This document shows, piece after piece, positions 1 through 64,000 of a DNA stretch of 64,000 bases. The DNA lies in NCBI GenBank assembly GCA_016234935.1, contig JACRNL010000010.1, forward strand, positions 95,617 to 159,616, read 5' to 3'. The notes beneath the pieces are model-generated. The model saw nothing but the letters and a program-made list of their open reading frames with translations, did not search any database and was not told the origin of the DNA. Made by a program: the position numbers and the translations under genes. How positions within the stretch are numbered: position 1 is the stretch's first letter; each line of letters starts with the position of its first letter. Origin of the DNA: Deltaproteobacteria bacterium (GTDB lineage: Bacteria; Desulfobacterota; GWC2-55-46).

Positions 1-29
1 TATTATTTTAAGATTAAGTAAAATCGTAA

Positions 30-1082
<1,053 letters not shown>

Positions 1083-1158
1083 CAGGCCAATAAACAATCG
1101 TCAGGCTTCGCCCCATCGCTCTTGTGTTCATTGATTATTGATTCATACGGTGCTTGCC

Positions 1159-1995
1159 ATGTCCGCTTTTCTTAAAAGACATCAGATAGTAATCGTCTCC
1201 GTCTTCCTTGTCCTCGTATCCTTGCACCTCGCGCTCACGGACAAAAAGGAGGCCGCGCGGGGAGTCCTCATAAAGGAGATCCTCAGCGCGGCGGTCTCTC
1301 CCCTTCAAAGGGGCGTGCTCACGATATACAACTCCGGCGCATCTCTGATAGACGACTACGTCTACGTCATCGGAGTTAAAGATGAAAACGACGCGCTCAA
1401 GGAAACGGTCGTGCGGCTCGGCGAGGAAAACAACAGGCTCAGGGAGGAGATACTCTTTAACGCCCGCCTAAAAGAGATGCTGCCATACGCCGACGCCGCG
1501 CCGTTTCAAGCCGCCGCCGCGCGCATTACAGCCTTCAGCATTGACGGCTGGACAAGGACCATCGTGATAAACATGGGAAGCGCCAACGGCATTAAAAAGG
1601 ACATGGCCGTAATAACGCCGGCGGGCATCGTGGGCAGGGTCATGGAGACGGGCAGAGGCGCGTCACGCGTGCTTCTCAGCACCGACCCGAGGAGCAACGT
1701 TGACATAATCGTCCAGAGGACGCGCATCAAGGGCGTAGTGGAAGGCAGCGGAGGCGCCTCGCTTTACCTGAAATACATCAGACAGCTTGAAGACGTCCAT
1801 GTGGGCGACGAGATCGTCACGTCCGGCCTGTCGGGCATCTACCCCAAAGGCCTCATGGTGGGCACGGTGGCTAAAATAGAAAAAGGCGCCGACAACTTCT
1901 TCAACGTCATCGAGGTCAAGCCCTCCGTGGACATAGGCAGACGGCTCGAAGAGGTGCTGGTGGTCACGGATACCGGCGATGCGGGTGAAGAATAA
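1159..1995 (+). CDS. mreC: Rod shape-determining protein MreC
   Basis: N-terminal TM, coiled coil, GIVGRV and VTSGLSGIYPKGL motifs; follows mreB. ATG 1159 preferred over TTG 1138. Confidence 0.93.
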   Translation: MSAFLKRHQIVIVSVFLVLVSLHLALTDKKEAARGVLIKEILSAAVSPLQRGVLTIYNSGASLIDDYVYVIGVKDENDALKETVVRLGEENNRLREEILFNARLKEMLPYADAAPFQAAAARITAFSIDGWTRTIVINMGSANGIKKDMAVITPAGIVGRVMETGRGASRVLLSTDPRSNVDIIVQRTRIKGVVEGSGGASLYLKYIRQLEDVHVGDEIVTSGLSGIYPKGLMVGTVAKIEKGADNFFNVIEVKPSVDIGRRLEEVLVVTDTGDAGEE

Positions 1996-2036
1996 AATAA
2001 CACTGCCGTGATGCGCCGCGCGTTATGCGCAGACGA

Positions 2037-2147
2037 CCTCTTCCTTATCTCCTCCCCCTTGATGGGGGAGGGTAGGGTGGGGGTGAAAAAAGCCCCTTGA
2101 AGGGGTTCAACCCCCTCACCCTACCCTCTCCCGCGAGGGGAGAGGAG
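2037..2147. repeat. Pair of REP-like elements (ccccaccctaccctcccc-loop-ggggaggag family) with an 18-bp micro-insertion at 2093-2114
   Basis: Hairpins ctccccc..gggggag and cctctccc..gggagagg; cccc ttgaa gggg ttcaa cccc at 2093-2114. Related copies at 4667-4730, 24105-24205 and 26012-26073. Confidence 0.8.
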
Positions 2148-2296
2148 AAAAAAAGATTTAAAAATTACCTAATATGGCACAGTCTAACATACAATGGCAG
2201 AGCCTGCCCCCGCATGTCTGAAGCGGGGGGTGGGGGCAGTCCTTTCACGCATCACGGTCTTTATGCGCCACATTTAACCGCAGTTCAGGCAGTAAA

Positions 2297-2782
2297 ATGA
2301 AAGAAATTCTCATATTCCCGCCCATCGTAATACTCTATCTGACGTTAAAGACGACCCTGTTCATCTCCGTCCCTCTGCCGGACGTCACGCTCCTTATCGT
2401 ATTCTACATGGGTTTCAGGAGGCCTTCCGCCGAAGGGGCCGTCATGTCGTTTGCGCTGGGTTTCCTTGAAGACGCGCTGACAGGAGGGATATTCGGCATT
2501 ACCTCCTTTTCCCTCGTATCCATATTCCTGATGGTGCATATCGTCTCCGGGAAGGTCGAATTCTCGACGCCGCTGCCGAGGGCCGGCTCCGCCGCCGTTT
2601 TATCGCTCGTCAAGTGGCTCCTCGGATACGCGGCGCTGCGCTTGTCCGGAGTAAGCATTCCATTTACCGGCAAGGCGGCATTGCAGATTATCGCAACCGG
2701 CGCCCTGGCGCCGGTTGCGATAACCCTCCTGCTGCGCCTGTCGGCTTACCTGAGCCCCCGGACGTTTGAAAGAGGTGAATAG
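2297..2782 (+). CDS. mreD: Rod shape-determining protein MreD
   Basis: Hydrophobic 161 aa protein with PD..L and LGFLED..G motifs; lies between mreC and mrdA. Confidence 0.85.
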   Translation: MKEILIFPPIVILYLTLKTTLFISVPLPDVTLLIVFYMGFRRPSAEGAVMSFALGFLEDALTGGIFGITSFSLVSIFLMVHIVSGKVEFSTPLPRAGSAAVLSLVKWLLGYAALRLSGVSIPFTGKAALQIIATGALAPVAITLLLRLSAYLSPRTFERGE

Positions 2783-2785
2783 CCT

Positions 2786-4795
2786 TTGAGCGAATACTTC
2801 AAGGATAAGGAAACATCCGCGCTCAAAAACAGGGCGGTCTATGTCGGCATATTCGTCGCCGTGGTATTCTTCACGCTGGCCGTGCGTCTGTGGTTTCTGC
2901 AGATAAAAGAGGGCGAATACTACGCTGAGCTTGCAAAGAGCAACCGCATCCGCACCGTCAAATCCCCCGCGCCGCGCGGGATGATATACGACCGCGTCGG
3001 CGTTAAACTCGTTGACAACCGCCCCGGCTTTGACCTCTACCTAGTCCCTGAGGACGTCTTGGACTGGGTAAAGACAAAGGAACAGATCAACGACATCCTC
3101 GACGTAGAGCCGGAGGCCGTCCAGGAAAAACTCGACCAGGCCGAGGACAGGCCGCCATTCCAGGCCATAAAGCTAAAAGAAGACCTCTCGTGGGAGGAGA
3201 CGGTCAGGATAGAAAGCTCCAAATTCGAGATGCCCGGCGTTATCCTTGAGGTCAGCCCCAAGAGGAATTACATCTTCGGCGAAGCGTTCTCGCACCTCAT
3301 AGGCTATCTCGGCGAGATAAACGAAAAAGAGACAAAGGAATTCAAGAACGACAAAAACTACGCCCCCGGCGACCTCATCGGCAAGTACGGCATGGAAAAA
3401 TCATTTGAGCCGGACTTGAAGGGCGTGGACGGCGCGAAGGAGATAGAAGTCGACGCGCTGGGCAGGAAGATAAAACTCGCGAACTGGACGCCGCCGTACC
3501 CGGGCAACGACATAAAGCTCACCATAGACATCAAGGCGCAGATGGCCGCGTGGGCCGCGATGGACGGCAAGGCAGGGGCCGTGGTGGCCATGGAGCCGCA
3601 GACGGGCAGGATACTGGCCATCGTGAGCGCGCCCGCGTTCGACCCGAACGCGCTCTCAAGCGGCATCTCCGCCGAGGACTGGAACGACCTTATCGAAAAC
3701 CCTCTGAACATCTTCAACAACAGGCCCATACAGGGGCTCTACCCTCCGGCGTCGACCTTCAAGCCCGTACACGCGGCGGCGGCCCTTGAGGAGAAGGTGA
3801 TTACGCCGAAAACAATGATATACTCCGGCCCGTCCTTCCGATTCGCCAACCGCGACTACCGCGACTGGCAGGAGAAGGGACACGGTATCATCAACGTCCA
3901 CAGGGCAATAGTCGAATCTTCAGACACCTTTTTCTATCAGGTGGGACTCAAGCTCGGCGTTGACAGGCTTGCCGTTTACTCAAAGAGCTTCGGCTTCGGC
4001 CGGAAGACCGGCATACAGCTTCCAAATGAAAAGCCCGGCGTCGTGCCGTCGACCGCGTGGAAAAGGGCCGCGCTGAAGACGCGCTGGTATGACGGCGAGA
4101 CTATCTCGGCTTCGGTCGGACAGGGCTATATGCTGGCAACGCCGCTGCAGCTCGCGTCGGCCTATGCCGCCATAGCCTCCGGCGGCACGATCTACGCGCC
4201 GCAGCTCGTCGAAGAGATAAGGTCCCCGATGGGGACGCTCTTGAAACAGTTCGTCCCGCGGCAAACGGGCAGACTGGCCATATCCGAAGAGACCCTCGGC
4301 GAGGTAAAGGACGCCCTGGAAGGCGTTGTCAATGAAGACGGCGGCACCGCGCGCTTTCTGAGCTATGCAAATCTGAAGATAGCCGGCAAGACAGGCACGG
4401 CGCAGGTGACCAAGCTCATCAAGCGGGAAAGGAACGTCTTGAAGATACCTTACGAATACCGCGACCACGCGTGGTTCGCGGGCTACGCGCCGTATGACGA
4501 TCCGAAGATAGCGGTGGCCGTAATAGTCGAGCACGGCGGCTTCGGCGCGAGTTCCGCGGCGCCGGTCGCCAGAGATATCTTCAAGGCATTCCTCGGCGCG
4601 GACGACAAAGACGCCGGCCAAAAACCCGGACTGACGCCGGACAGGGACATTTTACAGACACGGGAACCCCCCACCCTACCCTCCCCAGCGAGGGGGGTTG
4701 AACCCCTTCAAGGGGAGGAGAAATGGAAGGAGTCATCTGAAACAAAAAAACCGCCGGAAAAACCGGAAGAAAACGGAGACGGGATAAGTGATTGA
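2786..4795 (+). CDS. mrdA: Penicillin-binding protein 2; C-terminal tail partly encoded by a REP element
   Basis: SxxK (STFK), SSD and KTG motifs, N-terminal TM and the mre operon context. Confidence 0.95.
   Translation: MSEYFKDKETSALKNRAVYVGIFVAVVFFTLAVRLWFLQIKEGEYYAELAKSNRIRTVKSPAPRGMIYDRVGVKLVDNRPGFDLYLVPEDVLDWVKTKEQINDILDVEPEAVQEKLDQAEDRPPFQAIKLKEDLSWEETVRIESSKFEMPGVILEVSPKRNYIFGEAFSHLIGYLGEINEKETKEFKNDKNYAPGDLIGKYGMEKSFEPDLKGVDGAKEIEVDALGRKIKLANWTPPYPGNDIKLTIDIKAQMAAWAAMDGKAGAVVAMEPQTGRILAIVSAPAFDPNALSSGISAEDWNDLIENPLNIFNNRPIQGLYPPASTFKPVHAAAALEEKVITPKTMIYSGPSFRFANRDYRDWQEKGHGIINVHRAIVESSDTFFYQVGLKLGVDRLAVYSKSFGFGRKTGIQLPNEKPGVVPSTAWKRAALKTRWYDGETISASVGQGYMLATPLQLASAYAAIASGGTIYAPQLVEEIRSPMGTLLKQFVPRQTGRLAISEETLGEVKDALEGVVNEDGGTARFLSYANLKIAGKTGTAQVTKLIKRERNVLKIPYEYRDHAWFAGYAPYDDPKIAVAVIVEHGGFGASSAAPVARDIFKAFLGADDKDAGQKPGLTPDRDILQTREPPTLPSPARGVEPLQGEEKWKESSETKKPPEKPEENGDGISD
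4667..4730. repeat. REP-like element inside the mrdA 3' end, carrying an 18-bp micro-insertion (4694-4715)
   Basis: ccccccaccctaccctcccc...gggg ttgaa cccc ttcaa gggg aggagaaatggaagg, translated as PPTLPSPARGVEPLQGEEKWK. Confidence 0.85.
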
Positions 4796-5879
4796 CAGAC
4801 GGTCATTCGTGCATTTCGACTGGGTAACTTTTTTCGTGACCATAGCGCTCACGCTCATCGGGCTTGCCAGCGTCTACAGCGCCATCCACGCGCGCTCGCC
4901 ATCCATCTCCTACAAGGAGATATACTGGATAGTCATCGGACTTGCGCTGCTCATGGCCGCCGTCATTATGAATTACACCCTCCTTGAGAGGTTTGCCTAC
5001 TTCATATACGGCGCGTCCCTCCTCCTCCTTGTAATGGTCTTTGCCGTCGGCCACTCCGCCGCCGGAGCGAAAAGATGGCTGCACCTCGGATTTTTCACAG
5101 TCCAGCCGTCAGAGATGGCAAAGCTCGCCCTCGTCGTCACGCTGGCAAAATACTTCAGTTCAAAGGCAACCCCGCACGGAGGGCTTTCGCTTAAAGACCT
5201 TATCGTCCCCGGCCTCATCATGCTCGCGCCTTTCGCCCTTGTCGCCAAGCAGCCGGACCTCGGCACGGCAATAATCCTATGGATGATATTCTGGTCAATG
5301 GCGCTCGTCGTGAAGATACGGGTGAAGGTGCTTGCCGGCCTGTTCATAGCCGGGGCGGCCATGACGCCGTTCATGTGGAAGGCGCTGAAGGGCTATCAAA
5401 AGGCGCGCCTGACGAGCTTTCTCGACCCAAGGCTCGACCCCAAGGGCACGGGCTACCACATCATGCAGTCGAAGATAGCCATCGGCTCCGGCGGCTTCAC
5501 CGGAAAGGGCTACCTGCACGGCACGCAGGGAAAGCTCATGTTCCTGCCTGAGCACCACACGGACTTCATCTTCGCCGCCCTTGCCGAAGAATGGGGCGCG
5601 ATAGGATCTCTTGCAGTCATACTGCTGTTCGCCGTGCTCATACTCAGCGGCCTCAACACGGCCGGGACATCAAAAGACAGGTTCGGCTTCCTGCTGGCCT
5701 TCGGCCTGACGGCCATGCTCTTCTGGCACGCGGCCATAAACCTCGGCATGGTGTCCGGGCTTCTGCCGGTTGTCGGCGTGCCGCTCCCGTTCATCAGCTA
5801 CGGAGGATCGTTCCTCATCACATCCCTGACAGCGGTGGGCATTCTTATAAGCATACGGATGAGACGGTTCATGTTTTAA
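4788..5879 (+). CDS. rodA: SEDS peptidoglycan polymerase RodA
   Basis: QPSE.AK, QPDLGTA, LPEHHTDFIF and PLPFISYGGS motifs. Confidence 0.95.
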   Translation: MIDRRSFVHFDWVTFFVTIALTLIGLASVYSAIHARSPSISYKEIYWIVIGLALLMAAVIMNYTLLERFAYFIYGASLLLLVMVFAVGHSAAGAKRWLHLGFFTVQPSEMAKLALVVTLAKYFSSKATPHGGLSLKDLIVPGLIMLAPFALVAKQPDLGTAIILWMIFWSMALVVKIRVKVLAGLFIAGAAMTPFMWKALKGYQKARLTSFLDPRLDPKGTGYHIMQSKIAIGSGGFTGKGYLHGTQGKLMFLPEHHTDFIFAALAEEWGAIGSLAVILLFAVLILSGLNTAGTSKDRFGFLLAFGLTAMLFWHAAINLGMVSGLLPVVGVPLPFISYGGSFLITSLTAVGILISIRMRRFMF

Positions 5880-5880
5880 C

Positions 5881-6336
5881 ATGAAAAAAATAGTCACCTT
5901 CATTGCAACGGGCGCGTGGTTCGGATACTCGCCTTATGCGCCCGGAACTGTCGGCACGCTCTGGGGCGCGACCATAGTTTTTTTAACGGCCTCCTGGCCG
6001 CTTTACGCAAAGGCGGCAACAATAGCGGCATCTTTTGCCGTAAGCGTCATTGCCGCCGGGCAGGCGGAAAAGTTCTTTGCCGGTAAAGACCCGTCGCAGA
6101 TAGTATGCGATGAGGTCTGCGGCTTTCTCGCCGCGTTCTTCCTGATTCCTTTTACTGTCTTTAATTTAATATTGGTCTTTATTCTTTTCAGGTTTTTTGA
6201 TATTGTAAAACCCTATCCAATCAATTCCATTGACAAAAGGCTCGGCGGGGGCCTGGGCATAACGCTTGACGACGTTATGGCGGGCGTCTATGCCAACCTC
6301 ACGGCGCACATGATCATAACGGTTCTCAGCAGATAA
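5881..6336 (+). CDS. pgpA: Phosphatidylglycerophosphatase A
   Basis: APGT.GT, DPSQIVCDEV.G, FRFFDIVKP.PI and GITLDD..AG motifs. Confidence 0.93.
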   Translation: MKKIVTFIATGAWFGYSPYAPGTVGTLWGATIVFLTASWPLYAKAATIAASFAVSVIAAGQAEKFFAGKDPSQIVCDEVCGFLAAFFLIPFTVFNLILVFILFRFFDIVKPYPINSIDKRLGGGLGITLDDVMAGVYANLTAHMIITVLSR

Positions 6337-6344
6337 AGGTTTTT

Positions 6345-6836
6345 ATGAAGATAAAGCCGGGCGAGTCCCTCAAGCGGGTTATTGAAAGATGCCGCAGGCA
6401 TATGACCATCGCGGTTGCCGAATCCTGCACAGGCGGCCTTGTTTCAAATCTCATCACCGACGTTTCAGGAAGCTCAGGTTACTTCATCGGCGGCGTAGTC
6501 GCGTACAGCAACGACGTCAAAAAGGATATGCTCGGCGTAAAGGCCGCCACTCTTAAAAGGCACGGGGCGGTATCCGTCGAAACCGCGGCAGAGATGGCGC
6601 GCGGCGTCAGGAAAAGGTTTCGCAGCCGCATAGGCGTTTCAACAACCGGCATAGCCGGGCCGACCGGAGGGAGCGCGCAAAAACCCGTCGGCACGGTCTG
6701 CATCGCCGTATGCGCGAGGGGAAAGACCGCCGCGAGGCAGTTTCTCTTTAAAGGCAGCCGCTCTGCCGTAAAAAAACAGTCCGCGCTGGCCGCCTTGAAG
6801 ATGCTTGAGGAGGTCTTGGACAGGAGGGCAGTTTAA
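6345..6836 (+). CDS. cinA: CinA C-terminal domain / NMN amidohydrolase (PncC)
   Basis: AESCTGG, GAVS.ETA.EMA.G and TGIAGP.GG motifs. Confidence 0.9.
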   Translation: MKIKPGESLKRVIERCRRHMTIAVAESCTGGLVSNLITDVSGSSGYFIGGVVAYSNDVKKDMLGVKAATLKRHGAVSVETAAEMARGVRKRFRSRIGVSTTGIAGPTGGSAQKPVGTVCIAVCARGKTAARQFLFKGSRSAVKKQSALAALKMLEEVLDRRAV

Positions 6837-7398
6837 TATCGCTATCAGGGCATTCATAGCCATAGAGCTTCCCGAAAAGCTCATTGCCGCGCTTAACGCA
6901 ATCGAGACGGAGCTGAAGGGAAAATGCGGTCTCACGAAAGGCTGGGTAAGACCGGAAAGCATCCACCTTACCGTGAAGTTCCTTGGCGACGTTGACGAAA
7001 AAAAATTACCGGAGATAGCCGCGGCGCTTAAAAACTCAGCAAGCGGCTGCGGACCTTTTACCCTTACCGCCGCAGGCTATGGCGGCTTTCCCGGCCTGCG
7101 CGCTCCGCGCGTCCTGTGGATGGGAGTCAAAGACAGCCCTGAGCTTCAAAGGCTTCAGCAAAATATCGAAGACAGGCTCGGCGCCATCGGCATTGCAAAG
7201 GAAAACCGCCAGTTCAGCGCGCACCTGACATTCCTGAGGATAAAAAGCCCTGCGGACGGCAGAATTGCAGGCGCCGCCGCTGAAAACCTGAAACATGAGA
7301 TAAGTATGGACTTTTATGTGGATTCTTTTGTATTATTTAAAAGCACATTAAGCCCCAAAGGTGCGCGGCACGATATTGTCGAACGCATAAAGCTCTAA
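6805..7398 (+). CDS. thpR: RNA 2',3'-cyclic phosphodiesterase (2H family); start uncertain
   Basis: RAFIAI and two HxT motifs (HLTVKFLG, HLTF); cinA-thpR-recA context. Confidence 0.88.
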   Translation: MRRSWTGGQFNIAIRAFIAIELPEKLIAALNAIETELKGKCGLTKGWVRPESIHLTVKFLGDVDEKKLPEIAAALKNSASGCGPFTLTAAGYGGFPGLRAPRVLWMGVKDSPELQRLQQNIEDRLGAIGIAKENRQFSAHLTFLRIKSPADGRIAGAAAENLKHEISMDFYVDSFVLFKSTLSPKGARHDIVERIKL

Positions 7399-7443
7399 AA
7401 TGGGCACGGCACGATATCATCGAACGCATAAAAAGCTCTAAAA
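7366..7443 (+). repeat. Imperfect tandem duplication of the thpR 3' end
   Basis: cggcacgatattgtcgaacgcataaagctctaaaa (7366-7400) versus cggcacgatatcatcgaacgcataaaaagctctaaaa (7407-7443). Confidence 0.85.
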
Positions 7444-7585
7444 CGTGCTTATTCCGGAATCCGCCGCATACAATAAATAATATACGCCGTAAAATGCAGG
7501 CTTTCCCCTGACAGTTTTTAACGCACGCGCTTGCCGGGGAGATACAGCCGCAAAACTAATATCACCACTTAAGGGAGGCTTAAAA

Positions 7586-8656
7586 ATGGCAAACATTCCA
7601 TCGTCGTCTTCCGGCAAGGGCAAGGCCGCTGCCGAGGCCGCCGCTGAGACGGCGCAGACAAACAGGAGCAAGGCAATCGAACTGGCCATAAGCCAGATAG
7701 AAAAGCAGTTTGGGAAGGGATCGATAATGCGCCTTGGCAAGGACGGCGTCATGGCGGATGTCGAGACCATATCAACCGGCAGTCCGGCCCTTAACATCGC
7801 CCTGGGCATCGGCGGCGTCCCCAGAGGCAGGGTCGTGGAGATATTCGGCCCGGAATCATCCGGCAAGACCACACTCACCCTCCACATAGCCGCCCAGGCG
7901 CAAAAGACGGGCGGCGCGGTGGCCTTCATAGACGCAGAACACGCCCTTGACATGGCCTACGCCAAGAAGCTCGGCGTAAACACGGACGACCTCCTTTTAT
8001 CACAGCCCGACACGGGGGAGCAGGCCCTTGAGATAGCCGACCTCCTCATAAGAAGCAACGCGGTAGACCTCATCATCATAGACTCCGTCGCGGCCCTCGT
8101 CCCGCGGGCGGAGCTCGAAGGGGACATGGGGGACTCGCACATGGGCCTTCAGGCGCGCCTCATGAGCCAGGCGCTCCGCAAGCTCACATCCACCATAAGC
8201 AAAAGCAAGACCTGCATGATATTCATCAACCAGATACGCCACAAGATAGGCGTCATGTACGGAAGCCCGGAGACGACCACCGGCGGGAACGCCCTTAAAT
8301 TCTACGCCTCGCTGCGCCTCGACATAAGGAAGACCGGGCAGATCAAGCAGGGCGAGACGGTCATAGGCAACAGGGTCCGCGTGAAGGTCGTAAAGAACAA
8401 GCTCGCCCCGCCCTTCAGGGACGCGGAGTTCGACATAATCTTCAGCGAAGGCATCTCCAGGGAAGGCGACCTCATAGACCTCGCGTCGAGCGTTGACATC
8501 GTCGAAAAGAGCGGCGCATGGTTTTCCTACAACGGCGAAAGGCTCGGACAGGGCCGGGAGGCCGCAAGGGCGTTCTTAAAGGAGCACCCTGAAACGGCCA
8601 TTGAAATAGAAGACAAAATAACCAGGCATTACGGCGTAAAAACAAAAGAGGAGTGA
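7586..8656 (+). CDS. recA: Recombinase RecA
   Basis: [24 protein letters not shown] and GGNALKFY motifs. Confidence 0.99.
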
Positions 8657-8663
8657 CACTGCC

Positions 8664-9827
8664 ATGTCAGAAATAGACTTAACATCCATACTCAACGTTG
8701 CCGTCAAGAGCAAGGCCTCGGACATACATCTTAAGGCGGGCGTTCCTCCCATACTGCGCATCTACGGCAGCCTCGTGCCCGTAAAAAACCACGACAGGCT
8801 CGTTCCCGATGAAATAACCAAGATGGCCTTCAAGATCATGAACGAGCAGCAGAAGGAGAGCTTCAGGGGCAATCACCAGCTTGACATGGCATACAGCGTC
8901 CCCGGCCTCGGCAGGTTCAGGATAAACGTCTTCCAGCAAAGAGGCGCGGTGGGCGTTGTCCTCAGGGTCATCCCCATGAAGATAATGACCTTCGAGGAAT
9001 TAAACCTCCCCAAGGTGCTTGACAGGATCGCCGAAGAGCAAAGGGGCCTCGTGCTCGTAACCGGAGTCACCGGAAGCGGCAAATCAACCACCCTGGCGTC
9101 GGTCATTGACCGCATAAACAACTCAAGGAGCGCGCACATAGTCTCCATCGAGGACCCGATAGAATATCTGCACAGGGACAAGCGCTGCATCATAAACCAG
9201 CGCGAGATCGGCGTGGACGCAAAGGGCTTTTCAGAGGCCCTGCGCGGGGCCCTGCGCCAGGACCCGGACATCATCATGGTCGGCGAGATGAGGGACATGG
9301 AGACGGTTGAAATAGCCCTCACGGCCGCCGAGACCGGACATCTCGTCCTTTCAACCCTTCACACCATAGACGCCACTGAAACGATAAACAGGATAGTATC
9401 GGTATTCCCTCCTTACCAGCAGAAGCAGATAAGGATACAGCTTGCCGGCGTAATCAAAGGGATAATCTCCCAGAGGCTCATGCCGACCAAAGACGGCAAA
9501 GGCCGCGTTCCGGCCGTCGAGGTCCTGGTCACCACCTCGCGCATAAGGGAGTGCATCGAGGACAAGGAAAAGACAAAAGACATAACCGACGCCATCTACA
9601 AGGGATACACCACCTACGGCATGCAGACATTCGACCAGTCCATACTCTCCATCATGAACAAAGGCCTCATCACCTACGACGAGGCTATGAAGCAGGCTAC
9701 CAACCCGCTTGACTTCGAGTTGAAGGTAAAGGGCATCACGAGCACGAGCGACATGGGCATAGACGTAGGAGAGCCGGCTCAGGGCAAAGGGGATTCCGGC
9801 GCCGGCGGTGGAATAGACCGTTTTTAA
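8664..9827 (+). CDS. pilT: PilT/PilU-family type IV pilus retraction ATPase
   Basis: ASDIHL, Walker A GVTGSGKST, IEDPIE, LRQDPD and AAETGHLVLSTLH; recA-pilT-recX order. Confidence 0.88.
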   Translation: MSEIDLTSILNVAVKSKASDIHLKAGVPPILRIYGSLVPVKNHDRLVPDEITKMAFKIMNEQQKESFRGNHQLDMAYSVPGLGRFRINVFQQRGAVGVVLRVIPMKIMTFEELNLPKVLDRIAEEQRGLVLVTGVTGSGKSTTLASVIDRINNSRSAHIVSIEDPIEYLHRDKRCIINQREIGVDAKGFSEALRGALRQDPDIIMVGEMRDMETVEIALTAAETGHLVLSTLHTIDATETINRIVSVFPPYQQKQIRIQLAGVIKGIISQRLMPTKDGKGRVPAVEVLVTTSRIRECIEDKEKTKDITDAIYKGYTTYGMQTFDQSILSIMNKGLITYDEAMKQATNPLDFELKVKGITSTSDMGIDVGEPAQGKGDSGAGGGIDRF

Positions 9828-9836
9828 GCGGGCCAT

Positions 9837-10442
9837 ATGCCTGGACAAAAACGCGGCAGATTAAGGAGAGGCGCGCCTGACGCGCGCTTATCGGCGCAGG
9901 CGGATAAAACAGCCCCTGAGATGGAAATGGAAACGGAAACCGGCGCAAGCGCCGCCCTGACCATGGCCATGCGGTTTATCTCTTACAGACCCAGATCCGT
10001 AAAAGAAACCGCTCAAAAGCTTACTGACAGCGGCTTTTCCGGCGACGCCATAGAAGACACCATAAACCGCCTTAAAAGCGCGGGCTGTCTGGACGATGAG
10101 AGGTTCGCGCGCGAGCTTGCCGGCTCGAGGATAAGGAACAAAAACTGGGGCCTTAAAAGAGTGGCCCTTGACCTGCGCTCCAAAGGCATCTCCGATGAGA
10201 TAATCCACGCCGCGCTCTCAAACATTGACGCATCGGCTGACGCTGAAACCGCGGCGCGCGCCCTTGAAAAATGGACAAGAAAAACAGGCGTAAAATTCCC
10301 CCGTGACGGAGTTCAACCCCCTGAGGGGGCTCAGCCCCTTGAAAAAAAAGCATTCGAGAAGGCATTCCGTCACCTTGCCGCAAGGGGTTTTTCCGCCCAT
10401 GTCATAATGGGGCTGCTTAAAAGAGGCGGGCAAGAAGATTAA
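9837..10442 (+). CDS. recX: Regulatory protein RecX with a 36-bp in-frame micro-insertion
   Basis: RPRS..E, LDDERFA, G..R...L..KGI and L..RGF motifs. The start may be a later ATG. Confidence 0.88.
   Translation: MPGQKRGRLRRGAPDARLSAQADKTAPEMEMETETGASAALTMAMRFISYRPRSVKETAQKLTDSGFSGDAIEDTINRLKSAGCLDDERFARELAGSRIRNKNWGLKRVALDLRSKGISDEIIHAALSNIDASADAETAARALEKWTRKTGVKFPRDGVQPPEGAQPLEKKAFEKAFRHLAARGFSAHVIMGLLKRGGQED
10299..10338. repeat. Two tandem 18-bp micro-insertion units in recX
   Basis: cccc gtgac ggag ttcaa cccc ctgag gggg ctcag cccc. Removing 36 bp restores KFPLEKK. Confidence 0.85.
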
Positions 10443-10460
10443 CACGAAATTGCGGCTTAA

Positions 10461-10492
10461 TGTGCTGTCAGGAGTTTCCTCCTGACAGCACA
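10461..10492. repeat. Perfect palindrome (REP-like or terminator)
   Basis: tgtgctgtcaggag tttc ctcctgacagcaca. Confidence 0.7.
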
Positions 10493-10577
10493 ACAAAAAA
10501 TGAAAGAAAAGGCGGACAGACAACAGGACAAGGCAGACTTAAGATACTTAAGGAAAATGAAAAATGAGAGAAGGTAA
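10493..10577 (+). pseudogene. C-terminal remnant of a nucleotidyltransferase-like gene
   Basis: Reads ..MKEKADRQQDKADLRYLRKMKNERR*, resembling the K..xxR.QD..D...L tail of small nucleotidyltransferases. No N-terminal part upstream. Confidence 0.5.
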
Positions 10578-10740
10578 AACACAGGGCTTTGACTACTATT
10601 TAAGCAAAGAGGCAATCGAGCGGTATAGGGAGAAGCCCCCTGAACTCAGGCTTAAATGGCTGTATATGGGAAACGTCTTGCGTAAGAGTTACAGTAAGGA
10701 ACTTATTGAGACTCAGAATAAATTCAGGGAAGGGAAGTAA
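10564..10740 (+). CDS. Small 58-aa protein absent from the ORF track; possible antitoxin/partner
   Basis: MREGKTQGFDYYLSKEAIERYREKPPELRLKWLYMGNVLRKSYSKELIETQNKFREGK*. Overlaps the upstream remnant and has an AGGA upstream. Confidence 0.65.
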   Translation: MREGKTQGFDYYLSKEAIERYREKPPELRLKWLYMGNVLRKSYSKELIETQNKFREGK

Positions 10741-10780
10741 ACAGATTTATGGCAACGGGATTGACCGGTGGCGATACACT

Positions 10781-10831
10781 GGACGCTGGAGCGTCCCCGG
10801 ATGCGTTCCCACGCTGGAGCGTGGGAACGAT
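10781..10831 (+). repeat. REP-like doublet (cgttcccacgctggagcgtgggaacg family)
   Basis: ggacgctggagcgtcc plus gcgttcccacgctggagcgtgggaacgat. Other copies at 14990-15040, 17061-17111 and 20966-20995. Confidence 0.85.
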
Positions 10832-10863
10832 AAGCTGCTTAAAGGCGGCGACAGGAGGTTTTT

Positions 10864-12306
10864 ATGATGAAAAAAACAGCAGGTAAGCTAACGCTTCTAA
10901 TCTTCCTTACCGTTGCCCTGCTCTTTACAGGTTGCACTGCTCCTCCTGTCCGGCAAGACCCCTTCGCCAGCCTCGACGCGCAACCCGCCAACGCGCCGCT
11001 TAAATCCTTGAAACTCGGCTTGATTATTTCGCCAAATACAATGCAGGCCATCGGTTATATAAACACGATAAATTCCAGCGACCTCGGTATAGGCAGCCTT
11101 GATACAAACAGGTATTTTAAGGATATCACGGACCTGCTCAGTCGGAGATTTAAAGAGGTCGTTCGTGTGAATTCCCTGCAGGAGGCAGCTTCCTCCGGAG
11201 CGGACATATCAGCCATTCTCGACGTTTACGCCAAGCTGGGATCGATTTCATTCACCCATAGCATATTCCAAGACAAGCTGATATTCATGTCGCTCGACGG
11301 CGCACAAATTGACGTCGCCTCAGGCGAAGGCAGGGCCATGGTTCCCTATCCAGCCTGGCCAACACATAAACAGAAAGCGGCCGATGCGGCCATGATTGAA
11401 CTGGAAAAATCACTGTCTTCTTCCGAGAAACTTAAAGAATACGCCCGGACATATTCCGGCAATAGATCCGCGACTATTGCAATTACGGCACCTGCCAAAA
11501 TCAAATCCGACGTTGACGAACTGCCCGCAATTAAGGCAAAGCCCAACAAAAAAGCATACGCCATTGTAATCGGCATTGAAAATTACCGCCAGAAGCTCCC
11601 CAGGGCCGACTTTGCAACGCATGACGCAGAGACTGTTGCGGAATATCTCACCAAGGTAATGGGCTATCCGGCGGAAAACGTCGTAACGCTTTTAAACGAC
11701 CATGCGTCAAACGTGGATTTTGCGAAATACTTTGAAAAGTGGCTGCCTAACAACGTCGAAAAAGACTCCACCGTTTTTATCTACTACTCAGGACACGGCG
11801 CGCCTAACACAAAGACAGGCGACGCCTTTTTAGTGCCTTACGACGGCGACCCGTCGTTCATTAACGAGACCGGTTATTCTCTGAAAAGGCTTTATGACTC
11901 GCTCGGAAAACTTCAGGCAAAAGAGATAATCGTCGCGCTTGACTCGTGCTTTTCAGGAGCGGGCGGAAGATCTGTCATTGCCAAAGGTTCAAGGCCGCTT
12001 GTTATGAGAATGGATAATTTAACAATACCCTCTAAAATAGCGGTCCTTTCAGCATCATCAGGAGAGCAGACCAGTTCGACCTATGAGGAAAAAGGACACG
12101 GGCTTTTTACCTATTTTTTGCTGAAAGGAATCAAAGACGACGATAATGCGAATAAGAACGGAACGGTAGAAATAGGAGAACTCTTCGATTACATCAAGCC
12201 GCAGGTGGAACGGATAGCGAGAAAGGTCTATAACAACGAGCAAACGCCGCAGATGACGGCGCCAAAGGAAAACCAGAAGATATTTCTAATCAGCAACGGA
12301 AAATAA
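10864..12306 (+). CDS. Lipoprotein with a C-terminal caspase-like (peptidase C14) domain
   Basis: Lipobox LFTGC; YAIVIGIE.Y, YYSGHG (His), LDSCFSG (Cys), HGLFTY and QTP motifs. Confidence 0.85.
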   Translation: MMKKTAGKLTLLIFLTVALLFTGCTAPPVRQDPFASLDAQPANAPLKSLKLGLIISPNTMQAIGYINTINSSDLGIGSLDTNRYFKDITDLLSRRFKEVVRVNSLQEAASSGADISAILDVYAKLGSISFTHSIFQDKLIFMSLDGAQIDVASGEGRAMVPYPAWPTHKQKAADAAMIELEKSLSSSEKLKEYARTYSGNRSATIAITAPAKIKSDVDELPAIKAKPNKKAYAIVIGIENYRQKLPRADFATHDAETVAEYLTKVMGYPAENVVTLLNDHASNVDFAKYFEKWLPNNVEKDSTVFIYYSGHGAPNTKTGDAFLVPYDGDPSFINETGYSLKRLYDSLGKLQAKEIIVALDSCFSGAGGRSVIAKGSRPLVMRMDNLTIPSKIAVLSASSGEQTSSTYEEKGHGLFTYFLLKGIKDDDNANKNGTVEIGELFDYIKPQVERIARKVYNNEQTPQMTAPKENQKIFLISNGK

Positions 12307-12314
12307 AAGATCCA

Positions 12315-14966
12315 ATGGAATCAACCGAAATAAGAAAACGCTTTATCGAATTCTTCAAGAAGTCCGGCCACGAGGCCGTGCCTTCGTCAAGCCTCATACC
12401 GAGGGGCGACCCGACGCTGCTCTTTACCAACGCGGGCATGGTGCAGTTCAAGGGCGTGTTCATGAATGAAGAGACTCGCGATTACAGGCGCGCCGTTTCC
12501 TGCCAGAGGTGCGTGAGGGCCGGCGGAAAGCACAACGACCTTGAAAACGTAGGCGTCACCGCCAGACACCACACGTTCTTCGAGATGCTCGGCAACTTCT
12601 CCTTTGGCGACTACTTCAAAGAGGGCGCGATAGATTTCGCATGGGCATTCCTGACCGAAGAGATGCGGCTGCCGAAGGAAAAACTCTGGATAACGGTCTT
12701 TGAGACCGACGACGAGGCCGCCGCCATCTGGGAGAAAAAGGCGGGCGTCTCGAAGAGCCGCATCGTCAGGATGGGCGCGAAGGACAACTTCTGGTCAATG
12801 GGAGACGCCGGCCCATGCGGCCCGTGTTCCGAGATACTCATTGACCAGGGCAAGGAGGTAGGCTGCGGCAGACCGGAGTGCGCCGTCGGCTGCGACTGCG
12901 ACAGATTTCTTGAAATATGGAACCTCGTATTCATGCAGTATAACCGCGGGTTAAACGGCGAGCTGACGCCTCTGCCAAAGCCCTGCATTGACACGGGCAT
13001 GGGCCTTGAGCGGCTTTCCGCGGTGCAGCAGGGGAAGCATTCAAACTACGAATCAGACCTGTTCATGCCGATAATCACGCGCATCGAGGAGATATCCGGC
13101 GTTAAATACGGCTCTGACCGCGATAAAGACACGTCGATGCGCGCCATCGCAGACCACGCAAGGGCTATTACATTTCTTATAACCGACGGCGTTCTTCCGG
13201 GCAATGTTGACCGCGCCTACGTGCTTCGCAGGATAATCCGCAGGGCCGCGCGCCACGGAAAATTCCTCGGCATAAAAGACCCGTTCATCTACATGGTCAG
13301 CGGGCGCGTCATTGAACTGATGGGCGACATCTACCCTGAGATAATCCGCGCCAAAGAGCTCGTGGCAAAGGCGACAAAGGGCGAAGAAGAACGCTTTTTT
13401 GAAACGCTTGAACGCGGCCTTTCCATGCTTGACGAAGAGGTCGCTTCTCTCAAAAATAAAAAAGAAACAATCATCCCCGGCTCAGTCGCATTCAAGCTCT
13501 ACGACACATACGGCTTTCCGGCAGACCTTACGGCCGACATAATTAAAAAAGACGGCCTTACGATTGACGAGGAAGGGTTTAATAAATCCATGGCCGAGCA
13601 AAAGGCAAAGGCGCGGCTTGCGTGGAAAGGGGCCGCCGAAGGCGCTGGCAAAGAGATTTACAAGGGGCTTTCAAGCGCCGGGCTTAAATCAACATTCGTC
13701 GGCTACCAGATGGACGCCGCTTCATCGCGGATACTTTGCATAATAAAAAACGGCATTAGCGTCGAGACCGCCCAAAAGGGCGACACAGTAGAGATAGTCA
13801 CCGAAGAGACGCCCTTTTACGGAGAGTCCGGCGGACAGGCCGGGGACACCGGAATTATCGTCGGCGTCCAGAAGATGTTCACGCTTAAAGTCGCGGACAC
13901 GGCAAGGCCGCTTACAGACCTTACCGTCCACCACTGCACAATCGAGCAAGGTTCTATTACCGTTGACGACACGGTGGAACTTATCCCCGACCTTAACAAA
14001 CGAACCGCCACCCGCAGAAACCACACGGCCACGCACATCCTGCACGCCTCGCTGAGAAAACTCCTCGGCGAGCACGTCAGGCAGGCAGGGTCGCTTGTCA
14101 ACGAAAAGGGTCTGCGTTTCGACTTCAGCCACTTTGAGGCGTTAAAAGACGACGACATAAAAAAAATTGAAGAGCTTGCTAACAGGGCCGTGCTTGAAAA
14201 CATAGAGGTCACAACCGACGTCCTCCCCTATCAGACCGCGCTCGAAAAGGGCGCGCTTGCGTTCTTCGGCGAAAAATACGGCGACATGGTGCGCCTCGTG
14301 AGCGTGCCCGGCGTCAGCGCCGAGCTTTGCGGCGGCACGCACGTAAAACGCTCAGGCGACATAGGCCTTATAAAGATTACCGCCGAGTCTTCCGTTGCCT
14401 CCGGCACGAGGAGGCTTGAGGCGGTCACAGGCGAAGGCGCGCTTAACGCAGTCATAAAGGCCGAAGACGCGCTGAAAGAAAGTGCATCCATACTTAAATC
14501 CCCGAAAGCAGAGGTTCCGGGCAGGATACGAAAGCTCCTTGAAGCTCAGCGCGAGCTTGAAAAGGAAATCGAAAGACTCAAGGCCAAGGGCAAGGCCACC
14601 GGCGCAGTAGACCTTGTAAAAGAGGCAAGGGCCGTAAACGGCGTTAACGTCATAGCCGCGCTTGTAGAGGCCACAGACCCGGCAGAGCTGCGCAGCACAG
14701 CCGACGCGCTAAAGGTCAGGATTGGCAGCGGCATAATCATCCTGGCCAGCAAGGCCGATTCAAAGGCATTCCTCCTTGCCGCCGTGACAAAGGACTTGAC
14801 CAACAGGTTCAAGGCCGGAGAGCTGATAAAACGCCTCGCCCCCATCATAGGCGGCAAAGGCGGCGGCCGCGACGACATGGCCCAGGCCGGAGGCAGCCTT
14901 CCCGAAAAACTCGACGAAGCGTTAAAGGCGGTTTATAAGGCGGTGGAAGAGGTGGATGGGAAGTAG
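12315..14966 (+). CDS. alaS: Alanine-tRNA ligase
   Basis: FTNAGMVQFK, HHTFFEMLGNFSFGDYFK, DTGMGLER, HTATH, ELCGGTH and GGKGGG motifs. Confidence 0.99.
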   Translation: MESTEIRKRFIEFFKKSGHEAVPSSSLIPRGDPTLLFTNAGMVQFKGVFMNEETRDYRRAVSCQRCVRAGGKHNDLENVGVTARHHTFFEMLGNFSFGDYFKEGAIDFAWAFLTEEMRLPKEKLWITVFETDDEAAAIWEKKAGVSKSRIVRMGAKDNFWSMGDAGPCGPCSEILIDQGKEVGCGRPECAVGCDCDRFLEIWNLVFMQYNRGLNGELTPLPKPCIDTGMGLERLSAVQQGKHSNYESDLFMPIITRIEEISGVKYGSDRDKDTSMRAIADHARAITFLITDGVLPGNVDRAYVLRRIIRRAARHGKFLGIKDPFIYMVSGRVIELMGDIYPEIIRAKELVAKATKGEEERFFETLERGLSMLDEEVASLKNKKETIIPGSVAFKLYDTYGFPADLTADIIKKDGLTIDEEGFNKSMAEQKAKARLAWKGAAEGAGKEIYKGLSSAGLKSTFVGYQMDAASSRILCIIKNGISVETAQKGDTVEIVTEETPFYGESGGQAGDTGIIVGVQKMFTLKVADTARPLTDLTVHHCTIEQGSITVDDTVELIPDLNKRTATRRNHTATHILHASLRKLLGEHVRQAGSLVNEKGLRFDFSHFEALKDDDIKKIEELANRAVLENIEVTTDVLPYQTALEKGALAFFGEKYGDMVRLVSVPGVSAELCGGTHVKRSGDIGLIKITAESSVASGTRRLEAVTGEGALNAVIKAEDALKESASILKSPKAEVPGRIRKLLEAQRELEKEIERLKAKGKATGAVDLVKEARAVNGVNVIAALVEATDPAELRSTADALKVRIGSGIIILASKADSKAFLLAAVTKDLTNRFKAGELIKRLAPIIGGKGGGRDDMAQAGGSLPEKLDEALKAVYKAVEEVDGK

Positions 14967-14972
14967 GTAAAC

Positions 14973-15350
14973 TTAACGACAGCGAGACAGGACGCTGGAG
15001 CATCCAAGACTGCGTTCCCACGCTGGAGCGTGGGAACGATAAACTACGATAAACTTGCCATTTAGATAAAAATTCTTATAAGCTTCTAACCACAGCCTTT
15101 CCGCATCACCGCCACTTGCCCAATATCTATAGTTGTGCGCCTTGCTTTCATTGGCGCTGTATTCGACGAGTGTGCCCGCGAACTTCGCTATATCAGGATA
15201 CTCACTCGCAGGCAATGACGATATAGCGTCCCTTGTAAGCTGCCTGTGCGTATAAGCCCCTATGCTGTCCCATGCCGAGGCATTACTCAGCATAAAGGTG
15301 AAGACAAGCACAAGAGCAAGCAGAAGCCTCGATGATGTTGTGGTCTTCAT
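14973..15350 (-). pseudogene. Secreted Zn-phospholipase C / S1-P1 nuclease-like protein, truncated at the REP element
   Basis: Signal peptide ending ASA, then W..…TH (WDSIGAYTH) as in the PLC/P1 N-terminus. The last ~23 codons are read through the REP. Confidence 0.5.
14990..15040 (+). repeat. REP-like doublet copy
   Basis: ggacgctggagcatcc..tgcgttcccacgctggagcgtgggaacgat. Confidence 0.85.
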
Positions 15351-16564
15351 CTCTGACCTCTCTCGATCTGCATATATATTCGAACATACTTGGCGTTATC
15401 ACCTGTTATTTCTCTTAAACCTGTCACCGCGCTAAGCCGTAACTCCTTGTCAGCTGTCTTATCTTCCATCAGCTCTGTTAAAAACGGCACTGCCTCCTGC
15501 ATATGGGCCTTAGTAAAGGCGCTGAGCACAGTATGTCTTATGTCATTCTGTTTTCTAGCACTGTTTTTTTCCGCCCCCGGATATTTGCCCTGATATATGC
15601 CAAGGATATACTGAAAAATGTCCTGCCCGCCAAACCGCGCAAGCGCGACAAGTTCAGAATAACCAGATGAACCTTTTTTTAATTCATTTTCGATCTTCTG
15701 TTTCAGGTATGGTATTGCATCAGTGTTGCCGGAAAAGCCAAGCTCTTCAGTTAAATCACCGTGTTGCTCCCAATCCTTACGCTTCTTCGGATTGTCTTCA
15801 ATGTCCTTAATAGCTTTTATTATCTTTGTTATATCCGTCTTCACGCCAATGTTTCTGAGGCCCCTCACAGCGGCGGTGCGTATATCGAGATCGTCACTCT
15901 CGGAAAGCCTCCTCAGGTCAGATTCAGCCCCCTTGTCATTCATGTTCGATATCACGGCCAGCATCTCCAGCCTGCCGTGGGCATTTGTCCGGCCAAGCTC
16001 TTCAAGCTTCTTTTCAACCTTTGGAAGCGCGTCCGCACCGTAGCCGACTATGCTCGCCCCAAGCTCCCTCTCATAGCCTGTCGGGCCAATAAGCCCGGAT
16101 AGCTTGTCTATCATAATGGGCAGGGCATTCTTGTCCTTCATGGCGCTGAGCGCTTGGGCGCTAAGCACTTTATTCATTATGGCCTTTTCGTCTTTCTCTG
16201 ACCTCACATCTACCTTGCCAATGGGCAGGCTCATCACCTTGCCGCGTAGTTTTCCTGCCGCGCTCATCACTCTGGCGTTCATTACATGCAGTATGGCGAA
16301 CTCCTGAAGGTCAAGGTCCGCGCTGTCCACGGCGTCTACCACGGCCTTTATATCCTCAGGGCTCTGAAGCGTTTTCTTCTTCAGGGCCTCGATGAGCCGC
16401 GACTTCACACGATGGTCTTGCGTCGCCTCCGTCTCCCTTATGAGCGTGCTTACCGGCTTTGCGGCCAAAGCCTCGTCAGTTTCTTCAGAAAACCCCTGAC
16501 CCTGAAAGATAAAAACAGATAGCACGAGAAATACAGCGGCAAGCGTCATGACGGATTTTTTCAT
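15347..16564 (-). CDS. Exported HEAT/PBS-repeat protein
   Basis: Signal peptide; repeats such as D..IRTAAVRGLRNIG, AIPYL and LRLSAVTGLREI. Confidence 0.7.
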   Translation of the reverse strand: MKKSVMTLAAVFLVLSVFIFQGQGFSEETDEALAAKPVSTLIRETEATQDHRVKSRLIEALKKKTLQSPEDIKAVVDAVDSADLDLQEFAILHVMNARVMSAAGKLRGKVMSLPIGKVDVRSEKDEKAIMNKVLSAQALSAMKDKNALPIMIDKLSGLIGPTGYERELGASIVGYGADALPKVEKKLEELGRTNAHGRLEMLAVISNMNDKGAESDLRRLSESDDLDIRTAAVRGLRNIGVKTDITKIIKAIKDIEDNPKKRKDWEQHGDLTEELGFSGNTDAIPYLKQKIENELKKGSSGYSELVALARFGGQDIFQYILGIYQGKYPGAEKNSARKQNDIRHTVLSAFTKAHMQEAVPFLTELMEDKTADKELRLSAVTGLREITGDNAKYVRIYMQIERGQR

Positions 16565-16638
16565 AAATAACCCCCTTAACCATTAAGTGTTTTTCGAATC
16601 CATTAAAAAATCGCATAGTCGCTTCCAATCAAAAGCAC

Positions 16639-16678
16639 AAACGCCCGCAAAAGGACTCTAAGTCCCCTCGCGGGCGTC
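16639..16678 (-). terminator. Terminator-like hairpin in the leader of the HEAT gene
   Basis: Minus strand gacgcccgcgaggggac-ttaga-gtccttttgcgggcgt followed by ttgtgctttt. Confidence 0.45.
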
Positions 16679-16715
16679 ATCAATACCTGACGCGGTCTTT
16701 TATGTTGATTATCAG

Positions 16716-17060
16716 TTACATATTTTCACATAAGCCGACACTACATATTTTCTGAAAATATGTCAAGTATGATTTAAACAAAAAGTTCATGCCCATTGCA
16801 ACTGTCTGCTCGGAGACTACCTTCCTGTCAAGGTCAAGCAGGGTCAGTTTCACCTGCGTTGCATCAAGCGTTGTCTGGTTTACGGCAATGATGGAAACGC
16901 TCGCCGTCCCGCCCTGCGTTGCCTCAGGCAGTTGCGCCGGTTTCTCGTCAAGCGAGGCCTTGAAAAACGCCGAGTTCTCCATGCCGAAAAGCCCGCCGGA
17001 GGGGATGAGGAGCACTGGGTGGTCTTTTACTAAATCCGTTGGATTGAAGTTTGCGTTTTC
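16716..17060 (-). pseudogene. Internal fragment of a larger, probably surface, protein
   Basis: The frame is open from the REP boundary (ENANFNPTDLVKDHPVLLIPSGGLFGMENSAFFKASLDE...) with no RBS or good start. Confidence 0.45.
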
Positions 17061-17111
17061 ATCGTTCCCACGCTCCAGCGTGGGAATGCATCAGGGGACG
17101 CTCCAGCGTCC
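17061..17111 (-). repeat. REP-like doublet copy, inverted relative to 14990-15040
   Basis: atcgttcccacgctccagcgtgggaatgca..ggacgctccagcgtcc. Confidence 0.85.
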
Positions 17112-17172
17112 TGTCGTTAAAATACACGGGTAAGCACAAATATCAAACCTTATCTTCCAGCCATACAACCCC

Positions 17173-17379
17173 TCACCTGCCGAGATAATCCTCCATAGTA
17201 AACCCTGCATCCTTTAATATCCTCAAAAAAAGCCCTTTAGGCAAATCTCCGGCATGGATGGGAACAACGGTTGTATAATCTGTTTGCGAATTATGAAGGA
17301 TTAGATGAGAGCCGCGCTGACGCTTTTCGACAAAGCCTTTGTCTTTGAGAAAACGGACAACATCCTTTGCCGTTGGCAT
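17173..17379 (-). CDS. hicA: HicA mRNA interferase toxin
   Basis: L...GF...RQRGSH, VVP.H..DLP.G...IL motifs. Confidence 0.92.
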   Translation of the reverse strand: MPTAKDVVRFLKDKGFVEKRQRGSHLILHNSQTDYTTVVPIHAGDLPKGLFLRILKDAGFTMEDYLGR

Positions 17380-17606
17380 TATGCGGAGACCTGGATATTA
17401 TCCGTTTCGAGCTTCTTGATGTGTGAGGCTGGAATTGGTTTGCCGTCTTCGCGGAGGTCTTCGATATAAAGCTCCAGCGCTGAGACGATATCTTTCTTTG
17501 CCGCTTCTTCCGTTGCCCCCGCTCCATACACGCCGGGCAGATCAGGGATATACGCCCACCATTGGTTATCTTCCTGAACCAGAACTATCGGGTAGGTCAA
17601 CGTCAT
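17379..17606 (-). CDS. hicB: HicB antitoxin (short form)
   Basis: YPIVL, PDLPG....G.T.E.A and L.EDG..IP motifs; 1-bp overlap with hicA. Confidence 0.9.
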   Translation of the reverse strand: MTLTYPIVLVQEDNQWWAYIPDLPGVYGAGATEEAAKKDIVSALELYIEDLREDGKPIPASHIKKLETDNIQVSA

Positions 17607-17678
17607 TATCTGCTCCTTATTGTCTTCCTTGATTCAAATAAATCCCGCAAGAAAAAAACCAAACTCCGCCGTCCGTCT

Positions 17679-18386
17679 CTACTTCCCTTTGCCCCCCACC
17701 ATTGAAAGATACATTTGGGCTACCCTGTCGTCCGGGTTTATGCCGAGGGCCTTTTGCCACTCCTGGCGGGCGCGGTCATGCTCGCCCATGATGTAGTAGG
17801 TCAGGCCGAGCTGGATGCGGGCGGGCAGGTACTTGTCGTTCAATTTCACGGCCTCGGTAATTTCATCAATGGCCTTCTGAAAGTCCTTCATGTCGCGGTA
17901 TGCCGAGCCGAGCTTCGTCCTTATGTCGGCGAACGACGGCCTCAGCGTGGCGGCCTTTTTATACTCGTCGGCGGCCTCGGCGTAAAGGCCCAGGTCCGAG
18001 TAAATCGCACCTATGTCGGCGTGCATATTGGCGAGCTTTCCCTCGACGTAGGGATCAAGGAACAGGGGGCCTACGTTCTCGACCTTTTTTGCGTCGAAGT
18101 AGACGTCTTTGGCCTTGTCTATGTCGCCAAGCTCGTTGTAGGCTACCGAGAGGTTCAGGGCGGCTTCCGTATAATGCGGGTTTATCTTAAGGGCCTGCTT
18201 GAAATAGTCCACCGATTCGGTGTATTTGCCCTTCAGGTAGTAGATGAAGCCGAGCATGTTGTAGACGTCGGCGAAGGTGGTCTTTTCAGAAAGGACATTT
18301 TCAAGATGGATGCGCGCCGCTTCATACTTCTTCTCTTCAAACGCCTTCTTGCCCAGCTCGTAATTTATATGCCACTCCTTGTGCAT
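17679..18386 (-). CDS. TPR-repeat protein
   Basis: Several TPR motifs (ADVYNMLG..Y, ALKINP.Y.EA, LGL.Y). Confidence 0.85.
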   Translation of the reverse strand: MHKEWHINYELGKKAFEEKKYEAARIHLENVLSEKTTFADVYNMLGFIYYLKGKYTESVDYFKQALKINPHYTEAALNLSVAYNELGDIDKAKDVYFDAKKVENVGPLFLDPYVEGKLANMHADIGAIYSDLGLYAEAADEYKKAATLRPSFADIRTKLGSAYRDMKDFQKAIDEITEAVKLNDKYLPARIQLGLTYYIMGEHDRARQEWQKALGINPDDRVAQMYLSMVGGKGK

Positions 18387-18469
18387 GCAACCTCCTTGAG
18401 TTCTGCTGCGCGCTTATGGAAATCCCCGCAGGCGAGGGGCGGCACAGGCACATACGTGCGTGCCGCCGG

Positions 18470-18491
18470 CCCCTTGAAGGGACTGCACCCC
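18470..18491. repeat. Degenerate 18-bp micro-insertion unit
   Basis: cccc ttgaa ggga ctgca cccc. Confidence 0.65.
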
Positions 18492-18590
18492 ATCGTCATA
18501 TCGTGAAGGAAAAAGTAAGGCAAGCCTGATGCAAAATGTTTTCAGGAACCCGCGCGCCAAGCCGCTTTCCGGCAATGGAATCACCGGGGT

Positions 18591-19388
18591 TCAGCTCTCC
18601 TTAAGCTGGCCCTTCGCGTCCTTTGCAAACTGACTGTCTGGAAAATTAGTTATCAATGTCTTAAAGGCGTCCTGGGCAAGCGTGCCCTCTCCGAGCTTTG
18701 CGTATGATTGTCCGATGAAGTAAAGCGCTTCATCGGTAAGGCCGGTGTCGCTGTAATTTTTAAGGATGTCCCTGAACCTGCCGAGCGCCCCCCTGTAGTT
18801 CTTGCCCTTGAAGTAGAAACGGCCTACGTAGAACTCCCTTTCGGCAAGCCGCCTTCTTGAGAAAGAGATAAGCTCCTTTGCCCTGTCCTTGTAGGGAGAG
18901 TCCGGATAATTGACAACAAGGTCTTCAAAGGCAAAGAGCGCCTTCCGCGTGGCCGTCTGATCGCGGTCTACCGACAGGACGTCCTTAAAGTAGCTCATGC
19001 CTTTTTGAAAAAGCGCGTAGGACGCCCTTGAATGCGCCGGGTGCATGGCGACGAAATTTGTATAGTAGGAACCGGCCTCGTCATACTTGTCCTCTGCAAA
19101 GCATACGTCCCCGAGCATAAGCTCCGCTTCAAGGGCATACGGAGATAACGGATGCTCCTCCATCAGGGTTTTAAAGCCCTTCTCCGCATCCTCCTGTTTC
19201 TCGCGCAAATAGGAGTCCATCGCGGAGTCATATATCTCCTTTGCCGGCCTCGTGTCCACCACGTCTTTTGTGGACGCGCACCCGGCAAACAGCATCATGA
19301 CCGCCAACAAAACGAAACAGCGCCGAGGCAGAGCCTCATACCCTCTGAGATACTTTGAAAAATTGGAATTTTTCAAAACGCCCTCCAT
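18591..19388 (-). CDS. bamD: Outer membrane protein assembly factor BamD
   Basis: Lipobox FAGC, TPRs, DRDQT, YPDSPY and EFYVGRFY motifs. Confidence 0.9.
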   Translation of the reverse strand: MEGVLKNSNFSKYLRGYEALPRRCFVLLAVMMLFAGCASTKDVVDTRPAKEIYDSAMDSYLREKQEDAEKGFKTLMEEHPLSPYALEAELMLGDVCFAEDKYDEAGSYYTNFVAMHPAHSRASYALFQKGMSYFKDVLSVDRDQTATRKALFAFEDLVVNYPDSPYKDRAKELISFSRRRLAEREFYVGRFYFKGKNYRGALGRFRDILKNYSDTGLTDEALYFIGQSYAKLGEGTLAQDAFKTLITNFPDSQFAKDAKGQLKES

Positions 19389-19516
19389 TTTTTAAAAAAC
19401 CGTTCGCCGGAAACCGCAATGTTCTCAGCATCATACCACAAAAACAACGGTTTTTTCAAGGTATTTATGGGGACAGGTAGTCGGCAAAACTCGCAGGGCA
19501 CGGTAGAAGCCTCGCT

Positions 19517-20929
19517 CTACGCCGTCCGTGCGCCCTGCATGAACTCCACCGCGTGCTTTAGCCTTGAGAGGGTCATCTCCCTTCCCATCGCGTTTATCAT
19601 TTCATAAATACCGGGGCTGACCGTGCCGCCCGTGAGGGCCACCCTGACGGGCTGGGCGAGTTTTCCAAGTTTTATGCCCCTGGACTCAAGTATCTCGTTA
19701 AAAGCAGACTCAACGCCCTTCTCGTCAAAACCGGATAGCCCTTCAAGCCGCCCTATCAGCTCATTGAATATTCCTGCATTGTCGGAGGTAAGAAACTTCC
19801 CGGCGGCCTTCTCGTCGTATGCGGCCTTTTCCTTAAAGTAAAACAGCGAGGATTCAGCCATTTCCTTCAGCGTCTTTGACCTTTCCATAAGGGTCTTGAC
19901 TATCCTTACAAGGCGGTCGTCGTGTTTGACGGAAATGCCGAGGGCATCGAGGAAAGGGATCAGCTCGAAGGCAAGCATCGCAGGGTCGGAGGCCTTTATG
20001 TAGTGGTGGTTAAGCCACAGAAGCTTTTCCGGATTAAACACGCCGGCGGACTTGCCGACCTGCTCAAGGGAGAACTTTTCCACAAGTTCGTCTATCGAGA
20101 ATATCTCCTCGTCCCCGCTTGACCAGCCGAGGCGCGCAAGGTAATTGACAAGGGCGTGCGGGAGATAGCCCATTTCCTTATACGCCATGACGGACGTCGC
20201 GCCGTGGCGCTTTGAAAGGCGCGTCTTGTCCGCGCCAAGTATCATGGGCAGGTGCGCGAAGACAGGGACATCGCGGCCGAGGGCCTTATAAAGAAGTATC
20301 TGCTTCGGGGTGTTGTTGATGTGGTCGTCGCCCCTGATGACGTGCGTGATGTTCATGATTGCGTCGTCCACAACGACGCAGAAGTTGTATGTCGGCGTCC
20401 TGTCGCTTCTGAGTATCACGAGGTCTTCTATGGAGGAATTGTCAAAGGAGATATGGCCCTTGATGACGTCATGGACGACCGTCGTTCCGGGCGGCACCTT
20501 GAAGCGCACCGCGAACGGCGCGTCTGACCCGTCCGGCCTGTCAGCGCGATTTGCGCACCTGCCGTCGTATTTGGGCGGCCTGCCTTCCTTTAACGCCGCC
20601 TCCCGCCTCTGCTCAAGCTCTTCAGGCGTGCAGTAGCAGCGGTAGCAAACTCCCTTTTCAAGAAGCTCGTCCGCGAACTTCCTGTATGTGCCGAACATCT
20701 CGCTCTGGTAAAACGGCCCTTCGTCCCAGACAAGGCCCAGCCAGTTCATGCCGTCGAGTATGGCCTGTATGGAATCCTTCGTTGAGCGCAGGGCGTCGGT
20801 GTCCTCTATCCTTAATATGAATTTTCCATTGAAACGTCTGGCATAGAGCCAGCTGAAAAGCGCCGTGCGCGCGCCGCCAATGTGCAGATAGCCTGTCGGG
20901 CTCGGAGCGAAACGTGTCCTGACTGTCAA
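19517..20929 (-). CDS. gltX: Glutamate-tRNA ligase
   Basis: [25 protein letters not shown] and LSKR motifs. Confidence 0.98.
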
Positions 20930-20965
20930 TGTTGAAGGTCTCCCATGATTTATTGTTTAACGGGC

Positions 20966-20995
20966 TGCGTTCCCACGCTGAAGCGTGGGAACGAT
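20966..20995 (+). repeat. REP-like hairpin copy
   Basis: tgcgttcccacgctgaagcgtgggaacgat. Confidence 0.8.
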
Positions 20996-21038
20996 AAAAA
21001 AACGCCGTTTCTGTTTTTTTTGAGCGGCCTGATAAGGC

Positions 21039-21161
21039 CAGGCTGCTCAAAAAGCCCCAGCTACAAGGCGACGAGAAGCGAAGAATGAGGCGTACTGTTG
21101 AGTACGCCGTAATGATGAGTGACGAAGACAACGCAGTAGATGGGGCTTTTTCAGCAGCCTG
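21039..21161. mobile_element. MITE-like element with 21-bp terminal inverted repeats
   Basis: caggctgctcaaaaagcccca ... tggggctttttcagcagcctg (1 mismatch); non-coding. Shorter relative at 42963-43036. Confidence 0.75.
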
Positions 21162-21163
21162 AG

Positions 21164-21964
21164 TCAGCTTATGACTATCCCCGCGTATCCCACAACATGG
21201 CCGTAGTCGCCGCTTGTCTCGCCTGAGGTGGCGTATTTAACGAGCCTTGCCTTTTTCGCGCCAAGCTCTTTGGCGGCGACGATAGCGATTGCCGCGGGGA
21301 TCACCCCGCACATGGTGATCCCCTTTTGCGCGGTCACTTGCAGAAGCCCGCTTGCGTCAAGGGCGAGCGCCCTGCCGATGGCAAGCTCGTCCTTTTTCCG
21401 CGTCGTCTTGTCGGACTCGTAGTGGTTCATGTCCGAGCTTACGAGGATGAGCGTGTGCTTGCCGTAGGCGGCAACAACCCTTGCAATGGCAAGGCCCATC
21501 TCAGAGCACTCGTCAAAGTCCGCCCGCATCACCGTAATTGGCACGAAAGACGCATTTTTATTCAACGTGTAAATGAACGGGAGCTGCACCTCCAGCGAAT
21601 GCTCGCGCTCATGCGCCGCCATGTCATCCGAAAAAATATCAGAGGATTCAAGGAGCATGCGGGCAAGCGCCCCGTTGACCTTCATAATGCCAAGCGGCGT
21701 CTCCCACTCGCCATCCGTCATGACGGAGACCATCTCTCCAAGCCCTGTGTGGTTCGGGCCTATGAGGATGATATTGTCCGGTATCTCTATCGAAGAATAA
21801 AGCGCCCCTGCGACATGGCCGGAATAAATATAACCGGCGTGCGGGGAGATGGCCGCCACGGCCTTCTCCTTAGGCGCGTCAATGAGGCAGCCCTTTACGG
21901 CCTTTTCAAGCTGCAGGGCGCTGCCTGGATAAAATTGTCCGGCTACCGCGGGTTTCCTTAACAT
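21164..21964 (-). CDS. amrB: AmmeMemoRadiSam system protein B (MEMO1 family)
   Basis: RKPAVAGQFYP, PHAGYIYSG, GPNH, EHSLEVQLPF, SSDMNHY and MCG motifs. Confidence 0.9.
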   Translation of the reverse strand: MLRKPAVAGQFYPGSALQLEKAVKGCLIDAPKEKAVAAISPHAGYIYSGHVAGALYSSIEIPDNIILIGPNHTGLGEMVSVMTDGEWETPLGIMKVNGALARMLLESSDIFSDDMAAHEREHSLEVQLPFIYTLNKNASFVPITVMRADFDECSEMGLAIARVVAAYGKHTLILVSSDMNHYESDKTTRKKDELAIGRALALDASGLLQVTAQKGITMCGVIPAAIAIVAAKELGAKKARLVKYATSGETSGDYGHVVGYAGIVIS

Positions 21965-22282
21965 GGACAGACCTTTATTTAACATGTCATCGAGCATGTC
22001 CTCGAATGTATCTATCGAGGATGCATCTACCGGGGAAAGGTTTTAGTCCCGCCCCGGAACTTTTATAATCACCAAATATTATCAAAAGGGGTTTTTATTG
22101 TAAAGCACGCCTTTTTAAAAAAGAAGCGCCGGCATCCGCCTCATGGCAGGCACATTAAGCCGCTCTGTTTATCCGGCCGGATTGCAGGTCTTGTAATTTA
22201 ATTATCCCTCTTTTTTTGAGCTATGTCAAAGGGGCGGGGATATGGTATATTTACAGGTTATCAACCTGTAAGGATTGGGACA

Positions 22283-22930
22283 ATGCGCAAAGACCTGCTC
22301 ATATTCGACCTTGACGGCACGCTCATAGATTCGAGCGCAGACATCGCATGGGCGGCCAATAAGACCCTCACGCATATGGGCTGCAAAGAGGAAACAGCCG
22401 AACATATAAAGAAAAACATAGGCTGGGGGGTGAAGGTGCTCCTTGAAAAGCTCATGCCCCATGAAAGCCCTGAAACCATAACCGCCGCGCGCGAAAAGTT
22501 CCTTGAGATATACTCCTCACATCTCGTGGTGGACACATATCTCTACCCTGAAGTGCGCGAGACTATCCTCCATTTCAGCGAAAAAGGCAAAAAAATGGCC
22601 ATCGTGACAAATAAACCCGAAAGGCTTTCGATAAAGATACTTGAGAATTTCGGCCTTTCCAAAAACTTCCATATGGTAGTCGGCGGCGACACGCTGCCGA
22701 GCAGAAAGCCTGACCCGGCGCCGCTCGTAAAGGTCATTAACGACATGCGCGTTGAGGCCACGCGCGCCGTATTCATAGGCGACAGCCCCATTGACGGCGA
22801 GACCGGGAAAAAGGCCGGCGTATTCACCATAGGGGTGCCCTACGGTTACAGGGGCGATATTAAGCTCAGTGACATTGGTTTTGACCTGGTGGTCAGGGAT
22901 TTCAAGGAACTCCAGACCGTGATAGAGTAA
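22283..22930 (+). CDS. HAD hydrolase, phosphoglycolate phosphatase-like
   Basis: FDLDGTLIDS, VTNK, KPDP and IGDS motifs. Confidence 0.88.
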   Translation: MRKDLLIFDLDGTLIDSSADIAWAANKTLTHMGCKEETAEHIKKNIGWGVKVLLEKLMPHESPETITAAREKFLEIYSSHLVVDTYLYPEVRETILHFSEKGKKMAIVTNKPERLSIKILENFGLSKNFHMVVGGDTLPSRKPDPAPLVKVINDMRVEATRAVFIGDSPIDGETGKKAGVFTIGVPYGYRGDIKLSDIGFDLVVRDFKELQTVIE

Positions 22931-23274
22931 CGCAGGGCTAAAACCTTGCCTCAAAACGCCGATTTTACAGTTTCACCGTGTGTTTTACAGTAAGGAAAGG
23001 GAAGCGGTTTTTGTTTCTTATTTTCGCAAGTAAAGACATTAAAGTTTTTTTGGCCGCCTGCGGCGGAGCAAAGTCTACACCAGCCATCACGCCTTAAGTG
23101 ATGCCTTACAGTAACATGCAACTCTTTCCCTTTGCCGTGCGCAGCACCTTTTTTTCAAAAAAGGCAAGTTTCACTTAACCCCTTGTAATCATGAGCGTTA
23201 AAGAGTTATAATATACGGTGTAGCATTCGGATATTCATCCATGTTTTTTTGACCTGCCTTTAAAGAGGGCTGTT

Positions 23275-25500
23275 GTGAAAAAAGAGAGCGACAGAGAGCG
23301 GAAAAGGGAATTCCTTGCCGAGGCCGAAGACATCCTGTCCACTATGGGTAAGGGTCTTTTAAGGCTCGGCAAAGGCGTAAAGGCCGGCATCATAGACCCG
23401 GCGGTATTGAACTCCATATTCCGCTCCGCGCACACATTGAAGGCCAGCTCCAGCGTCTTCGACTTCGCCGATATGGCGCGTCTCAGCCACACCCTTGAAG
23501 ACACCCTCGACATGCTCCGGCACGGACGCATCACGGTCTCCAATGAATGCCTCTCGTCCATAATGACCGCGCATGACCTCCTCGTGAGAATAGCCGCCTC
23601 AAAGGGCCGTAAAGAGTTCCATGAGGAGGTCAAAAAGGTCGAAGCCCTTTTAAGCGCAAAGTCCAGACCCGAAAAAACGGCCGCGGAAGCGCAAATAGAC
23701 AAAGGGCTCCTGTCCACGCTCACGGAATACGAGGCGCACAGGCTCGGAGAGAACATCCGTGAGGGCAAGAACGTATTTATAATCGAAGCAAAGTTCCCCG
23801 TAACTAGCTTTGACAAAATCTACATATCCCTTATAGAGGCGTTAAAACCCTCCTCGGAGCTTATCGCAACGCTTCCTTCCCTGAAAAGGGTTGAACCCTC
23901 TCAGAGGAACGACCACTCTCTGTTCTTCGACATCTACATCGGGACTGACCGTGACAAAGCATGCGTCGTAAACCTCGTAAAAGAGCCTTTTAACGCGTAT
24001 ACCGGGACTGAATATGACAAGGTAACAGAGCCTTTCAGCGCGGGGGTGCGGGGGTTGAATGAAAAAACCCGGGATAAAACAGACGCAGGCGGCGCCTTTG
24101 ATGACCCCTTCCATATCTCCTCCCCCGCACCACTCGCCGCTACAGACGCATCGCTAAACGCAAACAGCCTTACGAGCGAGTGGTGCGGGGAGGGTAGGGT
24201 GGGGGATGCTGAAACGGGCAATCCTCAGCCTGAAAGCCCTGCTCCGCCGTTTGACGACACGCCGCAGGAGACACTCAGAAAACAGACCAAGAGCGTGCGC
24301 GTCAACATAAAAAAACTCGACGGCATAATGAACCTTGTAAGCGAGCTGGGTTTCTTAAAATCCAGCCTCTCGGAGCTTTCCTCGGAGCTTAAAGACGGCA
24401 GCACGCTTCCTTCATACGGCATCCGCCTGTCCCGGATAGAAAAGCTCTTTGAAAAAAAGATAGCGGAATTACGAGACAGCGTGCTCGGCGCAAGGATGAT
24501 CCACATAGGCCAGCTCTTCGGCAGGTTTGATCCCTTTATCGACCGGGTCTCGCGGGAGACGCAAAAAGAGATACGGGTGGTAACATACGGGGATGCGACC
24601 GAGATAGACAAACTCATCATCGAAGAACTCGCGGACCCGCTCATGCACATCGTCAGAAACGTAATAGACCACGCCATAGAGCCGCCTTCTGAAAGAGAGG
24701 CCGCGCACAAGCCGCGCTCCGGCACCATCACCCTGTCGGCCTACCAGAAGGGCAACCACGCCGTCGTGGAGGTCAGGGACGACGGCAGGGGCATAGACGA
24801 AGCGCTTTTGAAAAAAAAGGCCGTGGAAAAAGGCCTGCTGAGCTTCGATGCCGCCAGGGGCCTGTCCCTGCACGAGACGCTTGAGCTTATTTTCCTTCCG
24901 GGCTTTTCCACATGCGACGCCGTAAGCGCGTCATCCGGCAGGGGCGTAGGCATGGACGTGGTAAAGGATAACATCTCGCGCCTTTCGGGCATGATAGACA
25001 TAGAAACCATCCTGGGCAAGGGCACGCGCTTTATCCTTACCATCCCCGTAACCCTCGCGGTAATAGACGCGCTTATCGTTGAAGACGGCGGGATTCGCTA
25101 CGCCCTGCCGCTTAATTCCATCACCGAGGTGGCCGCCGTCACTCCCCTGCCCGCGGACGCCTGCCCGGACGCCTGCGAGGCCGGAGGGCATGTAAACATA
25201 AACGGCAGGGACATGCCTTCAATACGTCTGGGAGACATCCTTGGCCGGAGCGCGTGCGCCTGCGGCTCGTTATGCTCAGGCATAGTGACCGGAGGGCCGG
25301 GCCACAGGCTGTGCATAATCGTGGAACGGATAATCGAAGAGCTTGACGTGATAGTAAAACCCTTGCCGGAGATGATAAAGACCCCCTGCATAGCCGGGGC
25401 CGCGGACCTCGGCGAAAAAGGCGCCGTCCTCCTGCTCGACATCGCGGCCATCACAGACCTGGCCGGAAAGCAGCGCCAAAAACAGTGCGGTCATAGTTGA
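23275..25500 (+). CDS. cheA: Chemotaxis histidine kinase CheA with repeat-derived in-frame inserts
   Basis: FRSAHTLK (P1), HIVRNVIDH, DDGRGID, FLPGFST, SGRGVGMDVV and a CheW-like P5 domain. Confidence 0.93.
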   Translation: MKKESDRERKREFLAEAEDILSTMGKGLLRLGKGVKAGIIDPAVLNSIFRSAHTLKASSSVFDFADMARLSHTLEDTLDMLRHGRITVSNECLSSIMTAHDLLVRIAASKGRKEFHEEVKKVEALLSAKSRPEKTAAEAQIDKGLLSTLTEYEAHRLGENIREGKNVFIIEAKFPVTSFDKIYISLIEALKPSSELIATLPSLKRVEPSQRNDHSLFFDIYIGTDRDKACVVNLVKEPFNAYTGTEYDKVTEPFSAGVRGLNEKTRDKTDAGGAFDDPFHISSPAPLAATDASLNANSLTSEWCGEGRVGDAETGNPQPESPAPPFDDTPQETLRKQTKSVRVNIKKLDGIMNLVSELGFLKSSLSELSSELKDGSTLPSYGIRLSRIEKLFEKKIAELRDSVLGARMIHIGQLFGRFDPFIDRVSRETQKEIRVVTYGDATEIDKLIIEELADPLMHIVRNVIDHAIEPPSEREAAHKPRSGTITLSAYQKGNHAVVEVRDDGRGIDEALLKKKAVEKGLLSFDAARGLSLHETLELIFLPGFSTCDAVSASSGRGVGMDVVKDNISRLSGMIDIETILGKGTRFILTIPVTLAVIDALIVEDGGIRYALPLNSITEVAAVTPLPADACPDACEAGGHVNINGRDMPSIRLGDILGRSACACGSLCSGIVTGGPGHRLCIIVERIIEELDVIVKPLPEMIKTPCIAGAADLGEKGAVLLLDIAAITDLAGKQRQKQCGHS
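23887..23908. repeat. 18-bp micro-insertion (AGGG type) in cheA
   Basis: aggg ttgaa ccct ctcag agga, translated as KRVEPSQR. Confidence 0.8.
24105..24205. repeat. REP-like element with a nested hairpin, in frame in the CheA linker
   Basis: ccccttccatatctcctcccccgcaccactcgc...gcgagtggtgcggggagggtagggtggggg; same flanks as 2037-2084. Confidence 0.8.
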
Positions 25501-25522
25501 CAATGGCTGCCCGGATGCTCAC

Positions 25523-26032
25523 ATGAAAGAAAACCAGAGTAAAAAAAATTATGAAAGCCCTCCGCCCCCTGATGGGGCTGAACCCCCAAAAAAGGGGCAT
25601 GAGCAAAGACATAAGGTCTTCCCGTTTCTCCTCGGGACCAAGGAATATGCGTTCGAGGCTGGAGATGCGCCGGAGGTCTTGAAGGCCATGCCGGTTACCG
25701 AAGTCCCGTCCACGCCCGCCTTCATAAAAGGCATCATACCCTTCAGGGGGGAGATGCTTGCCGTCATTGACCTTAGAAACCGCCTTGGCATGGAAGGCGC
25801 CGCGCAAAAATCGAAGATGTTAATAGCAGGCGCCGATGACCTGAGGGCCGCCTTTCTCGTTGACGCCGTCGCAGGCGTCTGTGAAGCGGACACGCACCCG
25901 CCTGATGCTACGGAGGAAAAAGACGTTTTCGTAAAGGGGATCATTAAGTCGCAAGGGCGCGTCATCCGCGTGCTGTCGCTCGAAAAACTCCTGAATATCA
26001 GCATCAGCATGCCCCCCTGCCCTCCCCCGTGA
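25523..26032 (+). CDS. cheW: CheW coupling protein
   Basis: F.LG..EYA, TEVP..P.FIKGII..RG....VIDLR and VD.V motifs. The N-terminus has a repeat unit (25565-25586) and the C-terminus runs into a REP. Confidence 0.85.
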   Translation: MKENQSKKNYESPPPPDGAEPPKKGHEQRHKVFPFLLGTKEYAFEAGDAPEVLKAMPVTEVPSTPAFIKGIIPFRGEMLAVIDLRNRLGMEGAAQKSKMLIAGADDLRAAFLVDAVAGVCEADTHPPDATEEKDVFVKGIIKSQGRVIRVLSLEKLLNISISMPPCPPP

Positions 26033-26400
26033 AGGGGTTGAACCCCCTCAGGGGGGAGGAGAAATGGAAGGGGTCGTGCCGACAAAAAAATGACTCTCAC
26101 GCGGATGCGCGCGGGCGCCTTGCTTCAGCCTCCTCAATAATCCTTTCTTTTTATCGCGGCAAAGGTTTTATATGCCGTCATTCCCGCCTGCCCCCTGAGG
26201 GGGTTCAACCCTTTGAAAGGGTTCAACCCTCGCGTGCCCCGTTTAAAACCCCCGCTCCCCGATAGAGGCATTCGAGGACATGTTTAGACCTGCGAGGGTT
26301 GAACCCTTTCAAAGGGCAGGCGCGCGAGGGCAGGCTGAAGCAGGGGATATTTTAATCCGCCCTCGAATAGTTGTATCCCCGATACAGACATTCGGGGGGT
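26012..26400. repeat. Cluster of nested palindromic elements, including 18-bp units at 26034-26055, 26191-26230 and 26295-26316
   Basis: gggg ttgaa cccc ctcag gggg; cccc ctgag gggg ttcaa ccct ttgaa aggg ttcaa ccct; aggg ttgaa ccct ttcaa aggg; plus cccgata..cattcg.gg hairpins. Confidence 0.85.
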
Positions 26401-26507
26401 CTCATTTTTTTCATACAGAGCAGGGTTATTTACTTGACATATCCGGCTAATGTTGGCTAAATATAAAATCGCCCGTATTCTTCAATAACATTCAGTTTTA
26501 AGGACAT

Positions 26508-27926
26508 ATGTTCAATAAAGTACTGATCGCAAACAGGGGCGAAATAGCCTCAAGGATAATCCGGGCGTGCAAGGAGCTTGACATCCCCACGGTGGCCATC
26601 TATTCCGAGGAGGACGCCACGTCCCTCTACGTGAAAAAGGCCGACGAATCCTACATGGTCGGCCCCGGCCCGATACAGGGATACCTTAACATCCACCGCC
26701 TTGTCGACCTTGCGATGAAAGTCGGCGTGGACGCGATACACCCGGGCTACGGCTTTTTATCCGAAAACCCGAAGTTCCCGCTCCTTTGCGAGAAAAAGGG
26801 CATTACCTTCATCGGCCCGTCAAGCATGACCATCGCGGACATGGGCAACAAGGTCACGGCCCGCCAGATGATGAAAAAGGCCAACGTGCCGATACTGCCC
26901 GGCACGGATAACTCCGTAAAAGACATTGCCGGGGCCGTCGAATTCGCCGAACAGATAGGCTACCCTGTCATGGTCAAGGCGTCGGGCGGCGGCGGCGGGC
27001 GCGGGCTTCGCGTCGCTAAAAATAAGCAGGAACTGACAAACGCCTTCACAACGGCGCAGAAGGAGTCCGCCGCCGCATTCGGCCTCTCAGAGGTATTTTT
27101 AGAAAAATACATAGACAGGCCGCACCACATAGAGTTTCAGATACTGGCCGACAAGTTCGGCAACACCATACACCTCGGCGAGAGGGACTGCTCCATACAG
27201 AGACGCCATCAAAAGGTGCTTGAGATAACGCCTTCGCTCATCCTCGACCAAGAACTTAGAAGGCGCATGGGCGAGGCGGCGGTAAAGGCCGCCAGGGCCG
27301 CAAACTACACGAACGCCGGAACGATAGAGTTTCTCGTTGACGAGGCGAGGAACTTTTATTTCATAGAGATGAACACCCGCATACAGGTGGAGCATCCGAT
27401 AACCGAAGAGACCACCGGCATAGACCTCGTTAAAAAGCAGATAGAGATAGCCGCTGGCAAGCCCCTTGAACTCAGGCAGGAGGACGTGCGCATAAACGGC
27501 TACGCCATCGAATGCCGCATATGCGCCGAAGACCCGAAGAACAACTTCCTGCCCTCGTTCGGCAAGGTCACGGCCTATTATTCGCCCGGCGGCATAGGGG
27601 TCCGCATAGACGGCGCCATTTACAAGGACTTCATCATACCGAGCCATTACGATTCGCTGATAGTAAAGCTGATAGTAAGGGGATCCACGTGGGACGAGAC
27701 GGTCAGGAGGATGCACCGCTCTCTCGATGAATTCATCGTGCGCGGCGTAAAGACGAACATCCTCTTCCTTAAAAACATAATGGCCGATCCGGACTTCCGC
27801 GCCGGCAGGTTCGACACAGGCTACATAGACAGAAAGCCCGCGCTCATGGACTATAAGGAATACCGCGCGCCAACGGACATCGTTGCCGCCATAGCCGGGG
27901 CCATAGCGGCGCATCACGGCTTTTGA
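26508..27926 (+). CDS. pycA: Pyruvate carboxylase subunit A (biotin carboxylase)
   Basis: IANRGEIA, HPGYGFLSEN, GGGGRG, RDCSIQRRHQK and EMNTRIQVEH motifs; paired with a carboxyltransferase gene. Confidence 0.9.
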   Translation: MFNKVLIANRGEIASRIIRACKELDIPTVAIYSEEDATSLYVKKADESYMVGPGPIQGYLNIHRLVDLAMKVGVDAIHPGYGFLSENPKFPLLCEKKGITFIGPSSMTIADMGNKVTARQMMKKANVPILPGTDNSVKDIAGAVEFAEQIGYPVMVKASGGGGGRGLRVAKNKQELTNAFTTAQKESAAAFGLSEVFLEKYIDRPHHIEFQILADKFGNTIHLGERDCSIQRRHQKVLEITPSLILDQELRRRMGEAAVKAARAANYTNAGTIEFLVDEARNFYFIEMNTRIQVEHPITEETTGIDLVKKQIEIAAGKPLELRQEDVRINGYAIECRICAEDPKNNFLPSFGKVTAYYSPGGIGVRIDGAIYKDFIIPSHYDSLIVKLIVRGSTWDETVRRMHRSLDEFIVRGVKTNILFLKNIMADPDFRAGRFDTGYIDRKPALMDYKEYRAPTDIVAAIAGAIAAHHGF

Positions 27927-27964
27927 AACTACGGAAAGAACCCTACGGAGACGATTCTAAAACA

Positions 27965-29884
27965 ATGCCCGACACCAAAAACAAGAAATCCAAAAACGGG
28001 GATGCCAAAAAGCCCGCCGCCGGTCAGACAGGCTCTAAAAAGACCTGGATAACGGACACGGTCCTCAGGGACTCGCACCAGTCGCTGCTTGCCACGCGCA
28101 TGAGGACGTCCGATATGATTCCCGCCGCCAAAATGCTCGACAAGGTCGGCTACTGGTCGCTTGAGGTATGGGGAGGCGCCACATTCGACGCGTGCCTGAG
28201 GTTTTTAAAGGAAGACCCGTGGGAGAGGCTTAAGCTTTTAAGAAAGATCATACCCAACACGCGCCTTCAGATGCTGCTACGCGGCCAAAACCTCGTGGGA
28301 TACAGGCACTACCCGGACGACGTGGTCAAAAAATTCGTCGAGCGCGCCGCTAAGAACGGCGTTGACGTCTTCAGGATTTTCGACGCCCTTAACGACATAA
28401 GAAACATCGAAGTCTCGATAAAGGCCGCAAAGGACGCAAAGGCCCTTGTCGAGGCGACTATATGCTACACCACAAGCCCCGTGCACACGCACGAAGGGTT
28501 CGCGGACATGGCGCTCAAACTCCAGGCCCTCGGGGCGGACACCATCTGCGTGAAGGACATGGCCGGGCTTTTAACGCCGTGGGCCGCGCATGACCTCGTT
28601 ACCAAGCTCAAACAGAAGATAAATCTTCCGATACACATCCATTCGCACGATTCATCCGGCCTTGCCTCGATGAGCTACTTAAAGGCCATTGAAGCCGGCG
28701 CGCAGATAGTAGACACGGCCATATCGAGCCTCGCGTCGGGGACGTCGCAGCCGCCGACGGAGTCCATTGTCGCGGCCCTGAAGGACACCCCGTACGACAC
28801 CGGTCTCGACCTCGCGCTTTTGTCCGACATAGCCGACTACTTCCGCGACGTAAGAAAAAAATATGTGAAGTTCGAGAGCGAGCACACGGCGATAAACACG
28901 AAGACGCTCGTGGTGCAGGTGCCCGGCGGGATGCTTTCAAACCTCGCGCATCAGCTCAAAGAGCAGAATGCCCTTGACAGGATGAACGACGTCTTCAAGG
29001 AGATACCGCTCGTCCGTAAGGACATGGGCTACCCGCCCCTTGTCACGCCCACAAGCCAGGTCGTCGGCACGCAGGCGACCCTTAACGTCCTCATGGGCGA
29101 CAGATACAAGGTCATAACGAGCGAGACGCGCAACTACTTCAAGGGCCTCTACGGCAGGCCACCCGGCCATGTGGACGAGGGAGCGAGGAAAAAAGCCATC
29201 GGGGACGACAGGCCTATCACCTGCAGACCGGCGGATCTCCTCGAGCCGGAGCTTGACAGGCTCTCAAGGGACCTTGACGGCAAGGCAAAGTCCATCGAAG
29301 ACATTTTAACATACGCGCTCTTTCCCATAGTCGCCCTTGAGTTCTTTGAACAGAGGGAAAACGGCAAGCTCACGCCGGAGCCACTTGAGCCGGCGATAGA
29401 AAGCGCGCCCGGCGGCACGGTCGTGCCGCACCTTGCGCCGAGCGAGTTCATCGTTACCGTGCATGGAGAGTCCTATAAGATAAAGGTCGCCGGGGCGGGG
29501 CACAGGGTCGAGGGCAAAAGGCCGTTCTTTATAACCATCGACAACCGCCTCGAAGAGGTGATGATCGAATCGCTTACAGAGGTCATCCCCACGACGGCCG
29601 GCGAGATAGAACGGTCGTCCATAACGCAGTCATACAGGCGCAAGGCAAAGAAAGAAGGAGACGTCACCACGCCGATACCCGGCAAGGTGACGTCTATAAA
29701 GATTACCGTGGGGGCAAAGGTCTCAGAGGGCGATACCGTGCTGACCGTCGAGGCCATGAAAATGGAAAACGAGGTGCACACGCCGATAAGCGGCGTAGTC
29801 AAGAAGATACTCGTCAAGATCGGCGATACCGTCAATCCGGACGAGACACTCATGGAGATAGAAAAGGAAAATCCGCCGTCCTGA
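27965..29884 (+). CDS. pycB: Pyruvate carboxylase subunit B (OadA-like carboxyltransferase plus biotin carrier)
   Basis: LRDSHQSLLATR, WGGATFD, KDMAG, HSH, VTPTSQ and biotin-attachment EAMKM motifs. Confidence 0.9.
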   Translation: MPDTKNKKSKNGDAKKPAAGQTGSKKTWITDTVLRDSHQSLLATRMRTSDMIPAAKMLDKVGYWSLEVWGGATFDACLRFLKEDPWERLKLLRKIIPNTRLQMLLRGQNLVGYRHYPDDVVKKFVERAAKNGVDVFRIFDALNDIRNIEVSIKAAKDAKALVEATICYTTSPVHTHEGFADMALKLQALGADTICVKDMAGLLTPWAAHDLVTKLKQKINLPIHIHSHDSSGLASMSYLKAIEAGAQIVDTAISSLASGTSQPPTESIVAALKDTPYDTGLDLALLSDIADYFRDVRKKYVKFESEHTAINTKTLVVQVPGGMLSNLAHQLKEQNALDRMNDVFKEIPLVRKDMGYPPLVTPTSQVVGTQATLNVLMGDRYKVITSETRNYFKGLYGRPPGHVDEGARKKAIGDDRPITCRPADLLEPELDRLSRDLDGKAKSIEDILTYALFPIVALEFFEQRENGKLTPEPLEPAIESAPGGTVVPHLAPSEFIVTVHGESYKIKVAGAGHRVEGKRPFFITIDNRLEEVMIESLTEVIPTTAGEIERSSITQSYRRKAKKEGDVTTPIPGKVTSIKITVGAKVSEGDTVLTVEAMKMENEVHTPISGVVKKILVKIGDTVNPDETLMEIEKENPPS

Positions 29885-29967
29885 CGATCCAACGGGCCGC
29901 GCGATAACGTGAAACCGCGCATTTTTTTTTGAGCAGATGCTTTTTCCAACCATAGACGGAGGCGGCC

Positions 29968-32034
29968 TTGAAGATCAAGCATAAATTTCTCATTGTCTTT
30001 CTCGTCCTGATGCTCCTTGCCGTAAGCGCTACCGGCTACCTGAGCTTCAAGACCACCGAAACCGCCGTGGTCGAAAACGCATTGAAGGCCATGGAAAACG
30101 ACCTCGACACCATTCAAACAAAGGTCTCCGCCTTCCATGAAAAGGCAAAAAGCGAGCTCGCCTTCGCCCTGAATTATCCGGTGTTCAAAGAGTACTTCTC
30201 CCTTAAAGAGACTAAGGCCGGAAACAGGTATAACGGCAAGGTCATCCAGTTCACCCCTGAGCAGAGACGGCTTAAAGGCAAGATCGACGAATGGACCCAC
30301 TTTGTCCAGAGCGCCTTCCCGATTGCCGAGACCTGCGTAATCGACTTGACAGGGCAGGAGCATTCCCGCATCACATACGGACAGGTCGCGCCGGACGAGG
30401 ACTTTTCAAGCGACGAAAACACAGCCACGTTCTTCGAGCCGACCTTCAAACTTAAAAAGGGAGAGGTTCATGTCGCATATCCCTATATGTCGGTTGACGC
30501 AAAAAAATGGGTCTTTGCCTACACCTCCCCAATAGTCCTTGACGACGGCGCCAAGCCCGCGTTCTATCACTTCGAGATACCGATATCCTATTTTCAGGAT
30601 ATAGTATCCAAACATACGGCAGGGAGGGCCTTTGTCCTTGACCCGCAGGGCATCATCGTGGCGGACAGCAAGGTATCTATCGATATAGCCATGAAGAGCC
30701 AGGCAAAGGCCGGCGAGCATACCATGTCCGGCGCCGGCCACAAATTAAAAGACTACCTCCCCGCGGTCGAGACGATTTCGACGGAAGGCGGTTTTCTTGA
30801 TATCGTCAGGGAGATGAAGGCCGGAAAGAGCGGGACTGGCGTATTCTCCTCAGGCGGCCAGACCTTCTATGTGGCCTACAAGCCGCTCTCCACGTTCAGC
30901 TGGTCAGTAGCTGAGATAAAGTCATATTCCGAGCTTTTAGAGGGCGGCGCGTCCCTTTCCAAGATCAAAGGCACGATCGCCGTATCGGCCGCGCTCGCGC
31001 TGATAGCCGCCTTCGTGGTCGTCTACGTCGTCTCAGACAGGGTGACGCGGCCGCTCCTTGCTCTTACCGTTACCGCAGGCAGGGTAGCGGGGGGCGAGCT
31101 TAACGTAAGATTTCCGGAGATAGACTCAAAAGACGAGGTGGCAAGCCTTCAGACGGCCATGAAGGACATGGTCGGAAAATTAAATGAGATAGTGGCCGAC
31201 GTGGAGATGGCGGCCGACAAGGTGACGGGCGCAGGGGATGAGATACAGGAGCACTCGGAAAAAATGTCCGGCGGCATACAGGCCCAGGCGAACAAGGCCG
31301 CGCAGATAGCCACGGCCTCGGAAGAGATGACAAGGACCATCGCGGAGATAGCCAGAAACACGGCGTCTATATCCGACACGACCGTCAAGGCCGCCGACAC
31401 TGCCGAAAAGGGAAAGAAGATAGTCGAGAGGTCTATACAAGAGGTCGGCGACATAGCGGACATGGTAACGGGCATAGCGAGGAACATAGAGTCGCTCGGC
31501 GAAAGGTCCAAGGAGATAGGCAATATAGTGGGCGTCATAAACGATATAGCCGATCAGACAAACCTGCTTGCGCTGAACGCCGCCATAGAGGCCGCGAGGG
31601 CCGGCGAGCAGGGAAGGGGCTTCGCGGTCGTGGCCGACGAGGTGAGGTCTCTTTCCGAGAGGACGGCAAAGGCGACATTGCAGATAAACGAGATGATACA
31701 GGCGATACAGGCGGATGTCTCCTTCGCGGTAAGCTCTATGAAAGAGGGGACGACCAAGGTCGGCCAGGGGGTCGCCTTCTCTTCCGAGGCCGGCAGGGCG
31801 CTCGGCGATATAGTCGAGAGCGTTAAAAACCTGCATACCATGATCGACCAGATAGTCACTGCCGCACACCAGCTCACAAGCGCCGCCGAGCAGATAAGCT
31901 CCGATATAGGGGAAGTAGCCGAGGTTTCCAAGGGGGCGTCCACAGGCGCCTCTGATATAAACAATTCAGCTGGAGCGCTCACCAAGCTCTCAAAAACGCT
32001 GCAACTTGCCCTTAGCAGGTTTAAGACGGATTAG
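29968..32034 (+). CDS. Methyl-accepting chemotaxis protein
   Basis: Two TMs, a periplasmic Cache-like sensor, HAMP and IADQTNLLALNAAIEAARAGEQGRGFAVVADEVR. Confidence 0.95.
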   Translation: MKIKHKFLIVFLVLMLLAVSATGYLSFKTTETAVVENALKAMENDLDTIQTKVSAFHEKAKSELAFALNYPVFKEYFSLKETKAGNRYNGKVIQFTPEQRRLKGKIDEWTHFVQSAFPIAETCVIDLTGQEHSRITYGQVAPDEDFSSDENTATFFEPTFKLKKGEVHVAYPYMSVDAKKWVFAYTSPIVLDDGAKPAFYHFEIPISYFQDIVSKHTAGRAFVLDPQGIIVADSKVSIDIAMKSQAKAGEHTMSGAGHKLKDYLPAVETISTEGGFLDIVREMKAGKSGTGVFSSGGQTFYVAYKPLSTFSWSVAEIKSYSELLEGGASLSKIKGTIAVSAALALIAAFVVVYVVSDRVTRPLLALTVTAGRVAGGELNVRFPEIDSKDEVASLQTAMKDMVGKLNEIVADVEMAADKVTGAGDEIQEHSEKMSGGIQAQANKAAQIATASEEMTRTIAEIARNTASISDTTVKAADTAEKGKKIVERSIQEVGDIADMVTGIARNIESLGERSKEIGNIVGVINDIADQTNLLALNAAIEAARAGEQGRGFAVVADEVRSLSERTAKATLQINEMIQAIQADVSFAVSSMKEGTTKVGQGVAFSSEAGRALGDIVESVKNLHTMIDQIVTAAHQLTSAAEQISSDIGEVAEVSKGASTGASDINNSAGALTKLSKTLQLALSRFKTD

Positions 32035-32242
32035 CAAAACATAGATATAAAAAGACGCTCAACCGTCCTGACGGCCGCCAAACGCCTTTCTGTCATCCCA
32101 GCCCGCAGAACAGGCCCATAGAAACAGGGCTGAAGCCCTGTTGTTTTGTTTAAATCTTAACGGGTCTGAAGACTCGTTTCTACGAAATACAAGCCCCCTG
32201 CTCCTTTGCATGAACACTGCTATGCCGTCGAAAAAAAATACT

Positions 32243-33220
32243 ATGAAACTGACAAGAAAAATATTAATGCTTCTTGTGTTTTTCCTTATTCCCTGCGCGC
32301 CGGCCTTTGCCGGCATAACGGACTACCGGCCCATATTCGTGCCGTTTTACGAAGAAAATCAAATAAAGATAGCCATACGTTCTTTTAAGCGGGATGCGAA
32401 AAAGGAACTCATCATCCTCGACCCCTACTCCTTCGAGACCGGAGTTGTCCCGGCTGAGACGGTCAACCTGAATAAATCCTACGGCATCGGGCTGACGCGC
32501 CTTCGGGCAACCCCTTTTTACAGCGCGCTCGAGAAATACACGGCCGCTCCGGTAAAGCTTCAGAACCACGGCGCGGTAAAGGGAGAAGGCCGTGGAATGT
32601 TCATCACGGTTGACATGTGCCCGTCCAAAAGGCCCTTTGACAAGGGGCTTTTCGAGGCGCTGGCCGGCCTTGAGACAGGGCCGGCTCCGGTTGCCATCGC
32701 CATAAGCGGCGATTGGCTCAAGAATCACCCAAAGGAGTTCAAATGGCTATTAGAGATGATAAAAGCGAACAGGCTTGACGTCACATGGGTTAACCACAGT
32801 TACAGCCATCCCTATGAAAAAGGCGCTCCGCTTGAAGGGAATTTTCTCCTTAAAGAAGGGATTGACTTCGACAACGAGGTGCTGGCAAGCGAGGCATTGA
32901 TGATCCAGTCCGGCATACTGCCGTCTCCTTTTTTCCGTTTTCCGGGGCTTGTGGCGGACACTGAAGCGATGAAAAAGCTCAAAGCCTTATCGCTTATCCC
33001 TATCGGCTCAAACGCGTGGCTGGCAAAGGGAGAAACCCCGGCCCAAGGCGGCATCGTCCTCGTCCACGGCAACGGCAATGAACCCAACGGGATAAAGAGG
33101 CTTCTTAAGTTTCTGAACGCAAAAAAAGCTGCATTCAAGAAGCACTCACTGACGCTAAATTCCCTTAAAAACGCCTTCGTGGCAGGCAAAGGCGCAAAAG
33201 AAGGCAACATCCTGAGATAG
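32243..33220 (+). CDS. Exported polysaccharide deacetylase-like protein
   Basis: Signal peptide; ITVDMC, NHSYSH, FFRFPG and IVLVH motifs (NodB-like). Confidence 0.65.
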   Translation: MKLTRKILMLLVFFLIPCAPAFAGITDYRPIFVPFYEENQIKIAIRSFKRDAKKELIILDPYSFETGVVPAETVNLNKSYGIGLTRLRATPFYSALEKYTAAPVKLQNHGAVKGEGRGMFITVDMCPSKRPFDKGLFEALAGLETGPAPVAIAISGDWLKNHPKEFKWLLEMIKANRLDVTWVNHSYSHPYEKGAPLEGNFLLKEGIDFDNEVLASEALMIQSGILPSPFFRFPGLVADTEAMKKLKALSLIPIGSNAWLAKGETPAQGGIVLVHGNGNEPNGIKRLLKFLNAKKAAFKKHSLTLNSLKNAFVAGKGAKEGNILR

Positions 33221-33405
33221 TTATGTATTTAAAGTTCTTCGGGCGCCTGCGAGTTATACGTTGTCGGTTATCAGTTATCGGATAACGGTTAACGGATAAC
33301 CTTTTTTTAACAGGTTAATTTTCTGGACAAGTATATTCCGGATATAGTAATATTAATTAATACCATTCAACAAATGGAAAAATCAGAGATAAAGGAGATG
33401 TTTGC

Positions 33406-33918
33406 ATGGAAATCACGACTGTTGAGCAGGCAAAACAATTCATCAAAAAATGGCTTGAGGAAAACCATCACCAGGTAAAGGAAATTACCGACGACGCGGT
33501 AAATTTCCATTTTGAAGTTGACTATCCCGTAGGTTCGCTCAAGAGGCAGAGGATCCTTCAGCCCAAGGATTATCCAGGCCTTGTCGTCCTTCTTAACGGC
33601 GTTTCCATTGCCAACGAGCACACCGAAAAGCTCAAGAACATGACGGAAGACGAGAAGGACTCGTTTTACGGCCAGATAAGAAACGACCTTCTGTTCCTTG
33701 ACAACAGCTACGATATGAACATAGACGACGACGGCGTCGCCAAGACCATCCAGTTCTCTTACGAGTGCTATCTTGACGGCCTTACGAAGACAAGCCTTTA
33801 CAAGGGCCTTCTGCTCAACCACAGGACGCTTATATACATCGTCACGAAGTTCAACGAGAAGTTCGGCGTGCCGGTCATGCCCTCGGCGCCTCCAGGAGCA
33901 CAAGAGGCTGCGCACTAA
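33406..33918 (+). CDS. Hypothetical protein, DUF2299-like
   Basis: AAGGAG RBS; IKKWL.E, ANFHF-like and DGLTK motifs. Family recalled from memory. Confidence 0.55.
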   Translation: MEITTVEQAKQFIKKWLEENHHQVKEITDDAVNFHFEVDYPVGSLKRQRILQPKDYPGLVVLLNGVSIANEHTEKLKNMTEDEKDSFYGQIRNDLLFLDNSYDMNIDDDGVAKTIQFSYECYLDGLTKTSLYKGLLLNHRTLIYIVTKFNEKFGVPVMPSAPPGAQEAAH

Positions 33919-34046
33919 GGTCTGGCCGCTCTTAACCTGAAGCACTATGGACAAAAGCCCACGAAGGGCACGGCGCAGCGGCTGGCAGGAACGCGGCCTT
34001 TTAAGCATGTCCCCACAGGCTGTAAGCGGGGAAAGGAGTACCCATT

Positions 34047-34871
34047 ATGAAGATGCTTGAGATCAAATACAAATGCCTGCATCCGTCGTGCATCGTCAAC
34101 TGCCGCGACGGCGTTATCGCTATGCCTGAAGAGCACTTCAACGTCCTCAAGGGTCATTACGCGGACGAGACCACCTTCAGAAGTCCGAAGGGCCTTTGCC
34201 GTCTTGGCTTTAACCAGGCCTACAAGGCCGTGGCGATAATAGCCGAGGCGGACTTCGCCGATGCCGCGCACGGCCATGAGCATGAAGGGTGCGGACATGA
34301 CCCGATGGGGCTTCTTTCAGCCGACCATCAGGTTATTCTGAAAAAACTTGACGAAATAGAACAGCAGATAAAGATGCGCGACTCAGGCACCCTGTGGCGG
34401 ACGACCACGGAGCTTGAGAACATCATCATGCTTCACTCGATACACAAGGAAGAGGACACGCTTTTTCCTTTTCTTCTGGATCTGCCCATCGGGGACGGCC
34501 TTGTATCCATCATAAAAGAAGACCACCGCGAGCTTGTGACGCTCATGCACTCCTTCCGCACCGGACTTGCCGAGAGCAGGATACTCGACGGCCTGGGCAT
34601 GTCCATTATAGTCTGCCTCAGGAGCCACATCCGCAAAGAAGACAATGAATTCTTCAAGCTCATTGACAAGCTCCTTGACCACGACCTCAGGACCAGGATA
34701 CTTGCCGGCTTTAAAAAAGCCGAAGATGCATTCGTTCCGATAGTGGCCGACGAAAACACGAGAGAACAGCTGAAAAAAGAGGCCCTCGCCATGAAGCGCG
34801 ACGAGATGGACGACGCGATAGCCGCGGCCCTCGAAGAGACACGCTCCAGCCTGAGCGGCTGCTGCCACTGA
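34047..34871 (+). CDS. Hemerythrin-domain protein with Cys/His-rich extensions
   Basis: L.ADH, H..KEE..LFP, EDH and HI.KEDN motifs. Confidence 0.8.
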   Translation: MKMLEIKYKCLHPSCIVNCRDGVIAMPEEHFNVLKGHYADETTFRSPKGLCRLGFNQAYKAVAIIAEADFADAAHGHEHEGCGHDPMGLLSADHQVILKKLDEIEQQIKMRDSGTLWRTTTELENIIMLHSIHKEEDTLFPFLLDLPIGDGLVSIIKEDHRELVTLMHSFRTGLAESRILDGLGMSIIVCLRSHIRKEDNEFFKLIDKLLDHDLRTRILAGFKKAEDAFVPIVADENTREQLKKEALAMKRDEMDDAIAAALEETRSSLSGCCH

Positions 34872-34896
34872 TCAAACCGGACGCAAGGACATAAAT

Positions 34897-34933
34897 AAAA
34901 AAACGGGGCTGGAACTTCCAGCCCCGTTTTTTT
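34897..34933. terminator. Bidirectional rho-independent terminator
   Basis: aaaaaaacggggctgga act tccagccccgttttttt, between convergent genes. Confidence 0.85.
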
Positions 34934-34965
34934 TATTTCGCTTTCACATGTAATTCGATGCCCGG

Positions 34966-35337
34966 TCAGAGAGGCAGGTTTATAAAGATGATATAGAGCC
35001 ACATGAGGATGAGCGACGCGCCGAGCCAGCTTACATATTTAAAGGCCCGCCTTTTTTTCCTGCTTATCATCACGATGGCCAGCTTCATGAATATCAGGAA
35101 AAATCCGAAGAGCCAGCCGGCGGCGGAAAGGATGCTGAAACCGTAATTCACGAAGGACAGCGCCGCGAGGATGGTGTAGAACGTTATCGTGACGATGCCG
35201 TTGAAGCGGTGTATCTTGCCCTCGATATTGACATGCGTGCCCCTTACTATCTGCATCCCGCTTATGAAGCTCGACGTGGCCAGGACAAGCCCTATGGAGG
35301 CGAGCACCGTTGATATGGTCGAATAGATATTTTGCAT
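34966..35337 (-). CDS. Small four-TM membrane protein
   Basis: Four hydrophobic segments; abuts the upstream gene. Confidence 0.7.
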   Translation of the reverse strand: MQNIYSTISTVLASIGLVLATSSFISGMQIVRGTHVNIEGKIHRFNGIVTITFYTILAALSFVNYGFSILSAAGWLFGFFLIFMKLAIVMISRKKRRAFKYVSWLGASLILMWLYIIFINLPL

Positions 35338-35341
35338 CAGC

Positions 35342-36160
35342 TCAAACCTTATAAATCTTTCGCAGTATGTTTTTCTGTATCAGATAAAAAACAATGCCGG
35401 CATAGATCAGTATTACCGGCAGTATGAGGACGAAGTTCGGAAATGTGGTGTTGCCGCCGACGTCGTTGCCGTCCGAATCGCTTTCTACGATGCTGAAGGC
35501 GTTCCTCAGCACCTTATTGCCTTTTACGGCGTTGCGGTGCGACGACCACAGGAGGATGCCGTTCCACGTGTTGACGTTGGCGGAGTTGCCGCTGAGCAGG
35601 TTGCTGTTTGACGAGCTCAGGAAGATGCCCGTGTCGCCGTTCATGTCCGCGGAGTTGTCCATGACGGTGTTGCCGGTTGACGCTTCGAGATATATGCCGT
35701 ACTGGGTGTTTGAATCCGCGGCGTTGCCGGTGATATGATTTGCCGAAGACGAATATACGAGTATGCCGCTGCCGTTTTTAACGGCCCTGTTGTCCAGTAT
35801 GCGGCTGGCGTCGGCGTTATGCAGGGAAAAGCCTGACACGCTTGAACCTGTCGCGGTAAAGCCCGACACTACCGCTTTGGCGGCATGGTCTATCTTGAAT
35901 ACAGGCTCGGTCTTGACCGCCGCGGTAACGACCGTTGCCTCAGGGCCTTTGATGGACCTTAACTGCACCGCCTTTCTTATGACGATATTTTCGCTGTAAT
36001 TGCCGGCGCCGACGATTATGACGTCGCCCTGCTCTGCCGCGTCAACGGCCTGCCGTATATTCCTGTAACCCTCAGGCACGCGCAAAACCGAGGCAGAGAC
36101 GACAGGGGCCGCAAGCACGGCAACGGCAAACAGCGGTAACGCGATGGTTATCTTACCCAT
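35342..36160 (-). CDS. NosD/CASH right-handed beta-helix protein with a C-terminal TM
   Basis: I.QAVDAA..GD.I.V..G.Y.ENI and repeated GI.L..S..N...N motifs. Confidence 0.8.
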   Translation of the reverse strand: MGKITIALPLFAVAVLAAPVVSASVLRVPEGYRNIRQAVDAAEQGDVIIVGAGNYSENIVIRKAVQLRSIKGPEATVVTAAVKTEPVFKIDHAAKAVVSGFTATGSSVSGFSLHNADASRILDNRAVKNGSGILVYSSSANHITGNAADSNTQYGIYLEASTGNTVMDNSADMNGDTGIFLSSSNSNLLSGNSANVNTWNGILLWSSHRNAVKGNKVLRNAFSIVESDSDGNDVGGNTTFPNFVLILPVILIYAGIVFYLIQKNILRKIYKV

Positions 36161-36282
36161 GCAGGAACTTTCACCCGGCTTTTCAGGATATTGAACGGAG
36201 CTGAATTCTACCAAACCAGCGCAATAAAGTCCAAAGGATTACATCAGTATCAACAGTAAATAATGACAGCGGCCTGCTAAAA

Positions 36283-36804
36283 CTACCCTATCTTAAGCTC
36301 AGTCTCAAGCGGGATGGCGTTGGTGAGGCAATAGACCGCCGGGCATCTCTGTTTGGAAAGCTCTTCAAGCTCCTTTATCTTCGCCGTAGGGGCGTCGCTC
36401 TCGACGTGAAGCGTGAACTTGACCTTTCCGGCAATCGGGTTTTCAGAAAGACCGAAGACCTTTGAAAAATCGAGATTGCTCTCGGCAAGGACGCTGAGCT
36501 TTTTAAGGGTCACGCCTTCCATCGCGGCCATCGTGGCGAACGTAGCCACGTAGCATGACGCGGAGCCGTAAAGGCAATATATCATCGGGCCGGGCTGCGT
36601 GCCCCCGCCGCCGAGAAAGGACGGCTGGTCTGCCTCAAGGGTCATCCTGCCGTTCTCGAACTGGACTGTGGCCCTGAACTGGCTGCCCTCGCCGACGTTC
36701 CATTCCCCTTCTATCTTTGTCACCTTTTTTGCCTTTGAGAGGTCTTTCTTTACCTCGGCTATGGTCACGTAGAGTTTTTCAAGGTTTACGTTGTTCTTTT
36801 TCAT
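36283..36804 (-). CDS. OsmC/Ohr-like protein
   Basis: ADQP..LGG.G..P.P, SC and RCP motifs. Confidence 0.8.
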   Translation of the reverse strand: MKKNNVNLEKLYVTIAEVKKDLSKAKKVTKIEGEWNVGEGSQFRATVQFENGRMTLEADQPSFLGGGGTQPGPMIYCLYGSASCYVATFATMAAMEGVTLKKLSVLAESNLDFSKVFGLSENPIAGKVKFTLHVESDAPTAKIKELEELSKQRCPAVYCLTNAIPLETELKIG

Positions 36805-36850
36805 CTATCCCCCTTTTTTCAGATGCTTGATGCCGCCGGAATCCGGTAAA

Positions 36851-37906
36851 TCATTCAACCCTTATCCGCCAGCCCTCTTCCGCGCTGACGACGGAACCGA
36901 TAAGATAGTGCCTGACGCGCCGCTCCGTTAGATTACTTGAGAGCATATCATACTTCCCTTCAGGAATGGAAATAAGAAGTCCGCCCGAGGTCTGCGGGTC
37001 GAAAACGGCCATTTGCAGGGCGGCGTCCATGCCGTGCTTGAACTGAATGTCCGGGGCCATGAACTCCATATTTTCAGCAATGGCGCGGGGCCTGTTGCCA
37101 CGGCTGGTCACAAGCTCCAGCGCCTTCGGAAAAAACGGTATGTCCTTTGACGCGATGACAAGGTTTACGTTGGATGCCGTTGCCATCTCCAGGGCGTGGC
37201 CCATAAGGCCGTAGCCGGTAATGTCCGTGCACGCCTTGGCGCCTGTCTCCACCATGGCCTCCGCGGCGGCCCTGCTGAGCGTCTTCATCGACGTAAACGC
37301 GGCCTGGGCATCTTCAGGCCTGATATTTCCCTTTTTAAGCGCGCTCGTTATTATGCCCGTGCCGATGGGCTTTGTGAGCACGAGGAGGTCGCCCGGCCTT
37401 GCCCCGGCGTTCGTTATGACCTTTTCAGGATGCACAACGCCGGTGACGGACAGGCCGAACTTTATTTCCTTATCCTCGATGCTGTGGCCTCCGGCAAGCA
37501 CGGCCCCGGCCTCGTCCAGCCTGTCAACGGCGCCCCTTATTATCTCGGTCAGCACCTCCATGCCAAGCTCTTTGGGGAAGCAGACGATGTTAAGGGCAAA
37601 CCTCGGCACGCCGCCCATGGCGTAGACGTCGCTTAATGCGTTCGCGGCGGCTATCTGGCCGAAAAGGAACGGGTCGTCCACTATGGGCGGAAAGAAGTCC
37701 AGCGTGGACACGACGGCTATTTCACCGGACATCTTATAGACCCCCGCGTCGTCGGACTTGTCAAAACCAACGATGAGGTCTTTATCCCTTTGCATCGGTA
37801 GCCCGCGCAGGACCTGCGCGAGCGGCTTGGCGCCGAGTTTGGCCGCTCAGCCGGCGCAGCTTGCCCAGTTCGTGAGCTTTATCTTTTTGCCGCTTTTGAA
37901 CATCAT
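36851..37906 (-). CDS. selD: Selenophosphate synthetase, selenocysteine at codon 20
   Basis: The frame extends past the annotated start through TGA at 37847-37849: MMFKSGKKIKLTNWASCAG-U-AAKLGAKPLAQVL. Also DDAGVY, DFFPP, NALSDVYAMGG and DPQTSGGLL. Confidence 0.95.
37802..37846 (-). promoter_or_regulatory. Candidate bacterial SECIS element of selD
   Basis: Hairpin ctcgcgcag-gtc-ctgcgcggg about 25-45 nt after the UGA; its apex resembles the E. coli fdhF GCAGGUCUGC. Confidence 0.6.
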
Positions 37907-38611
37907 CTATATATACCCGTAAAGCCTGTAAAGCGCAATGGCCGCGTACTCCCAGAGGAGTTCATCCATCAAATTAATCCTGCCGAGGCCGCCCACCCTG
38001 TATCGGGCGACGTCCTTTACCGGCGCGCCGTAATACGAAAGACCGAGTTTTTTGGCGACGAGCGAGGCCCTTTTCATGTGGAGGGACGACGTCACGATGA
38101 TGCAGCTCTTCAGCCCCTTTTCATCCATGTATTTTTTCGCGTGCAGGAGATTTTCGTACGTATTGGTCGACGAGGGGTCTATGACCGCCGCCTTTTCCGG
38201 CACCCCGAGCTTTAACGCTGTCTCTCCCATGAGGCCGCCCTCTGAAGCGTCTATCACGCCTTTGTCCGTCGACTTCATTAACGTATGGGCGATCTTCGCG
38301 GCCTTTGAGGCGATGGCCCCGCCGGTGAACATTATCCCCGGCGCCCAGCCTTCTTTGTAAAGAAGCAGTCCGCGGATGAGCCGCTCATTCGACGCGCCGG
38401 CGAGGACGCCGTTCTTGAACGCCCCGCCGCCGAGAACGACTATTATGTCGGCCTTTTCAAGCGTCTCCTTCACCACCAGCGGCCTTGCCAGCAGGTTGGC
38501 AGCCGGCGTGAACATTACGAAAAGCGCAGTTGCGGTAAAGGCGGCGCAAAACCATTTTATAACGGTCAACGCGGTCTTTACGCGGCCGGATTTATGCAAT
38601 GACTTATGCAA
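37907..38611 (-). CDS. YdcF/DUF218 family protein
   Basis: IVVLGGG, TGG, SE, S.NTYEN, VTS..HM.RA motifs. Confidence 0.88.
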   Translation of the reverse strand: MHKSLHKSGRVKTALTVIKWFCAAFTATALFVMFTPAANLLARPLVVKETLEKADIIVVLGGGAFKNGVLAGASNERLIRGLLLYKEGWAPGIMFTGGAIASKAAKIAHTLMKSTDKGVIDASEGGLMGETALKLGVPEKAAVIDPSSTNTYENLLHAKKYMDEKGLKSCIIVTSSLHMKRASLVAKKLGLSYYGAPVKDVARYRVGGLGRINLMDELLWEYAAIALYRLYGYI

Positions 38612-40712
38612 TTTCCCTCCCCTTGAAGGGGCTGAGCCCCCTCAGGGGGTTCAACCCCCTTAACACTCTTAAATCCCCCTGCCGGAGCGTGACCCTCTCC
38701 CTGTCAAAATATTCGAGTATCTCTATCGCGAGCTTCCTGCCGACGCCGAGTATGTCCCTGAACTCGGCGGCCTTTATCGGCCCCTTTTCCATGATATGCG
38801 CGCAGAGCCTCTCTTTGGCGTCATTAACGGCCTTGCCGGACATATAGACGCCTTCTTTTATCTTCACCACGACGCCGCGCTTGACGAGATATCCAAAGAC
38901 GCGCGCCGCGTCCTCAGGCTTGAACGCGAGCCCCCTTATCTCATCCATAGAGCGCGCGGTAAAACCGCCGGATTGGAAAAGGGCCATTACAGCGGCCTCT
39001 ATCTGCGCGTCCTGTCCGGCGGCGCGCGGACAATGCCCGGCAAGCGCGACGGCCTTGCCGTCTCTTTTAATCATGCCCTGCGTTATCATTACGTCAAGGC
39101 ATTCCTTGAAAAATGAAACTGTGCAACGCGCCCAGCACCACTTTTCGCTGCCAACGTTTGTATTTCGCATGAACTCTTGGCGATGGAAAGTGGTGCTGGG
39201 CGCTCTTACGGCCTTAAATATCTGGTCTTCCTTGACGCCGGCCTCGGCGGGGCTTGCGGCGTGAAGGTCTGAAAGCGTTTTTACGATGTCGCTCTTCAGT
39301 TTTTCAACCCTGTCAACGGACGCTATCGAACTGCCCATGATGGCGAACTTCCCTCTCCCTGAGGGAGTCCGGGACAGAGGCCCTTTTGATTCGAATGATT
39401 TAAGCAGAACATCTTCCCTTATATTCAAGAGGAGAGAGACGGTCTTTACGTCAAAAAAAACAGCCTTGCCGTGAAAGACCGAGGCGAGCAGCTCATGGAG
39501 TTCAGCCCCTTCAAGCGGCAACACCGGCTCCCTGAAGGAGTTCAACTCCTTTGAAAGACCGGGAAGATGCACAACCCCGCCGCCAACGGTGGCATTTATT
39601 GCAGGGTCTCTGAGGATGAAACGGTCGCCCCGAAGCATTAACATGGGCTTTTTCAATATCAGCCTGCCAAAGGCGCGCCGTTCGTCCGCCTTGCGGCCCG
39701 TCCGGCTCCCTAAGGGAGTTCGGCTCCCTGAGGGAGTCCCGCCCTTTAATCTTATTGTCGCTGGAACGCTTTGCGTAAAATGGTGCACGGTAAGTATCGC
39801 GTTGTTTTTTATCTTCGCATCCTTCAGAAACTCAAAAAAGCAGTCCACGCGGCGCGTATTGGCCGGGCTTGAAAAAGCCGACAGGGCCGGGTCGGCGAGC
39901 ACGCAGCCGCGCGTTATGCCGCTGTGTGAAATGCCGCTTATGTTTACGGCGGCCCGCTCCCCGGCGTTGACCTCATCGGCCTCCATGAACAGGCTTTGAA
40001 GCCCCCTTACACGCGCCTCTTTTCCAAGAGGAAAGCATACGGCCCTGTCGCCTTTTTTTATCGAGCCTGAGGCCACGGTGCCGGTAACGACCGTGCCAAA
40101 GCCCGGCACGCTGAAGGAGCGGTCAATGGGGAGCCTGAAAAAGCCGCCATTATCCCGCGCGCGCGGGGCGAGGGCTTTTTCTATCAGCTTTTTAAGGCTT
40201 GAGATGCCCTCGCCCGTGACGGAAGAGACCGGCTGGATAACTGAACCTTCAAAGGCCGTGCCTTTTATAAGTTTTAAGATTGCATTTTCAACCTCACGGA
40301 TGCGCGCCTCTTCCGCCATGTCGCGCTTGGTGATGGCGAATACAGCCCTTTTTATCCCAAGAAGCACGCAGATGCCGAAGTGCTCAAGCGTCTGCGGCAT
40401 TATCCCGTCGTCGGCGGCCACCACAAAAAGCGCCATGTCAATGCCGGTCGTTCCGGAGAGCATGTTCTTTATGAAACGCTCATGGCCGGGCACGTCAATG
40501 ACTGCGGCCCTTAGAGCGCCCCCGGCGCCGTCGAGGTCAAGATACGCAAAGCCGATGTCAATGGACAGCCCGCGCTTTTTTTCTTCCTTCAGCCTGTCCG
40601 TGTCAATGCCCGTAAGGGCACGGACGAGGGAGGTCTTGCCGTGGTCTATGTGCCCGGCGGTGCCGATGACGGCGGATATGCGCGTTATGTGCGGCATGTT
40701 CTGTTGTTCCAT
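38604..40712 (-). CDS. selB: Selenocysteine-specific elongation factor SelB with several repeat-derived inserts
   Basis: GTAGHIDHGKT, TDRLKEEKKRG, DVPGHERF, IDRSF...GFGTVVTGT and C-terminal RK.AI..LEYFD winged helix. Confidence 0.95.
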   Translation of the reverse strand: MEQQNMPHITRISAVIGTAGHIDHGKTSLVRALTGIDTDRLKEEKKRGLSIDIGFAYLDLDGAGGALRAAVIDVPGHERFIKNMLSGTTGIDMALFVVAADDGIMPQTLEHFGICVLLGIKRAVFAITKRDMAEEARIREVENAILKLIKGTAFEGSVIQPVSSVTGEGISSLKKLIEKALAPRARDNGGFFRLPIDRSFSVPGFGTVVTGTVASGSIKKGDRAVCFPLGKEARVRGLQSLFMEADEVNAGERAAVNISGISHSGITRGCVLADPALSAFSSPANTRRVDCFFEFLKDAKIKNNAILTVHHFTQSVPATIRLKGGTPSGSRTPLGSRTGRKADERRAFGRLILKKPMLMLRGDRFILRDPAINATVGGGVVHLPGLSKELNSFREPVLPLEGAELHELLASVFHGKAVFFDVKTVSLLLNIREDVLLKSFESKGPLSRTPSGRGKFAIMGSSIASVDRVEKLKSDIVKTLSDLHAASPAEAGVKEDQIFKAVRAPSTTFHRQEFMRNTNVGSEKWCWARCTVSFFKECLDVMITQGMIKRDGKAVALAGHCPRAAGQDAQIEAAVMALFQSGGFTARSMDEIRGLAFKPEDAARVFGYLVKRGVVVKIKEGVYMSGKAVNDAKERLCAHIMEKGPIKAAEFRDILGVGRKLAIEILEYFDRERVTLRQGDLRVLRGLNPLRGLSPFKGREIA
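38619..38658. repeat. Nested pair of 18-bp micro-insertions at the selB 3' end
   Basis: cccc ttgaa gggg [ctgag cccc ctcag gggg] ttcaa cccc. Confidence 0.9.
39355..39736. repeat. Four micro-insertion loci inside selB, mostly CTCC/GGAG type (39355, 39497, 39528, 39706)
   Basis: ctcc ctgaa ggag ttcaa ctcc (39528-39549); ctcc ctaag ggag ttcgg ctcc ctgag ggag (39706-39736). Confidence 0.78.
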
Positions 40713-40713
40713 T

Positions 40714-40801
40714 AGAAGCAGCGCGGGGCTTCTGCCCCGCGCTGCTTCTTGATGTGACTCTAAAGTTCTTTGGGCCTGCCTTTCTTTCAGGAAAGGCAGG
40801 C
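40714..40801. repeat. Two hairpins between selB and the hydrogenase genes
   Basis: 16-bp perfect stem at 40714-40749; taaagttctttgg+gcctgcctttc..gaaaggcaggc at 40761-40801, with a relative at 55668-55708. Confidence 0.75.
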
Positions 40802-40847
40802 TAATTTACAGAATGCCCTTTTTATGGTATCATTTCAACAATAAATT

Positions 40848-41666
40848 ATGCCGGAAAATGCCGAAAAAATAAGGCCGAAGGCGGCTTTTTTCTCATTCAC
40901 CTGCTGCGAGGGCTGCCAGCTCGCCGTGCTCAGCTGTGAAGACGAGCTGCCTGACATACTGCGCGCCCTTAATATCGTTTACTTCCGCGAGGCGATGACC
41001 GAAAAGCGCGTTGAACCCTCTCAGAGGGAGGATTACGATATCGCCTTTGTCGAAGGCTCCGTCACCACGCAAAAAGAGATAACAAAACTCAAGCATATCC
41101 GCAAAAAGGCAAAGACCGTCATAGCCCTTGGCGCGTGCTCGTCCACAGGCGGGCTCAACTGCCTTAAAAACCGTTTTCCCATGGACTTCGTTAAAAAGAC
41201 GGTATACGGCAAATACGCCGAAAAATATAAAAAAACATTTGAGACCCTGCCTGTAAGGCCGATTGATTCCATAATAAAAGTTGACTGCTATTTGCACGGC
41301 TGTCCGATATCGAAGACTGAATTCCTGTCCGCGTTCACCGCGCTTCTCATGGGCAAGACACCCATAACCCAGAACTACCCCGTGTGCGTCGATTGCAAGA
41401 TGGCCGGAAACATCTGCGTATTTGAAAAGGGCATGACCTGTCTTGGGCCGGTGACTCGGGCCGGATGCGACGCCGTCTGCGTCACATACGGGTGCATCTG
41501 CTGGGGCTGCCGGGGACTTGTCGACGACCCGAACGTGTCGGCCCATAAAGAGACGCTAAAGAGATACGGCCTCACCGCCGAATCGATGCTGCGCAGCTTT
41601 GATCTTTACGGCAACTGCTCCCTGAGAAAGTCCGGCTCCCTGGGAGTCAGGCCCGCTAAAAAATGA
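40848..41666 (+). CDS. [NiFe]-hydrogenase small subunit (group 3b delta-like)
   Basis: CCEGC, FVEGS, ALGAC...GG, GCP, VC.DC, CLGPVTRAGC...C and C.GC.G motifs; no Tat signal. 18-bp insert at 41007-41028. Confidence 0.88.
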   Translation: MPENAEKIRPKAAFFSFTCCEGCQLAVLSCEDELPDILRALNIVYFREAMTEKRVEPSQREDYDIAFVEGSVTTQKEITKLKHIRKKAKTVIALGACSSTGGLNCLKNRFPMDFVKKTVYGKYAEKYKKTFETLPVRPIDSIIKVDCYLHGCPISKTEFLSAFTALLMGKTPITQNYPVCVDCKMAGNICVFEKGMTCLGPVTRAGCDAVCVTYGCICWGCRGLVDDPNVSAHKETLKRYGLTAESMLRSFDLYGNCSLRKSGSLGVRPAKK

Positions 41667-42961
41667 AAAAAAACCTTCACATAAAGATACACGAAATAAC
41701 CCGCGTCGAAGGACACGGCGACATCGTCATTGACATCAGAAAGGGCCGGATAAAGGAATTGCGGCTCGATATAATCGAATCGCCCAGGTTTTTCGAGGTG
41801 ATGCTCGTGGGCAGGAAATACGACGAGGCCCAGCACATCATGTCCCGTATATGCGGCATCTGCGCGGTGAGCCACACGTCGGCGTCCCTGAAGGCCATAG
41901 AAGCGGCCATGGGCATGACGATATCCCGGCAGTCCTTGCTCCTCAGAAAGCTCGCCTTTTGCGGCGAAAGCATACAGAGCCACATACTGCATCTTTTTTT
42001 CCTTGTATTCCCCGACCTCCTCGGGGCCGGGTCTATCGCGCCACTTTTGACGGCGGAGCCGGAGCTTGCCAGGACCGGCCTTGAGCTGAAACGCCTTGCC
42101 AACGAGATATGCGCGGTCGTGGGCGGAAGGCACATACATCCCATCTCTCTGTTTCCGGGCGGAGTGGCGCACACGCCGGAGGAGGCTGACCTTAAAAGGC
42201 TTAAAAAGGCCCTCTTAGCCTCGTTTGCAAAGCTCGACTACACGCTCGGGTTTCTGTCAAACATCCCCGTGCCGCAATTTGCAAAACCCAGGGAGACAAT
42301 CTCCCTGAAGGCGCGGGGCGAATACCCGCTGCATGACGGCAAGCCTTATTCGGATAAAGAGGGCGCCATCGAGCCGGAAGAATACAGCCGCAAGGTGAAG
42401 GAATATTGCGTGAATCATTCCACGGCCAAACACGCAAGAACGAAGTCCGGGACGTTCATGGTCGGCGCTCTGGCGCGCCTTAACAACAACTTCAAACTCC
42501 TCAGCCCGCGCGCAAAGGCGGCGGCGAAAAAGGCCGGCCTGACCCTGCCGCTTGAAAACCCGTTCATGAACAACATGGCCCAGCTCATCGAATGCTTCCA
42601 CCTGACGGACGAGGCCGCCGGCCACATTGACTCGCTCATTGAAAACGGCCTGAAAAGCGAGCCTGTAAAAAAGCCCCGCAACGGTTTCAAGGGAGGCAGG
42701 GGCATAGGCATTGTCGAGGCCCCAAGGGGCACGCTCTACCATGATTATACGATAGACAAAAACGGCATAGTCAAAAAGGCCGATTGCGTCATACCCACGG
42801 CGCAGAACCTGCGTTCCATCGAAGACGATCTGAAGGCCTTCGTGCCGACGCTCCTTGACAGGCCCAGGGAGGAGATACGCCGGGGCGTAGAGACGCTCGT
42901 CAGGGCCTATGACCCATGCATATCCTGCTCGACGCATATAATGGACGTGCGTTTTGTCTAA
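41663..42961 (+). CDS. [NiFe]-hydrogenase large subunit (group 3b alpha-like)
   Basis: TRVEGHG, L1 RICGIC..SH, EAPRG.LYH and L2 DPCISCSTH motifs. Confidence 0.92.
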   Translation: MKKNLHIKIHEITRVEGHGDIVIDIRKGRIKELRLDIIESPRFFEVMLVGRKYDEAQHIMSRICGICAVSHTSASLKAIEAAMGMTISRQSLLLRKLAFCGESIQSHILHLFFLVFPDLLGAGSIAPLLTAEPELARTGLELKRLANEICAVVGGRHIHPISLFPGGVAHTPEEADLKRLKKALLASFAKLDYTLGFLSNIPVPQFAKPRETISLKARGEYPLHDGKPYSDKEGAIEPEEYSRKVKEYCVNHSTAKHARTKSGTFMVGALARLNNNFKLLSPRAKAAAKKAGLTLPLENPFMNNMAQLIECFHLTDEAAGHIDSLIENGLKSEPVKKPRNGFKGGRGIGIVEAPRGTLYHDYTIDKNGIVKKADCVIPTAQNLRSIEDDLKAFVPTLLDRPREEIRRGVETLVRAYDPCISCSTHIMDVRFV

Positions 42962-42962
42962 A

Positions 42963-43036
42963 GCAGGCAGCTGAAAAAGTCCCATCTACGTCGTTGCCTT
43001 CGTCGCCTAGTAGCTGGGACTTTTTGAGCTGCCTGC
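42963..43036. mobile_element. Short MITE-like element, internally deleted relative of 21039-21161
   Basis: 22-bp TIRs gcaggcagctgaaaaagtccca / tgggactttttgagctgcctgc. Confidence 0.72.
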
Positions 43037-43085
43037 CCGTAACAGGCTGCGCGTCAGACTATTATAAAAAAAGGGGCATATCCCG

Positions 43086-44213
43086 ATGCGCATAAATGTC
43101 ATCCCCAAACAGCTCCTTGATAAACTGCTTGCCACCAAGCAGGAGCACGGCTACCGGCCTGAAAGCTTCGACCTGAAGGGAATGCTCAAGGGCATCCTTC
43201 TACAGGCAAACAGGTTCGTCCCGTCGGAGTCAGGCTCGATACTCATTGACGATTCGGCCCTTGGCCGCCGCTTGCCTGACGCGGGTTTGCTCTACTTCGT
43301 GGCCTGCTTCGGCAAGGGCTCAGCCGCGGTCACCGGCGCAACCCTCGCCCCCGGTCTCGGCATAGCCGGTTCGACCTACTCATCGGGCAGGCCATACATC
43401 AGCAAGCAGGTCATGCAGGACAGCCGGTTCTATCCAAAATTCGACAAGATGACGAAGTATGAGACGCAGTCCATCATCTGTGCGCCGATAAAGATGCGCG
43501 GCGGCGTCATAGGGGTCATAGAGCTCATCAACAAGCTCAGCGGCATAAACTACGCAAAGGGCGATCTGACGCTCCTTAAGATCTTCGCCGAATATACCTC
43601 GACCCTCATCCAGAACGCCCTTGACGCAAAGAGCTACGGGGAGCTTTCGATACGGGACAACCTCACCGGACTGTATAACGACCGCTATATCTTCGACAGG
43701 CTTGAAAAAGAGGTCTCGACTGCCTTGAGGAAAAAGACCGGCCTTAGCGTGGTATTCATGGACCTCGACAGGTTCAAGGAAATCAACGACTCCCACGGCC
43801 ACCTTGTGGGAAGCCGCGTCCTTACCGAAATAGGCCACATCCTCTTCGCGGTCACGCGAAAGGCGAACGGAATCGCGGCAAGATACGGCGGGGACGAGTT
43901 CACGGCCATTCTCCCCGACAAAGACATCGAATGGGCCGCTGAATACGCCGAAAAGATCAGAATGACCATCGAGGACTGCACGTTCATAACGCGCAAAAGC
44001 AGGGGCATAAAAAAGGCCCTTGACATCTCAGGCATAATCACCGCGAGCCTTGGCGTGGCCTCGCTGCGGACAAACATCGAAGGCAAGGGCAGCGCAAAGG
44101 TGATAGGCGACTCGCTCATAAGGCTGGCCGACGCCGCCATGTACCAATCAAAAACAGACGGCAAAAACCGCGTTACCCTGGCTCGAAAAAGGTTCGTTTT
44201 CCCGGCCAGCTGA
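43086..44213 (+). CDS. GAF-domain diguanylate cyclase
   Basis: GAF domain (GIAG, IICAP, IGVIELIN), D.LTGLYN, DLD.FK.IND.HGH and RYGGDEF. Confidence 0.93.
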   Translation: MRINVIPKQLLDKLLATKQEHGYRPESFDLKGMLKGILLQANRFVPSESGSILIDDSALGRRLPDAGLLYFVACFGKGSAAVTGATLAPGLGIAGSTYSSGRPYISKQVMQDSRFYPKFDKMTKYETQSIICAPIKMRGGVIGVIELINKLSGINYAKGDLTLLKIFAEYTSTLIQNALDAKSYGELSIRDNLTGLYNDRYIFDRLEKEVSTALRKKTGLSVVFMDLDRFKEINDSHGHLVGSRVLTEIGHILFAVTRKANGIAARYGGDEFTAILPDKDIEWAAEYAEKIRMTIEDCTFITRKSRGIKKALDISGIITASLGVASLRTNIEGKGSAKVIGDSLIRLADAAMYQSKTDGKNRVTLARKRFVFPAS

Positions 44214-44288
44214 CCAATCCCCGTTTAAAGAAGACATGTTTTTACATCATAATCCCTTGTTTTTATTGAGTTTTACAGTTAAGACGGC

Positions 44289-44317
44289 TTGACAGGGGCA
44301 GTTCATGGTATTATAAT
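44289..44317 (+). promoter_or_regulatory. Consensus sigma70 promoter for hsp20
   Basis: TTGACA-17 nt-TATAAT, exact match. Confidence 0.8.
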
Positions 44318-44368
44318 GTAAGTAAGACGCCAGAGAGATGAAAGTGGGAAACAAGGGAGGTGAGTGTT

Positions 44369-44845
44369 ATGTTTGAGCTAAAAAGATGGGAGCCTTTAAA
44401 AGAGCTTTCAACTATCCAGAGGGATATGGATGATCTCTTCAAAAGGACCTTCGGCAGCTTGACGGCGAACATCTTCGGCAGGGAAGTGAGAATGGGCATG
44501 TGGAACCCTGCGGTTGACTGTTTCGTGAAGGAAGGCAACTTCGTTGTCCATGCCGATATTCCCGGAATAGACCCTAGGAACGTTGACATCTCGATTGTGG
44601 GAAACCTGCTCACCATCAAAGGCGAGAGGAAGTCCGAAGTCGAGGAGAAGAAGGGCGGATACCTCTTCCGCGAGGCTTCATACGGAACGTTTGAAAGGAC
44701 GGTATCTCTTCCTGAAGGATGCGAGACAGACAAGGTTCATGCCACTTATAAAAACGGCGTGCTTGAACTGACGATGCCCGCAAAGGCAGGAGCGCTTCCG
44801 AGGAAGGTGAAGGTCGAGATTGAGGAGTTAAAGAAGGCGGCCTAA
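44369..44845 (+). CDS. Small heat shock protein (Hsp20)
   Basis: WEP..EL, P.VD, DIPG, LTIKGER, YG.F.R...LP and A.YKNGVL motifs; GGAGG RBS. Confidence 0.93.
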   Translation: MFELKRWEPLKELSTIQRDMDDLFKRTFGSLTANIFGREVRMGMWNPAVDCFVKEGNFVVHADIPGIDPRNVDISIVGNLLTIKGERKSEVEEKKGGYLFREASYGTFERTVSLPEGCETDKVHATYKNGVLELTMPAKAGALPRKVKVEIEELKKAA

Positions 44846-45012
44846 GCAGGCCTTGACATAAAGGCAAATATACAGAGCGTCAGAACAAAGCAGACCAAGG
44901 CGCGAAGAGAGTGAGGAGCAACGAAGGTATGCGAAGTTATGGCGCTCTGTATGGAAACATGAAGACAGCAACGCGTTAAAAATACCCGTTCATCTCATGC
45001 AAGGCGTCAAAA

Positions 45013-45049
45013 GGGGCTGAGCCCCCTCAGGGGGTCAAACCCCCTTCAA
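45013..45049. repeat. 18-bp micro-insertion array
   Basis: gggg ctgag cccc ctcag gggg tcaaa ccccc ttcaa. Confidence 0.8.
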
Positions 45050-45165
45050 CTACCCGCAAGGCCGCGAAGAAATAAGGCCTCACGGGTTTTGTTTTATTTC
45101 CATGTCTCACCGTCCCTTCCCCCCATTACGGTAACAAACGAGAAATGCTCCAACGGCCGGGCCTG

Positions 45166-45486
45166 TCACAAATATATCGCCTTTATCAGCTTTACAATAA
45201 GCCTCATCTTTTCTTCACCACCCTTATCAATCAGCGAGTTGACAAGCTCCTTCAACTCTTTTTGAGACTTTCCATGATATGAAAAATTGAACAGATCGCG
45301 CAGTTCAACGCCCAGGGCGGCGGCAAGACTTATGAAGGTGTCAAGCGTGGGGTTTTCCTTGCCCCTTTCGATACTGCTAAGGTACTTGGAGCTTATACCC
45401 ATCTTCTCGGCAAGGACCTCCTGGGACATGCCGCTTGCCCTTCTCAACTCCTTTATCCTCTGCCCTATGAGAGCTTTCACTTGCAT
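45166..45486 (-). CDS. XRE-family HTH transcriptional regulator
   Basis: IG.RIKELR...GMSQE.LAE..GIS..YLS.IERG..NP motif. Confidence 0.92.
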   Translation of the reverse strand: MQVKALIGQRIKELRRASGMSQEVLAEKMGISSKYLSSIERGKENPTLDTFISLAAALGVELRDLFNFSYHGKSQKELKELVNSLIDKGGEEKMRLIVKLIKAIYL

Positions 45487-45542
45487 CGGGTCATTATCTA
45501 TATTATCGAATGAGAGTTAAACCATCTGATACAAGAAAAAAC

Positions 45543-45570
45543 TTGACAAAATCTAACCCTTGGTTATAAT
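45543..45570 (+). promoter_or_regulatory. Sigma70 promoter, divergent from the XRE gene
   Basis: TTGACA-16 nt-TATAAT. Confidence 0.7.
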
Positions 45571-45665
45571 TTAAAGCTCTCAGATAGAATATTACATTAA
45601 AAATATAACCGTCGGACTGAGTCATCCTCACGCATTATGAAAATCTTATCTCATATGGAGAGACC

Positions 45666-46211
45666 GTGAATGACATGTTCGAGATACATAAACATGATGA
45701 AAAAATGTTGATATTCTCAGGAGATGATGAAATCCCCTATTCAATAGGCGGCTTTCTTACCGACAGCGTGGTTTTTAAAATTTCCGTGGAAGCTGCGCTC
45801 TGGTGCAAATCCTACAAGCCTCCAGGCCTTGGCGCAGGCTGTATAATGCCGGAGATAAACTTCCTTGTGATAACCGCCTTGATAAAAAACCGCGCAGCGC
45901 AGTCCCTCGCCATCCCCAGGTCTTCGCCTCCGGTGTTCACACTGCTTGAAGAATACGGCGAGGAACATGCCGTAAGCGCAAACCCGGCCTTTGCCGGACG
46001 CAACCTCACAAGGAAGATATTATCCGGAAGCGTCATCCATCCCAAGTTGCCGCTTAAGGGGGAGCTTGTCTTTGACGTGCCTGAGGGGGACTATGCTCTT
46101 GTTGTATCCAGGGGAGCGCTCGACATGAACGGGTGCATAAAACGCGTGTGCGACATAGGCAGATACAGATTAACTCCTCAAAATAAAAACCATACGGACT
46201 CTGACGAATGA
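45666..46211 (+). CDS. Hypothetical protein
   Basis: 181-aa ORF with GGAG RBS behind a consensus promoter. A G.LVFDVP motif is reminiscent of DUF4352-like Ig folds. Confidence 0.55.
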   Translation: MNDMFEIHKHDEKMLIFSGDDEIPYSIGGFLTDSVVFKISVEAALWCKSYKPPGLGAGCIMPEINFLVITALIKNRAAQSLAIPRSSPPVFTLLEEYGEEHAVSANPAFAGRNLTRKILSGSVIHPKLPLKGELVFDVPEGDYALVVSRGALDMNGCIKRVCDIGRYRLTPQNKNHTDSDE

Positions 46212-46234
46212 CCTTCATCCGCGGCAGGGCTTTT

Positions 46235-46588
46235 TCAGCGGCCTGACAGCAACGCCTTTACTATCCTCCTGTGGCACGGCTCACCTTCCCCGCACGCGCA
46301 AAGCAGCGTCACGGGCTTGCCATTTTGCCCCTTTATCATTTCCTTAAGCTCATCCATGAGCCGCGTCTTTTCCTCTGATTTATATTCCTCAAGATAGCTC
46401 TTTTCAAACTTTTCCCAGGTTATTTGCCCTGCCTTCCATTGTCTTATGAGTCCGGCATCCGGGCCGAGGCCCCGAAGCCACGCATCCTGCGCCTCTTTCC
46501 TTACGCCTCTTGGCCAGTATCTTGTTATTAGCACCCTGAGCCCGTCGTCCTTGCCCCTTGGGCTGTATACGGATTTGGTCTTTATCAT
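46235..46588 (-). CDS. DUF488 family protein
   Basis: K.VY, DDG.RVL..R.WPRGV.K, P...L, F...Y..E and TLLC..CH motifs. Confidence 0.88.
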   Translation of the reverse strand: MIKTKSVYSPRGKDDGLRVLITRYWPRGVRKEAQDAWLRGLGPDAGLIRQWKAGQITWEKFEKSYLEEYKSEEKTRLMDELKEMIKGQNGKPVTLLCACGEGEPCHRRIVKALLSGR

Positions 46589-46691
46589 GCGCAGGGCCTG
46601 TTTAAGATGCAAAAAAGACCGCTAAAACATCCCTCCGGTTTCAGGCTCTGTCCTGACGGCCGATTCATCCACCATTATCAATCCATTCTCC

Positions 46692-47837
46692 TCAGCCTTT
46701 TTCATAAAACGCGGCAATGCTCGCCACGACATATTTTTGCTGCGCCGCGCTGAGCTCGGGATATATCGGCAGCGCCATTACCTGTTTTGCCGCCTTCTCG
46801 GACTCAGGCAGGCTCCCTGTTTTATAACTTAGGTATTTAAAACACTTCTGCTGATGGAGCGAAAGCGGATAGTATATCTCCGAGCCGATGCCCTGGGCCG
46901 AAAGATGCGCCCTCAGCTCGTCTCTCTTTTTAGCCCTGATGACGTATTGATTGTAGACCGAAAGGCAGTTGCCTTCAACGTATGGGACAGCCACCTTGCC
47001 TTCCAGCCCGGCCTTTTCAAAAAGCGCGTCGTAGCGCGCGGCGTTCTTTATCCTTCCATCCGTCCATGCGTCAAGGCGTTTAAGTTTTACCCTGATGACC
47101 GCGGCCTGAAGCTCGTCGAGCCTGCTGTTGGCACCGACGAGGTCATGATAATACCGCTTTTTACTGCCGTGGACACGAAGCATCCTGACCAGTCCCGCGA
47201 GCTTCGGGCTGTTCGTAGTGACCATGCCGCCGTCGCCGAAACCGCCGAGGTTCTTCGTGGGATAAAACGAAAAACAGCCCATGTCGCCGATGGCCCCGGC
47301 CTTTTTACCTTTGTATCCAGCCCCGATGGACTGCGCCGCGTCTTCTATGACCGGCAGGCCGTATTTGCGCGCGATCTTATTTATCGCCGCCATGTCGGCG
47401 CACTGGCCGTAAAGATGCACCGGCAGTATCGCCTTGAAGGGGTTCAACCCCTTGACGCCTTTGGCGCTCTTCTTTAAAACAGCTTCAACCGCCGCAGGGT
47501 CAATGTTGTATGTCCGCGGGTCTATGTCAACGAAGACCGGCAGCGCGCCAAGCCTGGCGATGCTTCCGGCCGTGGCGAAAAAGGTAAACGGCGTCGTGAT
47601 GACCTTGTCGCCGATGCCAACGCCTGCGGCCATGAGGGCAAGCAGCAGCGCGTCCGTGCCGGAAGCCACGCCCACGGCGAACCGCGCGCCGCTGTAAGCG
47701 GCTATCTCGGATTCAAGGGCGGCGCAATTTTTACCCAGTATATAATGCTGGGAGTCGCAGACAGTCTTTACTTCCTTCAATACTTCGGTTCTTATCGACC
47801 TGTACTGACCTGCAAGATCTAAAAGCGGGACCTTCAA
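46692..47837 (-). CDS. DegT/DnrJ/EryC1/StrS PLP-dependent sugar aminotransferase
   Basis: SGTDAL, FTFFAT, PVHLYGQ, EDAAQ, SFYPTKNLG..GDGG and NSRLDE motifs. 18-bp insert at 47432-47455. Confidence 0.95.
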   Translation of the reverse strand: MKVPLLDLAGQYRSIRTEVLKEVKTVCDSQHYILGKNCAALESEIAAYSGARFAVGVASGTDALLLALMAAGVGIGDKVITTPFTFFATAGSIARLGALPVFVDIDPRTYNIDPAAVEAVLKKSAKGVKGLNPFKAILPVHLYGQCADMAAINKIARKYGLPVIEDAAQSIGAGYKGKKAGAIGDMGCFSFYPTKNLGGFGDGGMVTTNSPKLAGLVRMLRVHGSKKRYYHDLVGANSRLDELQAAVIRVKLKRLDAWTDGRIKNAARYDALFEKAGLEGKVAVPYVEGNCLSVYNQYVIRAKKRDELRAHLSAQGIGSEIYYPLSLHQQKCFKYLSYKTGSLPESEKAAKQVMALPIYPELSAAQQKYVVASIAAFYEKG

Positions 47838-47909
47838 TTTTCCACTCCTGTTCCAAATGTTTATTAAATCCCGCTATCAGCGGGTTTTATTCCTCTATCG
47901 GTTTCAGGT

Positions 47910-48332
47910 TCAGCGCGGCGCGCCTTCCGGCCTTTTCTCTTCGGCCTCTCTGTGCATTCTGTCGAGTATGCCGTTGACGAACGCGCCGGATTCATCCGTG
48001 CCGAAACGCTTGGCCAGCTCTACCGCTTCGTCTATGGCCACCTTGAAGGGGACGTCGGAATAGCGCATCTCATATACGGCTATCCTCAATATATTGCGGT
48101 CAACGAGCGGCATGCGCTCGACGCTCCAGTTATCGGAAGATATCTCGATTACGCGGTCTATGTCGCCCTTTTTCTCCAGCACGCCGCGCACAAGGGCCTC
48201 GGCATAATCCTTTACCCCCTCAGGGGGCTGAACCCCCTGAAGGGGTTCAACCCCGGCGCCGCTTTCCTCGGCGATGTCAATACTGTAAAGCATCTGGACC
48301 GCCATCTCTCTTGCCTTGCGCCTGGAGTTCAT
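47910..48332 (-). CDS. nusB: Transcription antitermination factor NusB with a 12-aa repeat-derived insert
   Basis: RRKARE.A.Q.LY, W...R...VDR.ILR, IDEAVELAK.FG and FVNGILD motifs. Confidence 0.95.
   Translation of the reverse strand: MNSRRKAREMAVQMLYSIDIAEESGAGVEPLQGVQPPEGVKDYAEALVRGVLEKKGDIDRVIEISSDNWSVERMPLVDRNILRIAVYEMRYSDVPFKVAIDEAVELAKRFGTDESGAFVNGILDRMHREAEEKRPEGAPR
48215..48254. repeat. Two tandem 18-bp micro-insertion units in nusB
   Basis: cccc ctcag gggg ctgaa cccc ctgaa gggg ttcaa cccc. Confidence 0.9.
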
Positions 48333-48335
48333 TTC

Positions 48336-48812
48336 TTATTTCTTCTTATTCAGCGCATTAAGCAGATTGGCCATCTCTATGGCGGTGAGCGCCGCGTCCC
48401 TGCCCTTGTTGCCGGACTTCGTGCCGGCCCTCTCGATGGCCTGCTCAAGGTTCTCGGCCGTGATGACGCCGAAGGCTATCGGACAGTCATAGTCCAGAGA
48501 GACCTTCGCTATGCCCTTTGCGGCCTCGCCGGCGATGAAGTCGAAGTGCGGCGTGGCCCCGCGTATGACACAGCCGAGGCACAATATCGCGTCATAGCCG
48601 CCCCTCTTGGCGAGCGCCTTTGCCGCCACCGGCATCTCAAAGGAGCCGGGCACCTTGACGACCTCGATGTCCGCCTCAGACGCGCCGCTTCTAAGGAGCG
48701 TGTCCATGGCCCCGCCAAGGAGCCTGTCGCTTATAAAGTCATTAAACCTGCTGACTACAATCGCAAACCGCAGCCCTTTGCTGGAAAGCGAGCCTTCATG
48801 GATTTTAGGCAT
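48336..48812 (-). CDS. ribH: 6,7-dimethyl-8-ribityllumazine synthase
   Basis: SRFN, VPGSFE.P, GCVIRG.T.HF and NKG..AA motifs. Confidence 0.97.
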
Positions 48813-48876
48813 TTGCTTCCTCCTGTTTTCTTCTATTCACTTACGCGCCTCTGTCATTCAACAAGTAAAAATCAGA

Positions 48877-48921
48877 TTGAAAGGGTCAAGCCCCCTCAGG
48901 GGGTTGAACCCCTTCAAGGGG
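48877..48921. repeat. 18-bp micro-insertion array, intergenic
   Basis: aggg tcaag cccc ctcag gggg ttgaa cccc ttcaa gggg. Confidence 0.85.
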
Positions 48922-48926
48922 CGACG

Positions 48927-50162
48927 CTACTTTCCATTGCCCTTTGGTTCGACGCCGTCAAGATTTGACAGGAGGTGCCCCATCTTTTCCTTCTTGACGC
49001 GCAGGTAACTGACGTTCATCGCGTGAGGCGCGGTCTCTATGGGAATCCTCTCGACTATCTCAAGGCCGTAGCCCTCAAGACCGACTATCTTCTTCGGATT
49101 GTTCGTGAGCATGCGCATCTTTTTGACGCCCAGGTCCAGCAGTATCTGCGCGCCTATGCCGTAATCCCTGAGGTCTGCCTTAAAGCCGAGCCTCTCGTTG
49201 GCCTCGACGGTGTCAAGCCCCATGTCCTGAAGGCAATAGGCCTTTAGCTTGTTGGCAAGCCCTATGCCCCTGCCCTCCTGGTGCATGTATAATAATACGC
49301 CTTTGCCCTCTTTTTCAATCATCTTCATCGCGCCTTTGAGCTGCTCGCCGCAATCGCAGCGAACAGACCCGAATACGTCCCCTGTAAGGCACTCGGAGTG
49401 CACCCTTACAAGCACAGGATCGTCAGACGTTATCTCGCCCTTTATCACGGCAAGGTGCTCATGAGGGTCAACGTCGTTGACGTAGGCTATGGCCCGGAAC
49501 TCCCCGCCGTATCTCGTCGGCAAAGCGGCCTCGGCCACGCGCCTGACGAGGCGGTCTTTTTTAAGCCTGTATTCGATTATATCGGCGATGGTGACTATCA
49601 GCAGGCCGTGCTGCTTCGCAAAGAGCTCAAGGTCGGGCATCCTCGCCATCTCGCCGTCTTCGCGCAGTATCTCGCATATTACACCTGCCGGCCTCAGCCC
49701 GGCAAGCCTTGAGAGGTCAACAGACCCTTCGGTCTGGCCCGTCCTTACGAGGACGCCGCCCCGGCGCGCGCGCAGCGGAAAGATATGCCCCGGCCTGGCG
49801 AGGTCTTCGGGCCGCGCCTTGTCATTGACGGTTGCGAGTATGGTCACGGCCCTGTCCGCCGCGGAGATGCCCGTGGTAATGCCGTGCTTTGCGTCTATCG
49901 AAACGGTAAAGGCCGTTTTAAATGCGGCCGTGTTCTCATCCACCATCGGCTTTAAATCCAGCGCGTCGGCCCCTTCTTCGGTAAGGGTAAGGCAGATAAG
50001 CCCCCTGCCGTGCCTGGCCATGAAGTTAACGGCCTCCGGCGTGACCTTCTCCGCGGCCATGCACAGATCGCCTTCGTTCTCCCTGTCCTCATCGTCAACA
50101 AGGACGACCATCCTGCCGGCCCTTATATGCTCCAGGGCCTCTTCTATTCTCTTGATTGACAC
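48927..50162 (-). CDS. ribBA: Bifunctional DHBP synthase / GTP cyclohydrolase II
   Basis: [34 protein letters not shown] and QEGRGIGL motifs. Confidence 0.97.
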
Positions 50163-50205
50163 TTTTACCGCCTCCGTCTGTATGCTTCAGTAATCTTAAA
50201 AAAAC

Positions 50206-50245
50206 CCCCCTGAGGGGGCTGGACCCCTTGAAGGGACTGGACCCC
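50206..50245. repeat. 18-bp micro-insertion array, intergenic
   Basis: cccc ctgag gggg ctgga cccc ttgaa ggga ctgga cccc. Confidence 0.8.
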
Positions 50246-50300
50246 TCGGAGCCGCCTGTCCATTAATCCCCGCCACGATGAGCGTGCAGGCAAGAAAAAT

Positions 50301-51011
50301 CTATCCCTTCTTGAAAAACCCGTGCTCCTTGAGGAACTCTTCCGACACACCCTTCTTCCCTTCCTTCGCGCTTAAAAACCGCTCCACATACTTCGCCAGC
50401 ACGTCGGTTTCGATATTGACCGTGCTCCCTTCGGCCTTTGACGGCAGGGTCGTCTTTTCAAGAGTATGCGGAATAATCGCCGTTTTAAAAAAATCCAACC
50501 CCCTGAGGGGGCTGAGCCCCACTTCCGTGACGGTGAGGCTTATCCCATCCACAGCAATCGACCCCTTTTTGACGATTTGAGACATCAACCTCTCCGGCAC
50601 GCTTATCTCAAGGTCAACATGCCGGCCATTTGCGCTCTTTTTCCTTATTGTCCCGATGCCGTCTACATGGCCGGTGACGATGTGGCCGCCGAGGGGCTTG
50701 GAAAGTGTCAGAGCGGCTTCAAGGTTGACATGCGCGCCGCTTTTAAGCGTCCCCAGCGTGGTGAGCTTGAGCGTCTCAGCGCTCATGTCAGCCGAAAAAA
50801 GGGGGTGACCCCCTTCAACGCACTTTTTAATTTCCGTCACGGTCAAACACGCGCCGTTGACGCTGATGCTGTCGCCAAGGTTGACCCCGCTCAGTGGGCG
50901 GACATTTTCACGCGCCAAATCAACCAACGCCTCTATTGTTATTCTACCAGAAGCGCCTTTTTTTTCAACAGATTTGACCCTGCCTATTGCTTCTATTATG
51001 CCGGTAAACAC
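50301..51011 (-). CDS. ribE: Riboflavin synthase alpha with up to three 6-aa inserts
   Basis: GTG start giving MFTGII; GDSI.VNG.CLTV, GGH.V.GHVD and IPHT motifs. Confidence 0.95.
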   Translation of the reverse strand: MFTGIIEAIGRVKSVEKKGASGRITIEALVDLARENVRPLSGVNLGDSISVNGACLTVTEIKKCVEGGHPLFSADMSAETLKLTTLGTLKSGAHVNLEAALTLSKPLGGHIVTGHVDGIGTIRKKSANGRHVDLEISVPERLMSQIVKKGSIAVDGISLTVTEVGLSPLRGLDFFKTAIIPHTLEKTTLPSKAEGSTVNIETDVLAKYVERFLSAKEGKKGVSEEFLKEHGFFKKG

Positions 51012-51035
51012 CCTATTGCCGCCCTCCATAACTCA

Positions 51036-51569
51036 TTACTTCGCCTCTGTTCCGTTCGCCTTCAAAAAAATCCGCGCCGGTTCATGGCCCATCTTCGCGG
51101 CCTTTTTTATGTCGGCCATGCCGTCTTCCTTGTCTTTAAGGAGCAGGTAGGCGTAGCCGCGCGTGTAGTATGCCTTTGCCAGACCCGGATCAATATCCAA
51201 CGCCTTCGTATAATCCCTCACCGCCTGCCAGAGGGAGGTTATGCCGAAATAAGCGTTCCCCCGCTCAAAATAGGCCTCAACGTAATTTGGATTTAATTCT
51301 ATGGCCTTTGAAAAATCATCAATGGCCATTTTGTGGTTCTCAAGGCCTTCATAGGCAAGGCCGCGGTTATAATAAAGCTCCGGCACACGGGCGTCTTTTT
51401 CTATGGCAAGGTCAAAGGCCGCGACGGCTTCTTCAATCTTCCCTGCCCGTGCAAGCTCCTGCCCCTTTTCAAGCCATTTTACCGAGTCAAGCCCCTCGCC
51501 ATTAGCTGCAAACGGCGAAACAAAAAAAACCGCTGCCGTTGCGATGATGAAAAAGACCCTGCCGCGCAT
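51036..51569 (-). CDS. Exported TPR protein
   Basis: Signal peptide and YYNRG..Y / AI.D..KAIELNP repeats. Confidence 0.85.
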   Translation of the reverse strand: MRGRVFFIIATAAVFFVSPFAANGEGLDSVKWLEKGQELARAGKIEEAVAAFDLAIEKDARVPELYYNRGLAYEGLENHKMAIDDFSKAIELNPNYVEAYFERGNAYFGITSLWQAVRDYTKALDIDPGLAKAYYTRGYAYLLLKDKEDGMADIKKAAKMGHEPARIFLKANGTEAK

Positions 51570-52691
51570 CTAAAAATGCCCCTCTATAAGGATATCCTTC
51601 CCGATCCTTTTCATCGTCATGTCTTTTATCACCAATGCCTTCGACATCTTTTTTATCCCCAGAGGGCCGATGCCTAAGGCAGCGCCGCCGCCGAGGACAA
51701 TCGGCGCGATAAAAAAAGATATCCTGTCAACAAGACAGGCCTTGATGAATGACGCGCCAAGAGAGCCGCCGCCCTCCACAAGGAGGCTGGCGATGGCACG
51801 GGAGCCAAGCTCCCTTAAGACCTTTTTAAGGTCAACCCCGCCGCCCATGCCTGCGCTCTTCGGCACTGTCACCACTTCCGCGCCTTTTGCCCGGGCTTTT
51901 TTTATCTTATCAGCCGGGGCCGCGTTCGTTGTAAAAATAATCAGCCGCACTTTTCCTGCATTGTCAAATATCTTCGCATCAAGAGGCGTCCGGAGCGAGC
52001 TGTCCACGACGACGCGGGCCGGGTTCTTCCCCTTTACAAGGCGCACGGTCAGCGCCGGGTCGTCTTTTAAGACCGTATTCAACCCGACCATAACGGCATC
52101 GGACTCTGAACGCATTTTATGGACGTGCCTGCGCGCTTCCACGCCGGTTATCCACTTCGACTCGCCCGCGGCGGTTGCTATCCTGCCGTCAATGGACATG
52201 GCGAGCTTTAGCGTGACGTACGGCATCTTTTTTGTAATATATTTAATATACCACTCGTTGAGTTCCGCGCACTCGAGTTCAAGAACGCCGGAGGTGACGT
52301 CTATGCCCGCGCGCCTCAAGATGCCGGCGCCCTTGCCGGCCACGAGCCGGTTCGGGTCCAACATGCCGGCGACCACCCTCTTTATGCCGGAACGCACGAC
52401 GGCGCCCGTGCACGGCGGGGTCTTCCCGTAATGGCAGCACGGCTCAAGCGTTACGTAGAGGGTAGCGCCCTTTACGCTCTCCTTAGCGTCTTTAAATGCC
52501 GCTATCTCCGCATGGGGCCGGCCCGCCTTTTTGTGAAAGCCCCTTGCAATGACGCGGCCGTTTTTTACGATGACCGCGCCGACCGTTGGATTAGGGCTTG
52601 TCTTGCCGAGACCCTTTTTCGCAAGCGCGAGCGCCTCGCGCATAAACCTCTCGTCAATGACCGCGTCTGCCGGAGGTTTCGGCGACATCAC
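51570..52691 (-). CDS. ribD: Riboflavin biosynthesis deaminase/reductase RibD
   Basis: PNP.VGAV, HAE, TLEPC.H..TPPC, DG.IA and VEGG motifs. Confidence 0.97.
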
Positions 52692-53155
52692 TTATTCCCT
52701 TTTTTTACGTCTATTATTTCCTTCAGCTCCGCCATGAACTCGTTGATGTCGCGGAACTCGCGGTAGACCGAGGCGAACCGGACAAAGGCCACCTCGTCGA
52801 GTTTTTTAAGCTCGTCCATAACGGCCTCGCCGATGGCGGCGCTTGGCATCTCCTTTTCGCCGGAGTCCAGAAAACGCATCTCAATCTTATCAACGGTCTT
52901 TTCTATCTCACCCGTGGCGATGGGCCGCTTCTCACAGGCCTTCTTTATTCCGCCAAGTATCTTCGCCCTGTCGAAAAGCTCTCTCCTGCCGTCCTTTTTC
53001 ATGACGATAGGCAGGCTCTCCTCCACCCTCTCATAGGTGGTAAAGCGCTTTGCGCACTGAAGACACTCACGCCTCCGGCGCGTTGTGGAGCCGTCCTGAG
53101 ACAGGCGCGAGTCAATCACCTTGTCTTCGATATAACTGCAAAAAGGACATTTCAT
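52688..53155 (-). CDS. nrdR: Transcriptional repressor NrdR
   Basis: MKCPFC, VIDSR, RRRREC..C..RFTTYE and RFASVYR motifs. Confidence 0.97.
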
Positions 53156-53285
53156 AAGGGTAATATACAAAAAATAAGTTTAAAGGACAAGGGGAATGCC
53201 CAGCGCCACTTTCCGTTGCCAACGCCCGTATTATGCACGGACTTTCGATAATGGAAAGTGGCGCCGGGCAAGCCCCTTTAAAAAC

Positions 53286-53317
53286 TAAAGCCCCCTGCGA
53301 AAAGGCAGGGGGCTTTT
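53286..53317 (-). terminator. Terminator downstream of the HU gene
   Basis: aaagccccctgc gaaaag gcagggggcttt. Confidence 0.7.
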
Positions 53318-53397
53318 AGAAAACTTGTCTTTGTTGAAGGTCTTAAAATGGTTCACCCGAAGAGGCATGAATACAGAGCCTTTCACGCGCTGGGCGC

Positions 53398-53682
53398 TTA
53401 GCTGCCGAGGACCGCGTCCTTGCATGCCTTTGCCACTCTGAACTTGACGACCCTCTTTGCCGGGATCTTTATCGGGTCGCCGGTCTGCGGGTTTCTGCCG
53501 ACACGCGCCTTCCTCTTTACGAGGACGAGCTTGCCTATTCCGGGGATAGTGAAGGAATTCTTCGCTTCCCTGTAAGCGAGCTGCGCGATCTGGCCTATGA
53601 TCTCTCCCGCGGCCTTCTTCGTGATGCCTGCCTTTGTTGCGATGTGTTCTGTAACCTGGGACTTTGTCAACGGCTTGGACAT
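53398..53682 (-). CDS. hup: Histone-like DNA-binding protein HU
   Basis: IPG.GK, RKAR.GRNPQTG..I.IPA and KF motifs; GGAGG RBS. Confidence 0.95.
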   Translation of the reverse strand: MSKPLTKSQVTEHIATKAGITKKAAGEIIGQIAQLAYREAKNSFTIPGIGKLVLVKRKARVGRNPQTGDPIKIPAKRVVKFRVAKACKDAVLGS

Positions 53683-54095
53683 TTGAACCTCCTGTGGTTT
53701 TAGTATCTGAAACAGACCTTAAAACTCGGTGTCGATTGCGCATTCAGCATGCACGCGGCGCGCGTGCCGTAGTATATCTTAATAGGATTCTTTTTTTTTG
53801 CAAGAAAAAAATGCACAGACCTTTTTCGTCAGAAGCAGCGGAGCCGGCAGACGAACCCGACCCGGCATTCCAGAACTTCCGCAAAATTTAATGAACTTTA
53901 TCACCAAAAGAACAATTTGTCAATAGCCGCCAAGCTCCCTCGACACGGAAGAAAATACCTGTTTTGACCGCATTTTTACTGCCTGCTTCGCAATATCAGC
54001 AAGCGGGCTTCCAGCCTCCGCGGGCGCATGAGCATCCGCCTTCCGGCCAACCGGCGCCAACGCTCTTTTTTAACCGGAGTCCGCTTGAATTTTTA

Positions 54096-54125
54096 TTGAC
54101 ATGTATCGCCTTGGAATGTTATAAA
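54096..54125 (+). promoter_or_regulatory. Probable sigma70 promoter of tRNA-Ala
   Basis: TTGACA-18 nt-TATAAA, with TG at the extended -10 position. Confidence 0.55.
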
Positions 54126-54181
54126 TTACTATTGCGGGCCGGCCTCTGGACATAAGAGGCGCCGTTGGCGCATATAAAAAA

Positions 54182-54203
54182 GGGGTTGAACCCCTTCAAG
54201 GGG
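54182..54203. repeat. 18-bp micro-insertion whose right GGGG is the tRNA 5' end
   Basis: gggg ttgaa cccc ttcaa GGGG(ctgtagctcag). Confidence 0.9.
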
Positions 54204-54275
54204 CTGTAGCTCAGTTGGGAGAGCGCAAGGCTGGCAGTCTTGAGGTCAGGGGTTCGATCCCCCTCAGCTCCACCA
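54200..54275 (+). tRNA. tRNA-Ala (GGC)
   Basis: 76-nt cloverleaf: GGGGCTG/CAGCTCC acceptor stem with G3:U70, anticodon GGC, TTCGATC T-loop and encoded CCA. Confidence 0.98.
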
Positions 54276-54280
54276 AGACA

Positions 54281-54488
54281 TATAAAAGGGATTTTTAAAC
54301 ATGACCGTTCAGATAAGGCTATAAAAGGGATTTTTAAGCATGACCGTTCAGATAAGGCTATAAAAGGGATTTTTAAGCATGACCGTTCAGATAAGGCTAT
54401 AAAAGGGATTTTTAAGCATGACCGTTCGGATAGGGCTATAAAAGGGATTTTTAAGCATGACTGTTCGGATAGGGCTATAAAAGGGATT
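54281..54488 (+). repeat. 39-bp tandem array (5 copies plus a 13-bp partial)
   Basis: tataaaagggatttttaagcatgaccgttcagataaggc units at 54281, 54320, 54359, 54398 and 54437; partial at 54476. Confidence 0.95.
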
Positions 54489-54511
54489 ACGGTAAGCCGT
54501 AATCCCTTTTT
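54479..54511 (+). terminator. tRNA terminator
   Basis: aaaagggattacgg taag ccgtaatccctttt t. Confidence 0.85.
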
Positions 54512-54519
54512 CATTTGCA

Positions 54520-54567
54520 AAGGCAATCACGGATGCCGCTTAATCAGCGCGCATCCGTGATTGCCTT
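54520..54567. terminator. 17-bp stem hairpin, probably terminating the convergent gene
   Basis: aaggcaatcacggatgc...gcatccgtgattgcctt. Confidence 0.55.
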
Positions 54568-54590
54568 AAACACGCTTTATGCGGCTTCCA

Positions 54591-54911
54591 TCAGCCTGAT
54601 CCGCCCTGCCCTCCTGCGACCTCGATCTTGAGGCCCTGACAGAATTGCGAACATCGCGTGCAGTAAAAGCTGTGGGTAAGCTCATACTCTTTGAATATGG
54701 AGCAGGTCTTGCAGACGCACTCTTTTTCCCAATGTATCTGCTTGCTGGTGCCAAAGGCAGGGTAGCAATACCCCGTTGGCGCGTCGCCTTGCACATAGGT
54801 TGGGCATTTGGTGCACCTGCAGTTTTTGAGGATATAGTCCTGCCGCTTTTTAAAATCAGCCTCTTCCAGATTCTCTACGCCGAACTTGTCAAGAGTTTCA
54901 TACTTGCTCAT
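54591..54911 (-). CDS. Cys-rich small protein, DUF2769-like
   Basis: C.C..CPTY, YC..G.S, C.C..C and Y.L...FYC pattern; AGGAGG RBS. Confidence 0.7.
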   Translation of the reverse strand: MSKYETLDKFGVENLEEADFKKRQDYILKNCRCTKCPTYVQGDAPTGYCYPAFGTSKQIHWEKECVCKTCSIFKEYELTHSFYCTRCSQFCQGLKIEVAGGQGGSG

Positions 54912-55321
54912 ATTTCACCTCCTTTTTGAATTTTTAGTTGCGCATTTCATGCGCATGCGTCCGCGGCGCATGATGCGTCAATGGTTATGATGCCTCTCAG
55001 GCATCCTTGAACCCGGCAAACGGCTGACCACTGTGCGGCATGAATGAGTGAAGTATAGCAGAGCATTCAGGGCTGTCAAGGCAGGATAGGGCGGGCTTTG
55101 CATTTTTTGTGCTGATGGGCCAATACAGCCTGTCATGCTTGCCCGCAACCTCTGAATTTTAATTTTCTTTAAAGAACCGCGGCTAAAGACGTATGGCGGA
55201 CTGCATGGAGGCAGTCCAGTCTGAGTCCGGAAGGAGAAGGGATTGGAAAAAACATCCGGAAACCTGAGCAGTCCATTCTGCGCCTATGCTGCCCTGTAAT
55301 TTGTCTTTTACCCCTGTCATG

Positions 55322-55531
55322 CTACCGGATCAAAATGTAGAGATTATAGCCTATAAGCGCCAGACCAGCCACAAGATTGATGCCTTTGGTGGAGTCTGAG
55401 GAGCGGTTTGGCGCAAACAGGGTATCGAGCCTGAACGCCGCAATGAACCTGTTGTTTACGAAAGTTGCCGCTATTAAAACGCATCCGTATGCAATGCCTA
55501 TCAGAGCCAATGTCAAATTCATAGACTTCAT
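55322..55531 (-). CDS. Small membrane protein
   Basis: GGAGG RBS and two hydrophobic segments. Confidence 0.65.
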   Translation of the reverse strand: MKSMNLTLALIGIAYGCVLIAATFVNNRFIAAFRLDTLFAPNRSSDSTKGINLVAGLALIGYNLYILIR

Positions 55532-55779
55532 CGCCTGACCTCCGTTTTTTTCTTATTCCGCTCCAAGCCGCACAGACTGAATAATACCATAACTTAGGCT
55601 CCCTTCAAAGCCATCATTCACGCCTTTATTCGTAGATGTTTTTGGGTGTGAAAGGTTTTAAAGACGCGCTTACCTTTCTTGAAAGAAAGGTAAGCCCAAA
55701 GAACTTTAATGTTTTTTGACACAAAATGCTTGACATTACCCGCGGGGGCCGCGGCAAGGCGCAATTACGAATAAAAAAC

Positions 55780-55813
55780 AAAAAAGCAGGGAGGGCTTTT
55801 AAGCCCCCCCTGC
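55780..55813 (-). terminator. Terminator after narK
   Basis: Minus strand gcagggggggc ttaaaa gccctccctgc followed by a U-run. Confidence 0.7.
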
Positions 55814-55880
55814 CCATGTTCATGCTATAAAACTCCCCCTGAATGAGGGCTTTTAAGCCATTGTGCGCTTTAATACGCGG

Positions 55881-57569
55881 CTATTGACCGCCAGTCCAGC
55901 TATCCTTTGCCTTATCCCACCATATGCCGCCGGAGTTGCCGTAATCATACCGCTCGGCGCCCTTGCGGGTGTAGTAGTACCAGTTAAGGATGAAGGCATA
56001 CGCATAGAATATCGCGGCGCCTATGAAGAACGTTTTGGCGCTGCCGGTCTTTTCTATGGACATGCCGATAAGCGAGGCAAATATAAACGGACCAAAGGCC
56101 GCCCAGGCGCCTGTCCAGCCGAGCATCTGCGCGCCTTTAGCCGGTGAATAGGCATAGACTATCGGATACTGACGGAAGGTCGCAGCGTTGGCTATGCCCG
56201 TCATCAGGAATATCCAGAGCATTATGAAGAAGAACCCTTGGAACTGTCCAAGGCCGGCCGGCGTAAGGAATCCTCCGAATACAAGGGCCAAAACACCGAT
56301 GATCAGCCCTAAAAAACACCAGAACATGCCTTTGCTTCCGCCCCACTTGTCGAATATCGGGCCGGTAACGGCGCGGGAAAGCCCGCCGATGAGCGGGCCG
56401 TAGAAGGCATACGCCAGCGGATCGGGCGCGCCGTCAAAATTGCCGTAGATGACCTTAATCATCAACGGGAAGGCGGCCGCATAACCGGCGAACGAACCGA
56501 ATGACGTGATATAGGTTATCGTGCAATTCCATTGATGCGTGAGCGACCTGTTCTTAGTGCTCAGGATTTCGAACTGCCCCTTGAAGCCCTTGCCCGGCAG
56601 GGCGAGGCTTCTAAGGAATATCAAGCAGAGGATGAAGGAAAAGATTAGGAACGGGACATACCAGAACGCGGCGTTCTGCACCCACATGCCCTTTTTAACG
56701 ACGTTCTTGACCTCTACGTTCACAATAGCGCCGGCGGGATTTCTCTTAACATCCACCGCTATGCCCTCTGTCTTGTTTACCGCCGTAATAGCGCCTGAGG
56801 CGTCCTTCACGACATCTGCCTTTATGGCCTTGACCGTGGCGGTATCCTGAACCACCACGTCCTTGAGCACGTCGCCTTCTTTCTTAACCACTACGGCTTC
56901 AGCGAGTTCCGGTTTGGTAACCACTACGTCGGTAACCACGCCGGCGACCTTCGTAAGCGCTACCGCGCCCTTAATCACGGTGGCCTTTGTGAATATCTGC
57001 GGCCCGCCGACAGCCGCGCCGAGCAGGGCGCCTGTAATAATCCACGGCGTTATGAACTGGACTACACTAACCCCGAAGTTGCCTATGCCGGCCTGAATGC
57101 CCATCGCAAGTCCCTGAAGCCTTTTCGGGAAAAAGATGGAAGTGGAAGGCATATACGAGGAAAAGTCTCCACCGCCCATGCCGCTTAAGAAGCCGATTAT
57201 CAGGAACGTGGCGAACGTCGTATTCAAATCCTGCACCGCGTAACCCAGCCAGACCATTGGTATGAGCTTTATGATGGTCGCTACGCTTACGACCGGCCTT
57301 GTTCCCCATACCGGTATAAAGAAGGAATGTATCAATCTCAATATCCCTGATGCGAGGCCGGGCATCGCCGCGAGCCAGAAGAGCTCCCCGGTGGTGAACT
57401 TGAAGCCTATGACAGGAAGCCTCACCACCACCGCGCTCATGACAAACCACGTGGCAAAAGAGAAAATCAGAGTGAACGTGGTTACGCCGCAGGTGCGCCA
57501 CGCCAATCCACTGCCGGACTCCTTCCAAAACTGCGGGTCTTCCGGCGCCCACTTTGTTATCTTTGACAT
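55881..57569 (-). CDS. narK: NarK-type nitrate/nitrite MFS transporter with a large loop insertion
   Basis: W.PED..FW, LFWL.A.PGL, G.GGG.FSS.M and G..AG.GN.G motifs; downstream of narI. Confidence 0.9.
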   Translation of the reverse strand: MSKITKWAPEDPQFWKESGSGLAWRTCGVTTFTLIFSFATWFVMSAVVVRLPVIGFKFTTGELFWLAAMPGLASGILRLIHSFFIPVWGTRPVVSVATIIKLIPMVWLGYAVQDLNTTFATFLIIGFLSGMGGGDFSSYMPSTSIFFPKRLQGLAMGIQAGIGNFGVSVVQFITPWIITGALLGAAVGGPQIFTKATVIKGAVALTKVAGVVTDVVVTKPELAEAVVVKKEGDVLKDVVVQDTATVKAIKADVVKDASGAITAVNKTEGIAVDVKRNPAGAIVNVEVKNVVKKGMWVQNAAFWYVPFLIFSFILCLIFLRSLALPGKGFKGQFEILSTKNRSLTHQWNCTITYITSFGSFAGYAAAFPLMIKVIYGNFDGAPDPLAYAFYGPLIGGLSRAVTGPIFDKWGGSKGMFWCFLGLIIGVLALVFGGFLTPAGLGQFQGFFFIMLWIFLMTGIANAATFRQYPIVYAYSPAKGAQMLGWTGAWAAFGPFIFASLIGMSIEKTGSAKTFFIGAAIFYAYAFILNWYYYTRKGAERYDYGNSGGIWWDKAKDSWTGGQ

Positions 57570-57791
57570 TTAGGTATACTCCTTTCACTAACGCTTTGAT
57601 TTCCAGAAATTCCGGCTAAGACCGGACAACTCCATGAACTCCAGACCAATGTTGTAACCGCCGACAGACAAGCACGGCGGCTTGTCCATCCGCACAACAG
57701 CCCCCCGGCGCCGCACCGCGCCGGTCGGATTATCCGGTTGCGGCCTTGCTTCAGGGCTTGCTGACATTTGTCATGTTGACGACATTCAGAC

Positions 57792-57835
57792 AAAAAAAAG
57801 GGGGGGAGTGGGAGAGACCCCCACCCCCCCTTTTT
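57792..57835 (-). terminator. Terminator-like hairpin after narI
   Basis: aaaaaggggggg.gtggg...cccacccccccttttt. Confidence 0.6.
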
Positions 57836-57836
57836 C

Positions 57837-58538
57837 TCACTTGTACTGAACGATATTCTCGGTCTTGGGGTTCCTGTGATACCACCTTACGACCTGATAC
57901 GGCCTTACGAGATACTTGTACGGATTGATGACCACAAAGTGCACGAGCCTTGAGAACGGGATGAATCCGATGAATATCATCGCGTTGAAGATATGTATCT
58001 TGGTATTAAGCGGCAAGTTCCTGACGAAGTCAACGTTCGGGTTGAACTTCAGGATTGACCACATCCACGGAACCGCGGCCGCCGCGTACCAGTTTGACCC
58101 CCATCTGTAGAAGATCGCGTTGCCGAGGCCGGTGACCACCTGGATGATGAGGATGATAAGGATAAGCACGTCCCATGACGAAGTCATGGTCTTTACCCTT
58201 GCGTTGGTGATCCTTCTGTATATAAGGGCCAGAAGGCCGAACAGCGCTAAAAAGCCCAGAGCAAGACCGACAAGCTCCAGGAGATACAGCCGTGCCGGCG
58301 CGCCGTTCCACGCGAACACAAGGCTCGGTATGAGGAACGCTATGAAATGGCCGACAAGAATCGTTATGATTCCATAGTGCCACGGGAAGGAGCCGAAAAA
58401 CAGCGTCCTGTTCTCAAGGAACTGCGACGACTGCGTCGACCATGAGTATCTGTTCGTAGAAAATCTCCAGAACAGCCCGACGACGGCTATCGTCAGGAGC
58501 ACATACGGAGCTGCGCCGAAAAAGATTTGATCCGCCAT
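57837..58538 (-). CDS. narI: Respiratory nitrate reductase gamma subunit
   Basis: PY, W...SSQFLE, heme-ligating His (WHYG, GH, IH), PFSRLVH and Y..RPYQ motifs. Confidence 0.95.
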   Translation of the reverse strand: MADQIFFGAAPYVLLTIAVVGLFWRFSTNRYSWSTQSSQFLENRTLFFGSFPWHYGIITILVGHFIAFLIPSLVFAWNGAPARLYLLELVGLALGFLALFGLLALIYRRITNARVKTMTSSWDVLILIILIIQVVTGLGNAIFYRWGSNWYAAAAVPWMWSILKFNPNVDFVRNLPLNTKIHIFNAMIFIGFIPFSRLVHFVVINPYKYLVRPYQVVRWYHRNPKTENIVQYK

Positions 58539-58540
58539 TA

Positions 58541-59092
58541 TTAAGCCTCCTTAACGTCTTTTTCCAAGACTCGGTAGATTGAGTTGATTAGATGTTTATA
58601 CATGCTGCCCTTACTTCTTTCGAAGTTCTTTCGAAGCTTCTCAAGAGCCATGATCACGAAGGTCTGACGAAGATCCTTCTTCAACTCCTCGTTCTGTGAA
58701 AACCCGAGGAAGTTAAGCATTACCGTAAGACGGTCAGGAAGCTCTCCCTTTGCTATCTCCGCAAACGGAAAGCCGCTTTCCCTGTACATTGCCTTCAAGG
58801 TAGCCAGCATGTTGGCCCGCTTGAACCCTTCAAACATATGCGAGCCGAGATCCAGCGTGAATTCGCTTGAGAGCTCGAAGGTGTAGGAATACACCCCCTG
58901 GAGGTCATCCAGGGGGGTATTTTCCACTTCCATTAAAAAAAGCTTCAGCTCATCAGCCGCCTCTGGAGGAGCCGCAGGGTCTGACGAGAGTGTTTTCAGG
59001 CACTCTTCGACCTTCAGCTTTATATCCTCCTTCGGATATTCCAGCAGATCCGCAAGCTGGGTGTACAGGTTTTTTTCCCTGACGCTCGTCAT
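58541..59092 (-). CDS. narJ: Nitrate reductase chaperone
   Basis: LLEYP, Q..Y..TF, Y...G and ELPD.L...L motifs; between narH and narI. Confidence 0.88.
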   Translation of the reverse strand: MTSVREKNLYTQLADLLEYPKEDIKLKVEECLKTLSSDPAAPPEAADELKLFLMEVENTPLDDLQGVYSYTFELSSEFTLDLGSHMFEGFKRANMLATLKAMYRESGFPFAEIAKGELPDRLTVMLNFLGFSQNEELKKDLRQTFVIMALEKLRKNFERSKGSMYKHLINSIYRVLEKDVKEA

Positions 59093-59097
59093 CGGTA

Positions 59098-60621
59098 TTA
59101 CCACTGTCTCCCGGTGATGATCTCCCTCTTCTTCGTGCCAAAGCCTACGGTTCCCCTCTTCTCGTACATTGTCCTCGGGTCAACCGTGGTCTGAGCTTCG
59201 CGATGGGTCTCAGGTATTACGAACCTCTCCTGGAAGGTTCCAAGGGTAAGCACCCTGTAGATGTCCTCGCAGTCCTTCGGCGTAAGGCCGACTGCCGAGA
59301 GGGCGGACTTTACCGCGGCGTCGCCCACGTCGCCGATCCTCTGCTGGCGGACATAGAGCCTGACGGCCATCTGCTTCTTGAGGGACTCGATGACCACCTG
59401 CTCGTTGCCTGCTGAGAGGAAGTTCGCAAGGAACCTTACGGGAACCCTCATCTTGTCAATCTCGGTGAAGAACTCCGTTGATACCGGGTCAAACATGCCG
59501 CCCCCGTCCGCCTTTGCATTATGCAGAATCGGCGACAGCGGCGGGATGTAGAAGTTCATCGGAAGAGTCCTGAACTCAGGGTGGTTCGGCATCCCTATGC
59601 GCCACTTCTTGAAGATGTTGTACGCCGGGGACTGCTGCGCCGCGTTGATCCAGTTCTCGTCTATGCCGGCCTTCTTGGCTTCTTCAACTACCCTGGGGTC
59701 GTTGGGGTCAAGGATTATTTCCCTCATCGCCTCGACGAGTCTCTCGTCCGGCGACTTCGCGACCTCTTCTATCCTGTCGGCGTCGTAGAAGAGCACGCCC
59801 ACGAACCTGATCCTTCCGGTGCACGCATGCGCGCATGCGTTGGCCTGGCCGGTCTCGGTCCTTGGGTAACAGAATATGCACTTCTCGGACTTGCCGGTCG
59901 CCCAGTTGTAGTAGGGCTTCTTGAACGGGCACGCGCTGACGCAGAAGCGCCACGCGCGGCATGTGTCCTGGTCAATGAGGACTATGCCGTCCTCGCCCCT
60001 CTTGTATATGGCCCCTGAAGGACAGGAGGCTACGCACGCAGGGTTGAGGCAATGGTTGCATATCCTCGGAAAATAGAAGAAGAAGAGCTTGTGGAACTTG
60101 GTGAGGAGCTCCTTCTGCGAGTCCGAAAGGCCCTTGAGGTTCGGGTCGTTCGCCGCATAAAGGGGTGATCCCGCCATGTCGTCGTCCCAGTTCGGGCCCA
60201 GAGCTATCTTCTCCATGAAGTCGCCTGTGATGAGCGACTTGGCCCTTGCGGTCGGCTGATCGTCGCTGGCCGGGGCGTTGAAGAGGTTCTGATAGTCGTA
60301 CGTAAACGGCTCATAGTAGTCGTCTATGGTCGGCAGGTTCGGCTGAAAGAAGATGTTCGCAAGGGTCCTGATCTTGCCGGGTCCCTTGAGGAGCTTCAGC
60401 CTCAGGCTGCCGCCGGAGACTTCCCATCCGCCGCGATATCTTTCCTGGTCTTCCCAGGTAAGCGGATATCCCGCGCCCGGTTTGGTCTCTACGTTATTCC
60501 ACCACATGTATTCGGCGCCTCTCCTAGTCGTCCACACGTTCTTGCAGGACACGCTGCAGGTGTGGCAGCCGATACACTTGTCCATATGAAAACTCATTGA
60601 AAGCTGGGCTCTAATGTCCAT
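59098..60621 (-). CDS. narH: Nitrate reductase beta subunit
   Basis: DKCIGCHTCSV.CKN, WNNVETKPG, CNHCLNPACVASCP and CRAWR.C motifs. Confidence 0.97.
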   Translation of the reverse strand: MDIRAQLSMSFHMDKCIGCHTCSVSCKNVWTTRRGAEYMWWNNVETKPGAGYPLTWEDQERYRGGWEVSGGSLRLKLLKGPGKIRTLANIFFQPNLPTIDDYYEPFTYDYQNLFNAPASDDQPTARAKSLITGDFMEKIALGPNWDDDMAGSPLYAANDPNLKGLSDSQKELLTKFHKLFFFYFPRICNHCLNPACVASCPSGAIYKRGEDGIVLIDQDTCRAWRFCVSACPFKKPYYNWATGKSEKCIFCYPRTETGQANACAHACTGRIRFVGVLFYDADRIEEVAKSPDERLVEAMREIILDPNDPRVVEEAKKAGIDENWINAAQQSPAYNIFKKWRIGMPNHPEFRTLPMNFYIPPLSPILHNAKADGGGMFDPVSTEFFTEIDKMRVPVRFLANFLSAGNEQVVIESLKKQMAVRLYVRQQRIGDVGDAAVKSALSAVGLTPKDCEDIYRVLTLGTFQERFVIPETHREAQTTVDPRTMYEKRGTVGFGTKKREIITGRQW

Positions 60622-63600
60622 TACCACTTCACCTCCTGGTTTCTCATTTTTCTAACCAGCACTGTCGTATCCCTGATGATCGGGATCGGGCCCCAGCCGT
60701 TGAAGGCGTAGGAGAACTGCCCGTAGCCGCCGGTCATGAGCGTCGGTTTGAGACGCTGACGGGTCAAGCTGTTGTGGAAGCCGCCGCGGATCTTGTTCCT
60801 CTGCTCCGCCTTCGGGATGTTGACCGTCCTCTCCTGAGAGTGGTAGGCAAAGGCCGTTCCCGACGGTATCCTGGCGCTGACGACCGCGCGGCATACGAAG
60901 ATACCGTTGTCGTTGTAAGCCTCTATCCAGTCATTGTCCCTGATGCCTACGCTCTCCGCGTCCTTGTCATTCACCCAGCAGGAGTTGCCGCCGCGTGAAA
61001 GCGTGAGCATCCTGAGGTTGTCATAGTGAGTGGAATGGATCGCCCACTTTGAATGAGGCGTGATGTAGTTAAGCTGAAGGGCGTCCGTCTTGTCGCTCTT
61101 CTGGAGTTCGTTCATCTTGGCGGGGTTGAGCTTATACTTGCTCGTGCACAGACCCTCGCCAAACTGGAGGAATACCGGGTGATCCAGATAGAAGTGCTGC
61201 CTTCCGGTCAGCGTCCTCCACGGAACCCTTCTCTCGGTCTGGATGGTCCATGTGCCGTAGGCCCTGCCCCTTCTGTTGTCGCCTGTCCAGAGGGCGCTGG
61301 TTAGCCACCTTCTCGGCTGGGCAACGATGTCGTCGTACGTGATGGAGAAGTTCCTGTCCGGGCCGGCGATCTCTTCCGCGAGGCCGTGGCAGTGGTCCCT
61401 GAACTCTACTTCATCACCGTAGATTGCCTTAACGGCCTTCTTGGCGTCCTCATAGCTATCGCCATGCAGACCGGTGTGGTGCTCTTCCTCATGCCACTGC
61501 CTGTAGGAGACCTCGCCGTTCGTCGTGCCGGAGAAGGCCATGACGAAGTTTGCGGCTTCCTTCGCGGTCTTCAGGGAGATGAGCTTCTGACCGTTGACTT
61601 CAACGGAATCAACATGCTCTTGGCTGACATACTGCTCGTAGAGGTCCTTGCCGTCGAGCATGATGCCGTGGAAGCCGTATTTGGTCTTCATGAGCGGCCC
61701 GACGGAGATGTACTGATTGTAGACGTTGGCATAATCCCTCTCGACGACCGACAGCGTCGGCATCGTCTTTCCAGGGATTGCCTCGCACTGTCCCTTCTTC
61801 CAGTCCTTTACGCCGCCAAGGGCTGACTGGGCTATTTCGCCGGGGGTATCATGGTTGAGCGGAGCGGACATGATTTCCTTGACCGGACGCGGGAAGTGCT
61901 TCTTGGCGAGCTCGGCGAACTTCTGCGCCACCATCTTGAATGCGTCCCAATCGCTCTTGGATTCCCAGTTCGGTTGAACCGCCGCGCCCATGGGATGAAT
62001 GAAGGAATGAAGCTCCGTCGTGTTGATGTCTTCCTTTTCATACCAGTGCGCCGCCGGGAATACCATGTCGCAATAGGTCGGCGTGGTGTTCATACGCATG
62101 TTGAAGTCGCAAAGGAGGTCGAGCTTTCCAAGCGGCGACTCCCTGTGCTTTATCTCTTTCAGATAAGGCTTTGCGACCTCTTCGGCGATAGTGTTGTGGT
62201 GCGTTCCGAGGAGATACTTGAAGAAGAACTCCTGGCCCCTTGCGCTGGAACCAAGGGCGTTTGCGCGCCATATCGTCCAGACTCTCGGCCAGTTCTCAGG
62301 AGCGTCAGGGTCGGCGATGGCAAAATCAATCGTGCCGCCCTTTATCTGCTTCACGGTATAGTCGACTATCTCAGCGTCGGTCTTTGCGCCGGACTTCTGC
62401 GCATCTTCAACAATGGCTATGTTGCTCTTGTTGAACTGCGGATATCCGGGCATCCAGCCGAGTCTGATCGCCCTTACCGCGTAATCGGCGGTGTGCTGAT
62501 ACTCAAGCGCGCTCTTGTCCGGCACGTTGCAGTAGTCACCTATGGCGCCGTCGTACTTGTACATCTGGGTGTGGACGTACCAGTTGATCGGGTTGGACAT
62601 GAGTCTCGGCGGCCTGTACCAGTCAAGAGAATGTGCAATCTGGCCCCATGAATCGAACGGAGCGAGCTTTTCCTGACCGACGTAATGCTGGAGACCGCCG
62701 CCGTTCCTTCCGACGCAGCCGCACAGCATCAGCGCGTTCATGGACGCTCTGTACATAAGGTCGGAGTGGTACCAGTGGTTGAAGCTGGCGCCGCAGATGA
62801 CCATGGAACGGCCCTTGGTGACCTCCGCGTTGTTTGACCACTCGCGGCCGATCTGGATGATGGTGTCTCTTCCGATGCCGGTGTACTTCTCCTGCCATGA
62901 CGGCGAGAAGCCCCTGTCATCATCGTAGTTCCTGCAGTAGTCGCCGGAAAGACCCTTCCTGCCTACGCCGCAATGGGCGATGTTCAGGTCGAATACCGTC
63001 GTTACCGGGATCTTGCCTTCCTTGCTCTCGACATACTTTACAGGCACCTGCCTCTTGTACTTCTCGCCCTTGTCGACCTCGTAGAAGTTGACCTCGATGG
63101 CGTCGTCCTTTATGTCAAGAAGCGTCAGCTCGCAGTCGAAGTTCTCGCCGGTCTTGCCGTCCTTCAGAAGCGTGTTCCACTTGCCGTGGCTCTCGTGCTT
63201 CTGCGGATAGCGGTAGCCCATGCCGCCGTTTACGACGCGTGCCTTGCCCTTCTTGTCCCACATGGTGAACTTCCACTCGGCGTTGTCCTCGTCGGAATAG
63301 CCGGCGAGGTCGGACGCGCGAAGAAGCCTGCCCATTTCATAGCCGTCCTTGCCCTTCTCAAGCTTTACCAGATGCGGAAGGTCGGTGTAGTTCTTCGAAT
63401 ACTCCATGAAGTACGGAACCTGCCTGTCAACATAGAACTCCTTCAGGATGACATGATTGATGGCCATCCAGAAAGCGGCGTCGGAACCGGCACGGAGAGG
63501 AACCCACTGGTCGGCGTACTTAGTGACCTGTGAATAGTCCGGCGCGCATACTACGAGCTTGGTTCCGCCCTGCCTCATCTCGGAAACGAAGTGGCAATCG

Positions 63601-64000
63601 GCTGTCCTTGTCATGTTCGGGTTTGCGCCGGACATAACGGTGTAGCCGGAGTTGTACCAGTCCGCGCTCTCGCAGGAGTCGGTCTGCTCGCCCCAGACTT
63701 CGGGTTCCGCGGGCGGAAGGTCGGTGTAATAGTCATAGAAGCTCAGATGCACTCCGCCGATGAGCTGGTTGTAGCGCGCGCCTGAGGCATAGCTGATCTG
63801 CGACATGGCAGGGATCGGCGAAAACGCGATGATCCTGTCCGGTCCGTACTTCTTTATGGTATAGATCTGAGCGGCGGTGAGTATCTCTACGCCGGTTTCC
63901 CAGTCGAATCTTCTGAAACCGCCTTTGCCCCTTGACCACTTGATCTTCTTGTGAAGCTCCGCATCCTCGACGATGCTCCTCCATGCGTCGACCGGATCGG
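60621..64000 (-). CDS. narG: Nitrate reductase alpha subunit (5' end outside the window)
   Basis: The frame stays open to the window edge (..RGKGGF..YGPDR..FSPIPAMS). Also DLPPA.P..WGEQTD, HYVGQEK, TLTGRQ and TPH.KW.IHS motifs. Confidence 0.96.
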   Translation of the reverse strand, partial: DPVDAWRSIVEDAELHKKIKWSRGKGGFRRFDWETGVEILTAAQIYTIKKYGPDRIIAFSPIPAMSQISYASGARYNQLIGGVHLSFYDYYTDLPPAEPEVWGEQTDSCESADWYNSGYTVMSGANPNMTRTADCHFVSEMRQGGTKLVVCAPDYSQVTKYADQWVPLRAGSDAAFWMAINHVILKEFYVDRQVPYFMEYSKNYTDLPHLVKLEKGKDGYEMGRLLRASDLAGYSDEDNAEWKFTMWDKKGKARVVNGGMGYRYPQKHESHGKWNTLLKDGKTGENFDCELTLLDIKDDAIEVNFYEVDKGEKYKRQVPVKYVESKEGKIPVTTVFDLNIAHCGVGRKGLSGDYCRNYDDDRGFSPSWQEKYTGIGRDTIIQIGREWSNNAEVTKGRSMVICGASFNHWYHSDLMYRASMNALMLCGCVGRNGGGLQHYVGQEKLAPFDSWGQIAHSLDWYRPPRLMSNPINWYVHTQMYKYDGAIGDYCNVPDKSALEYQHTADYAVRAIRLGWMPGYPQFNKSNIAIVEDAQKSGAKTDAEIVDYTVKQIKGGTIDFAIADPDAPENWPRVWTIWRANALGSSARGQEFFFKYLLGTHHNTIAEEVAKPYLKEIKHRESPLGKLDLLCDFNMRMNTTPTYCDMVFPAAHWYEKEDINTTELHSFIHPMGAAVQPNWESKSDWDAFKMVAQKFAELAKKHFPRPVKEIMSAPLNHDTPGEIAQSALGGVKDWKKGQCEAIPGKTMPTLSVVERDYANVYNQYISVGPLMKTKYGFHGIMLDGKDLYEQYVSQEHVDSVEVNGQKLISLKTAKEAANFVMAFSGTTNGEVSYRQWHEEEHHTGLHGDSYEDAKKAVKAIYGDEVEFRDHCHGLAEEIAGPDRNFSITYDDIVAQPRRWLTSALWTGDNRRGRAYGTWTIQTERRVPWRTLTGRQHFYLDHPVFLQFGEGLCTSKYKLNPAKMNELQKSDKTDALQLNYITPHSKWAIHSTHYDNLRMLTLSRGGNSCWVNDKDAESVGIRDNDWIEAYNDNGIFVCRAVVSARIPSGTAFAYHSQERTVNIPKAEQRNKIRGGFHNSLTRQRLKPTLMTGGYGQFSYAFNGWGPIPIIRDTTVLVRKMRNQEVKW

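What the first reader, a model, noticed from the sequence alone, without database searches (positions are those of the whole stretch)
2093..54203. Dispersed, frame-preserving 18-bp micro-insertion that appears to be templated by its target
Seen: about 25 loci follow S-L-revcomp(S)-L'-S, with S a 4-mer and L/L' 5-mers, mostly TTGAA, TTCAA, CTGAG or CTCAG. In the cleanest copies L and L' are reverse complements. Loci start at 2093, 4694, 10299, 18470, 23887, 25565, 26034, 26191, 26295, 38619, 39355, 39497, 39528, 39706, 41007, 41618, 45013, 47432, 48215, 48882, 50206, 50499, ~50801, ~50877 and 54182. Each unit adds 18 bp (6 codons), so insertions in genes keep the frame, and more than half the loci are inside CDSs. 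Inference: this behaves like a 14-bp cassette with 5-bp terminal inverted repeats and a 4-bp target duplication, whose core is an inverted copy of the target. It is much shorter than REPs, MITEs or Rickettsia palindromic elements, and I do not recognise it as a described element. No candidate enzyme is encoded in this window.
Basis: partly seen in the sequence, partly recalled or inferred. Interest (0 to 1): 0.92.

Follow-up and report, generated by a model that had tools for sequence, protein, structure and literature searches.

The report
Tiny recursive palindromic insertion element
A groundwater bacterium's genome is peppered with about 460 copies of an 18-base palindromic module that adds itself at GGGG/CCCC-like sites, even inside essential genes where it adds six amino acids, and nothing known explains how it moves.

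Summary
The window holds 21 matches (at most 1 mismatch) to CCCCYTSARGGGGYTSARCCCC against 0 in 100 shuffles. The 2.15-Mb genome holds 277 exact matches, in about 458 arrays of 13+9n bp. Forty order-level relatives have none, and 1 of 400 phylum genomes has a single match.

Close relatives' proteins lack exactly 6 residues at array sites: three in RibE, one in iPGM, one in RecJ. Contigs of related strains differ by 18, 36 or 54 bases.

Arrays follow a grammar, S -> S-YTGAR-rc(S)-YTCAR-S, applied recursively. Of 163 isolated 22-mers, 119 read G then C at the loop centres and 1 reads C then G. Most longer arrays are balanced-bracket words.

S is CCCC/GGGG in about 85% of perfect units. When the flanks vary, the core co-varies (47 matched, 5 not).

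"Templated by the target" is not shown: variant families carry their own loop types, which points to inheritance plus target matching.

No RAYT, reverse transcriptase, Cas1, IS110, TnpB or DDE_Tnp_1 gene was found. The mobilising activity is unknown. I found no described equivalent.

The parts
2093..2114 (.). perfect 22-bp array CCCC-TTGAA-GGGG-TTCAA-CCCC, intergenic, at the apex of a ~200-bp hairpin repeat (2032-2200)
4694..4715 (.). perfect 22-bp array, in the C-terminal tail of the PBP2 ORF (2786-4795), encodes GVEPLQG
10299..10338 (.). 40-bp array with a degenerate first unit, inside RecX (9837-10442) between its HTH2 match and the C-terminal part; encodes DGVQPPEGAQP
18470..18491 (.). degenerate 22-bp array (2 mismatches), intergenic
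23887..23908 (.). variant-S (AGGG/CCCT) unit with one inconsistency, inside ORF 23275-25500
25565..25586 (.). 22-bp array (1 mismatch) at the 5' edge of the CheW ORF, upstream of the CheW domain
26025..26055 (.). 31-bp array overlapping the CheW stop codon
26191..26230 (.). 40-bp array that changes from S=CCCC to S=CCCT, intergenic
26295..26316 (.). perfect variant unit AGGG-TTGAA-CCCT-TTCAA-AGGG, intergenic
38619..38658 (.). perfect nested 40-bp array (loops TTGAA CTGAG CTCAG TTCAA) in the last codons of SelB; encodes GLNPLRGLSPFKG
39355..39737 (.). several CTCC/GGAG-type and degenerate units inside SelB (39355, 39497, 39528, 39706), between its beta-barrel and winged-helix matches
41007..41028 (.). 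degenerate AGGG-type unit inside ORF 40848-41666
41618..41639 (.). degenerate CTCC/TCCGG-type unit (7 mismatches to canonical) at the end of ORF 40848-41666
45013..45043 (.). array with a perfect 22-mer plus one degenerate unit, intergenic
47430..47451 (.). 22-bp array (1 mismatch) inside the DegT-family aminotransferase; encodes KGLNPFK in a loop that is 9 residues longer than in two solved homologues
   Evidence: identical in an independent sample's contig (record 6)
48215..48254 (.). perfect 40-bp array inside NusB; encodes GVEPLQGVQPPEG in a variable loop
48882..48921 (.). 40-bp array with a degenerate first unit, intergenic between the ORFs at 48336-48812 and 48927-50162
50206..50245 (.). 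40-bp array with degenerate loops, intergenic between ORF 48927-50162 and RibE
   Evidence: related-strain contig shorter by 36 letters across 49969-50798
50499..50520 (.). perfect 22-bp array in RibE; 6-residue insertion GLSPLR absent from all 7 metagenome relatives and all 11 genome relatives aligned
50799..50819 (.). degenerate unit in RibE; 6-residue insertion EGGHPL shared with the 91%-identical relative P0002 only
50877..50897 (.). degenerate unit in RibE; 6-residue insertion LSGVNL found only in this genome. A related strain lacks 18 letters here
54182..54203 (.). perfect 22-bp array whose last bases overlap the start of tRNA-Ala (54200-54275)

Best explanation
This is a lineage-specific family of ultra-short mobile DNA.

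Shown. The unit event adds 18 bp at a tetranucleotide S, mostly GGGG or CCCC, preferably in the context AR-S-YT. It converts S into S-YTGAR-rc(S)-YTCAR-S, which is a chiral 14-bp cassette plus a 4-bp duplication. Every S block of an existing copy is again a target, so arrays grow recursively: insertion into the core gives nested arrays and insertion into a flank gives tandem arrays. Every step is a multiple of 9 bp, so the reading frame is kept. One phase in three contains TGA and is purged. Copies therefore persist inside more than 100 genes as G-x-x-P-x-x-G-like loop insertions.

Inferred. New copies descend from existing copies, and the donor's S must equal the target's S. One way to get this is staggered 4-nt cuts at an S-YTGAR boundary in donor and target followed by joining of cohesive ends. 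Recognition of the target by pairing with the cassette core would also work. The activity acts in trans and was not identified.
For: - Enrichment and restriction to this lineage.
- Array lengths are 13+9n, with 22, 40 and 58 bp favoured: 163, 90 and 9 arrays, against 123, 54 and 9 for 13, 31 and 49 bp.
- Empty sites. RibE has three separate 6-residue insertions with nested phyletic distribution: one shared with the 91%-identical relative, two private. iPGM: the 90%-identical P0242 and 13 of 13 genome relatives lack exactly VTPFKG, and 11 of those 13 have Gly at the site. RecJ has four insertions against 11 relatives, one of exactly 6 and one of 12 residues. DegT has a longer loop than solved homologues.
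- NusB relatives carry one more unit, or a unit at another place, so the family is active across the genus-level clade.
- Related-strain contigs differ by 18, 36 or 54 letters.
- Grammar. Isolated 22-mers read GC in 119 of 163 and CG in 1 of 163. 40-mers are GGCC in 28 and GCGC in 25 of 90. Six of nine 58-mers are balanced words.
- The core matches the flanks in 47 of 52 variant-flank arrays.
- Variant families have their own loop types, which points to descent.
- Flanks are enriched for AA/AG on the left and YT on the right.
- In genes, 0 of 93 arrays sit in the TGA phase, although 3287 of 11157 free GGGG/CCCC sites do.
Against: - No enzyme is identified. Y1/RAYT, RVT_1, Cas1, DDE_Tnp_1, IS110 and the TnpB Zn-ribbon domain give 0 hits. 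Only an IS3 fragment, an IS481-like gene, one large serine recombinase and 5 tyrosine-recombinase hits were found.
- The genome is a 15-contig metagenome assembly, so mobile genes may be missing.
- No event was observed directly. Absence in a relative could also be precise loss: the RibE unit at 50877 is already degenerate yet private.
- Empty sites were seen only at protein level or as gap lengths. I obtained no DNA of a close relative.
- 111 units have one non-matching flank, more than point mutation predicts from 19 mutated cores. The duplication is therefore not always clean, or 9-bp steps also occur.
- NusB shows no net length change against distant relatives.
- How a first fully matched variant array arises is not explained.
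Confidence: 0.55

Rival explanations
1. Target-templated synthesis. At a staggered break in S, each 3' end is extended by a YTGAR loop and then copies its own last four bases by fold-back. The two tails anneal through rc(S)/S and are filled in. The core is made anew from the target at every event.
For: - The core equals rc(flank) in 47 of 52 variant-flank arrays.
- Long arrays are uniform in a rare S, for example CCGG five times at C12:38166-38215 and GCCC/GGGC arrays.
- In iPGM the variant S (GGGT) is a native Lys-Gly codon junction and the core is ACCC.
- A symmetric 3'-extension model would explain the G-then-C chirality on both strands and the partly independent choice of the two loop types: 52 matched against 35 unmatched among the commonest isolated 22-mers.
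Against: - Variant-S families carry non-random loops. GTSAC occurs in 5 of 6 ACCC/GGGT arrays, and the rare pair TTGAA+GTCAC occurs twice, which suggests inheritance.
- Flanking dinucleotides do not predict the loop type (22 against 32 informative cases).
- No polymerase or template for the constant loop is known.
- No reverse transcriptase gene was found.
Confidence: 0.17
2. No dedicated enzyme. Replication or repair template switching copies 18 bases from an existing array into any site that shares the GGGG/CCCC microhomology. The G/C-rich mini-hairpins stall forks, so the process feeds itself.
For: - Donor S would have to equal target S.
- It gives an 18-bp quantum, because the return needs the same block polarity.
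- Flanks resemble array-internal context (AR-S-YT), which means longer microhomology.
- No transposase candidate was found.
- Template switching at short inverted repeats is documented; I saw only search listings and abstract openings for PMC8794818 and PMC8604942.
Against: - Unbiased copying of S-to-S windows predicts about 11% C-then-G units (36 of 320 windows). Isolated 22-mers show 1 of 163.
- Identical 22-mers are not clustered: 5 pairs within 5 kb against a permutation mean of 4.4. Known template switching is local.
- 4-6 bp is very little homology for jumps between loci.
- Nothing explains why only this sequence family, and only this lineage among 440 genomes, expanded.
Confidence: 0.15
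3. A functional motif kept by selection: a binding site of a dimeric protein, a terminator or RNA hairpin, or an uptake-type signal. In this reading it is not a mobile sequence.
For: - The 13-mers are perfect odd palindromes, typical of dimer binding sites.
- 205 of 458 arrays are intergenic although only about 14% of the genome is.
- Intergenic arrays often abut A/T runs.
Against: - 150 arrays lie in gene interiors as 6n-residue insertions in unrelated enzymes.
- They are absent from orthologues of close relatives.
- Single-strand folding of 22-mers is no better than shuffles: z = -0.3 and -1.0.
- Intergenic arrays show no preference for convergent gaps: 19 in 33 kb against 167 in 207 kb of tandem gaps.
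Confidence: 0.05
4. An ordinary 18-bp minisatellite that expands and contracts by slipped-strand mispairing.
For: - Trandem Repeats Finder reports period 18 at 39703, 48214 and 50206.
- Copies of the ~200-bp repeat differ by one 18-bp unit.
- NusB relatives differ by one unit.
Against: - Slippage cannot create a first unit at a naive site (RibE, iPGM, RecJ).
- It gives only GCGC-type arrays, whereas 28 of 90 40-mers are nested GGCC.
- Half-units alternate in orientation.
Confidence: 0.03

Closest known systems
REP / BIME / REPIN elements of proteobacteria, mobilised by RAYT (Y1 HUH) transposases
   Same: Short (20-40 bp) G+C-rich imperfect palindromes, hundreds of copies, often clustered in alternating orientation, lineage-specific. 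(Features recalled, not from a call.)
   Different: REPs are extragenic and carry a conserved GTAG-type head, and their genomes encode a RAYT. Here a third of the copies lie inside genes, there is no GTAG head, PF01797 has 0 hits, the unit is 9/18 bp, and a 4-bp duplication and strict chirality are seen.
Rickettsia palindromic elements (RPE) and Coxiella MITEs inserted in frame into genes
   Same: Palindromic repeats that insert into protein-coding genes without breaking the frame and add peptide segments. (RPE recalled. For Coxiella MITEs I saw only the listing of PMC5896051.)
   Different: Those are about 100-150 bp or more. Here the quantum is 18 bp, frame preservation follows from the 9-bp arithmetic, and arrays grow recursively.
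Mobile GC clusters of yeast mitochondrial DNA (e.g. GC42) and other ultra-short mitochondrial invaders (Podospora MUSEs, Allomyces double-hairpin elements)
   Same: Tiny G+C-rich palindromic elements with a putative short target-site duplication (AG), presence/absence polymorphism, merging of units, no own enzyme, and an unresolved mechanism (PMC4478555, passages read). MUSEs and double-hairpin elements were seen only as entries in the reference list of PMC7218506.
   Different: Those are mitochondrial, 30-50 bp, with a 2-3-bp duplication. No core-equals-target rule, 9-bp modularity or bracket grammar is described for them. The host here is a bacterium.
MITEs (non-autonomous DNA transposons)
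   Same: Terminal inverted repeats, target-site duplication, many copies, trans-mobilisation assumed.
   Different: The cassette is 14 bp with 5-bp inverted ends, far below any MITE. No parent IS with such ends was found. The core co-varies with the duplicated target, which a plain transposon does not do.
IS200/IS605-type single-strand transposition (target read by base pairing with a guide inside the element)
   Same: A 4-5-nt target coupled to a short sequence inside the element is the nearest known logic for 'core complementary to target'. (Recalled.)
   Different: That family makes no target duplication and needs TnpA (Y1), which is not found here. Intergenic arrays show no strand bias relative to GC skew.

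Membership tests
REP/REPIN (RAYT-mobilised) | RAYT / Y1 transposase gene in the genome | tested here: not met
   PF01797 gave 0 hits in G000 (completeness 100%, 15 contigs); the control rang in 6 of 14 known genomes
REP/REPIN (RAYT-mobilised) | Extragenic location | tested here: not met
   205 of 458 arrays are intergenic; 150 lie in gene interiors and 103 at gene edges
REP/REPIN (RAYT-mobilised) | Conserved GTAG-like tetranucleotide next to a stable hairpin (feature recalled) | tested here: not met
   The consensus has no such head. 22-mers fold at only -4.2 and -5.0 kcal/mol, z = -0.3 and -1.0
MITE | Target-site duplication | tested here: met
   Identical 4-mers flank the cassette in 320 strict hits. 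The RibE and iPGM empty sites are consistent with a single copy
MITE | Size of roughly 50-500 bp with inverted ends long enough to bind a transposase, and a related autonomous IS | tested here: not met
   14-bp cassette with 5-bp ends. No IS-size repeat in the assembly. DDE_Tnp_1 gave 0 hits; rve hits are an IS3 fragment and a single IS481-like gene
Rickettsia-type palindromic elements | In-frame insertion into protein-coding genes | tested here: met
   RibE, iPGM, RecJ, DegT, RecX, NusB, SelB
Rickettsia-type palindromic elements | Element length of about 100-150 bp and sequence relatedness | tested here: not met
   The unit is 18 bp and arrays reach at most 58 bp. No Rfam family other than tRNA matched in the window
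Tandem repeat / minisatellite | Head-to-tail direct copies that arise by slippage from an existing copy | tested here: not met
   Half-units alternate in orientation. 28 of 90 40-mers are nested GGCC. New units occur at naive sites
Yeast mitochondrial GC clusters | G+C-rich palindrome with a short target duplication, polymorphic presence, no encoded enzyme | tested here: met
   Features of GC42 come from PMC4478555 passages. This is likeness of behaviour only; there is no sequence or host relationship
IS200/IS605-like | TnpA (Y1) and insertion without duplication next to a guide-matched target | tested here: not met
   PF01797 and the TnpB Zn-ribbon gave 0 hits. A duplication is present

The most novel reading that the evidence does not exclude
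This may be the smallest mobile DNA yet seen in a cellular genome. It is a 14-bp chiral cassette whose 4-nt core specifies, or is written by, its own 4-nt target, so that a change in the core retargets the element. It is moved by an enzyme class or repair pathway not yet linked to transposition. It has remodelled surface loops of more than 100 proteins in one bacterial lineage.
Probability: 0.3. Interest if true: 0.92.

Novelty: new variant of a known kind. Interest (0 to 1): 0.76.

Why it matters
How very short palindromic repeats spread is a long-standing open question. Bacterial REPs without a RAYT, mitochondrial GC clusters and ultra-short invaders all raise it.

This family is unusually legible. 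Its units are perfect and young. Its growth obeys a simple bracket grammar. Target and core are coupled. Close relatives with empty sites exist in public groundwater metagenomes. Together these make the mechanism testable, by phyletic profiling for the responsible gene and by looking for polymorphic sites in reads.

It is also a natural experiment in protein evolution. More than 100 genes, including RibE, NusB, RecJ, SelB, iPGM and RecX, have accepted one to four 6-residue G-x-x-P-x-x-G-type loop insertions.

For annotation, such arrays inflate ORFs at gene ends, create apparent lineage-specific indels and break assemblies.

Tried and rejected
It gave no information, and the scan is spent.
- The search for related loci in metagenome contigs with P0004 was swamped by a conserved pattern. 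The best locus was 57% identical, so I obtained no DNA of a close relative and could not read empty sites at nucleotide level.
- My third homologous-protein search used too strict an E-value and returned only 2 proteins. One was still useful (P0242).
- 'W-triplication' idea, in which the loops are copied from the target's own AR/YT flanks. Flank dinucleotides did not predict loop type (22 against 32 informative cases), so I rejected it.
- Symmetric 9-bp cohesive-fragment ligation. It predicts no chirality, but 119 to 1 is observed. Rejected.
- Local copying. Identical 22-mers are not clustered (5 pairs against a permutation mean of 4.4; 233 of 500 permutations reach 5).
- Strand-specific (lagging-strand) targeting. 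Intergenic arrays read C-first 12 and G-first 14 in positive-skew regions, and 43 and 36 in negative-skew regions. No bias.
- Viral origin. 0 matches in viral contigs.
- Rfam. Only tRNA-Ala matched in the window.
- Literature. The six 13-mers occur only in unrelated human or miRNA papers. General searches gave analogues but no equivalent. Supplements were not consulted.
- AlphaFold model of RibE from the 8-row alignment. Mean pLDDT was 60.7, too poor to use. In that model the three insertions fall between strands, which I do not count as evidence.
- Read laying. High summed depth and many loose ends at 38619/38658 show only that the 40-mer occurs in many contigs of those metagenomes. Parts without cover are not interpreted.

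Full report
WHAT IS THERE

The window is G000:C5:95617-159616 of a 2.15-Mb, 15-contig, 54% G+C genome. The runs that hold it are groundwater metagenomes. The nearest named homologues of its RibE and NusB are from 'Deltaproteobacteria / Thermodesulfobacteriota bacterium' assemblies.

Against the canonical 22-mer, 8 are perfect and 4 have one mismatch. The rest are degenerate or belong to variant families.

The motif CCCCYTSARGGGGYTSARCCCC occurs 21 times in the window with at most 1 mismatch, against 0 in 100 dinucleotide shuffles. It occurs 277 times exactly in the genome, against 0 for the reversed control.

None of 40 relatives has it (24 of the same family, 16 of the same order; no second member of the genus is held). 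Of 400 other genomes sampled across the phylum, one has a single match. IMG/VR viral contigs have none.

ANATOMY

The most abundant 13-mers of the genome are odd palindromes:
- CCCCCT-S-AGGGGG, 168 copies
- CCCCTT-S-AAGGGG, 166 copies
- GGGGTT-S-AACCCC, 141 copies
- GGGGCT-S-AGCCCC, 117 copies

Neighbouring palindromes overlap by their 4-base S block, so arrays have lengths of 13+9n. With a caller that tolerates two mismatches per added 9-mer I find 458 arrays:
- 13 bp: 123
- 22 bp: 163
- 31 bp: 54
- 40 bp: 90
- 49 bp: 9
- 58 bp: 9
- irregular lengths: a few

S-rc(S)-S at 9-bp spacing gives 590 hits, against 49-105 at five other spacings.

As single strands the 22-mers fold no better than shuffles.

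THE UNIT EVENT IS AN 18-BP INSERTION

RibE (window 50301-51029, minus strand) has three 6-residue insertions relative to 11 family or order relatives and relative to close metagenome relatives.
- GLSPLR is the perfect array at 50499-50520. It occurs only in this genome.
- LSGVNL (50877-50894) also occurs only in this genome.
- EGGHPL (50799-50816) is shared with P0002 (91% identical in the alignment) but not with P0003-P0005 (80-82%).
- Removing 18 bp from the perfect array leaves a single GGGG, which gives Glu-Val-Gly-Leu-Asp. The relative reads Glu-Ala-Gly-Arg-Asp.

iPGM: the 90%-identical P0242 lacks exactly six residues, as do 13 of 13 genome relatives. Of those 13, 11 have Gly at the site.

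RecJ has four insertions relative to 11 relatives. They measure 12, about 9-10, 21 (array plus other residues) and 6 residues.

DegT has a loop 9 residues longer than in two solved homologues, at the array.

In NusB the 40-bp array sits in a variable loop, with no net length change against distant relatives. However, three close relatives carry one more 6-residue unit, and a fourth carries GVEPLQ at another position. The family is therefore active across a genus-level clade.

Contigs of related strains from three studies, laid on 38000-52000, differ from the window by 18, 36 or 54 letters in the pieces that cross arrays (records 14, 19, 21, 26 and 27). One strain lacks 18 letters at 50877-50896. 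A contig from an independent sample reproduces the DegT array exactly. Other pieces show gaps of 21, 22 and 26 letters (records 23, 11 and 12), so not every indel is 18n.

GRAMMAR

Reading only the central base of each loop:
- Isolated 22-mers are G-then-C in 119 of 163, GG in 17, CC in 12 and C-then-G in 1.
- 40-mers are GGCC (nested) in 28 and GCGC (tandem) in 25 of 90. Most of the rest are one flip away.
- Six of nine 58-mers are balanced-bracket words, taking G as open and C as close. By chance 5 of 64 words are balanced.

This is what recursive application of S -> S-YTGAR-rc(S)-YTCAR-S to any S block produces. A loop flip rate of about 9% accounts for the GG and CC units and for the single CG.

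Nested growth is about twice as frequent per available block as tandem growth. This fits the flank preference AR-S-YT, which is exactly the context of a cassette core: left flanks are AA or AG in 33% of cases, and right flanks are T-rich.

IS THE CORE TEMPLATED BY THE TARGET?

S is CCCC/GGGG in 277 of 320 strict hits. Fully co-varying variant families also exist:
- CCCT/AGGG, 41 hits
- GCCC/GGGC, about 9
- ACCC/GGGT, about 7
- CCTG/CAGG, about 7
- GTCC/GGAC, about 7
- CTCC/GGAG and CCTC/GAGG
- CCGG, including an array with five CCGG blocks

Among units with palindromic loops, variant flanks come with the matching core in 47 cases, with a canonical core in 2 and with another core in 3. A plain transposon with a fixed cassette is therefore excluded.

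In iPGM the variant S (GGGT) is the native Lys-Gly codon junction, and the core is ACCC.

ACCC/GGGT arrays use the loop GTSAC in 5 of 6 cases, and the rare pair TTGAA+GTCAC occurs twice. GGGC and GTCC families also use GTSAC. Among the commonest canonical 22-mers, GTSAC appears in 4 of 163. Loop types thus run in families with S, as expected if copies descend from copies and can only enter targets that share their S. I therefore rank 'inheritance plus matching' above 'fresh templating', with both open.

WHAT IT IS NOT

- Slippage cannot start a unit at a naive site or make nested arrays.
- Unbiased template-switch copying of array windows would give about 11% C-then-G units (36 of 320 windows). 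One of 163 is seen.
- Identical units are not clustered.
- Ligation of symmetric 9-bp cohesive fragments would lose chirality.
- The flanks do not supply the loops.
- Intergenic arrays show no strand bias relative to GC skew.

ENZYME

The genome (100% complete by markers, but a metagenome assembly) gives no hit for Y1/RAYT, RVT_1, Cas1, DDE_Tnp_1, IS110 or the TnpB Zn-ribbon. It has three rve hits: a truncated IS3-type OrfB, a further fragment, and one IS481-like gene. It also has one large serine recombinase and five tyrosine-recombinase hits. The assembly holds no IS-size repeat. None of these genes is linked to the arrays by any evidence here.

CONSEQUENCES

With a crude codon-usage gene caller (1842 genes, 86% coding), the 458 arrays fall as follows:
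- intergenic: 205
- gene interiors: 150
- within 40 codons of the longest possible start: 54
- within 25 codons of a stop: 27
- across a gene end: 22

Per free GGGG/CCCC site, intergenic DNA is occupied about five times more often than coding DNA.

In genes, 0 of 93 even-length arrays use the phase that contains TGA. On coding strands G-first arrays outnumber C-first by 75 to 18, more than site availability predicts (5062 against 2808). This is unexplained.

Typical inserted peptides are GLNPLRG, GLSPLRG, GVEPLQG and GAEPPQG.

COMPARISON WITH KNOWN SYSTEMS

REP/REPIN, MITEs, Rickettsia palindromic elements and IS200/IS605 each fail at least one defining feature (see Membership tests).

In behaviour the nearest analogues are the mobile GC clusters of yeast mitochondria. 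They are tiny G+C-rich palindromes with a putative AG duplication, merging of units and an unresolved mechanism (PMC4478555, passages read). Other ultra-short mitochondrial invaders are known to me only from a reference list.

I found no paper containing these motifs in a relevant context. My text searches found no bacterial element of this size and logic. This does not cover subscription journals or supplements.

VERDICT

The finding is real, far beyond chance, restricted to this lineage, and behaves as an 18-bp recursive insertion module with a target-matched core. The mechanism is unknown. I rate it a new variant of the kind 'short interspersed palindromic mobile repeats', with a substantial chance that the mechanism is new.

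Noticed in passing
window 2032-2200; also C9:72523-72740, C15:33871-34091, C9:50797-50996 and others: A ~200-bp repeat family: 13 copies of at least 150 bp and 19 partial copies. It folds into a long hairpin (window 2030-2165: -39.9 kcal/mol, z = -7.1) with a micro-array at its apex. Copies differ by one extra 18-bp unit.
   Followed up: partly
window 2040-2085, 4670-4730, 26010-26075; about 99 sites genome-wide: A second short repeat ('family B') with the core CCCTCCCCC-RTSAA-GGGGGAGG, flanked by CACCCTACCCTC-like arms. It often lies directly upstream of an RBS-like GAGGAGAAATGG. It supplies CCCC/GGGG targets and may be the ancestral source of the 13-mer palindrome.
   Followed up: partly
window 54281-54488: A 39-bp tandem repeat, 5.3 copies with 97% matches, directly downstream of tRNA-Ala(GGC) at 54200-54275.
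   Followed up: no
window 42961-43040 and about 44870-44918: Other REP-like palindromic repeats. Summed contig depth is very high in four groundwater metagenomes. The related k-mers CAGGCTGCTCAAAAAGCC, CTTTAGCCGTGCGCAGCA and CCTTTCTTGAAAGAAAGG occur 26-27 times in the genome.
   Followed up: no
window 39355-39737 and 41618 (SelB and neighbour); C12:124876: A variant unit with S = CTCC/GGAG in which the second loop is TCCGG/TTCGG instead of TTCAA (18-bp period CGGCTCCCTAAGGGAGTT). SelB is 702 aa, against 582-614 aa for solved bacterial SelB chains.
   Followed up: partly
G000:C10:238643-240520 (RecJ, L122): One gene carries four separate array-derived insertions relative to 11 relatives, so some genes are hit repeatedly. 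Arrays are mildly clustered overall: 18% of gaps are under 500 bp, against 10% expected.
   Followed up: yes
genome-wide, coding strands: Arrays inside genes are G-first on the coding strand 75 times and C-first 18 times. Free GGGG:CCCC sites in the allowed phases are 5062:2808. This could be peptide selection or a transcription-linked insertion bias.
   Followed up: partly
G000:C7:229698-230717: A tyrosine-recombinase (Xer-like) gene itself carries a GGGT/ACCC-type unit at C7:230258.
   Followed up: no

Follow-up and report, generated by a model that had tools for sequence, protein, structure and literature searches.

How can the centre of a very short repeat be complementary to its own flanks when both change together from one locus to the next? 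This question is raised by five loci of a 64,000-nt stretch of DNA (hereafter the window; contig JACRNL010000010.1 of GCA_016234935.1, positions 95,617-159,616, forward strand) from a Deltaproteobacteria bacterium (Desulfobacterota; GWC2-55-46), an uncultured groundwater bacterium. An earlier note had listed them at 4694, 26295, 39528, 48900 and 54182, all five sequences being confirmed here, and had proposed that the 4-mer core is copied from the target, with target-specific subfamilies as the alternative. The analysis covered the 2.15-Mb genome (a marker-complete assembly in 15 contigs) and a sister species that is 80-93% identical (~12% diverged).

Architecture and co-variation of the modules

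The GGGG-type TT/TT module GGGG-TTGAA-CCCC-TTCAA-GGGG is located in the window at 4694..4715, at 48900..48921, where it ends a longer degenerate chain, and at 54182..54203, while its opposite orientation, CCCC-TTGAA-GGGG-TTCAA-CCCC, is found at 2093..2114. The window has 7 copies of TTGAA-N4-TTCAA (100 shuffles gave a mean of 0.07 and at most 1) and the genome 104, of which 61 have two identical flanks whose reverse complement is the core (39 with GGGG and 22 with AGGG). More generally, the whole genome contains 230 perfect modules of the form X-nTGAn'-X'-nTCAn'-X, where ~1 would be expected by chance; X is GGGG in 185, AGGG in 32 and one of six other blocks (GAGG, GGAG, GGGT, CAGG, GGGC and CCGG) in 13. 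With no restriction on X or on the pair of 5-mer linkers, 130 perfect 22-mers were identified in the genome, compared to 0, 1 and 0 in three shuffles. Each module consists of two 13-bp odd palindromes overlapping at the common core, n and n' are complementary within the linkers (n being T, C or G), and mosaic linker pairs occur. The G-then-C polarity is alike on both strands (230 vs 44, 51 and 42), and balanced words, a G centre followed by a C centre, make up 134 of the 160 maximal chains with two linkers (25% expected by chance), 27 of the 35 with four linkers (12.5% expected) and the sole chain with six.

Flank and core 4-mers co-vary genome-wide: among 347 modules, the core was complementary at 40 of the 42 positions with the same non-G base in both flanks. 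At position 1, the (flank, core, flank) state (A,T,A) was found 32 times and (A,C,A) never, which excludes a fixed core combined with true target duplication. Note that mixed states such as AGGG-CCCC-GGGG occur (11 + 10 at position 1), that 13 intermediates have one flank and the complementary core, and that in the variant tally over modules one-flank-only variants outnumber core-only variants (147 vs 28), which suggests that one flank alone is target-derived and that the matching is not strict.

Gain, loss and insertion sites

Within 65.4 kb aligned with 32 sister-species loci, 17 indels of module sequence were identified, with sizes of 18 bp (10), 36 bp (4) and 54 bp (3), and such presence/absence differences between close relatives indicate that the modules are mobile. 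Besides this genus, the organisms behind loci L002, L009 and L016 also carry modules. Empty alleles and empty paralogous copies contain one X, the same block that borders the filled site, and clean empty sites carry a single block of GGGG (L015, L020), AGGG (L029) or the core sequence CCCC (L021). A counter-example is L003, in which the empty allele reads CCCG and the filled one CCCC-GGGG-CCCG. At L012, the sister species has a GGAG-type module at the position of GGGGGG in the host, a situation that may be compatible with either the target or the core changing first. The exact 22-mer is absent from 40 relatives belonging to other genera, and therefore a DNA-level outgroup is lacking; since no indel is polarised in this way, some 'insertions' may be deletions, and the direction of each event is one that we infer. 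A vaccinia-type topoisomerase site (CCCTT) was considered as a cause and discarded, since empty sites do not contain CCCTT as a rule. As a scale of turnover, the survey corresponds to ~17 module indels per 65 kb aligned between two species ~12% diverged.

Judged from the sequences, the target 4-mers pre-exist, as AGGG, as GGGT in the phosphoglycerate mutase gene, as GGAG in selB and as the 5' end of tRNA-Ala(GGC) (54200-54275), whose four initial bases are the right GGGG (54200-54203) of the module at 54182. In phosphoglycerate mutase, the 6-residue insertion VTPFKG is absent from all 22 relatives in which the motif was found (25 loci examined), and its removal leaves AAG-GGT, a Lys-Gly codon pair with a single GGGT. 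The selB gene (selenocysteine elongation factor; 38604..40712, minus strand) hosts at least four module-derived segments. The first of these, CCCC-TTGAA-GGGG-CTGAG-CCCC-CTCAG-GGGG-TTCAA-CCCC (38619..38658), is a nested 36-bp composite plus flank that forms the SelB C-terminal extension LNPLRGLSPFKG; this composite has 10 occurrences in the genome and encodes GLNPLRGLSPFKG both in recJ and, at differing positions, in selB of host and sister. The palindrome CTCC-CTCAG-GGAG (39355..39367, minus-strand reading) lies within the 6-residue insertion SRTPSG, missing from both nearest SelB homologues, and the chain CTCC-CTAAG-GGAG-TTCGG-CTCC-CTGAG-GGAG (39706..39736) lies within a 14-residue insertion that the sister SelB is without. 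The GGAG-type module CTCC-CTGAA-GGAG-TTCAA-CTCC (39528..39549), with non-complementary linkers CTGAA/TTCAA, encodes ELNSFR on the minus strand and may be an insertion as well, the alignment behind it being ambiguous. GGAG is present once at the selB site in a contig of a relative. When window positions 23800-43799 were compared with contigs of four runs, the matches listed included no clean 18-bp presence/absence allele; these contigs stop or jump at modules, and the one usable part is a replaced stretch of selB. Despite the modules, selB and recJ retain open frames, as does the phosphoglycerate mutase gene.

Modules also occur within a larger hairpin repeat, REP-L. The AGGG-type module AGGG-TTGAA-CCCT-TTCAA-AGGG (26295..26316) is located inside the arm GCG-AGGG-CAGGC, and the opposite arm carries the 40-bp chain CCCC-CTGAG-GGGG-TTCAA-CCCT-TTGAA-AGGG-TTCAA-CCCT (26191..26230), in which a GGGG-type unit adjoins an AGGG-type unit; this composite was found again in at least two further REP-L arms and, as a variant form, in a third. 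A further chain, CCCC-GTGAA-GGGG-TTGAA-CCCC-CTCAG-GGGG, stands at 26025..26055. REP-L arms comprise 130 empty and 17 filled copies, and the X of a filled copy follows that of its most similar empty copy (4/5 for GGGG and 12/12 for AGGG; Fisher p 0.002). That the nearest neighbour of every filled copy is an empty one (17/17) was rejected as evidence, being near the base rate of 130/146, and argues solely against the filled copies forming a recent clade. In REP-L, all four single insertions of GGGG type are TT/TT (vs ~30% among GGGG-type modules), and therefore context or conversion among REP-L copies also contributes.

Proposed copying of variants and its alternatives

The modules fall into subfamilies in which block and linker are linked. 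T- and C-type linkers are distributed 35:2 with AGGG and 138:115 with GGGG (p 5e-7), and a G-type linker goes with GGGT in 15/19 cases; linkage is also seen for GGGC (7/8) and GTCC (7/7). A link between flank base and linker type in flank logos was set aside as an artefact of degenerate adjoining units. In addition, four of six rare X families are clustered within 5 kb: pairs 30-5000 bp apart number 3 for GGAG (0.24 expected; 8/2000 shuffles), 6 for CAGG (0.38; 0/2000), 4 for GTCC (0.18; 0/2000) and 5 for GGGT (1.5; 50/2000). As an example of recurrence, the rare 22-mer GGGT-GTGAC-ACCC-TTCAA-GGGT is identical in the phosphoglycerate mutase gene and at an intergenic site.

Altogether, we consider it slightly more probable than not that these loci belong to a family of very small palindromic elements, copied as variants into matching 4-mers. 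The unit gained or lost is 18 bp long and reads nTGAn'-X'-nTCAn'-X (two linkers alternating with two blocks); it would be added beside a pre-existing X to give X-L-X'-L'-X. The core would be complementary to the flanks on two grounds: its match to the element's own terminal block belongs to the hairpin design, and addition takes place solely where the target 4-mer equals that block. Target choice would most simply proceed through 4-nt base pairing or microhomology of the target X with the core X'. Subfamilies (GGGG T- or C-type, AGGG T-type, GGGT G-type, GGAG, CAGG and others) would copy themselves into matching 4-mers, often spreading over a few kb, and any block of an existing module may serve as target, which would generate nested and tandem chains. 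Loss would be a precise 18-bp deletion between two X, and copying would be performed by an enzyme or by template switching during replication. Founding a new subfamily requires at least two coordinated changes, which counts against copying.

A bolder version, possible but doubtful, is that the 4-nt core acts as a guide, the 18-nt hairpin element picking its site by pairing between the core and the target 4-mer. A single core change would then retarget the element and found a new subfamily, and movement would depend on replication template switching or on an enzyme, host or lineage-specific, that has so far escaped recognition, rather than on a Y1 transposase. A further point against copying is that the 15-contig assembly (marker-complete, gaps possible) yielded neither a Y1 transposase nor TnpB, a reverse transcriptase or DDE_Tnp_1, with no match to PF01797, PF01385, PF00078 or PF01609; in the PF01797 search, control genomes gave matches.

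Target-templated synthesis, in which each event would build the core anew from the target, appears unlikely. A break at X would leave 4-nt overhangs, nTGA would be added without template, snap-back copying of n and X would give n'X', and both ends would pair through X'/X before fill-in. Such a single step would cover the triple complementarity for eight X, the blocks of exactly 4 nt, the n:n' complementarity, the mosaic linker pairs, the equal polarity on both strands and the matched X at AGGG, GGGT and GGAG targets. However, X goes strongly with linker type, rare X families form local clusters, and both a specific 36-bp composite and rare 22-mers, unchanged in sequence, turn up again at unrelated sites; for these reasons copying of variants is preferred to de novo synthesis. 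Mixed states (AGGG-CCCC-GGGG; window 26191-26230) also speak against templated synthesis, and we know of no enzyme that adds nTGA. Thus, of the earlier note's proposal of a core copied from its target, the co-variation stands, tied to the insertion site by empty alleles with a single X, whereas synthesis predicts an X independent of linkers and position, contrary to the 35:2 ratio of AGGG and to the clustering of rare families. The alternative of target-specific subfamilies offers a better fit, given the X-linker linkage, the clustering, and the recurring 22-mers and composite.

It seems quite improbable that the modules are static DNA or RNA hairpins for which the target is irrelevant, with selection or hairpin-templated quasipalindrome correction in replication maintaining the complementarity of their arms, triple states being end points of concerted evolution. 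In E. coli, template-switch correction of imperfect inverted repeats is a well-established source of mutations (PMC7202029), and both the 13 intermediates and the variant X, mostly transitions away from GGGG, agree with such a process. Against this, the 18/36/54-bp differences between close relatives imply mobility, and 147 single-flank mismatches persist compared to 40 coordinated positions. Moreover, the two hairpins exclude each other and have little stability, 22-mers folding no better than shuffled sequences (-3.2 to -4.2 kcal/mol, z -0.2 to -1.1), nested chains give no single long hairpin, and the presence of modules within genes, ahead of a tRNA and within other repeats makes one common function unlikely. 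Lastly, it is highly improbable that the modules are footprints of an excised larger IS, ending in TTGAA...TTCAA or CTGAG...CTCAG and duplicating 4 bp of target, for which the earlier note had suggested a search: the layout resembles a duplication with 5-bp inverted ends and the genome has three rve-type integrase genes, but no larger candidate was found in this assembly (a genome-wide search for parent elements of 45-4000 bp combining module ends and equal 4-bp flanks with 11 or more matches among 14 further inverted-repeat positions gave 0), the three rve loci are bordered by inverted repeats whose ends are unrelated to the modules, and the flank-complementary core and 36-bp composites would be left unexplained.

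Significance and comparison with known systems

If copying into matching 4-mers holds, DNA far smaller than any transposase binding site can spread and turn over fast, reading its target via four complementary bases and even extending essential proteins (SelB, RecJ and phosphoglycerate mutase). It would also connect REP/RPE/SDR-type micro-repeats with IS608, the sole mechanism with known DNA-DNA pairing for the target, and if the core does act as a guide, the modules would be the smallest self-programming mobile DNA known. They provide a simple natural system for tracing the responsible activity. In practice, module units fragment metagenome assemblies, and the 6-residue indels may mislead gene comparison.

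To our knowledge, no well-understood mobile element is as small as the 18-bp unit. Word searches of an open-access literature subset found no published 18-bp element with a target-complementary core. The SDR1-8 repeats of Nostoc punctiforme (Elhai et al. 2008, Genome Res 18:1484) are reportedly 21-27 nt hairpin-forming mobile repeats, inserted in other repeats and with no known transposase; they differ from the modules in sequence and in host phylum. Rickettsia palindromic elements, at ~100-150 bp, are unlike the 18-bp unit in size, and we know of no 4-mer target-matching rule for them. Like the modules, the Rickettsia elements insert in frame in housekeeping genes and leave the genes intact (PMC3733652).

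REPs are imperfect palindromes of 20-40 bp that carry a GTAG or CGTC tetranucleotide as a tag at one end. Like REP/BIME, the modules are short, GC-rich, palindromic, dispersed in mosaic clusters, and found within other palindromes and in frame in genes (PMC3733652). Unlike REPs, they end in RGGG/CCCY without the tag, have an 18-bp unit with 13-bp palindromes, and lack a RAYT (PF01797) in the host assembly; no counterpart of the flank-core rule is described for REP/BIME in the consulted part of PMC3733652. MITEs, given there as 70-300 bp with terminal inverted repeats of 15-30 bp and a parent IS (PMC3733652), resemble the modules in being non-autonomous, dispersed and bordered by short direct repeats, whereas the modules have neither long terminal inverted repeats nor a related larger IS (0 found).

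In IS608 (IS200/IS605), the target tetranucleotide is set by base pairing with an internal guide, an altered guide alters the target, and gain and loss are seamless (PMC3201880, PMC5934647). The modules differ in that their entire length is 18 nt, with a single palindrome the size of a hairpin, X stands on both sides, and the host assembly has no Y1 TnpA/TnpB (PF01797, PF01385). In addition, unlike the lagging-strand-template bias of IS200/IS605, their strand use matches target availability, RGGG flanks being on the G-rich strand in 139 of 217 modules (64%, where the frequency of RGGG alone would give 61%; p 0.37); an apparent strand bias relative to GC skew (odds ratio 3.2) is accounted for by the RGGG excess on that strand. 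The modules resemble IS200/IS605 in their seamless gain and loss and in a 4-nt putative target complementary to a short internal sequence beside a hairpin (here the flank-core match at 40/42 positions), a match that may reflect pairing during transposition.

Module structure and flank-core complementarity

The five loci behind the earlier note (4694, 26295, 39528, 48900 and 54182) were reread in the window and match its sequences exactly, and the co-variation of core and flanks noticed there is confirmed. The window (contig C5:95617-159616 of a 2.15-Mb, 15-contig genome with 54% G+C) holds 7 TTGAA-N4-TTCAA, with 0.07 expected, and in 61 of 104 genome-wide occurrences the left flank equals both the right flank and the reverse complement of the core. 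Written as X-L-X'-L'-X, where X is the 4-nt flank block, X' the complementary core and L and L' the 5-nt linkers, perfect 22-mers with any X and L number 130 genome-wide (0-1 in shuffles); with nTGAn/nTCAn linkers, 230 perfect modules were found, namely 185 GGGG, 32 AGGG and 13 with six other X. Each module consists of two overlapping 13-bp odd palindromes, X-n-TGA-n'-X' and X'-n-TCA-n'-X, in which n is T or C and less often G. On either strand, the 5' to 3' linker order is G-centred then C-centred in 230 cases, C-then-G in 44, G-then-G in 51 and C-then-C in 42; module hairpins are weak, and no strand bias was seen beyond target availability.

Across 347 modules, a non-G base is shared by both flanks at 42 positions, 40 of which have the complementary core, and the remaining variants affect one flank only (147), one flank with complementary core (13) or the core only (28). 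AGGG-CCCC-AGGG, predicted by a fixed element with true target duplication, occurs 0 times among the genome modules, versus 32 AGGG modules with matching core. Core and flank therefore do not vary independently; independent variation is what the earlier note had taken as telling against its claim. Mixed states such as AGGG-CCCC-GGGG (11 + 10 at position 1) count against strict matching, and the surplus of variants in a single flank suggests that the target supplies only one of the two.

Gain and loss of 18-bp units

Comparison with other genomes shows that modules come and go by insertion and deletion. None of 40 relatives from other genera has the exact 22-mer; it was found in 41 metagenome contigs, most of them from a syntenic sister species that is 80-93% identical. 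Over 65.4 kb aligned at 32 loci, themselves ascertained via the module, indels of module sequence measured 18 bp (n=10), 36 bp (n=4) or 54 bp (n=3). Empty alleles retain one X, GGGG at L015 and L020 and a single AGGG at L029, where this genome has AGGG-TTGAA-CCCT-CTCAG-AGGG; at L021 an existing module was itself the target, through its core CCCC, and one site displays three alleles (this genome, L021 and L039). L003, with CCCG when empty and CCCC-GGGG-CCCG when filled, again speaks against strict matching. In 118.6 kb of metagenome loci (L001-L041, ascertained by the GGGG 22-mer), each of the 82 perfect modules belongs to the GGGG type (62 of them G-then-C) and the AGGG type is absent, versus an AGGG share of 14% here, so that the AGGG subfamily may have expanded in this genome alone.

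Maximal chains form balanced words, in which a G-centre opens a bracket and a C-centre closes it: this applies to 134 of 160 chains with two linkers, to 27 of 35 with four (15 nested, 12 tandem) and to the only chain with six. Because blocks face like blocks, nested chains form no single long hairpin, and the pattern therefore reads as a history in which any block could receive 18-bp units and deletions of 18 bp came afterwards.

Modules in host genes and in larger repeats

The right-hand GGGG of the module at 54182 forms the 5' end of tRNA-Ala. In a phosphoglycerate mutase gene, GGGT-GTGAC-ACCC-TTCAA-GGGT encodes an additional VTPFKG, missing in all 22 relatives with the motif found (loci of 25 examined); removal of 18 bp leaves AAG-GGT, so that the T of X falls on the wobble position of a native Gly codon, occupied by G, C or T in relatives. 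On the minus strand, the 39528 module (GGAG-TTGAA-CTCC-TTCAG-GGAG) encodes ELNSFR in SelB, and net length there is unchanged in protein alignment with distant homologues. A relative's contig has AAAGGAGTTGA joined directly to sequence aligning downstream of the module, so that GGAG is already there, along with most of the first linker, and an 18-bp insertion with ambiguous exact borders is plausible. Alignment of SelB (38604-40712, minus strand) with its sister orthologue (83% identical) reveals insertions 14, 6 and 21 residues long, plus a composite of 12 residues at the C-terminus. The 21-residue one (PSTTFHRQ...WCW) does not resemble a module. Module insertions of 6 and 12 residues also occur in the sister protein, at different sites. 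A recJ-like ORF (C10:238592-240517, L046) includes at least four segments derived from modules, GAEPPQG, GLNPVTGLGPLRE, GLNPLRGLSPFKG and LPEGVQL. Behind some rare-X modules (C7:182479 and C15:31213; C7:301003 and C10:212163) comes a T run directly after a stop codon, and these modules may double as terminators. Two GGGC copies have extended flanks in common and are thus both part of a longer repeat.

REP-L, a larger hairpin repeat, is the second micro-repeat seen here, its unit measuring 27 bp (4-nt tag, 7-bp arm, 9-nt loop, 7-bp arm; window 26230-26345), and at least seven 27-bp indels distinguish this genome from the sister species (L003, L004, L007, L018, L022, L037). Its arms are empty in 130 cases (103 AGGG, 27 GGGG) and filled in 17, with inserts of 18 or 36 bp and never 9 or 27; core matches flank in 16 of 16 single inserts, and X of a filled arm tracks that of the most similar empty arm (p 0.002). 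Against strict matching, the four single GGGG-type inserts are all TTGAA/TTCAA pairs, a hint that context, or conversion among copies of REP-L, plays a part. A second recurring composite also occurs in these arms, including 26191-26230. In another long hairpin repeat, with arms GGGTAGGGTGAG... and ...CACCCCCACCCTACCC, the loop holds a module whose first linker varies between copies; this repeat lies at 4650-4730 and at about 15 further loci. A third family, with GTCC/GGAC blocks and GTGAC linkers (L022, C7:141-144 kb; C8:49.4 kb), is locally clustered and differs between this genome and the sister species by 18- and 36-bp steps.

Origin of the matching core and relation to known systems

Linker type is tied to X: the linker after AGGG is T-type versus C-type in 35:2 cases and after GGGG in 138:115 (p 5e-7), and G-type linkers serve GGGT (15/19), GGGC (7/8) and GTCC (7/7). 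The CAGG, GTCC and GGGT families are clustered, GGGC and GAGG show no clustering within 5 kb, and three of nine GGAG/CTCC palindromes genome-wide sit within selB. The rare 22-mer of the mutase gene recurs identically at one intergenic site, and one nested 36-bp composite has 10 occurrences, encoding GLNPLRGLSPFKG in recJ and also in the selB genes of this genome and the sister, where its position differs; the composite of the REP-L arms recurs as well. Linkage, clustering and recurrence of this kind would follow from variants copying themselves into 4-mers that match, and they favour the target-specific subfamilies which the earlier note had offered as its alternative; we therefore lean towards modules being target-specific, self-copying subfamilies. 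The same facts are hard to obtain from per-event synthesis of the core off the target, so that the note's main proposal, a core copied from the target, is not favoured. A larger element with module termini was searched for and none was found. PF01797, PF01385, PF00078 and PF01609 have no matches in the 15-contig assembly, and the ends of the three rve genes present are unrelated to these termini. Copying of the self-copying subfamilies would rely on an unrecognised enzyme or on replication template switching via 4-nt homology.

In mode of action, the modules would be most similar to IS608 with its guide-directed target choice (PMC3201880, PMC5934647). Modules do not qualify as members of the IS608 family, REP/RAYT, MITEs or RPEs.

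The Nostoc SDRs may be the nearest kin of the modules.

Follow-up and report, generated by a model that had tools for sequence, protein, structure and literature searches.

The 40-bp stretch near the end of the selB gene described here probably represents a 36-bp composite mini-repeat, of stereotyped form, that was copied, as a single piece, beside a GGGG run. It lies in a 64,000-nucleotide stretch of deltaproteobacterial DNA (the window), from whose first letter all positions are counted. Direct reading of positions 38619-38658 gives C4-TTGAA-G4-CTGAG-C4-CTCAG-G4-TTCAA-C4, in which a TTGAA/TTCAA shell encloses a CTGAG-C4-CTCAG core. An earlier interpretation made from the letters alone (the sequence-only reading) had described this nested sequence exactly as we find it, and had taken it as the record of two sequential insertions at this site. 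The features that matter here, some of which are defined by comparison with L001, a relative from a sister lineage, are as follows (no strand is assigned unless one is given).

38604..40712, minus strand: selB ORF, 702 aa, recognized from its translation, Pfam SelB/EF domains, and homolog names
37907..38611, minus strand: downstream ORF, 234 aa, from the ORF list, with a TTG start that overlaps the selB stop
38619..38658: 40-bp array, comprising the 36-bp composite insert and the 4-nt run already present
38619..38622: left C4 run, read as G4 in the sense direction of selB; the corresponding place in L001 holds one GGGG
38655..38659: right C run (5 C), the second flanking run
38675..38679: alternative target, empty here, a C5 run (RQG/D codons, read as G5 in the sense direction) located by alignment with L001

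The composite encodes LNPLRGLSPFKG four codons ahead of the selB stop and thereby adds 12 aa to the end of SelB. The runs on its left and right look like a target and its duplicate. Just upstream of the start of the ORF at 37907..38611 lies the G-rich end of the composite.

The family to which this array belongs is built of 9-bp modules, with C4 and G4 runs that alternate and YTSAR 5-mers between them. Its quantum is 18 bp, in which a 5-nt arm and a 4-nt run are followed by the complement of each, and on either strand the central letter is G in the 5' arm and C in the 3' arm. The window has 19 occurrences of the pattern C4-N5-G4-N5-C4 versus 0.01 expected, far beyond chance, and none of 100 shuffles reached 19. 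A degenerate 22-mer representing the family has 163 matches in this 2.15-Mb genome and one match elsewhere in the phylum, in 1 of 400 other genomes; the repeat family is confined to this lineage, and 36 genomes of the same taxonomic family are free of the arrays. Loci that match the 22-mer in unrelated taxa (at least six among the matches listed) were set aside as chance, with one match in each of the five genomes checked. We also rejected an extended target or a longer element, since most even arrays end at the runs and their flanks carry no strong consensus. Arm-like sequence beyond the terminal runs is missing from 76 of 112 even arrays, and a conserved flank tetranucleotide was absent from these 112 arrays, where the strongest column was a G at -1 (56 of 112).

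Five positions in the window had been reported as tandem doubles. Multi-unit arrays do occur at or near each of them, but these are heterogeneous and are not neat matched doubles. Together with the other family members of the window, they are as follows (no strand is assigned).

2093..2114: two-unit TTGAA/TTCAA array
4683..4715: 18-bp TTGAA/TTCAA unit, added to the G run of the larger hairpin repeat also seen at 26025..26056
10299..10343: degenerate tandem pair, center letters G, C, G, C
26025..26056: hybrid 18-bp unit (arms unmatched), added to the G run of that larger hairpin repeat
26191: one clean unit and one decayed unit
45013..45043: three-unit array
48215..48254: four-unit array with mixed arms (CTCAG, CTGAA, CTGAA, TTCAA), neither nested nor clean tandem
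48891..48921: three-unit array
50205..50227: array of two units and part of a third
50499..50520: two-unit array with CTGAG arms that are direct, not inverted
54182..54203: G4-TTGAA-C4-TTCAA-G4 array whose last GGGG forms the first four bases of a tRNA-Ala, which is intact

Matched pairs of ends, to which the sequence-only reading gave weight, are true of the copy at 38619-38658 but are not a rule of the family. Among strict two-unit arrays (n = 92), the commonest forms are TTGAA/TTCAA (26), the unmatched CTGAG/TTCAA (25), and CTGAG/CTCAG (15). Exactly complementary arms are found in 45 of 141 relaxed two-unit arrays, compared with 39 +/- 4.3 in shuffles (maximum 54). When the count is limited to the four canonical arms, a modest pairing association is seen (26, 3, 25, and 15; Fisher p = 0.013).

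The nested form stands apart from this diversity. Of roughly 250 multi-unit arrays genome-wide, 40 have four units, and the count of nested versus tandem forms that had been proposed as a check gives 13 nested and 11 tandem. The nested arrays are all this one composite or its variants (center letters G,G,C,C, or G,G,C,A in one variant), whereas the 11 tandem arrays (G,C,G,C) have 11 different sequences. No other nested pairing of the TTGAA and CTGAG arm types occurs. The exact nested 40-mer is present in 10 letter-identical copies on 9 contigs, the tenth lying within a five-unit array, and four more arrays differ from it by one or two letters. Seven of the 10 identical copies have unrelated flanks; the other three lie within a larger repeat that itself recurs, and they may have travelled with it. 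Because the array in selB is one of about fourteen near-identical copies, the 36-bp composite most likely arrived there as one piece. The nesting itself most likely goes back to a single origin in a founder copy, which then spread as a unit.

Close relatives reveal occupied and empty sites. A scan of metagenome contigs for SelB yielded a single relative, L001, whose SelB is 77% identical. In L001, the same 36-bp composite occupies a different GGGG of selB, about 20 bp upstream, at the run corresponding to 38675..38679. Each of the two lineages retains a single run at the other's site, and the length difference between them there is exactly 36 bp. The SelB of L001 ends in ...TLRQG[LNPLRGLSPFKG]DFRVLRGKEIA, where the insert splits a conserved C-terminal motif, and that of the window in ...TLRQGDLRVLRG[LNPLRGLSPFKG]REIA. 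Both selB sites lack the block in P0003 (75% identical) and in 39 further homologs, which amounts to 40 of 42 SelB C-termini, and the block is likewise missing from selB in eight of eight family genomes.

Two other genes provide comparable cases. In a HyaD/HybD-type hydrogenase protease the composite is in frame and forms an exact 12-residue insertion relative to seven of seven family orthologs; the same 12 residues are extra relative to seven of eight aligned database homologs. At this site P0045 carries a 54-bp allele, which is longer by a further 18 bp. The composite in recQ is also in frame, and an 87%-identical relative lacks exactly 12 residues. The stretch or part of it is held by 10 of 11 groundwater runs, and in the four (X2, X3, X7, and X8) analyzed over positions 36001-56000, the short assembled contigs stop or jump at the repeat. 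These contigs have loose ends at 38619 and joints between different arrays, and they are uninformative on alleles at this site.

The alleles bear directly on the idea that a TTGAA-G4-TTCAA unit inserted first and a CTGAG-C4-CTCAG unit later entered its new central run, independently at each composite locus. This account has real attractions: both 18-bp forms exist alone (26 and 15 of the strict two-unit arrays), runs are demonstrably targets that are regenerated, arrays differ by 18-bp steps, and the 54-bp allele of P0045 indicates that stepwise growth does occur. As such a model predicts, one six-unit array is triply nested, made from the three commonest two-unit forms. Nevertheless, we consider independent sequential insertion unlikely as the source of the array in selB. 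The comparable numbers of TTGAA-type, CTGAG-type, and hybrid units should have given several nested combinations, but one is seen, in 10 identical copies and four variants. Furthermore, the sister lineage carries the whole block at another GGGG. The sequence-only reading had called for 0-, 18-, and 36-bp alleles in relatives. Alleles of 0 and 36 bp were found at all three composite sites that have close relatives, and 54 bp once, but 18 bp was never found at selB, the protease, or recQ (one to three close relatives per site). A short-lived 18-bp intermediate could have been missed in a relative sample this small. What that reading had itself named as counting against sequential events, a lack of intermediate alleles and near-random arm pairing, is thus largely what we observe, within the same small sample of relatives.

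A purely local origin that drew on no other copies, through slippage during replication or a template switch inside a palindrome, is highly improbable. It is true that 4-nt runs spaced 18 bp apart are direct repeats able to support slippage, and that a few arrays contain near-duplicate units. However, an exact duplication of an 18-bp unit (unit 1 identical to unit 3 and unit 2 identical to unit 4) occurs in none of the 40 four-unit arrays, and on this point the sequence-only reading, which judged slippage a poor explanation, holds. Empty alleles contain nothing that could template the arms, and the identical 36-bp block is present at unlinked loci.

Selection for a functional signal could in principle have kept the array, whether as a terminator or RNA hairpin, as an array of sites for a DNA-binding protein, or as a useful peptide tail. 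Some family members adjoin A/T runs as terminator hairpins do, the next ORF starts just beyond the G-rich end, and the 13-bp palindromes could be binding sites. We nonetheless regard this account as quite improbable. Unrelated genes hold copies in different reading frames (GLNPLRGLSPFKG in selB; GVEPPEGAQPLQG in the protease and recQ), and selection is therefore not acting on a peptide. The sister lineages carry the insert at different positions, and the block is missing from 40 of 42 homologs. There were no terminator-like sites in 38300-38950 and no promoter-like site at the selB copy, and Rfam 15 returned no family at threshold, the sole match being TLS-PK1 at 18.5 bits versus a gathering score of 80 (E = 0.4). 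Folding is modestly better than in shuffles: with 5-nt arms and a 4-nt loop, the 48-nt DNA folds at -12.2 to -12.7 kcal/mol (z of -1.4 to -2.0 versus shuffles), and the fold of an 81-nt RNA has a z of -1.6.

The empty and occupied sites also define the target. The composite lies at the G4/C4 runs of unrelated sites, and its presence makes a 36-bp difference in length. At the two selB sites and in copies of the larger repeat, the insert has a G4 run on each side, and the empty allele has one run. The same 4-nt run is left on both sides, and therefore every insertion keeps usable targets, which bears out the sequence-only reading in its claim that each insertion creates new ones. The larger repeat is in its empty form a C5-GTGAA-G5 hairpin; three of its copies carry the composite at the C run, and others carry 18-bp or tandem 36-bp inserts at the G run. 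Across copies in this genome the same runs hold insertions of 0, +18, and +36 (tandem), and at the protease site close relatives differ by 0, +36, and +54. Arrays do grow by 18-bp steps at G4/C4 runs. Since their lengths are multiples of 9 bp, the units preserve the reading frame.

Even arrays show an orientation bias, with C ends on the C-rich strand (p = 0.002) and, within ORFs, G ends on the sense strand. We rejected this bias as a sign of a single-strand or lagging-strand mechanism, since the supply of free G4/C4 runs accounts for it fully. In regions of negative skew, 66% of arrays versus 60% of available C runs have this orientation (p = 0.13), and in regions of positive skew the values are 41% and 40%. 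For ORFs the values are 65% versus 61% of available sense-strand G runs, in counts that use a crude longest-ORF map in which selB, the protease, and recQ are the homolog-checked genes.

How the composite is copied can be proposed in outline. On the reading we favor, a composite was copied in beside a GGGG that already lay four codons ahead of the selB stop, leaving GGGG on both sides and a SelB longer by 12 residues. The composite is then a subfamily within a superfamily of palindromic micro-repeats specific to this lineage, whose units, in the 18-bp quantum, enter any G4/C4 run within genes and between them. The copying step itself is inferred. Our best guess, to which we give somewhat less than even weight, is copying by the host's own replication or repair, in which a nascent end that finishes in a run would switch to another copy and back, so that a dedicated transposase would be unneeded. 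We can cite no precedent for template switching between unlinked loci that is primed by just 4 nt. A trans-acting nuclease or transposase as the copier is about equally possible. A search of the 15-contig assembly, which is 100% complete, found no Y1/RAYT (PF01797), RVT_1, DDE_Tnp_1, DDE_Tnp_1_2, TnpB-type, or IS110-type genes; as a control, the Y1/RAYT search gave matches in 6 of 14 reference genomes. The genome has three rve-type integrase/transposase genes, at C12:28178, C12:3462, and C9:65951. Insertion sequences are often missing from metagenome assemblies.

More doubtful is the larger claim that the 18-bp units and the 36-bp composite might be the smallest self-propagating DNA so far described, with neither an element-encoded nor a dedicated enzyme. 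On such a view, any G4/C4 run would prime copying from another copy and would be recreated each time. If true, even DNA well below the length of any transposase binding site can behave as mobile DNA, with a four-base G/C run as its target, target duplication, subfamilies, and composites that move as units. It would also be a distinct source of in-frame indels of 6 and 12 residues in essential genes; SelB, RecQ, and the hydrogenase protease have been lengthened without destruction of their ORFs. The family offers a natural system for studying how mini-repeats are copied, a question shared with cyanobacterial SDRs and untagged REP-like repeats, and how essential proteins tolerate small in-frame insertions. 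For annotation it carries a warning: a short Gly/Pro/Leu-rich stretch inserted into a protein of this lineage is repeat DNA and not a functional motif.

Several known systems invite comparison. According to excerpts of PMC3733652, a MITE is 70-300 bp long, has terminal inverted repeats of 15-30 bp, and is moved by a transposase that recognizes them. The mini-repeats have a MITE-like anatomy, with terminal inverted arms, a 4-bp direct target repeat on both sides (as the two selB sites and the larger-repeat copies document), and presence/absence polymorphism. However, their body is 14 bp in the 18-bp unit or 32 bp in the composite, with 5-bp arms, which is below the size of a MITE and too small for end-binding by known transposases, and no parent insertion sequence was identified among the seven transposase or reverse-transcriptase families searched. 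They also differ from VNTRs, in that identical adjacent units were seen in none of the 40 four-unit arrays.

Rickettsia palindromic elements (RPEs) are roughly 100-150 bp in size. As described in PMC3733652, RPEs resemble the mini-repeats in being palindromic and in lying in frame within genes that are probably still functional. The insertions in the protease and recQ, in frame relative to orthologs, and the split SelB motif of L001 are of this kind, but the inserts here are 18 or 36 bp and have an evident target run.

REP, BIME, and REPIN sequences, as presented in sections of PMC3116915 and PMC3733652, share with the mini-repeats their form as high-copy short palindromes, clustered with alternating orientation, their lineage-specific abundance, and their occasional intragenic, in-frame location. 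In these same sections, REP stems measure 5-13 bp in units of 20-40 bp, compared with the 5-bp arms here. The mini-repeats lack the GTAG/CGTC tag of REPs (Di Nocera et al. 2013). Likewise, and unlike REP/REPIN systems, this genome has no Y1/RAYT gene, and unlike REP/BIME/REPIN sequences the arrays have no strand bias beyond target supply.

Small dispersed repeats (SDRs), which Elhai et al. reportedly described in 2008 (Genome Res 18:1484) from Nostocaceae cyanobacteria, are said to be about 20 bp long and are presumed mobile, without a known transposase. SDR work is cited in the excerpted texts of PMC3116915, PMC5861425, PMC2884548, and PMC3733652, and PMC5861425 reports HIP1 as the specific short insertion target of SDR5. 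The partial texts consulted on comparable elements gave no description of an in-frame 18-bp unit with a G4/C4 target. The likeness to SDRs is one of kind, because both are very short dispersed repeats, putatively mobile, with a short specific target; by the SDR descriptions in these excerpts, phylum and sequence are unrelated. Compared with SDRs, the mini-repeats are distinguished by an 18-bp quantum (a 14-nt hairpin and a 4-nt run) that duplicates its G4/C4 target, by lengths in multiples of 9 bp that remain in frame in housekeeping genes, and by a 36-bp nested composite that behaves like a separate subfamily.

The 40-bp array at 38619-38658 reads C4-TTGAA-G4-CTGAG-C4-CTCAG-G4-TTCAA-C4 (C4 and G4 are runs of four), letter for letter as the sequence-only reading had it. 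This pattern is not due to chance: the 64-kb window holds 19 occurrences of C4-N5-G4-N5-C4 versus 0.01 expected, and none of 100 shuffles reached 19. The window spans C5:95617-159616 of its genome (G000), a 2.15-Mb assembly of 15 contigs whose completeness is rated 100%. A strict parse, which required YTSAR 5-mers ("arms") spaced exactly 9 bp with alternating C4/G4 between them, yielded 226 loci, with 94, 92, 20, 19, and 1 carrying one, two, three, four, and six units. When any 5-mer was accepted (relaxed parse), arrays of one to six units numbered 256, 141, 68, 40, 2, and 1. The majority of strict one-unit loci are two-unit arrays with a variant second arm (e.g., TTCGG, GTCAC, or CTTGA). TTGAA, TTCAA, CTGAG, and CTCAG are the dominant arms. 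Because the 5′ arm is centered on G and the 3′ arm on C, whichever strand is read, the basic unit is 18 bp: a 5-nt arm, a 4-nt run, the complementary arm, and the complementary run. The strict counts are paired (94 and 92, 20 and 19, 0 and 1), which is consistent with growth from two initial states by 18-bp increments.

The degenerate 22-mer has 163 matches in this genome and a single match elsewhere in the phylum, in 1 of 400 other sampled genomes. The TTGAA/TTCAA 22-mer is absent from all 40 relatives of the same family and order, and a collection-wide search with the degenerate 22-mer gave, among the matches listed, five genomes with one match apiece. The mini-repeat family is restricted to the lineage of G000.

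Matched ends, as noted in the array at 38619-38658, are no general rule. Unmatched CTGAG/TTCAA pairs account for 25 of 92 strict two-unit loci, as common as matched forms, and exact arm complementarity (45 relaxed-parse arrays versus 39 ± 4.3 in shuffles) is close to expectation, with a modest pairing association for the four canonical arms alone (p = 0.013). Likewise, arrays are present at 10299, 26191, 48215, 48882, and 50206, but they have mixed arms and are not neat matched doubles.

The nested array had been read as two successive insertions, a CTGAG/CTCAG unit within a TTGAA/TTCAA unit. We classified the four-unit arrays by their arm center letters as follows.

Four-unit arrays from the relaxed parse (n = 40)
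Nested type G,G,C,C (one variant G,G,C,A): 13; nine exact composites and four one- or two-letter variants
Tandem type G,C,G,C: 11; 11 distinct sequences
Other center-letter patterns: 16; mixed

The exact 40-mer has 10 copies on nine contigs, the tenth lying inside a five-unit array; the flanks of seven are unrelated, and the other three lie within copies of one larger repeat. Two-unit arrays of the different types are comparably common (TTGAA-type, 26; hybrid, 25; CTGAG-type, 15), and independent nesting would thus be expected to yield several combinations. Among the arrays parsed, however, none has a TTGAA-type unit nested in a CTGAG-type unit, or like in like. In a HyaD/HybD-type hydrogenase protease, the 36-bp composite forms an exact 12-residue insertion that is missing from all seven family orthologs and from seven of eight aligned database homologs, and exactly those 12 residues of the recQ composite are missing in an 87%-identical relative. 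No 6-residue allele was found at either site in the close relatives compared. The composite is read as GLNPLRGLSPFKG in selB and as GVEPPEGAQPLQG in the protease and recQ, and because the frame differs between genes, it is conserved as DNA rather than as peptide. With all nested four-unit arrays being one composite or its variants, and no 18-bp intermediate found in the relatives compared, two successive events at 38619-38658 are not borne out. The evidence argues instead that the nested composite behaves as a unit with its own copies.

The selB locus and its counterpart in L001, a sister-lineage metagenome contig, carry the following features.

Features in and beside selB
38604-40712, minus strand: selB ORF; the array lies within its last codons, giving the C-terminus ...TLRQGDLRVLRG-LNPLRGLSPFKG-REIA-stop, just 5′ of the TTG start of the next ORF
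38583-38612: short direct repeat across the selB stop and the next ORF start, its 11-12-nt motif present twice, 14 nt apart; kept in L001 with one change
~39130-39201: 63-bp in-frame insertion relative to L001, from a dispersed ~70-bp repeat that recurs at 86-94% identity on at least six other G000 contigs and, in weaker form, in relatives G014, G004, and G008
~39696-39740 and ~39353-39370: extra in-frame insertions relative to L001 from a sister repeat family, also of 18-bp design, with CTCCC/GGGAG runs; one is ~42 bp with two units, the other exactly 18 bp
L001, ~1810-1850: additional hybrid unit in the selB interior, TTGAA-C4-CTCAG, encoding GLNPLRG; the window has no unit there

Given the hybrid unit that L001 has and the window lacks, gains differ in both directions over ~12% nucleotide divergence. 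The selB array copy lacks terminator-like and promoter-like sites, no Rfam family matches it close to threshold, and its folding beats shuffles by only 1.4 to 2.0 standard deviations.

L001, whose SelB protein is 77% identical, bears the identical 36-bp block in unchanged orientation. This block sits at another GGGG, ~20 bp upstream of the window's site, where it splits a conserved C-terminal motif (...TLRQG-LNPLRGLSPFKG-DFRVLRGKEIA). At the site of either insert, the other lineage shows just one G run, and length differs by exactly 36 bp per site. The next relative (P0003, SelB 75% identical) ends in ...RQGDSRVLRG and is thus empty at both sites. Counting P0003, the block is missing from 40 of 42 SelB homologs, and it is missing from all eight family genomes examined. 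A search for alleles of 0, 18, and 36 bp had been proposed; those found are the empty form and a 36-bp form at either of two neighboring runs, with no 18-bp intermediate. Loss from a common ancestor would require two copies and many losses, so the two placements are independent insertions.

Stepwise growth is evident elsewhere. G000 carries a dispersed hairpin repeat of larger size, composed of a C-rich arm, C5-GTGAA-G5, and a purine-rich tail ending near ...GGGGTCATC. It was located by 15 anchors (e.g., C12:76375, C10:219216, and C7:33440; in the window, 2055-2125, 4683-4730, and 26013-26070), and its C and G runs host many micro-insertions. Its copies are a natural allelic series: the empty C5-GTGAA-G5 hairpin; three copies with the composite at the C run; copies with one 18-bp unit at the G run that is TTGAA-type (window 4683), hybrid (window 26025), or variant (contig 10); and one copy with two different 18-bp units in tandem. 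In family relatives (L008 and L011), selB is followed by hairpin repeats of a similar Pro/Gly-rich kind. P0045, the closest relative for the protease site (91% identity across the part that aligns), carries an 18-residue insertion made up of AEPLQG and AEPPEGAQPLQG; this 54-bp allele is provisional because its source contig is 637 bp with an out-of-frame tail. Two other close protease relatives, P0044 and P0048, have 12- and 6-residue N-terminal insertions (KGVTPFKGLNPC and RGLPPD) where G000 has none, and both are probably further members of the mini-repeat superfamily. Finally, one six-unit array is a triple nesting of the three commonest two-unit forms. Slippage had been considered a poor explanation, and indeed none of the 40 four-unit arrays duplicates an 18-bp unit exactly; the main process is thus something other than slippage.

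Insertion demonstrably takes place at a pre-existing G4/C4 run, leaves a run on either side, and proceeds in quanta of 18 and 36 bp. The runs are thus both targets and regenerated, as proposed, and the sequential-insertion reading holds for the general process, though not for two events at 38619-38658. Genes, intergenic DNA, other repeats, and the very edge of a tRNA all receive insertions. At 54182-54275, the last GGGG of a two-unit array doubles as bases 1-4 of tRNA-Ala (54200-54275), whose 5′ end is left intact, illustrating the duplicated target run.

The orientation of even arrays (those with an even number of units) follows free-run supply and nothing beyond, which makes an IS200/RAYT-type mechanism, strand-specific and single-stranded, less likely. 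From seven transposase and reverse-transcriptase families searched in G000, only rve (integrase/IS3-like) gave matches (C12:28178-28471, C12:3462-3707, and C9:65951-66265); no Y1/RAYT, RVT_1, DDE_Tnp_1, DDE_Tnp_1_2, TnpB-type, or IS110-type genes were found in this assembly, a kind from which insertion sequences may be missing. With a body of 14 or 32 bp and arms of 5 bp, the units are smaller than transposases are known to need for binding element ends. Furthermore, the chimeric arms and heterogeneous tandems resemble the products of copying able to start and stop at any like run. On these grounds we tentatively favor copying by host replication or repair, although a still hypothetical trans-acting enzyme that moves the units is about equally likely. 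In host copying, a nascent end finishing in a run would pair with the complementary run of another copy, copy 18 or 36 nt up to the next like run, and finally return to the original site.

The mini-repeats are very small dispersed palindromic repeats. In the abstracts and passages of the literature searched, no 18-bp in-frame unit targeting G4/C4 runs is described. The family falls outside the REP definition, having no GTAG/CGTC tag and no RAYT gene in G000, and outside the size and terminal-repeat definitions of MITEs, although it shares target duplication with the latter. As far as the abstracts and passages describe them, untagged REP-like repeats and intragenic REP/RPE elements (PMC3733652) are also close, and the small dispersed repeats of Nostocaceae are the closest in kind.
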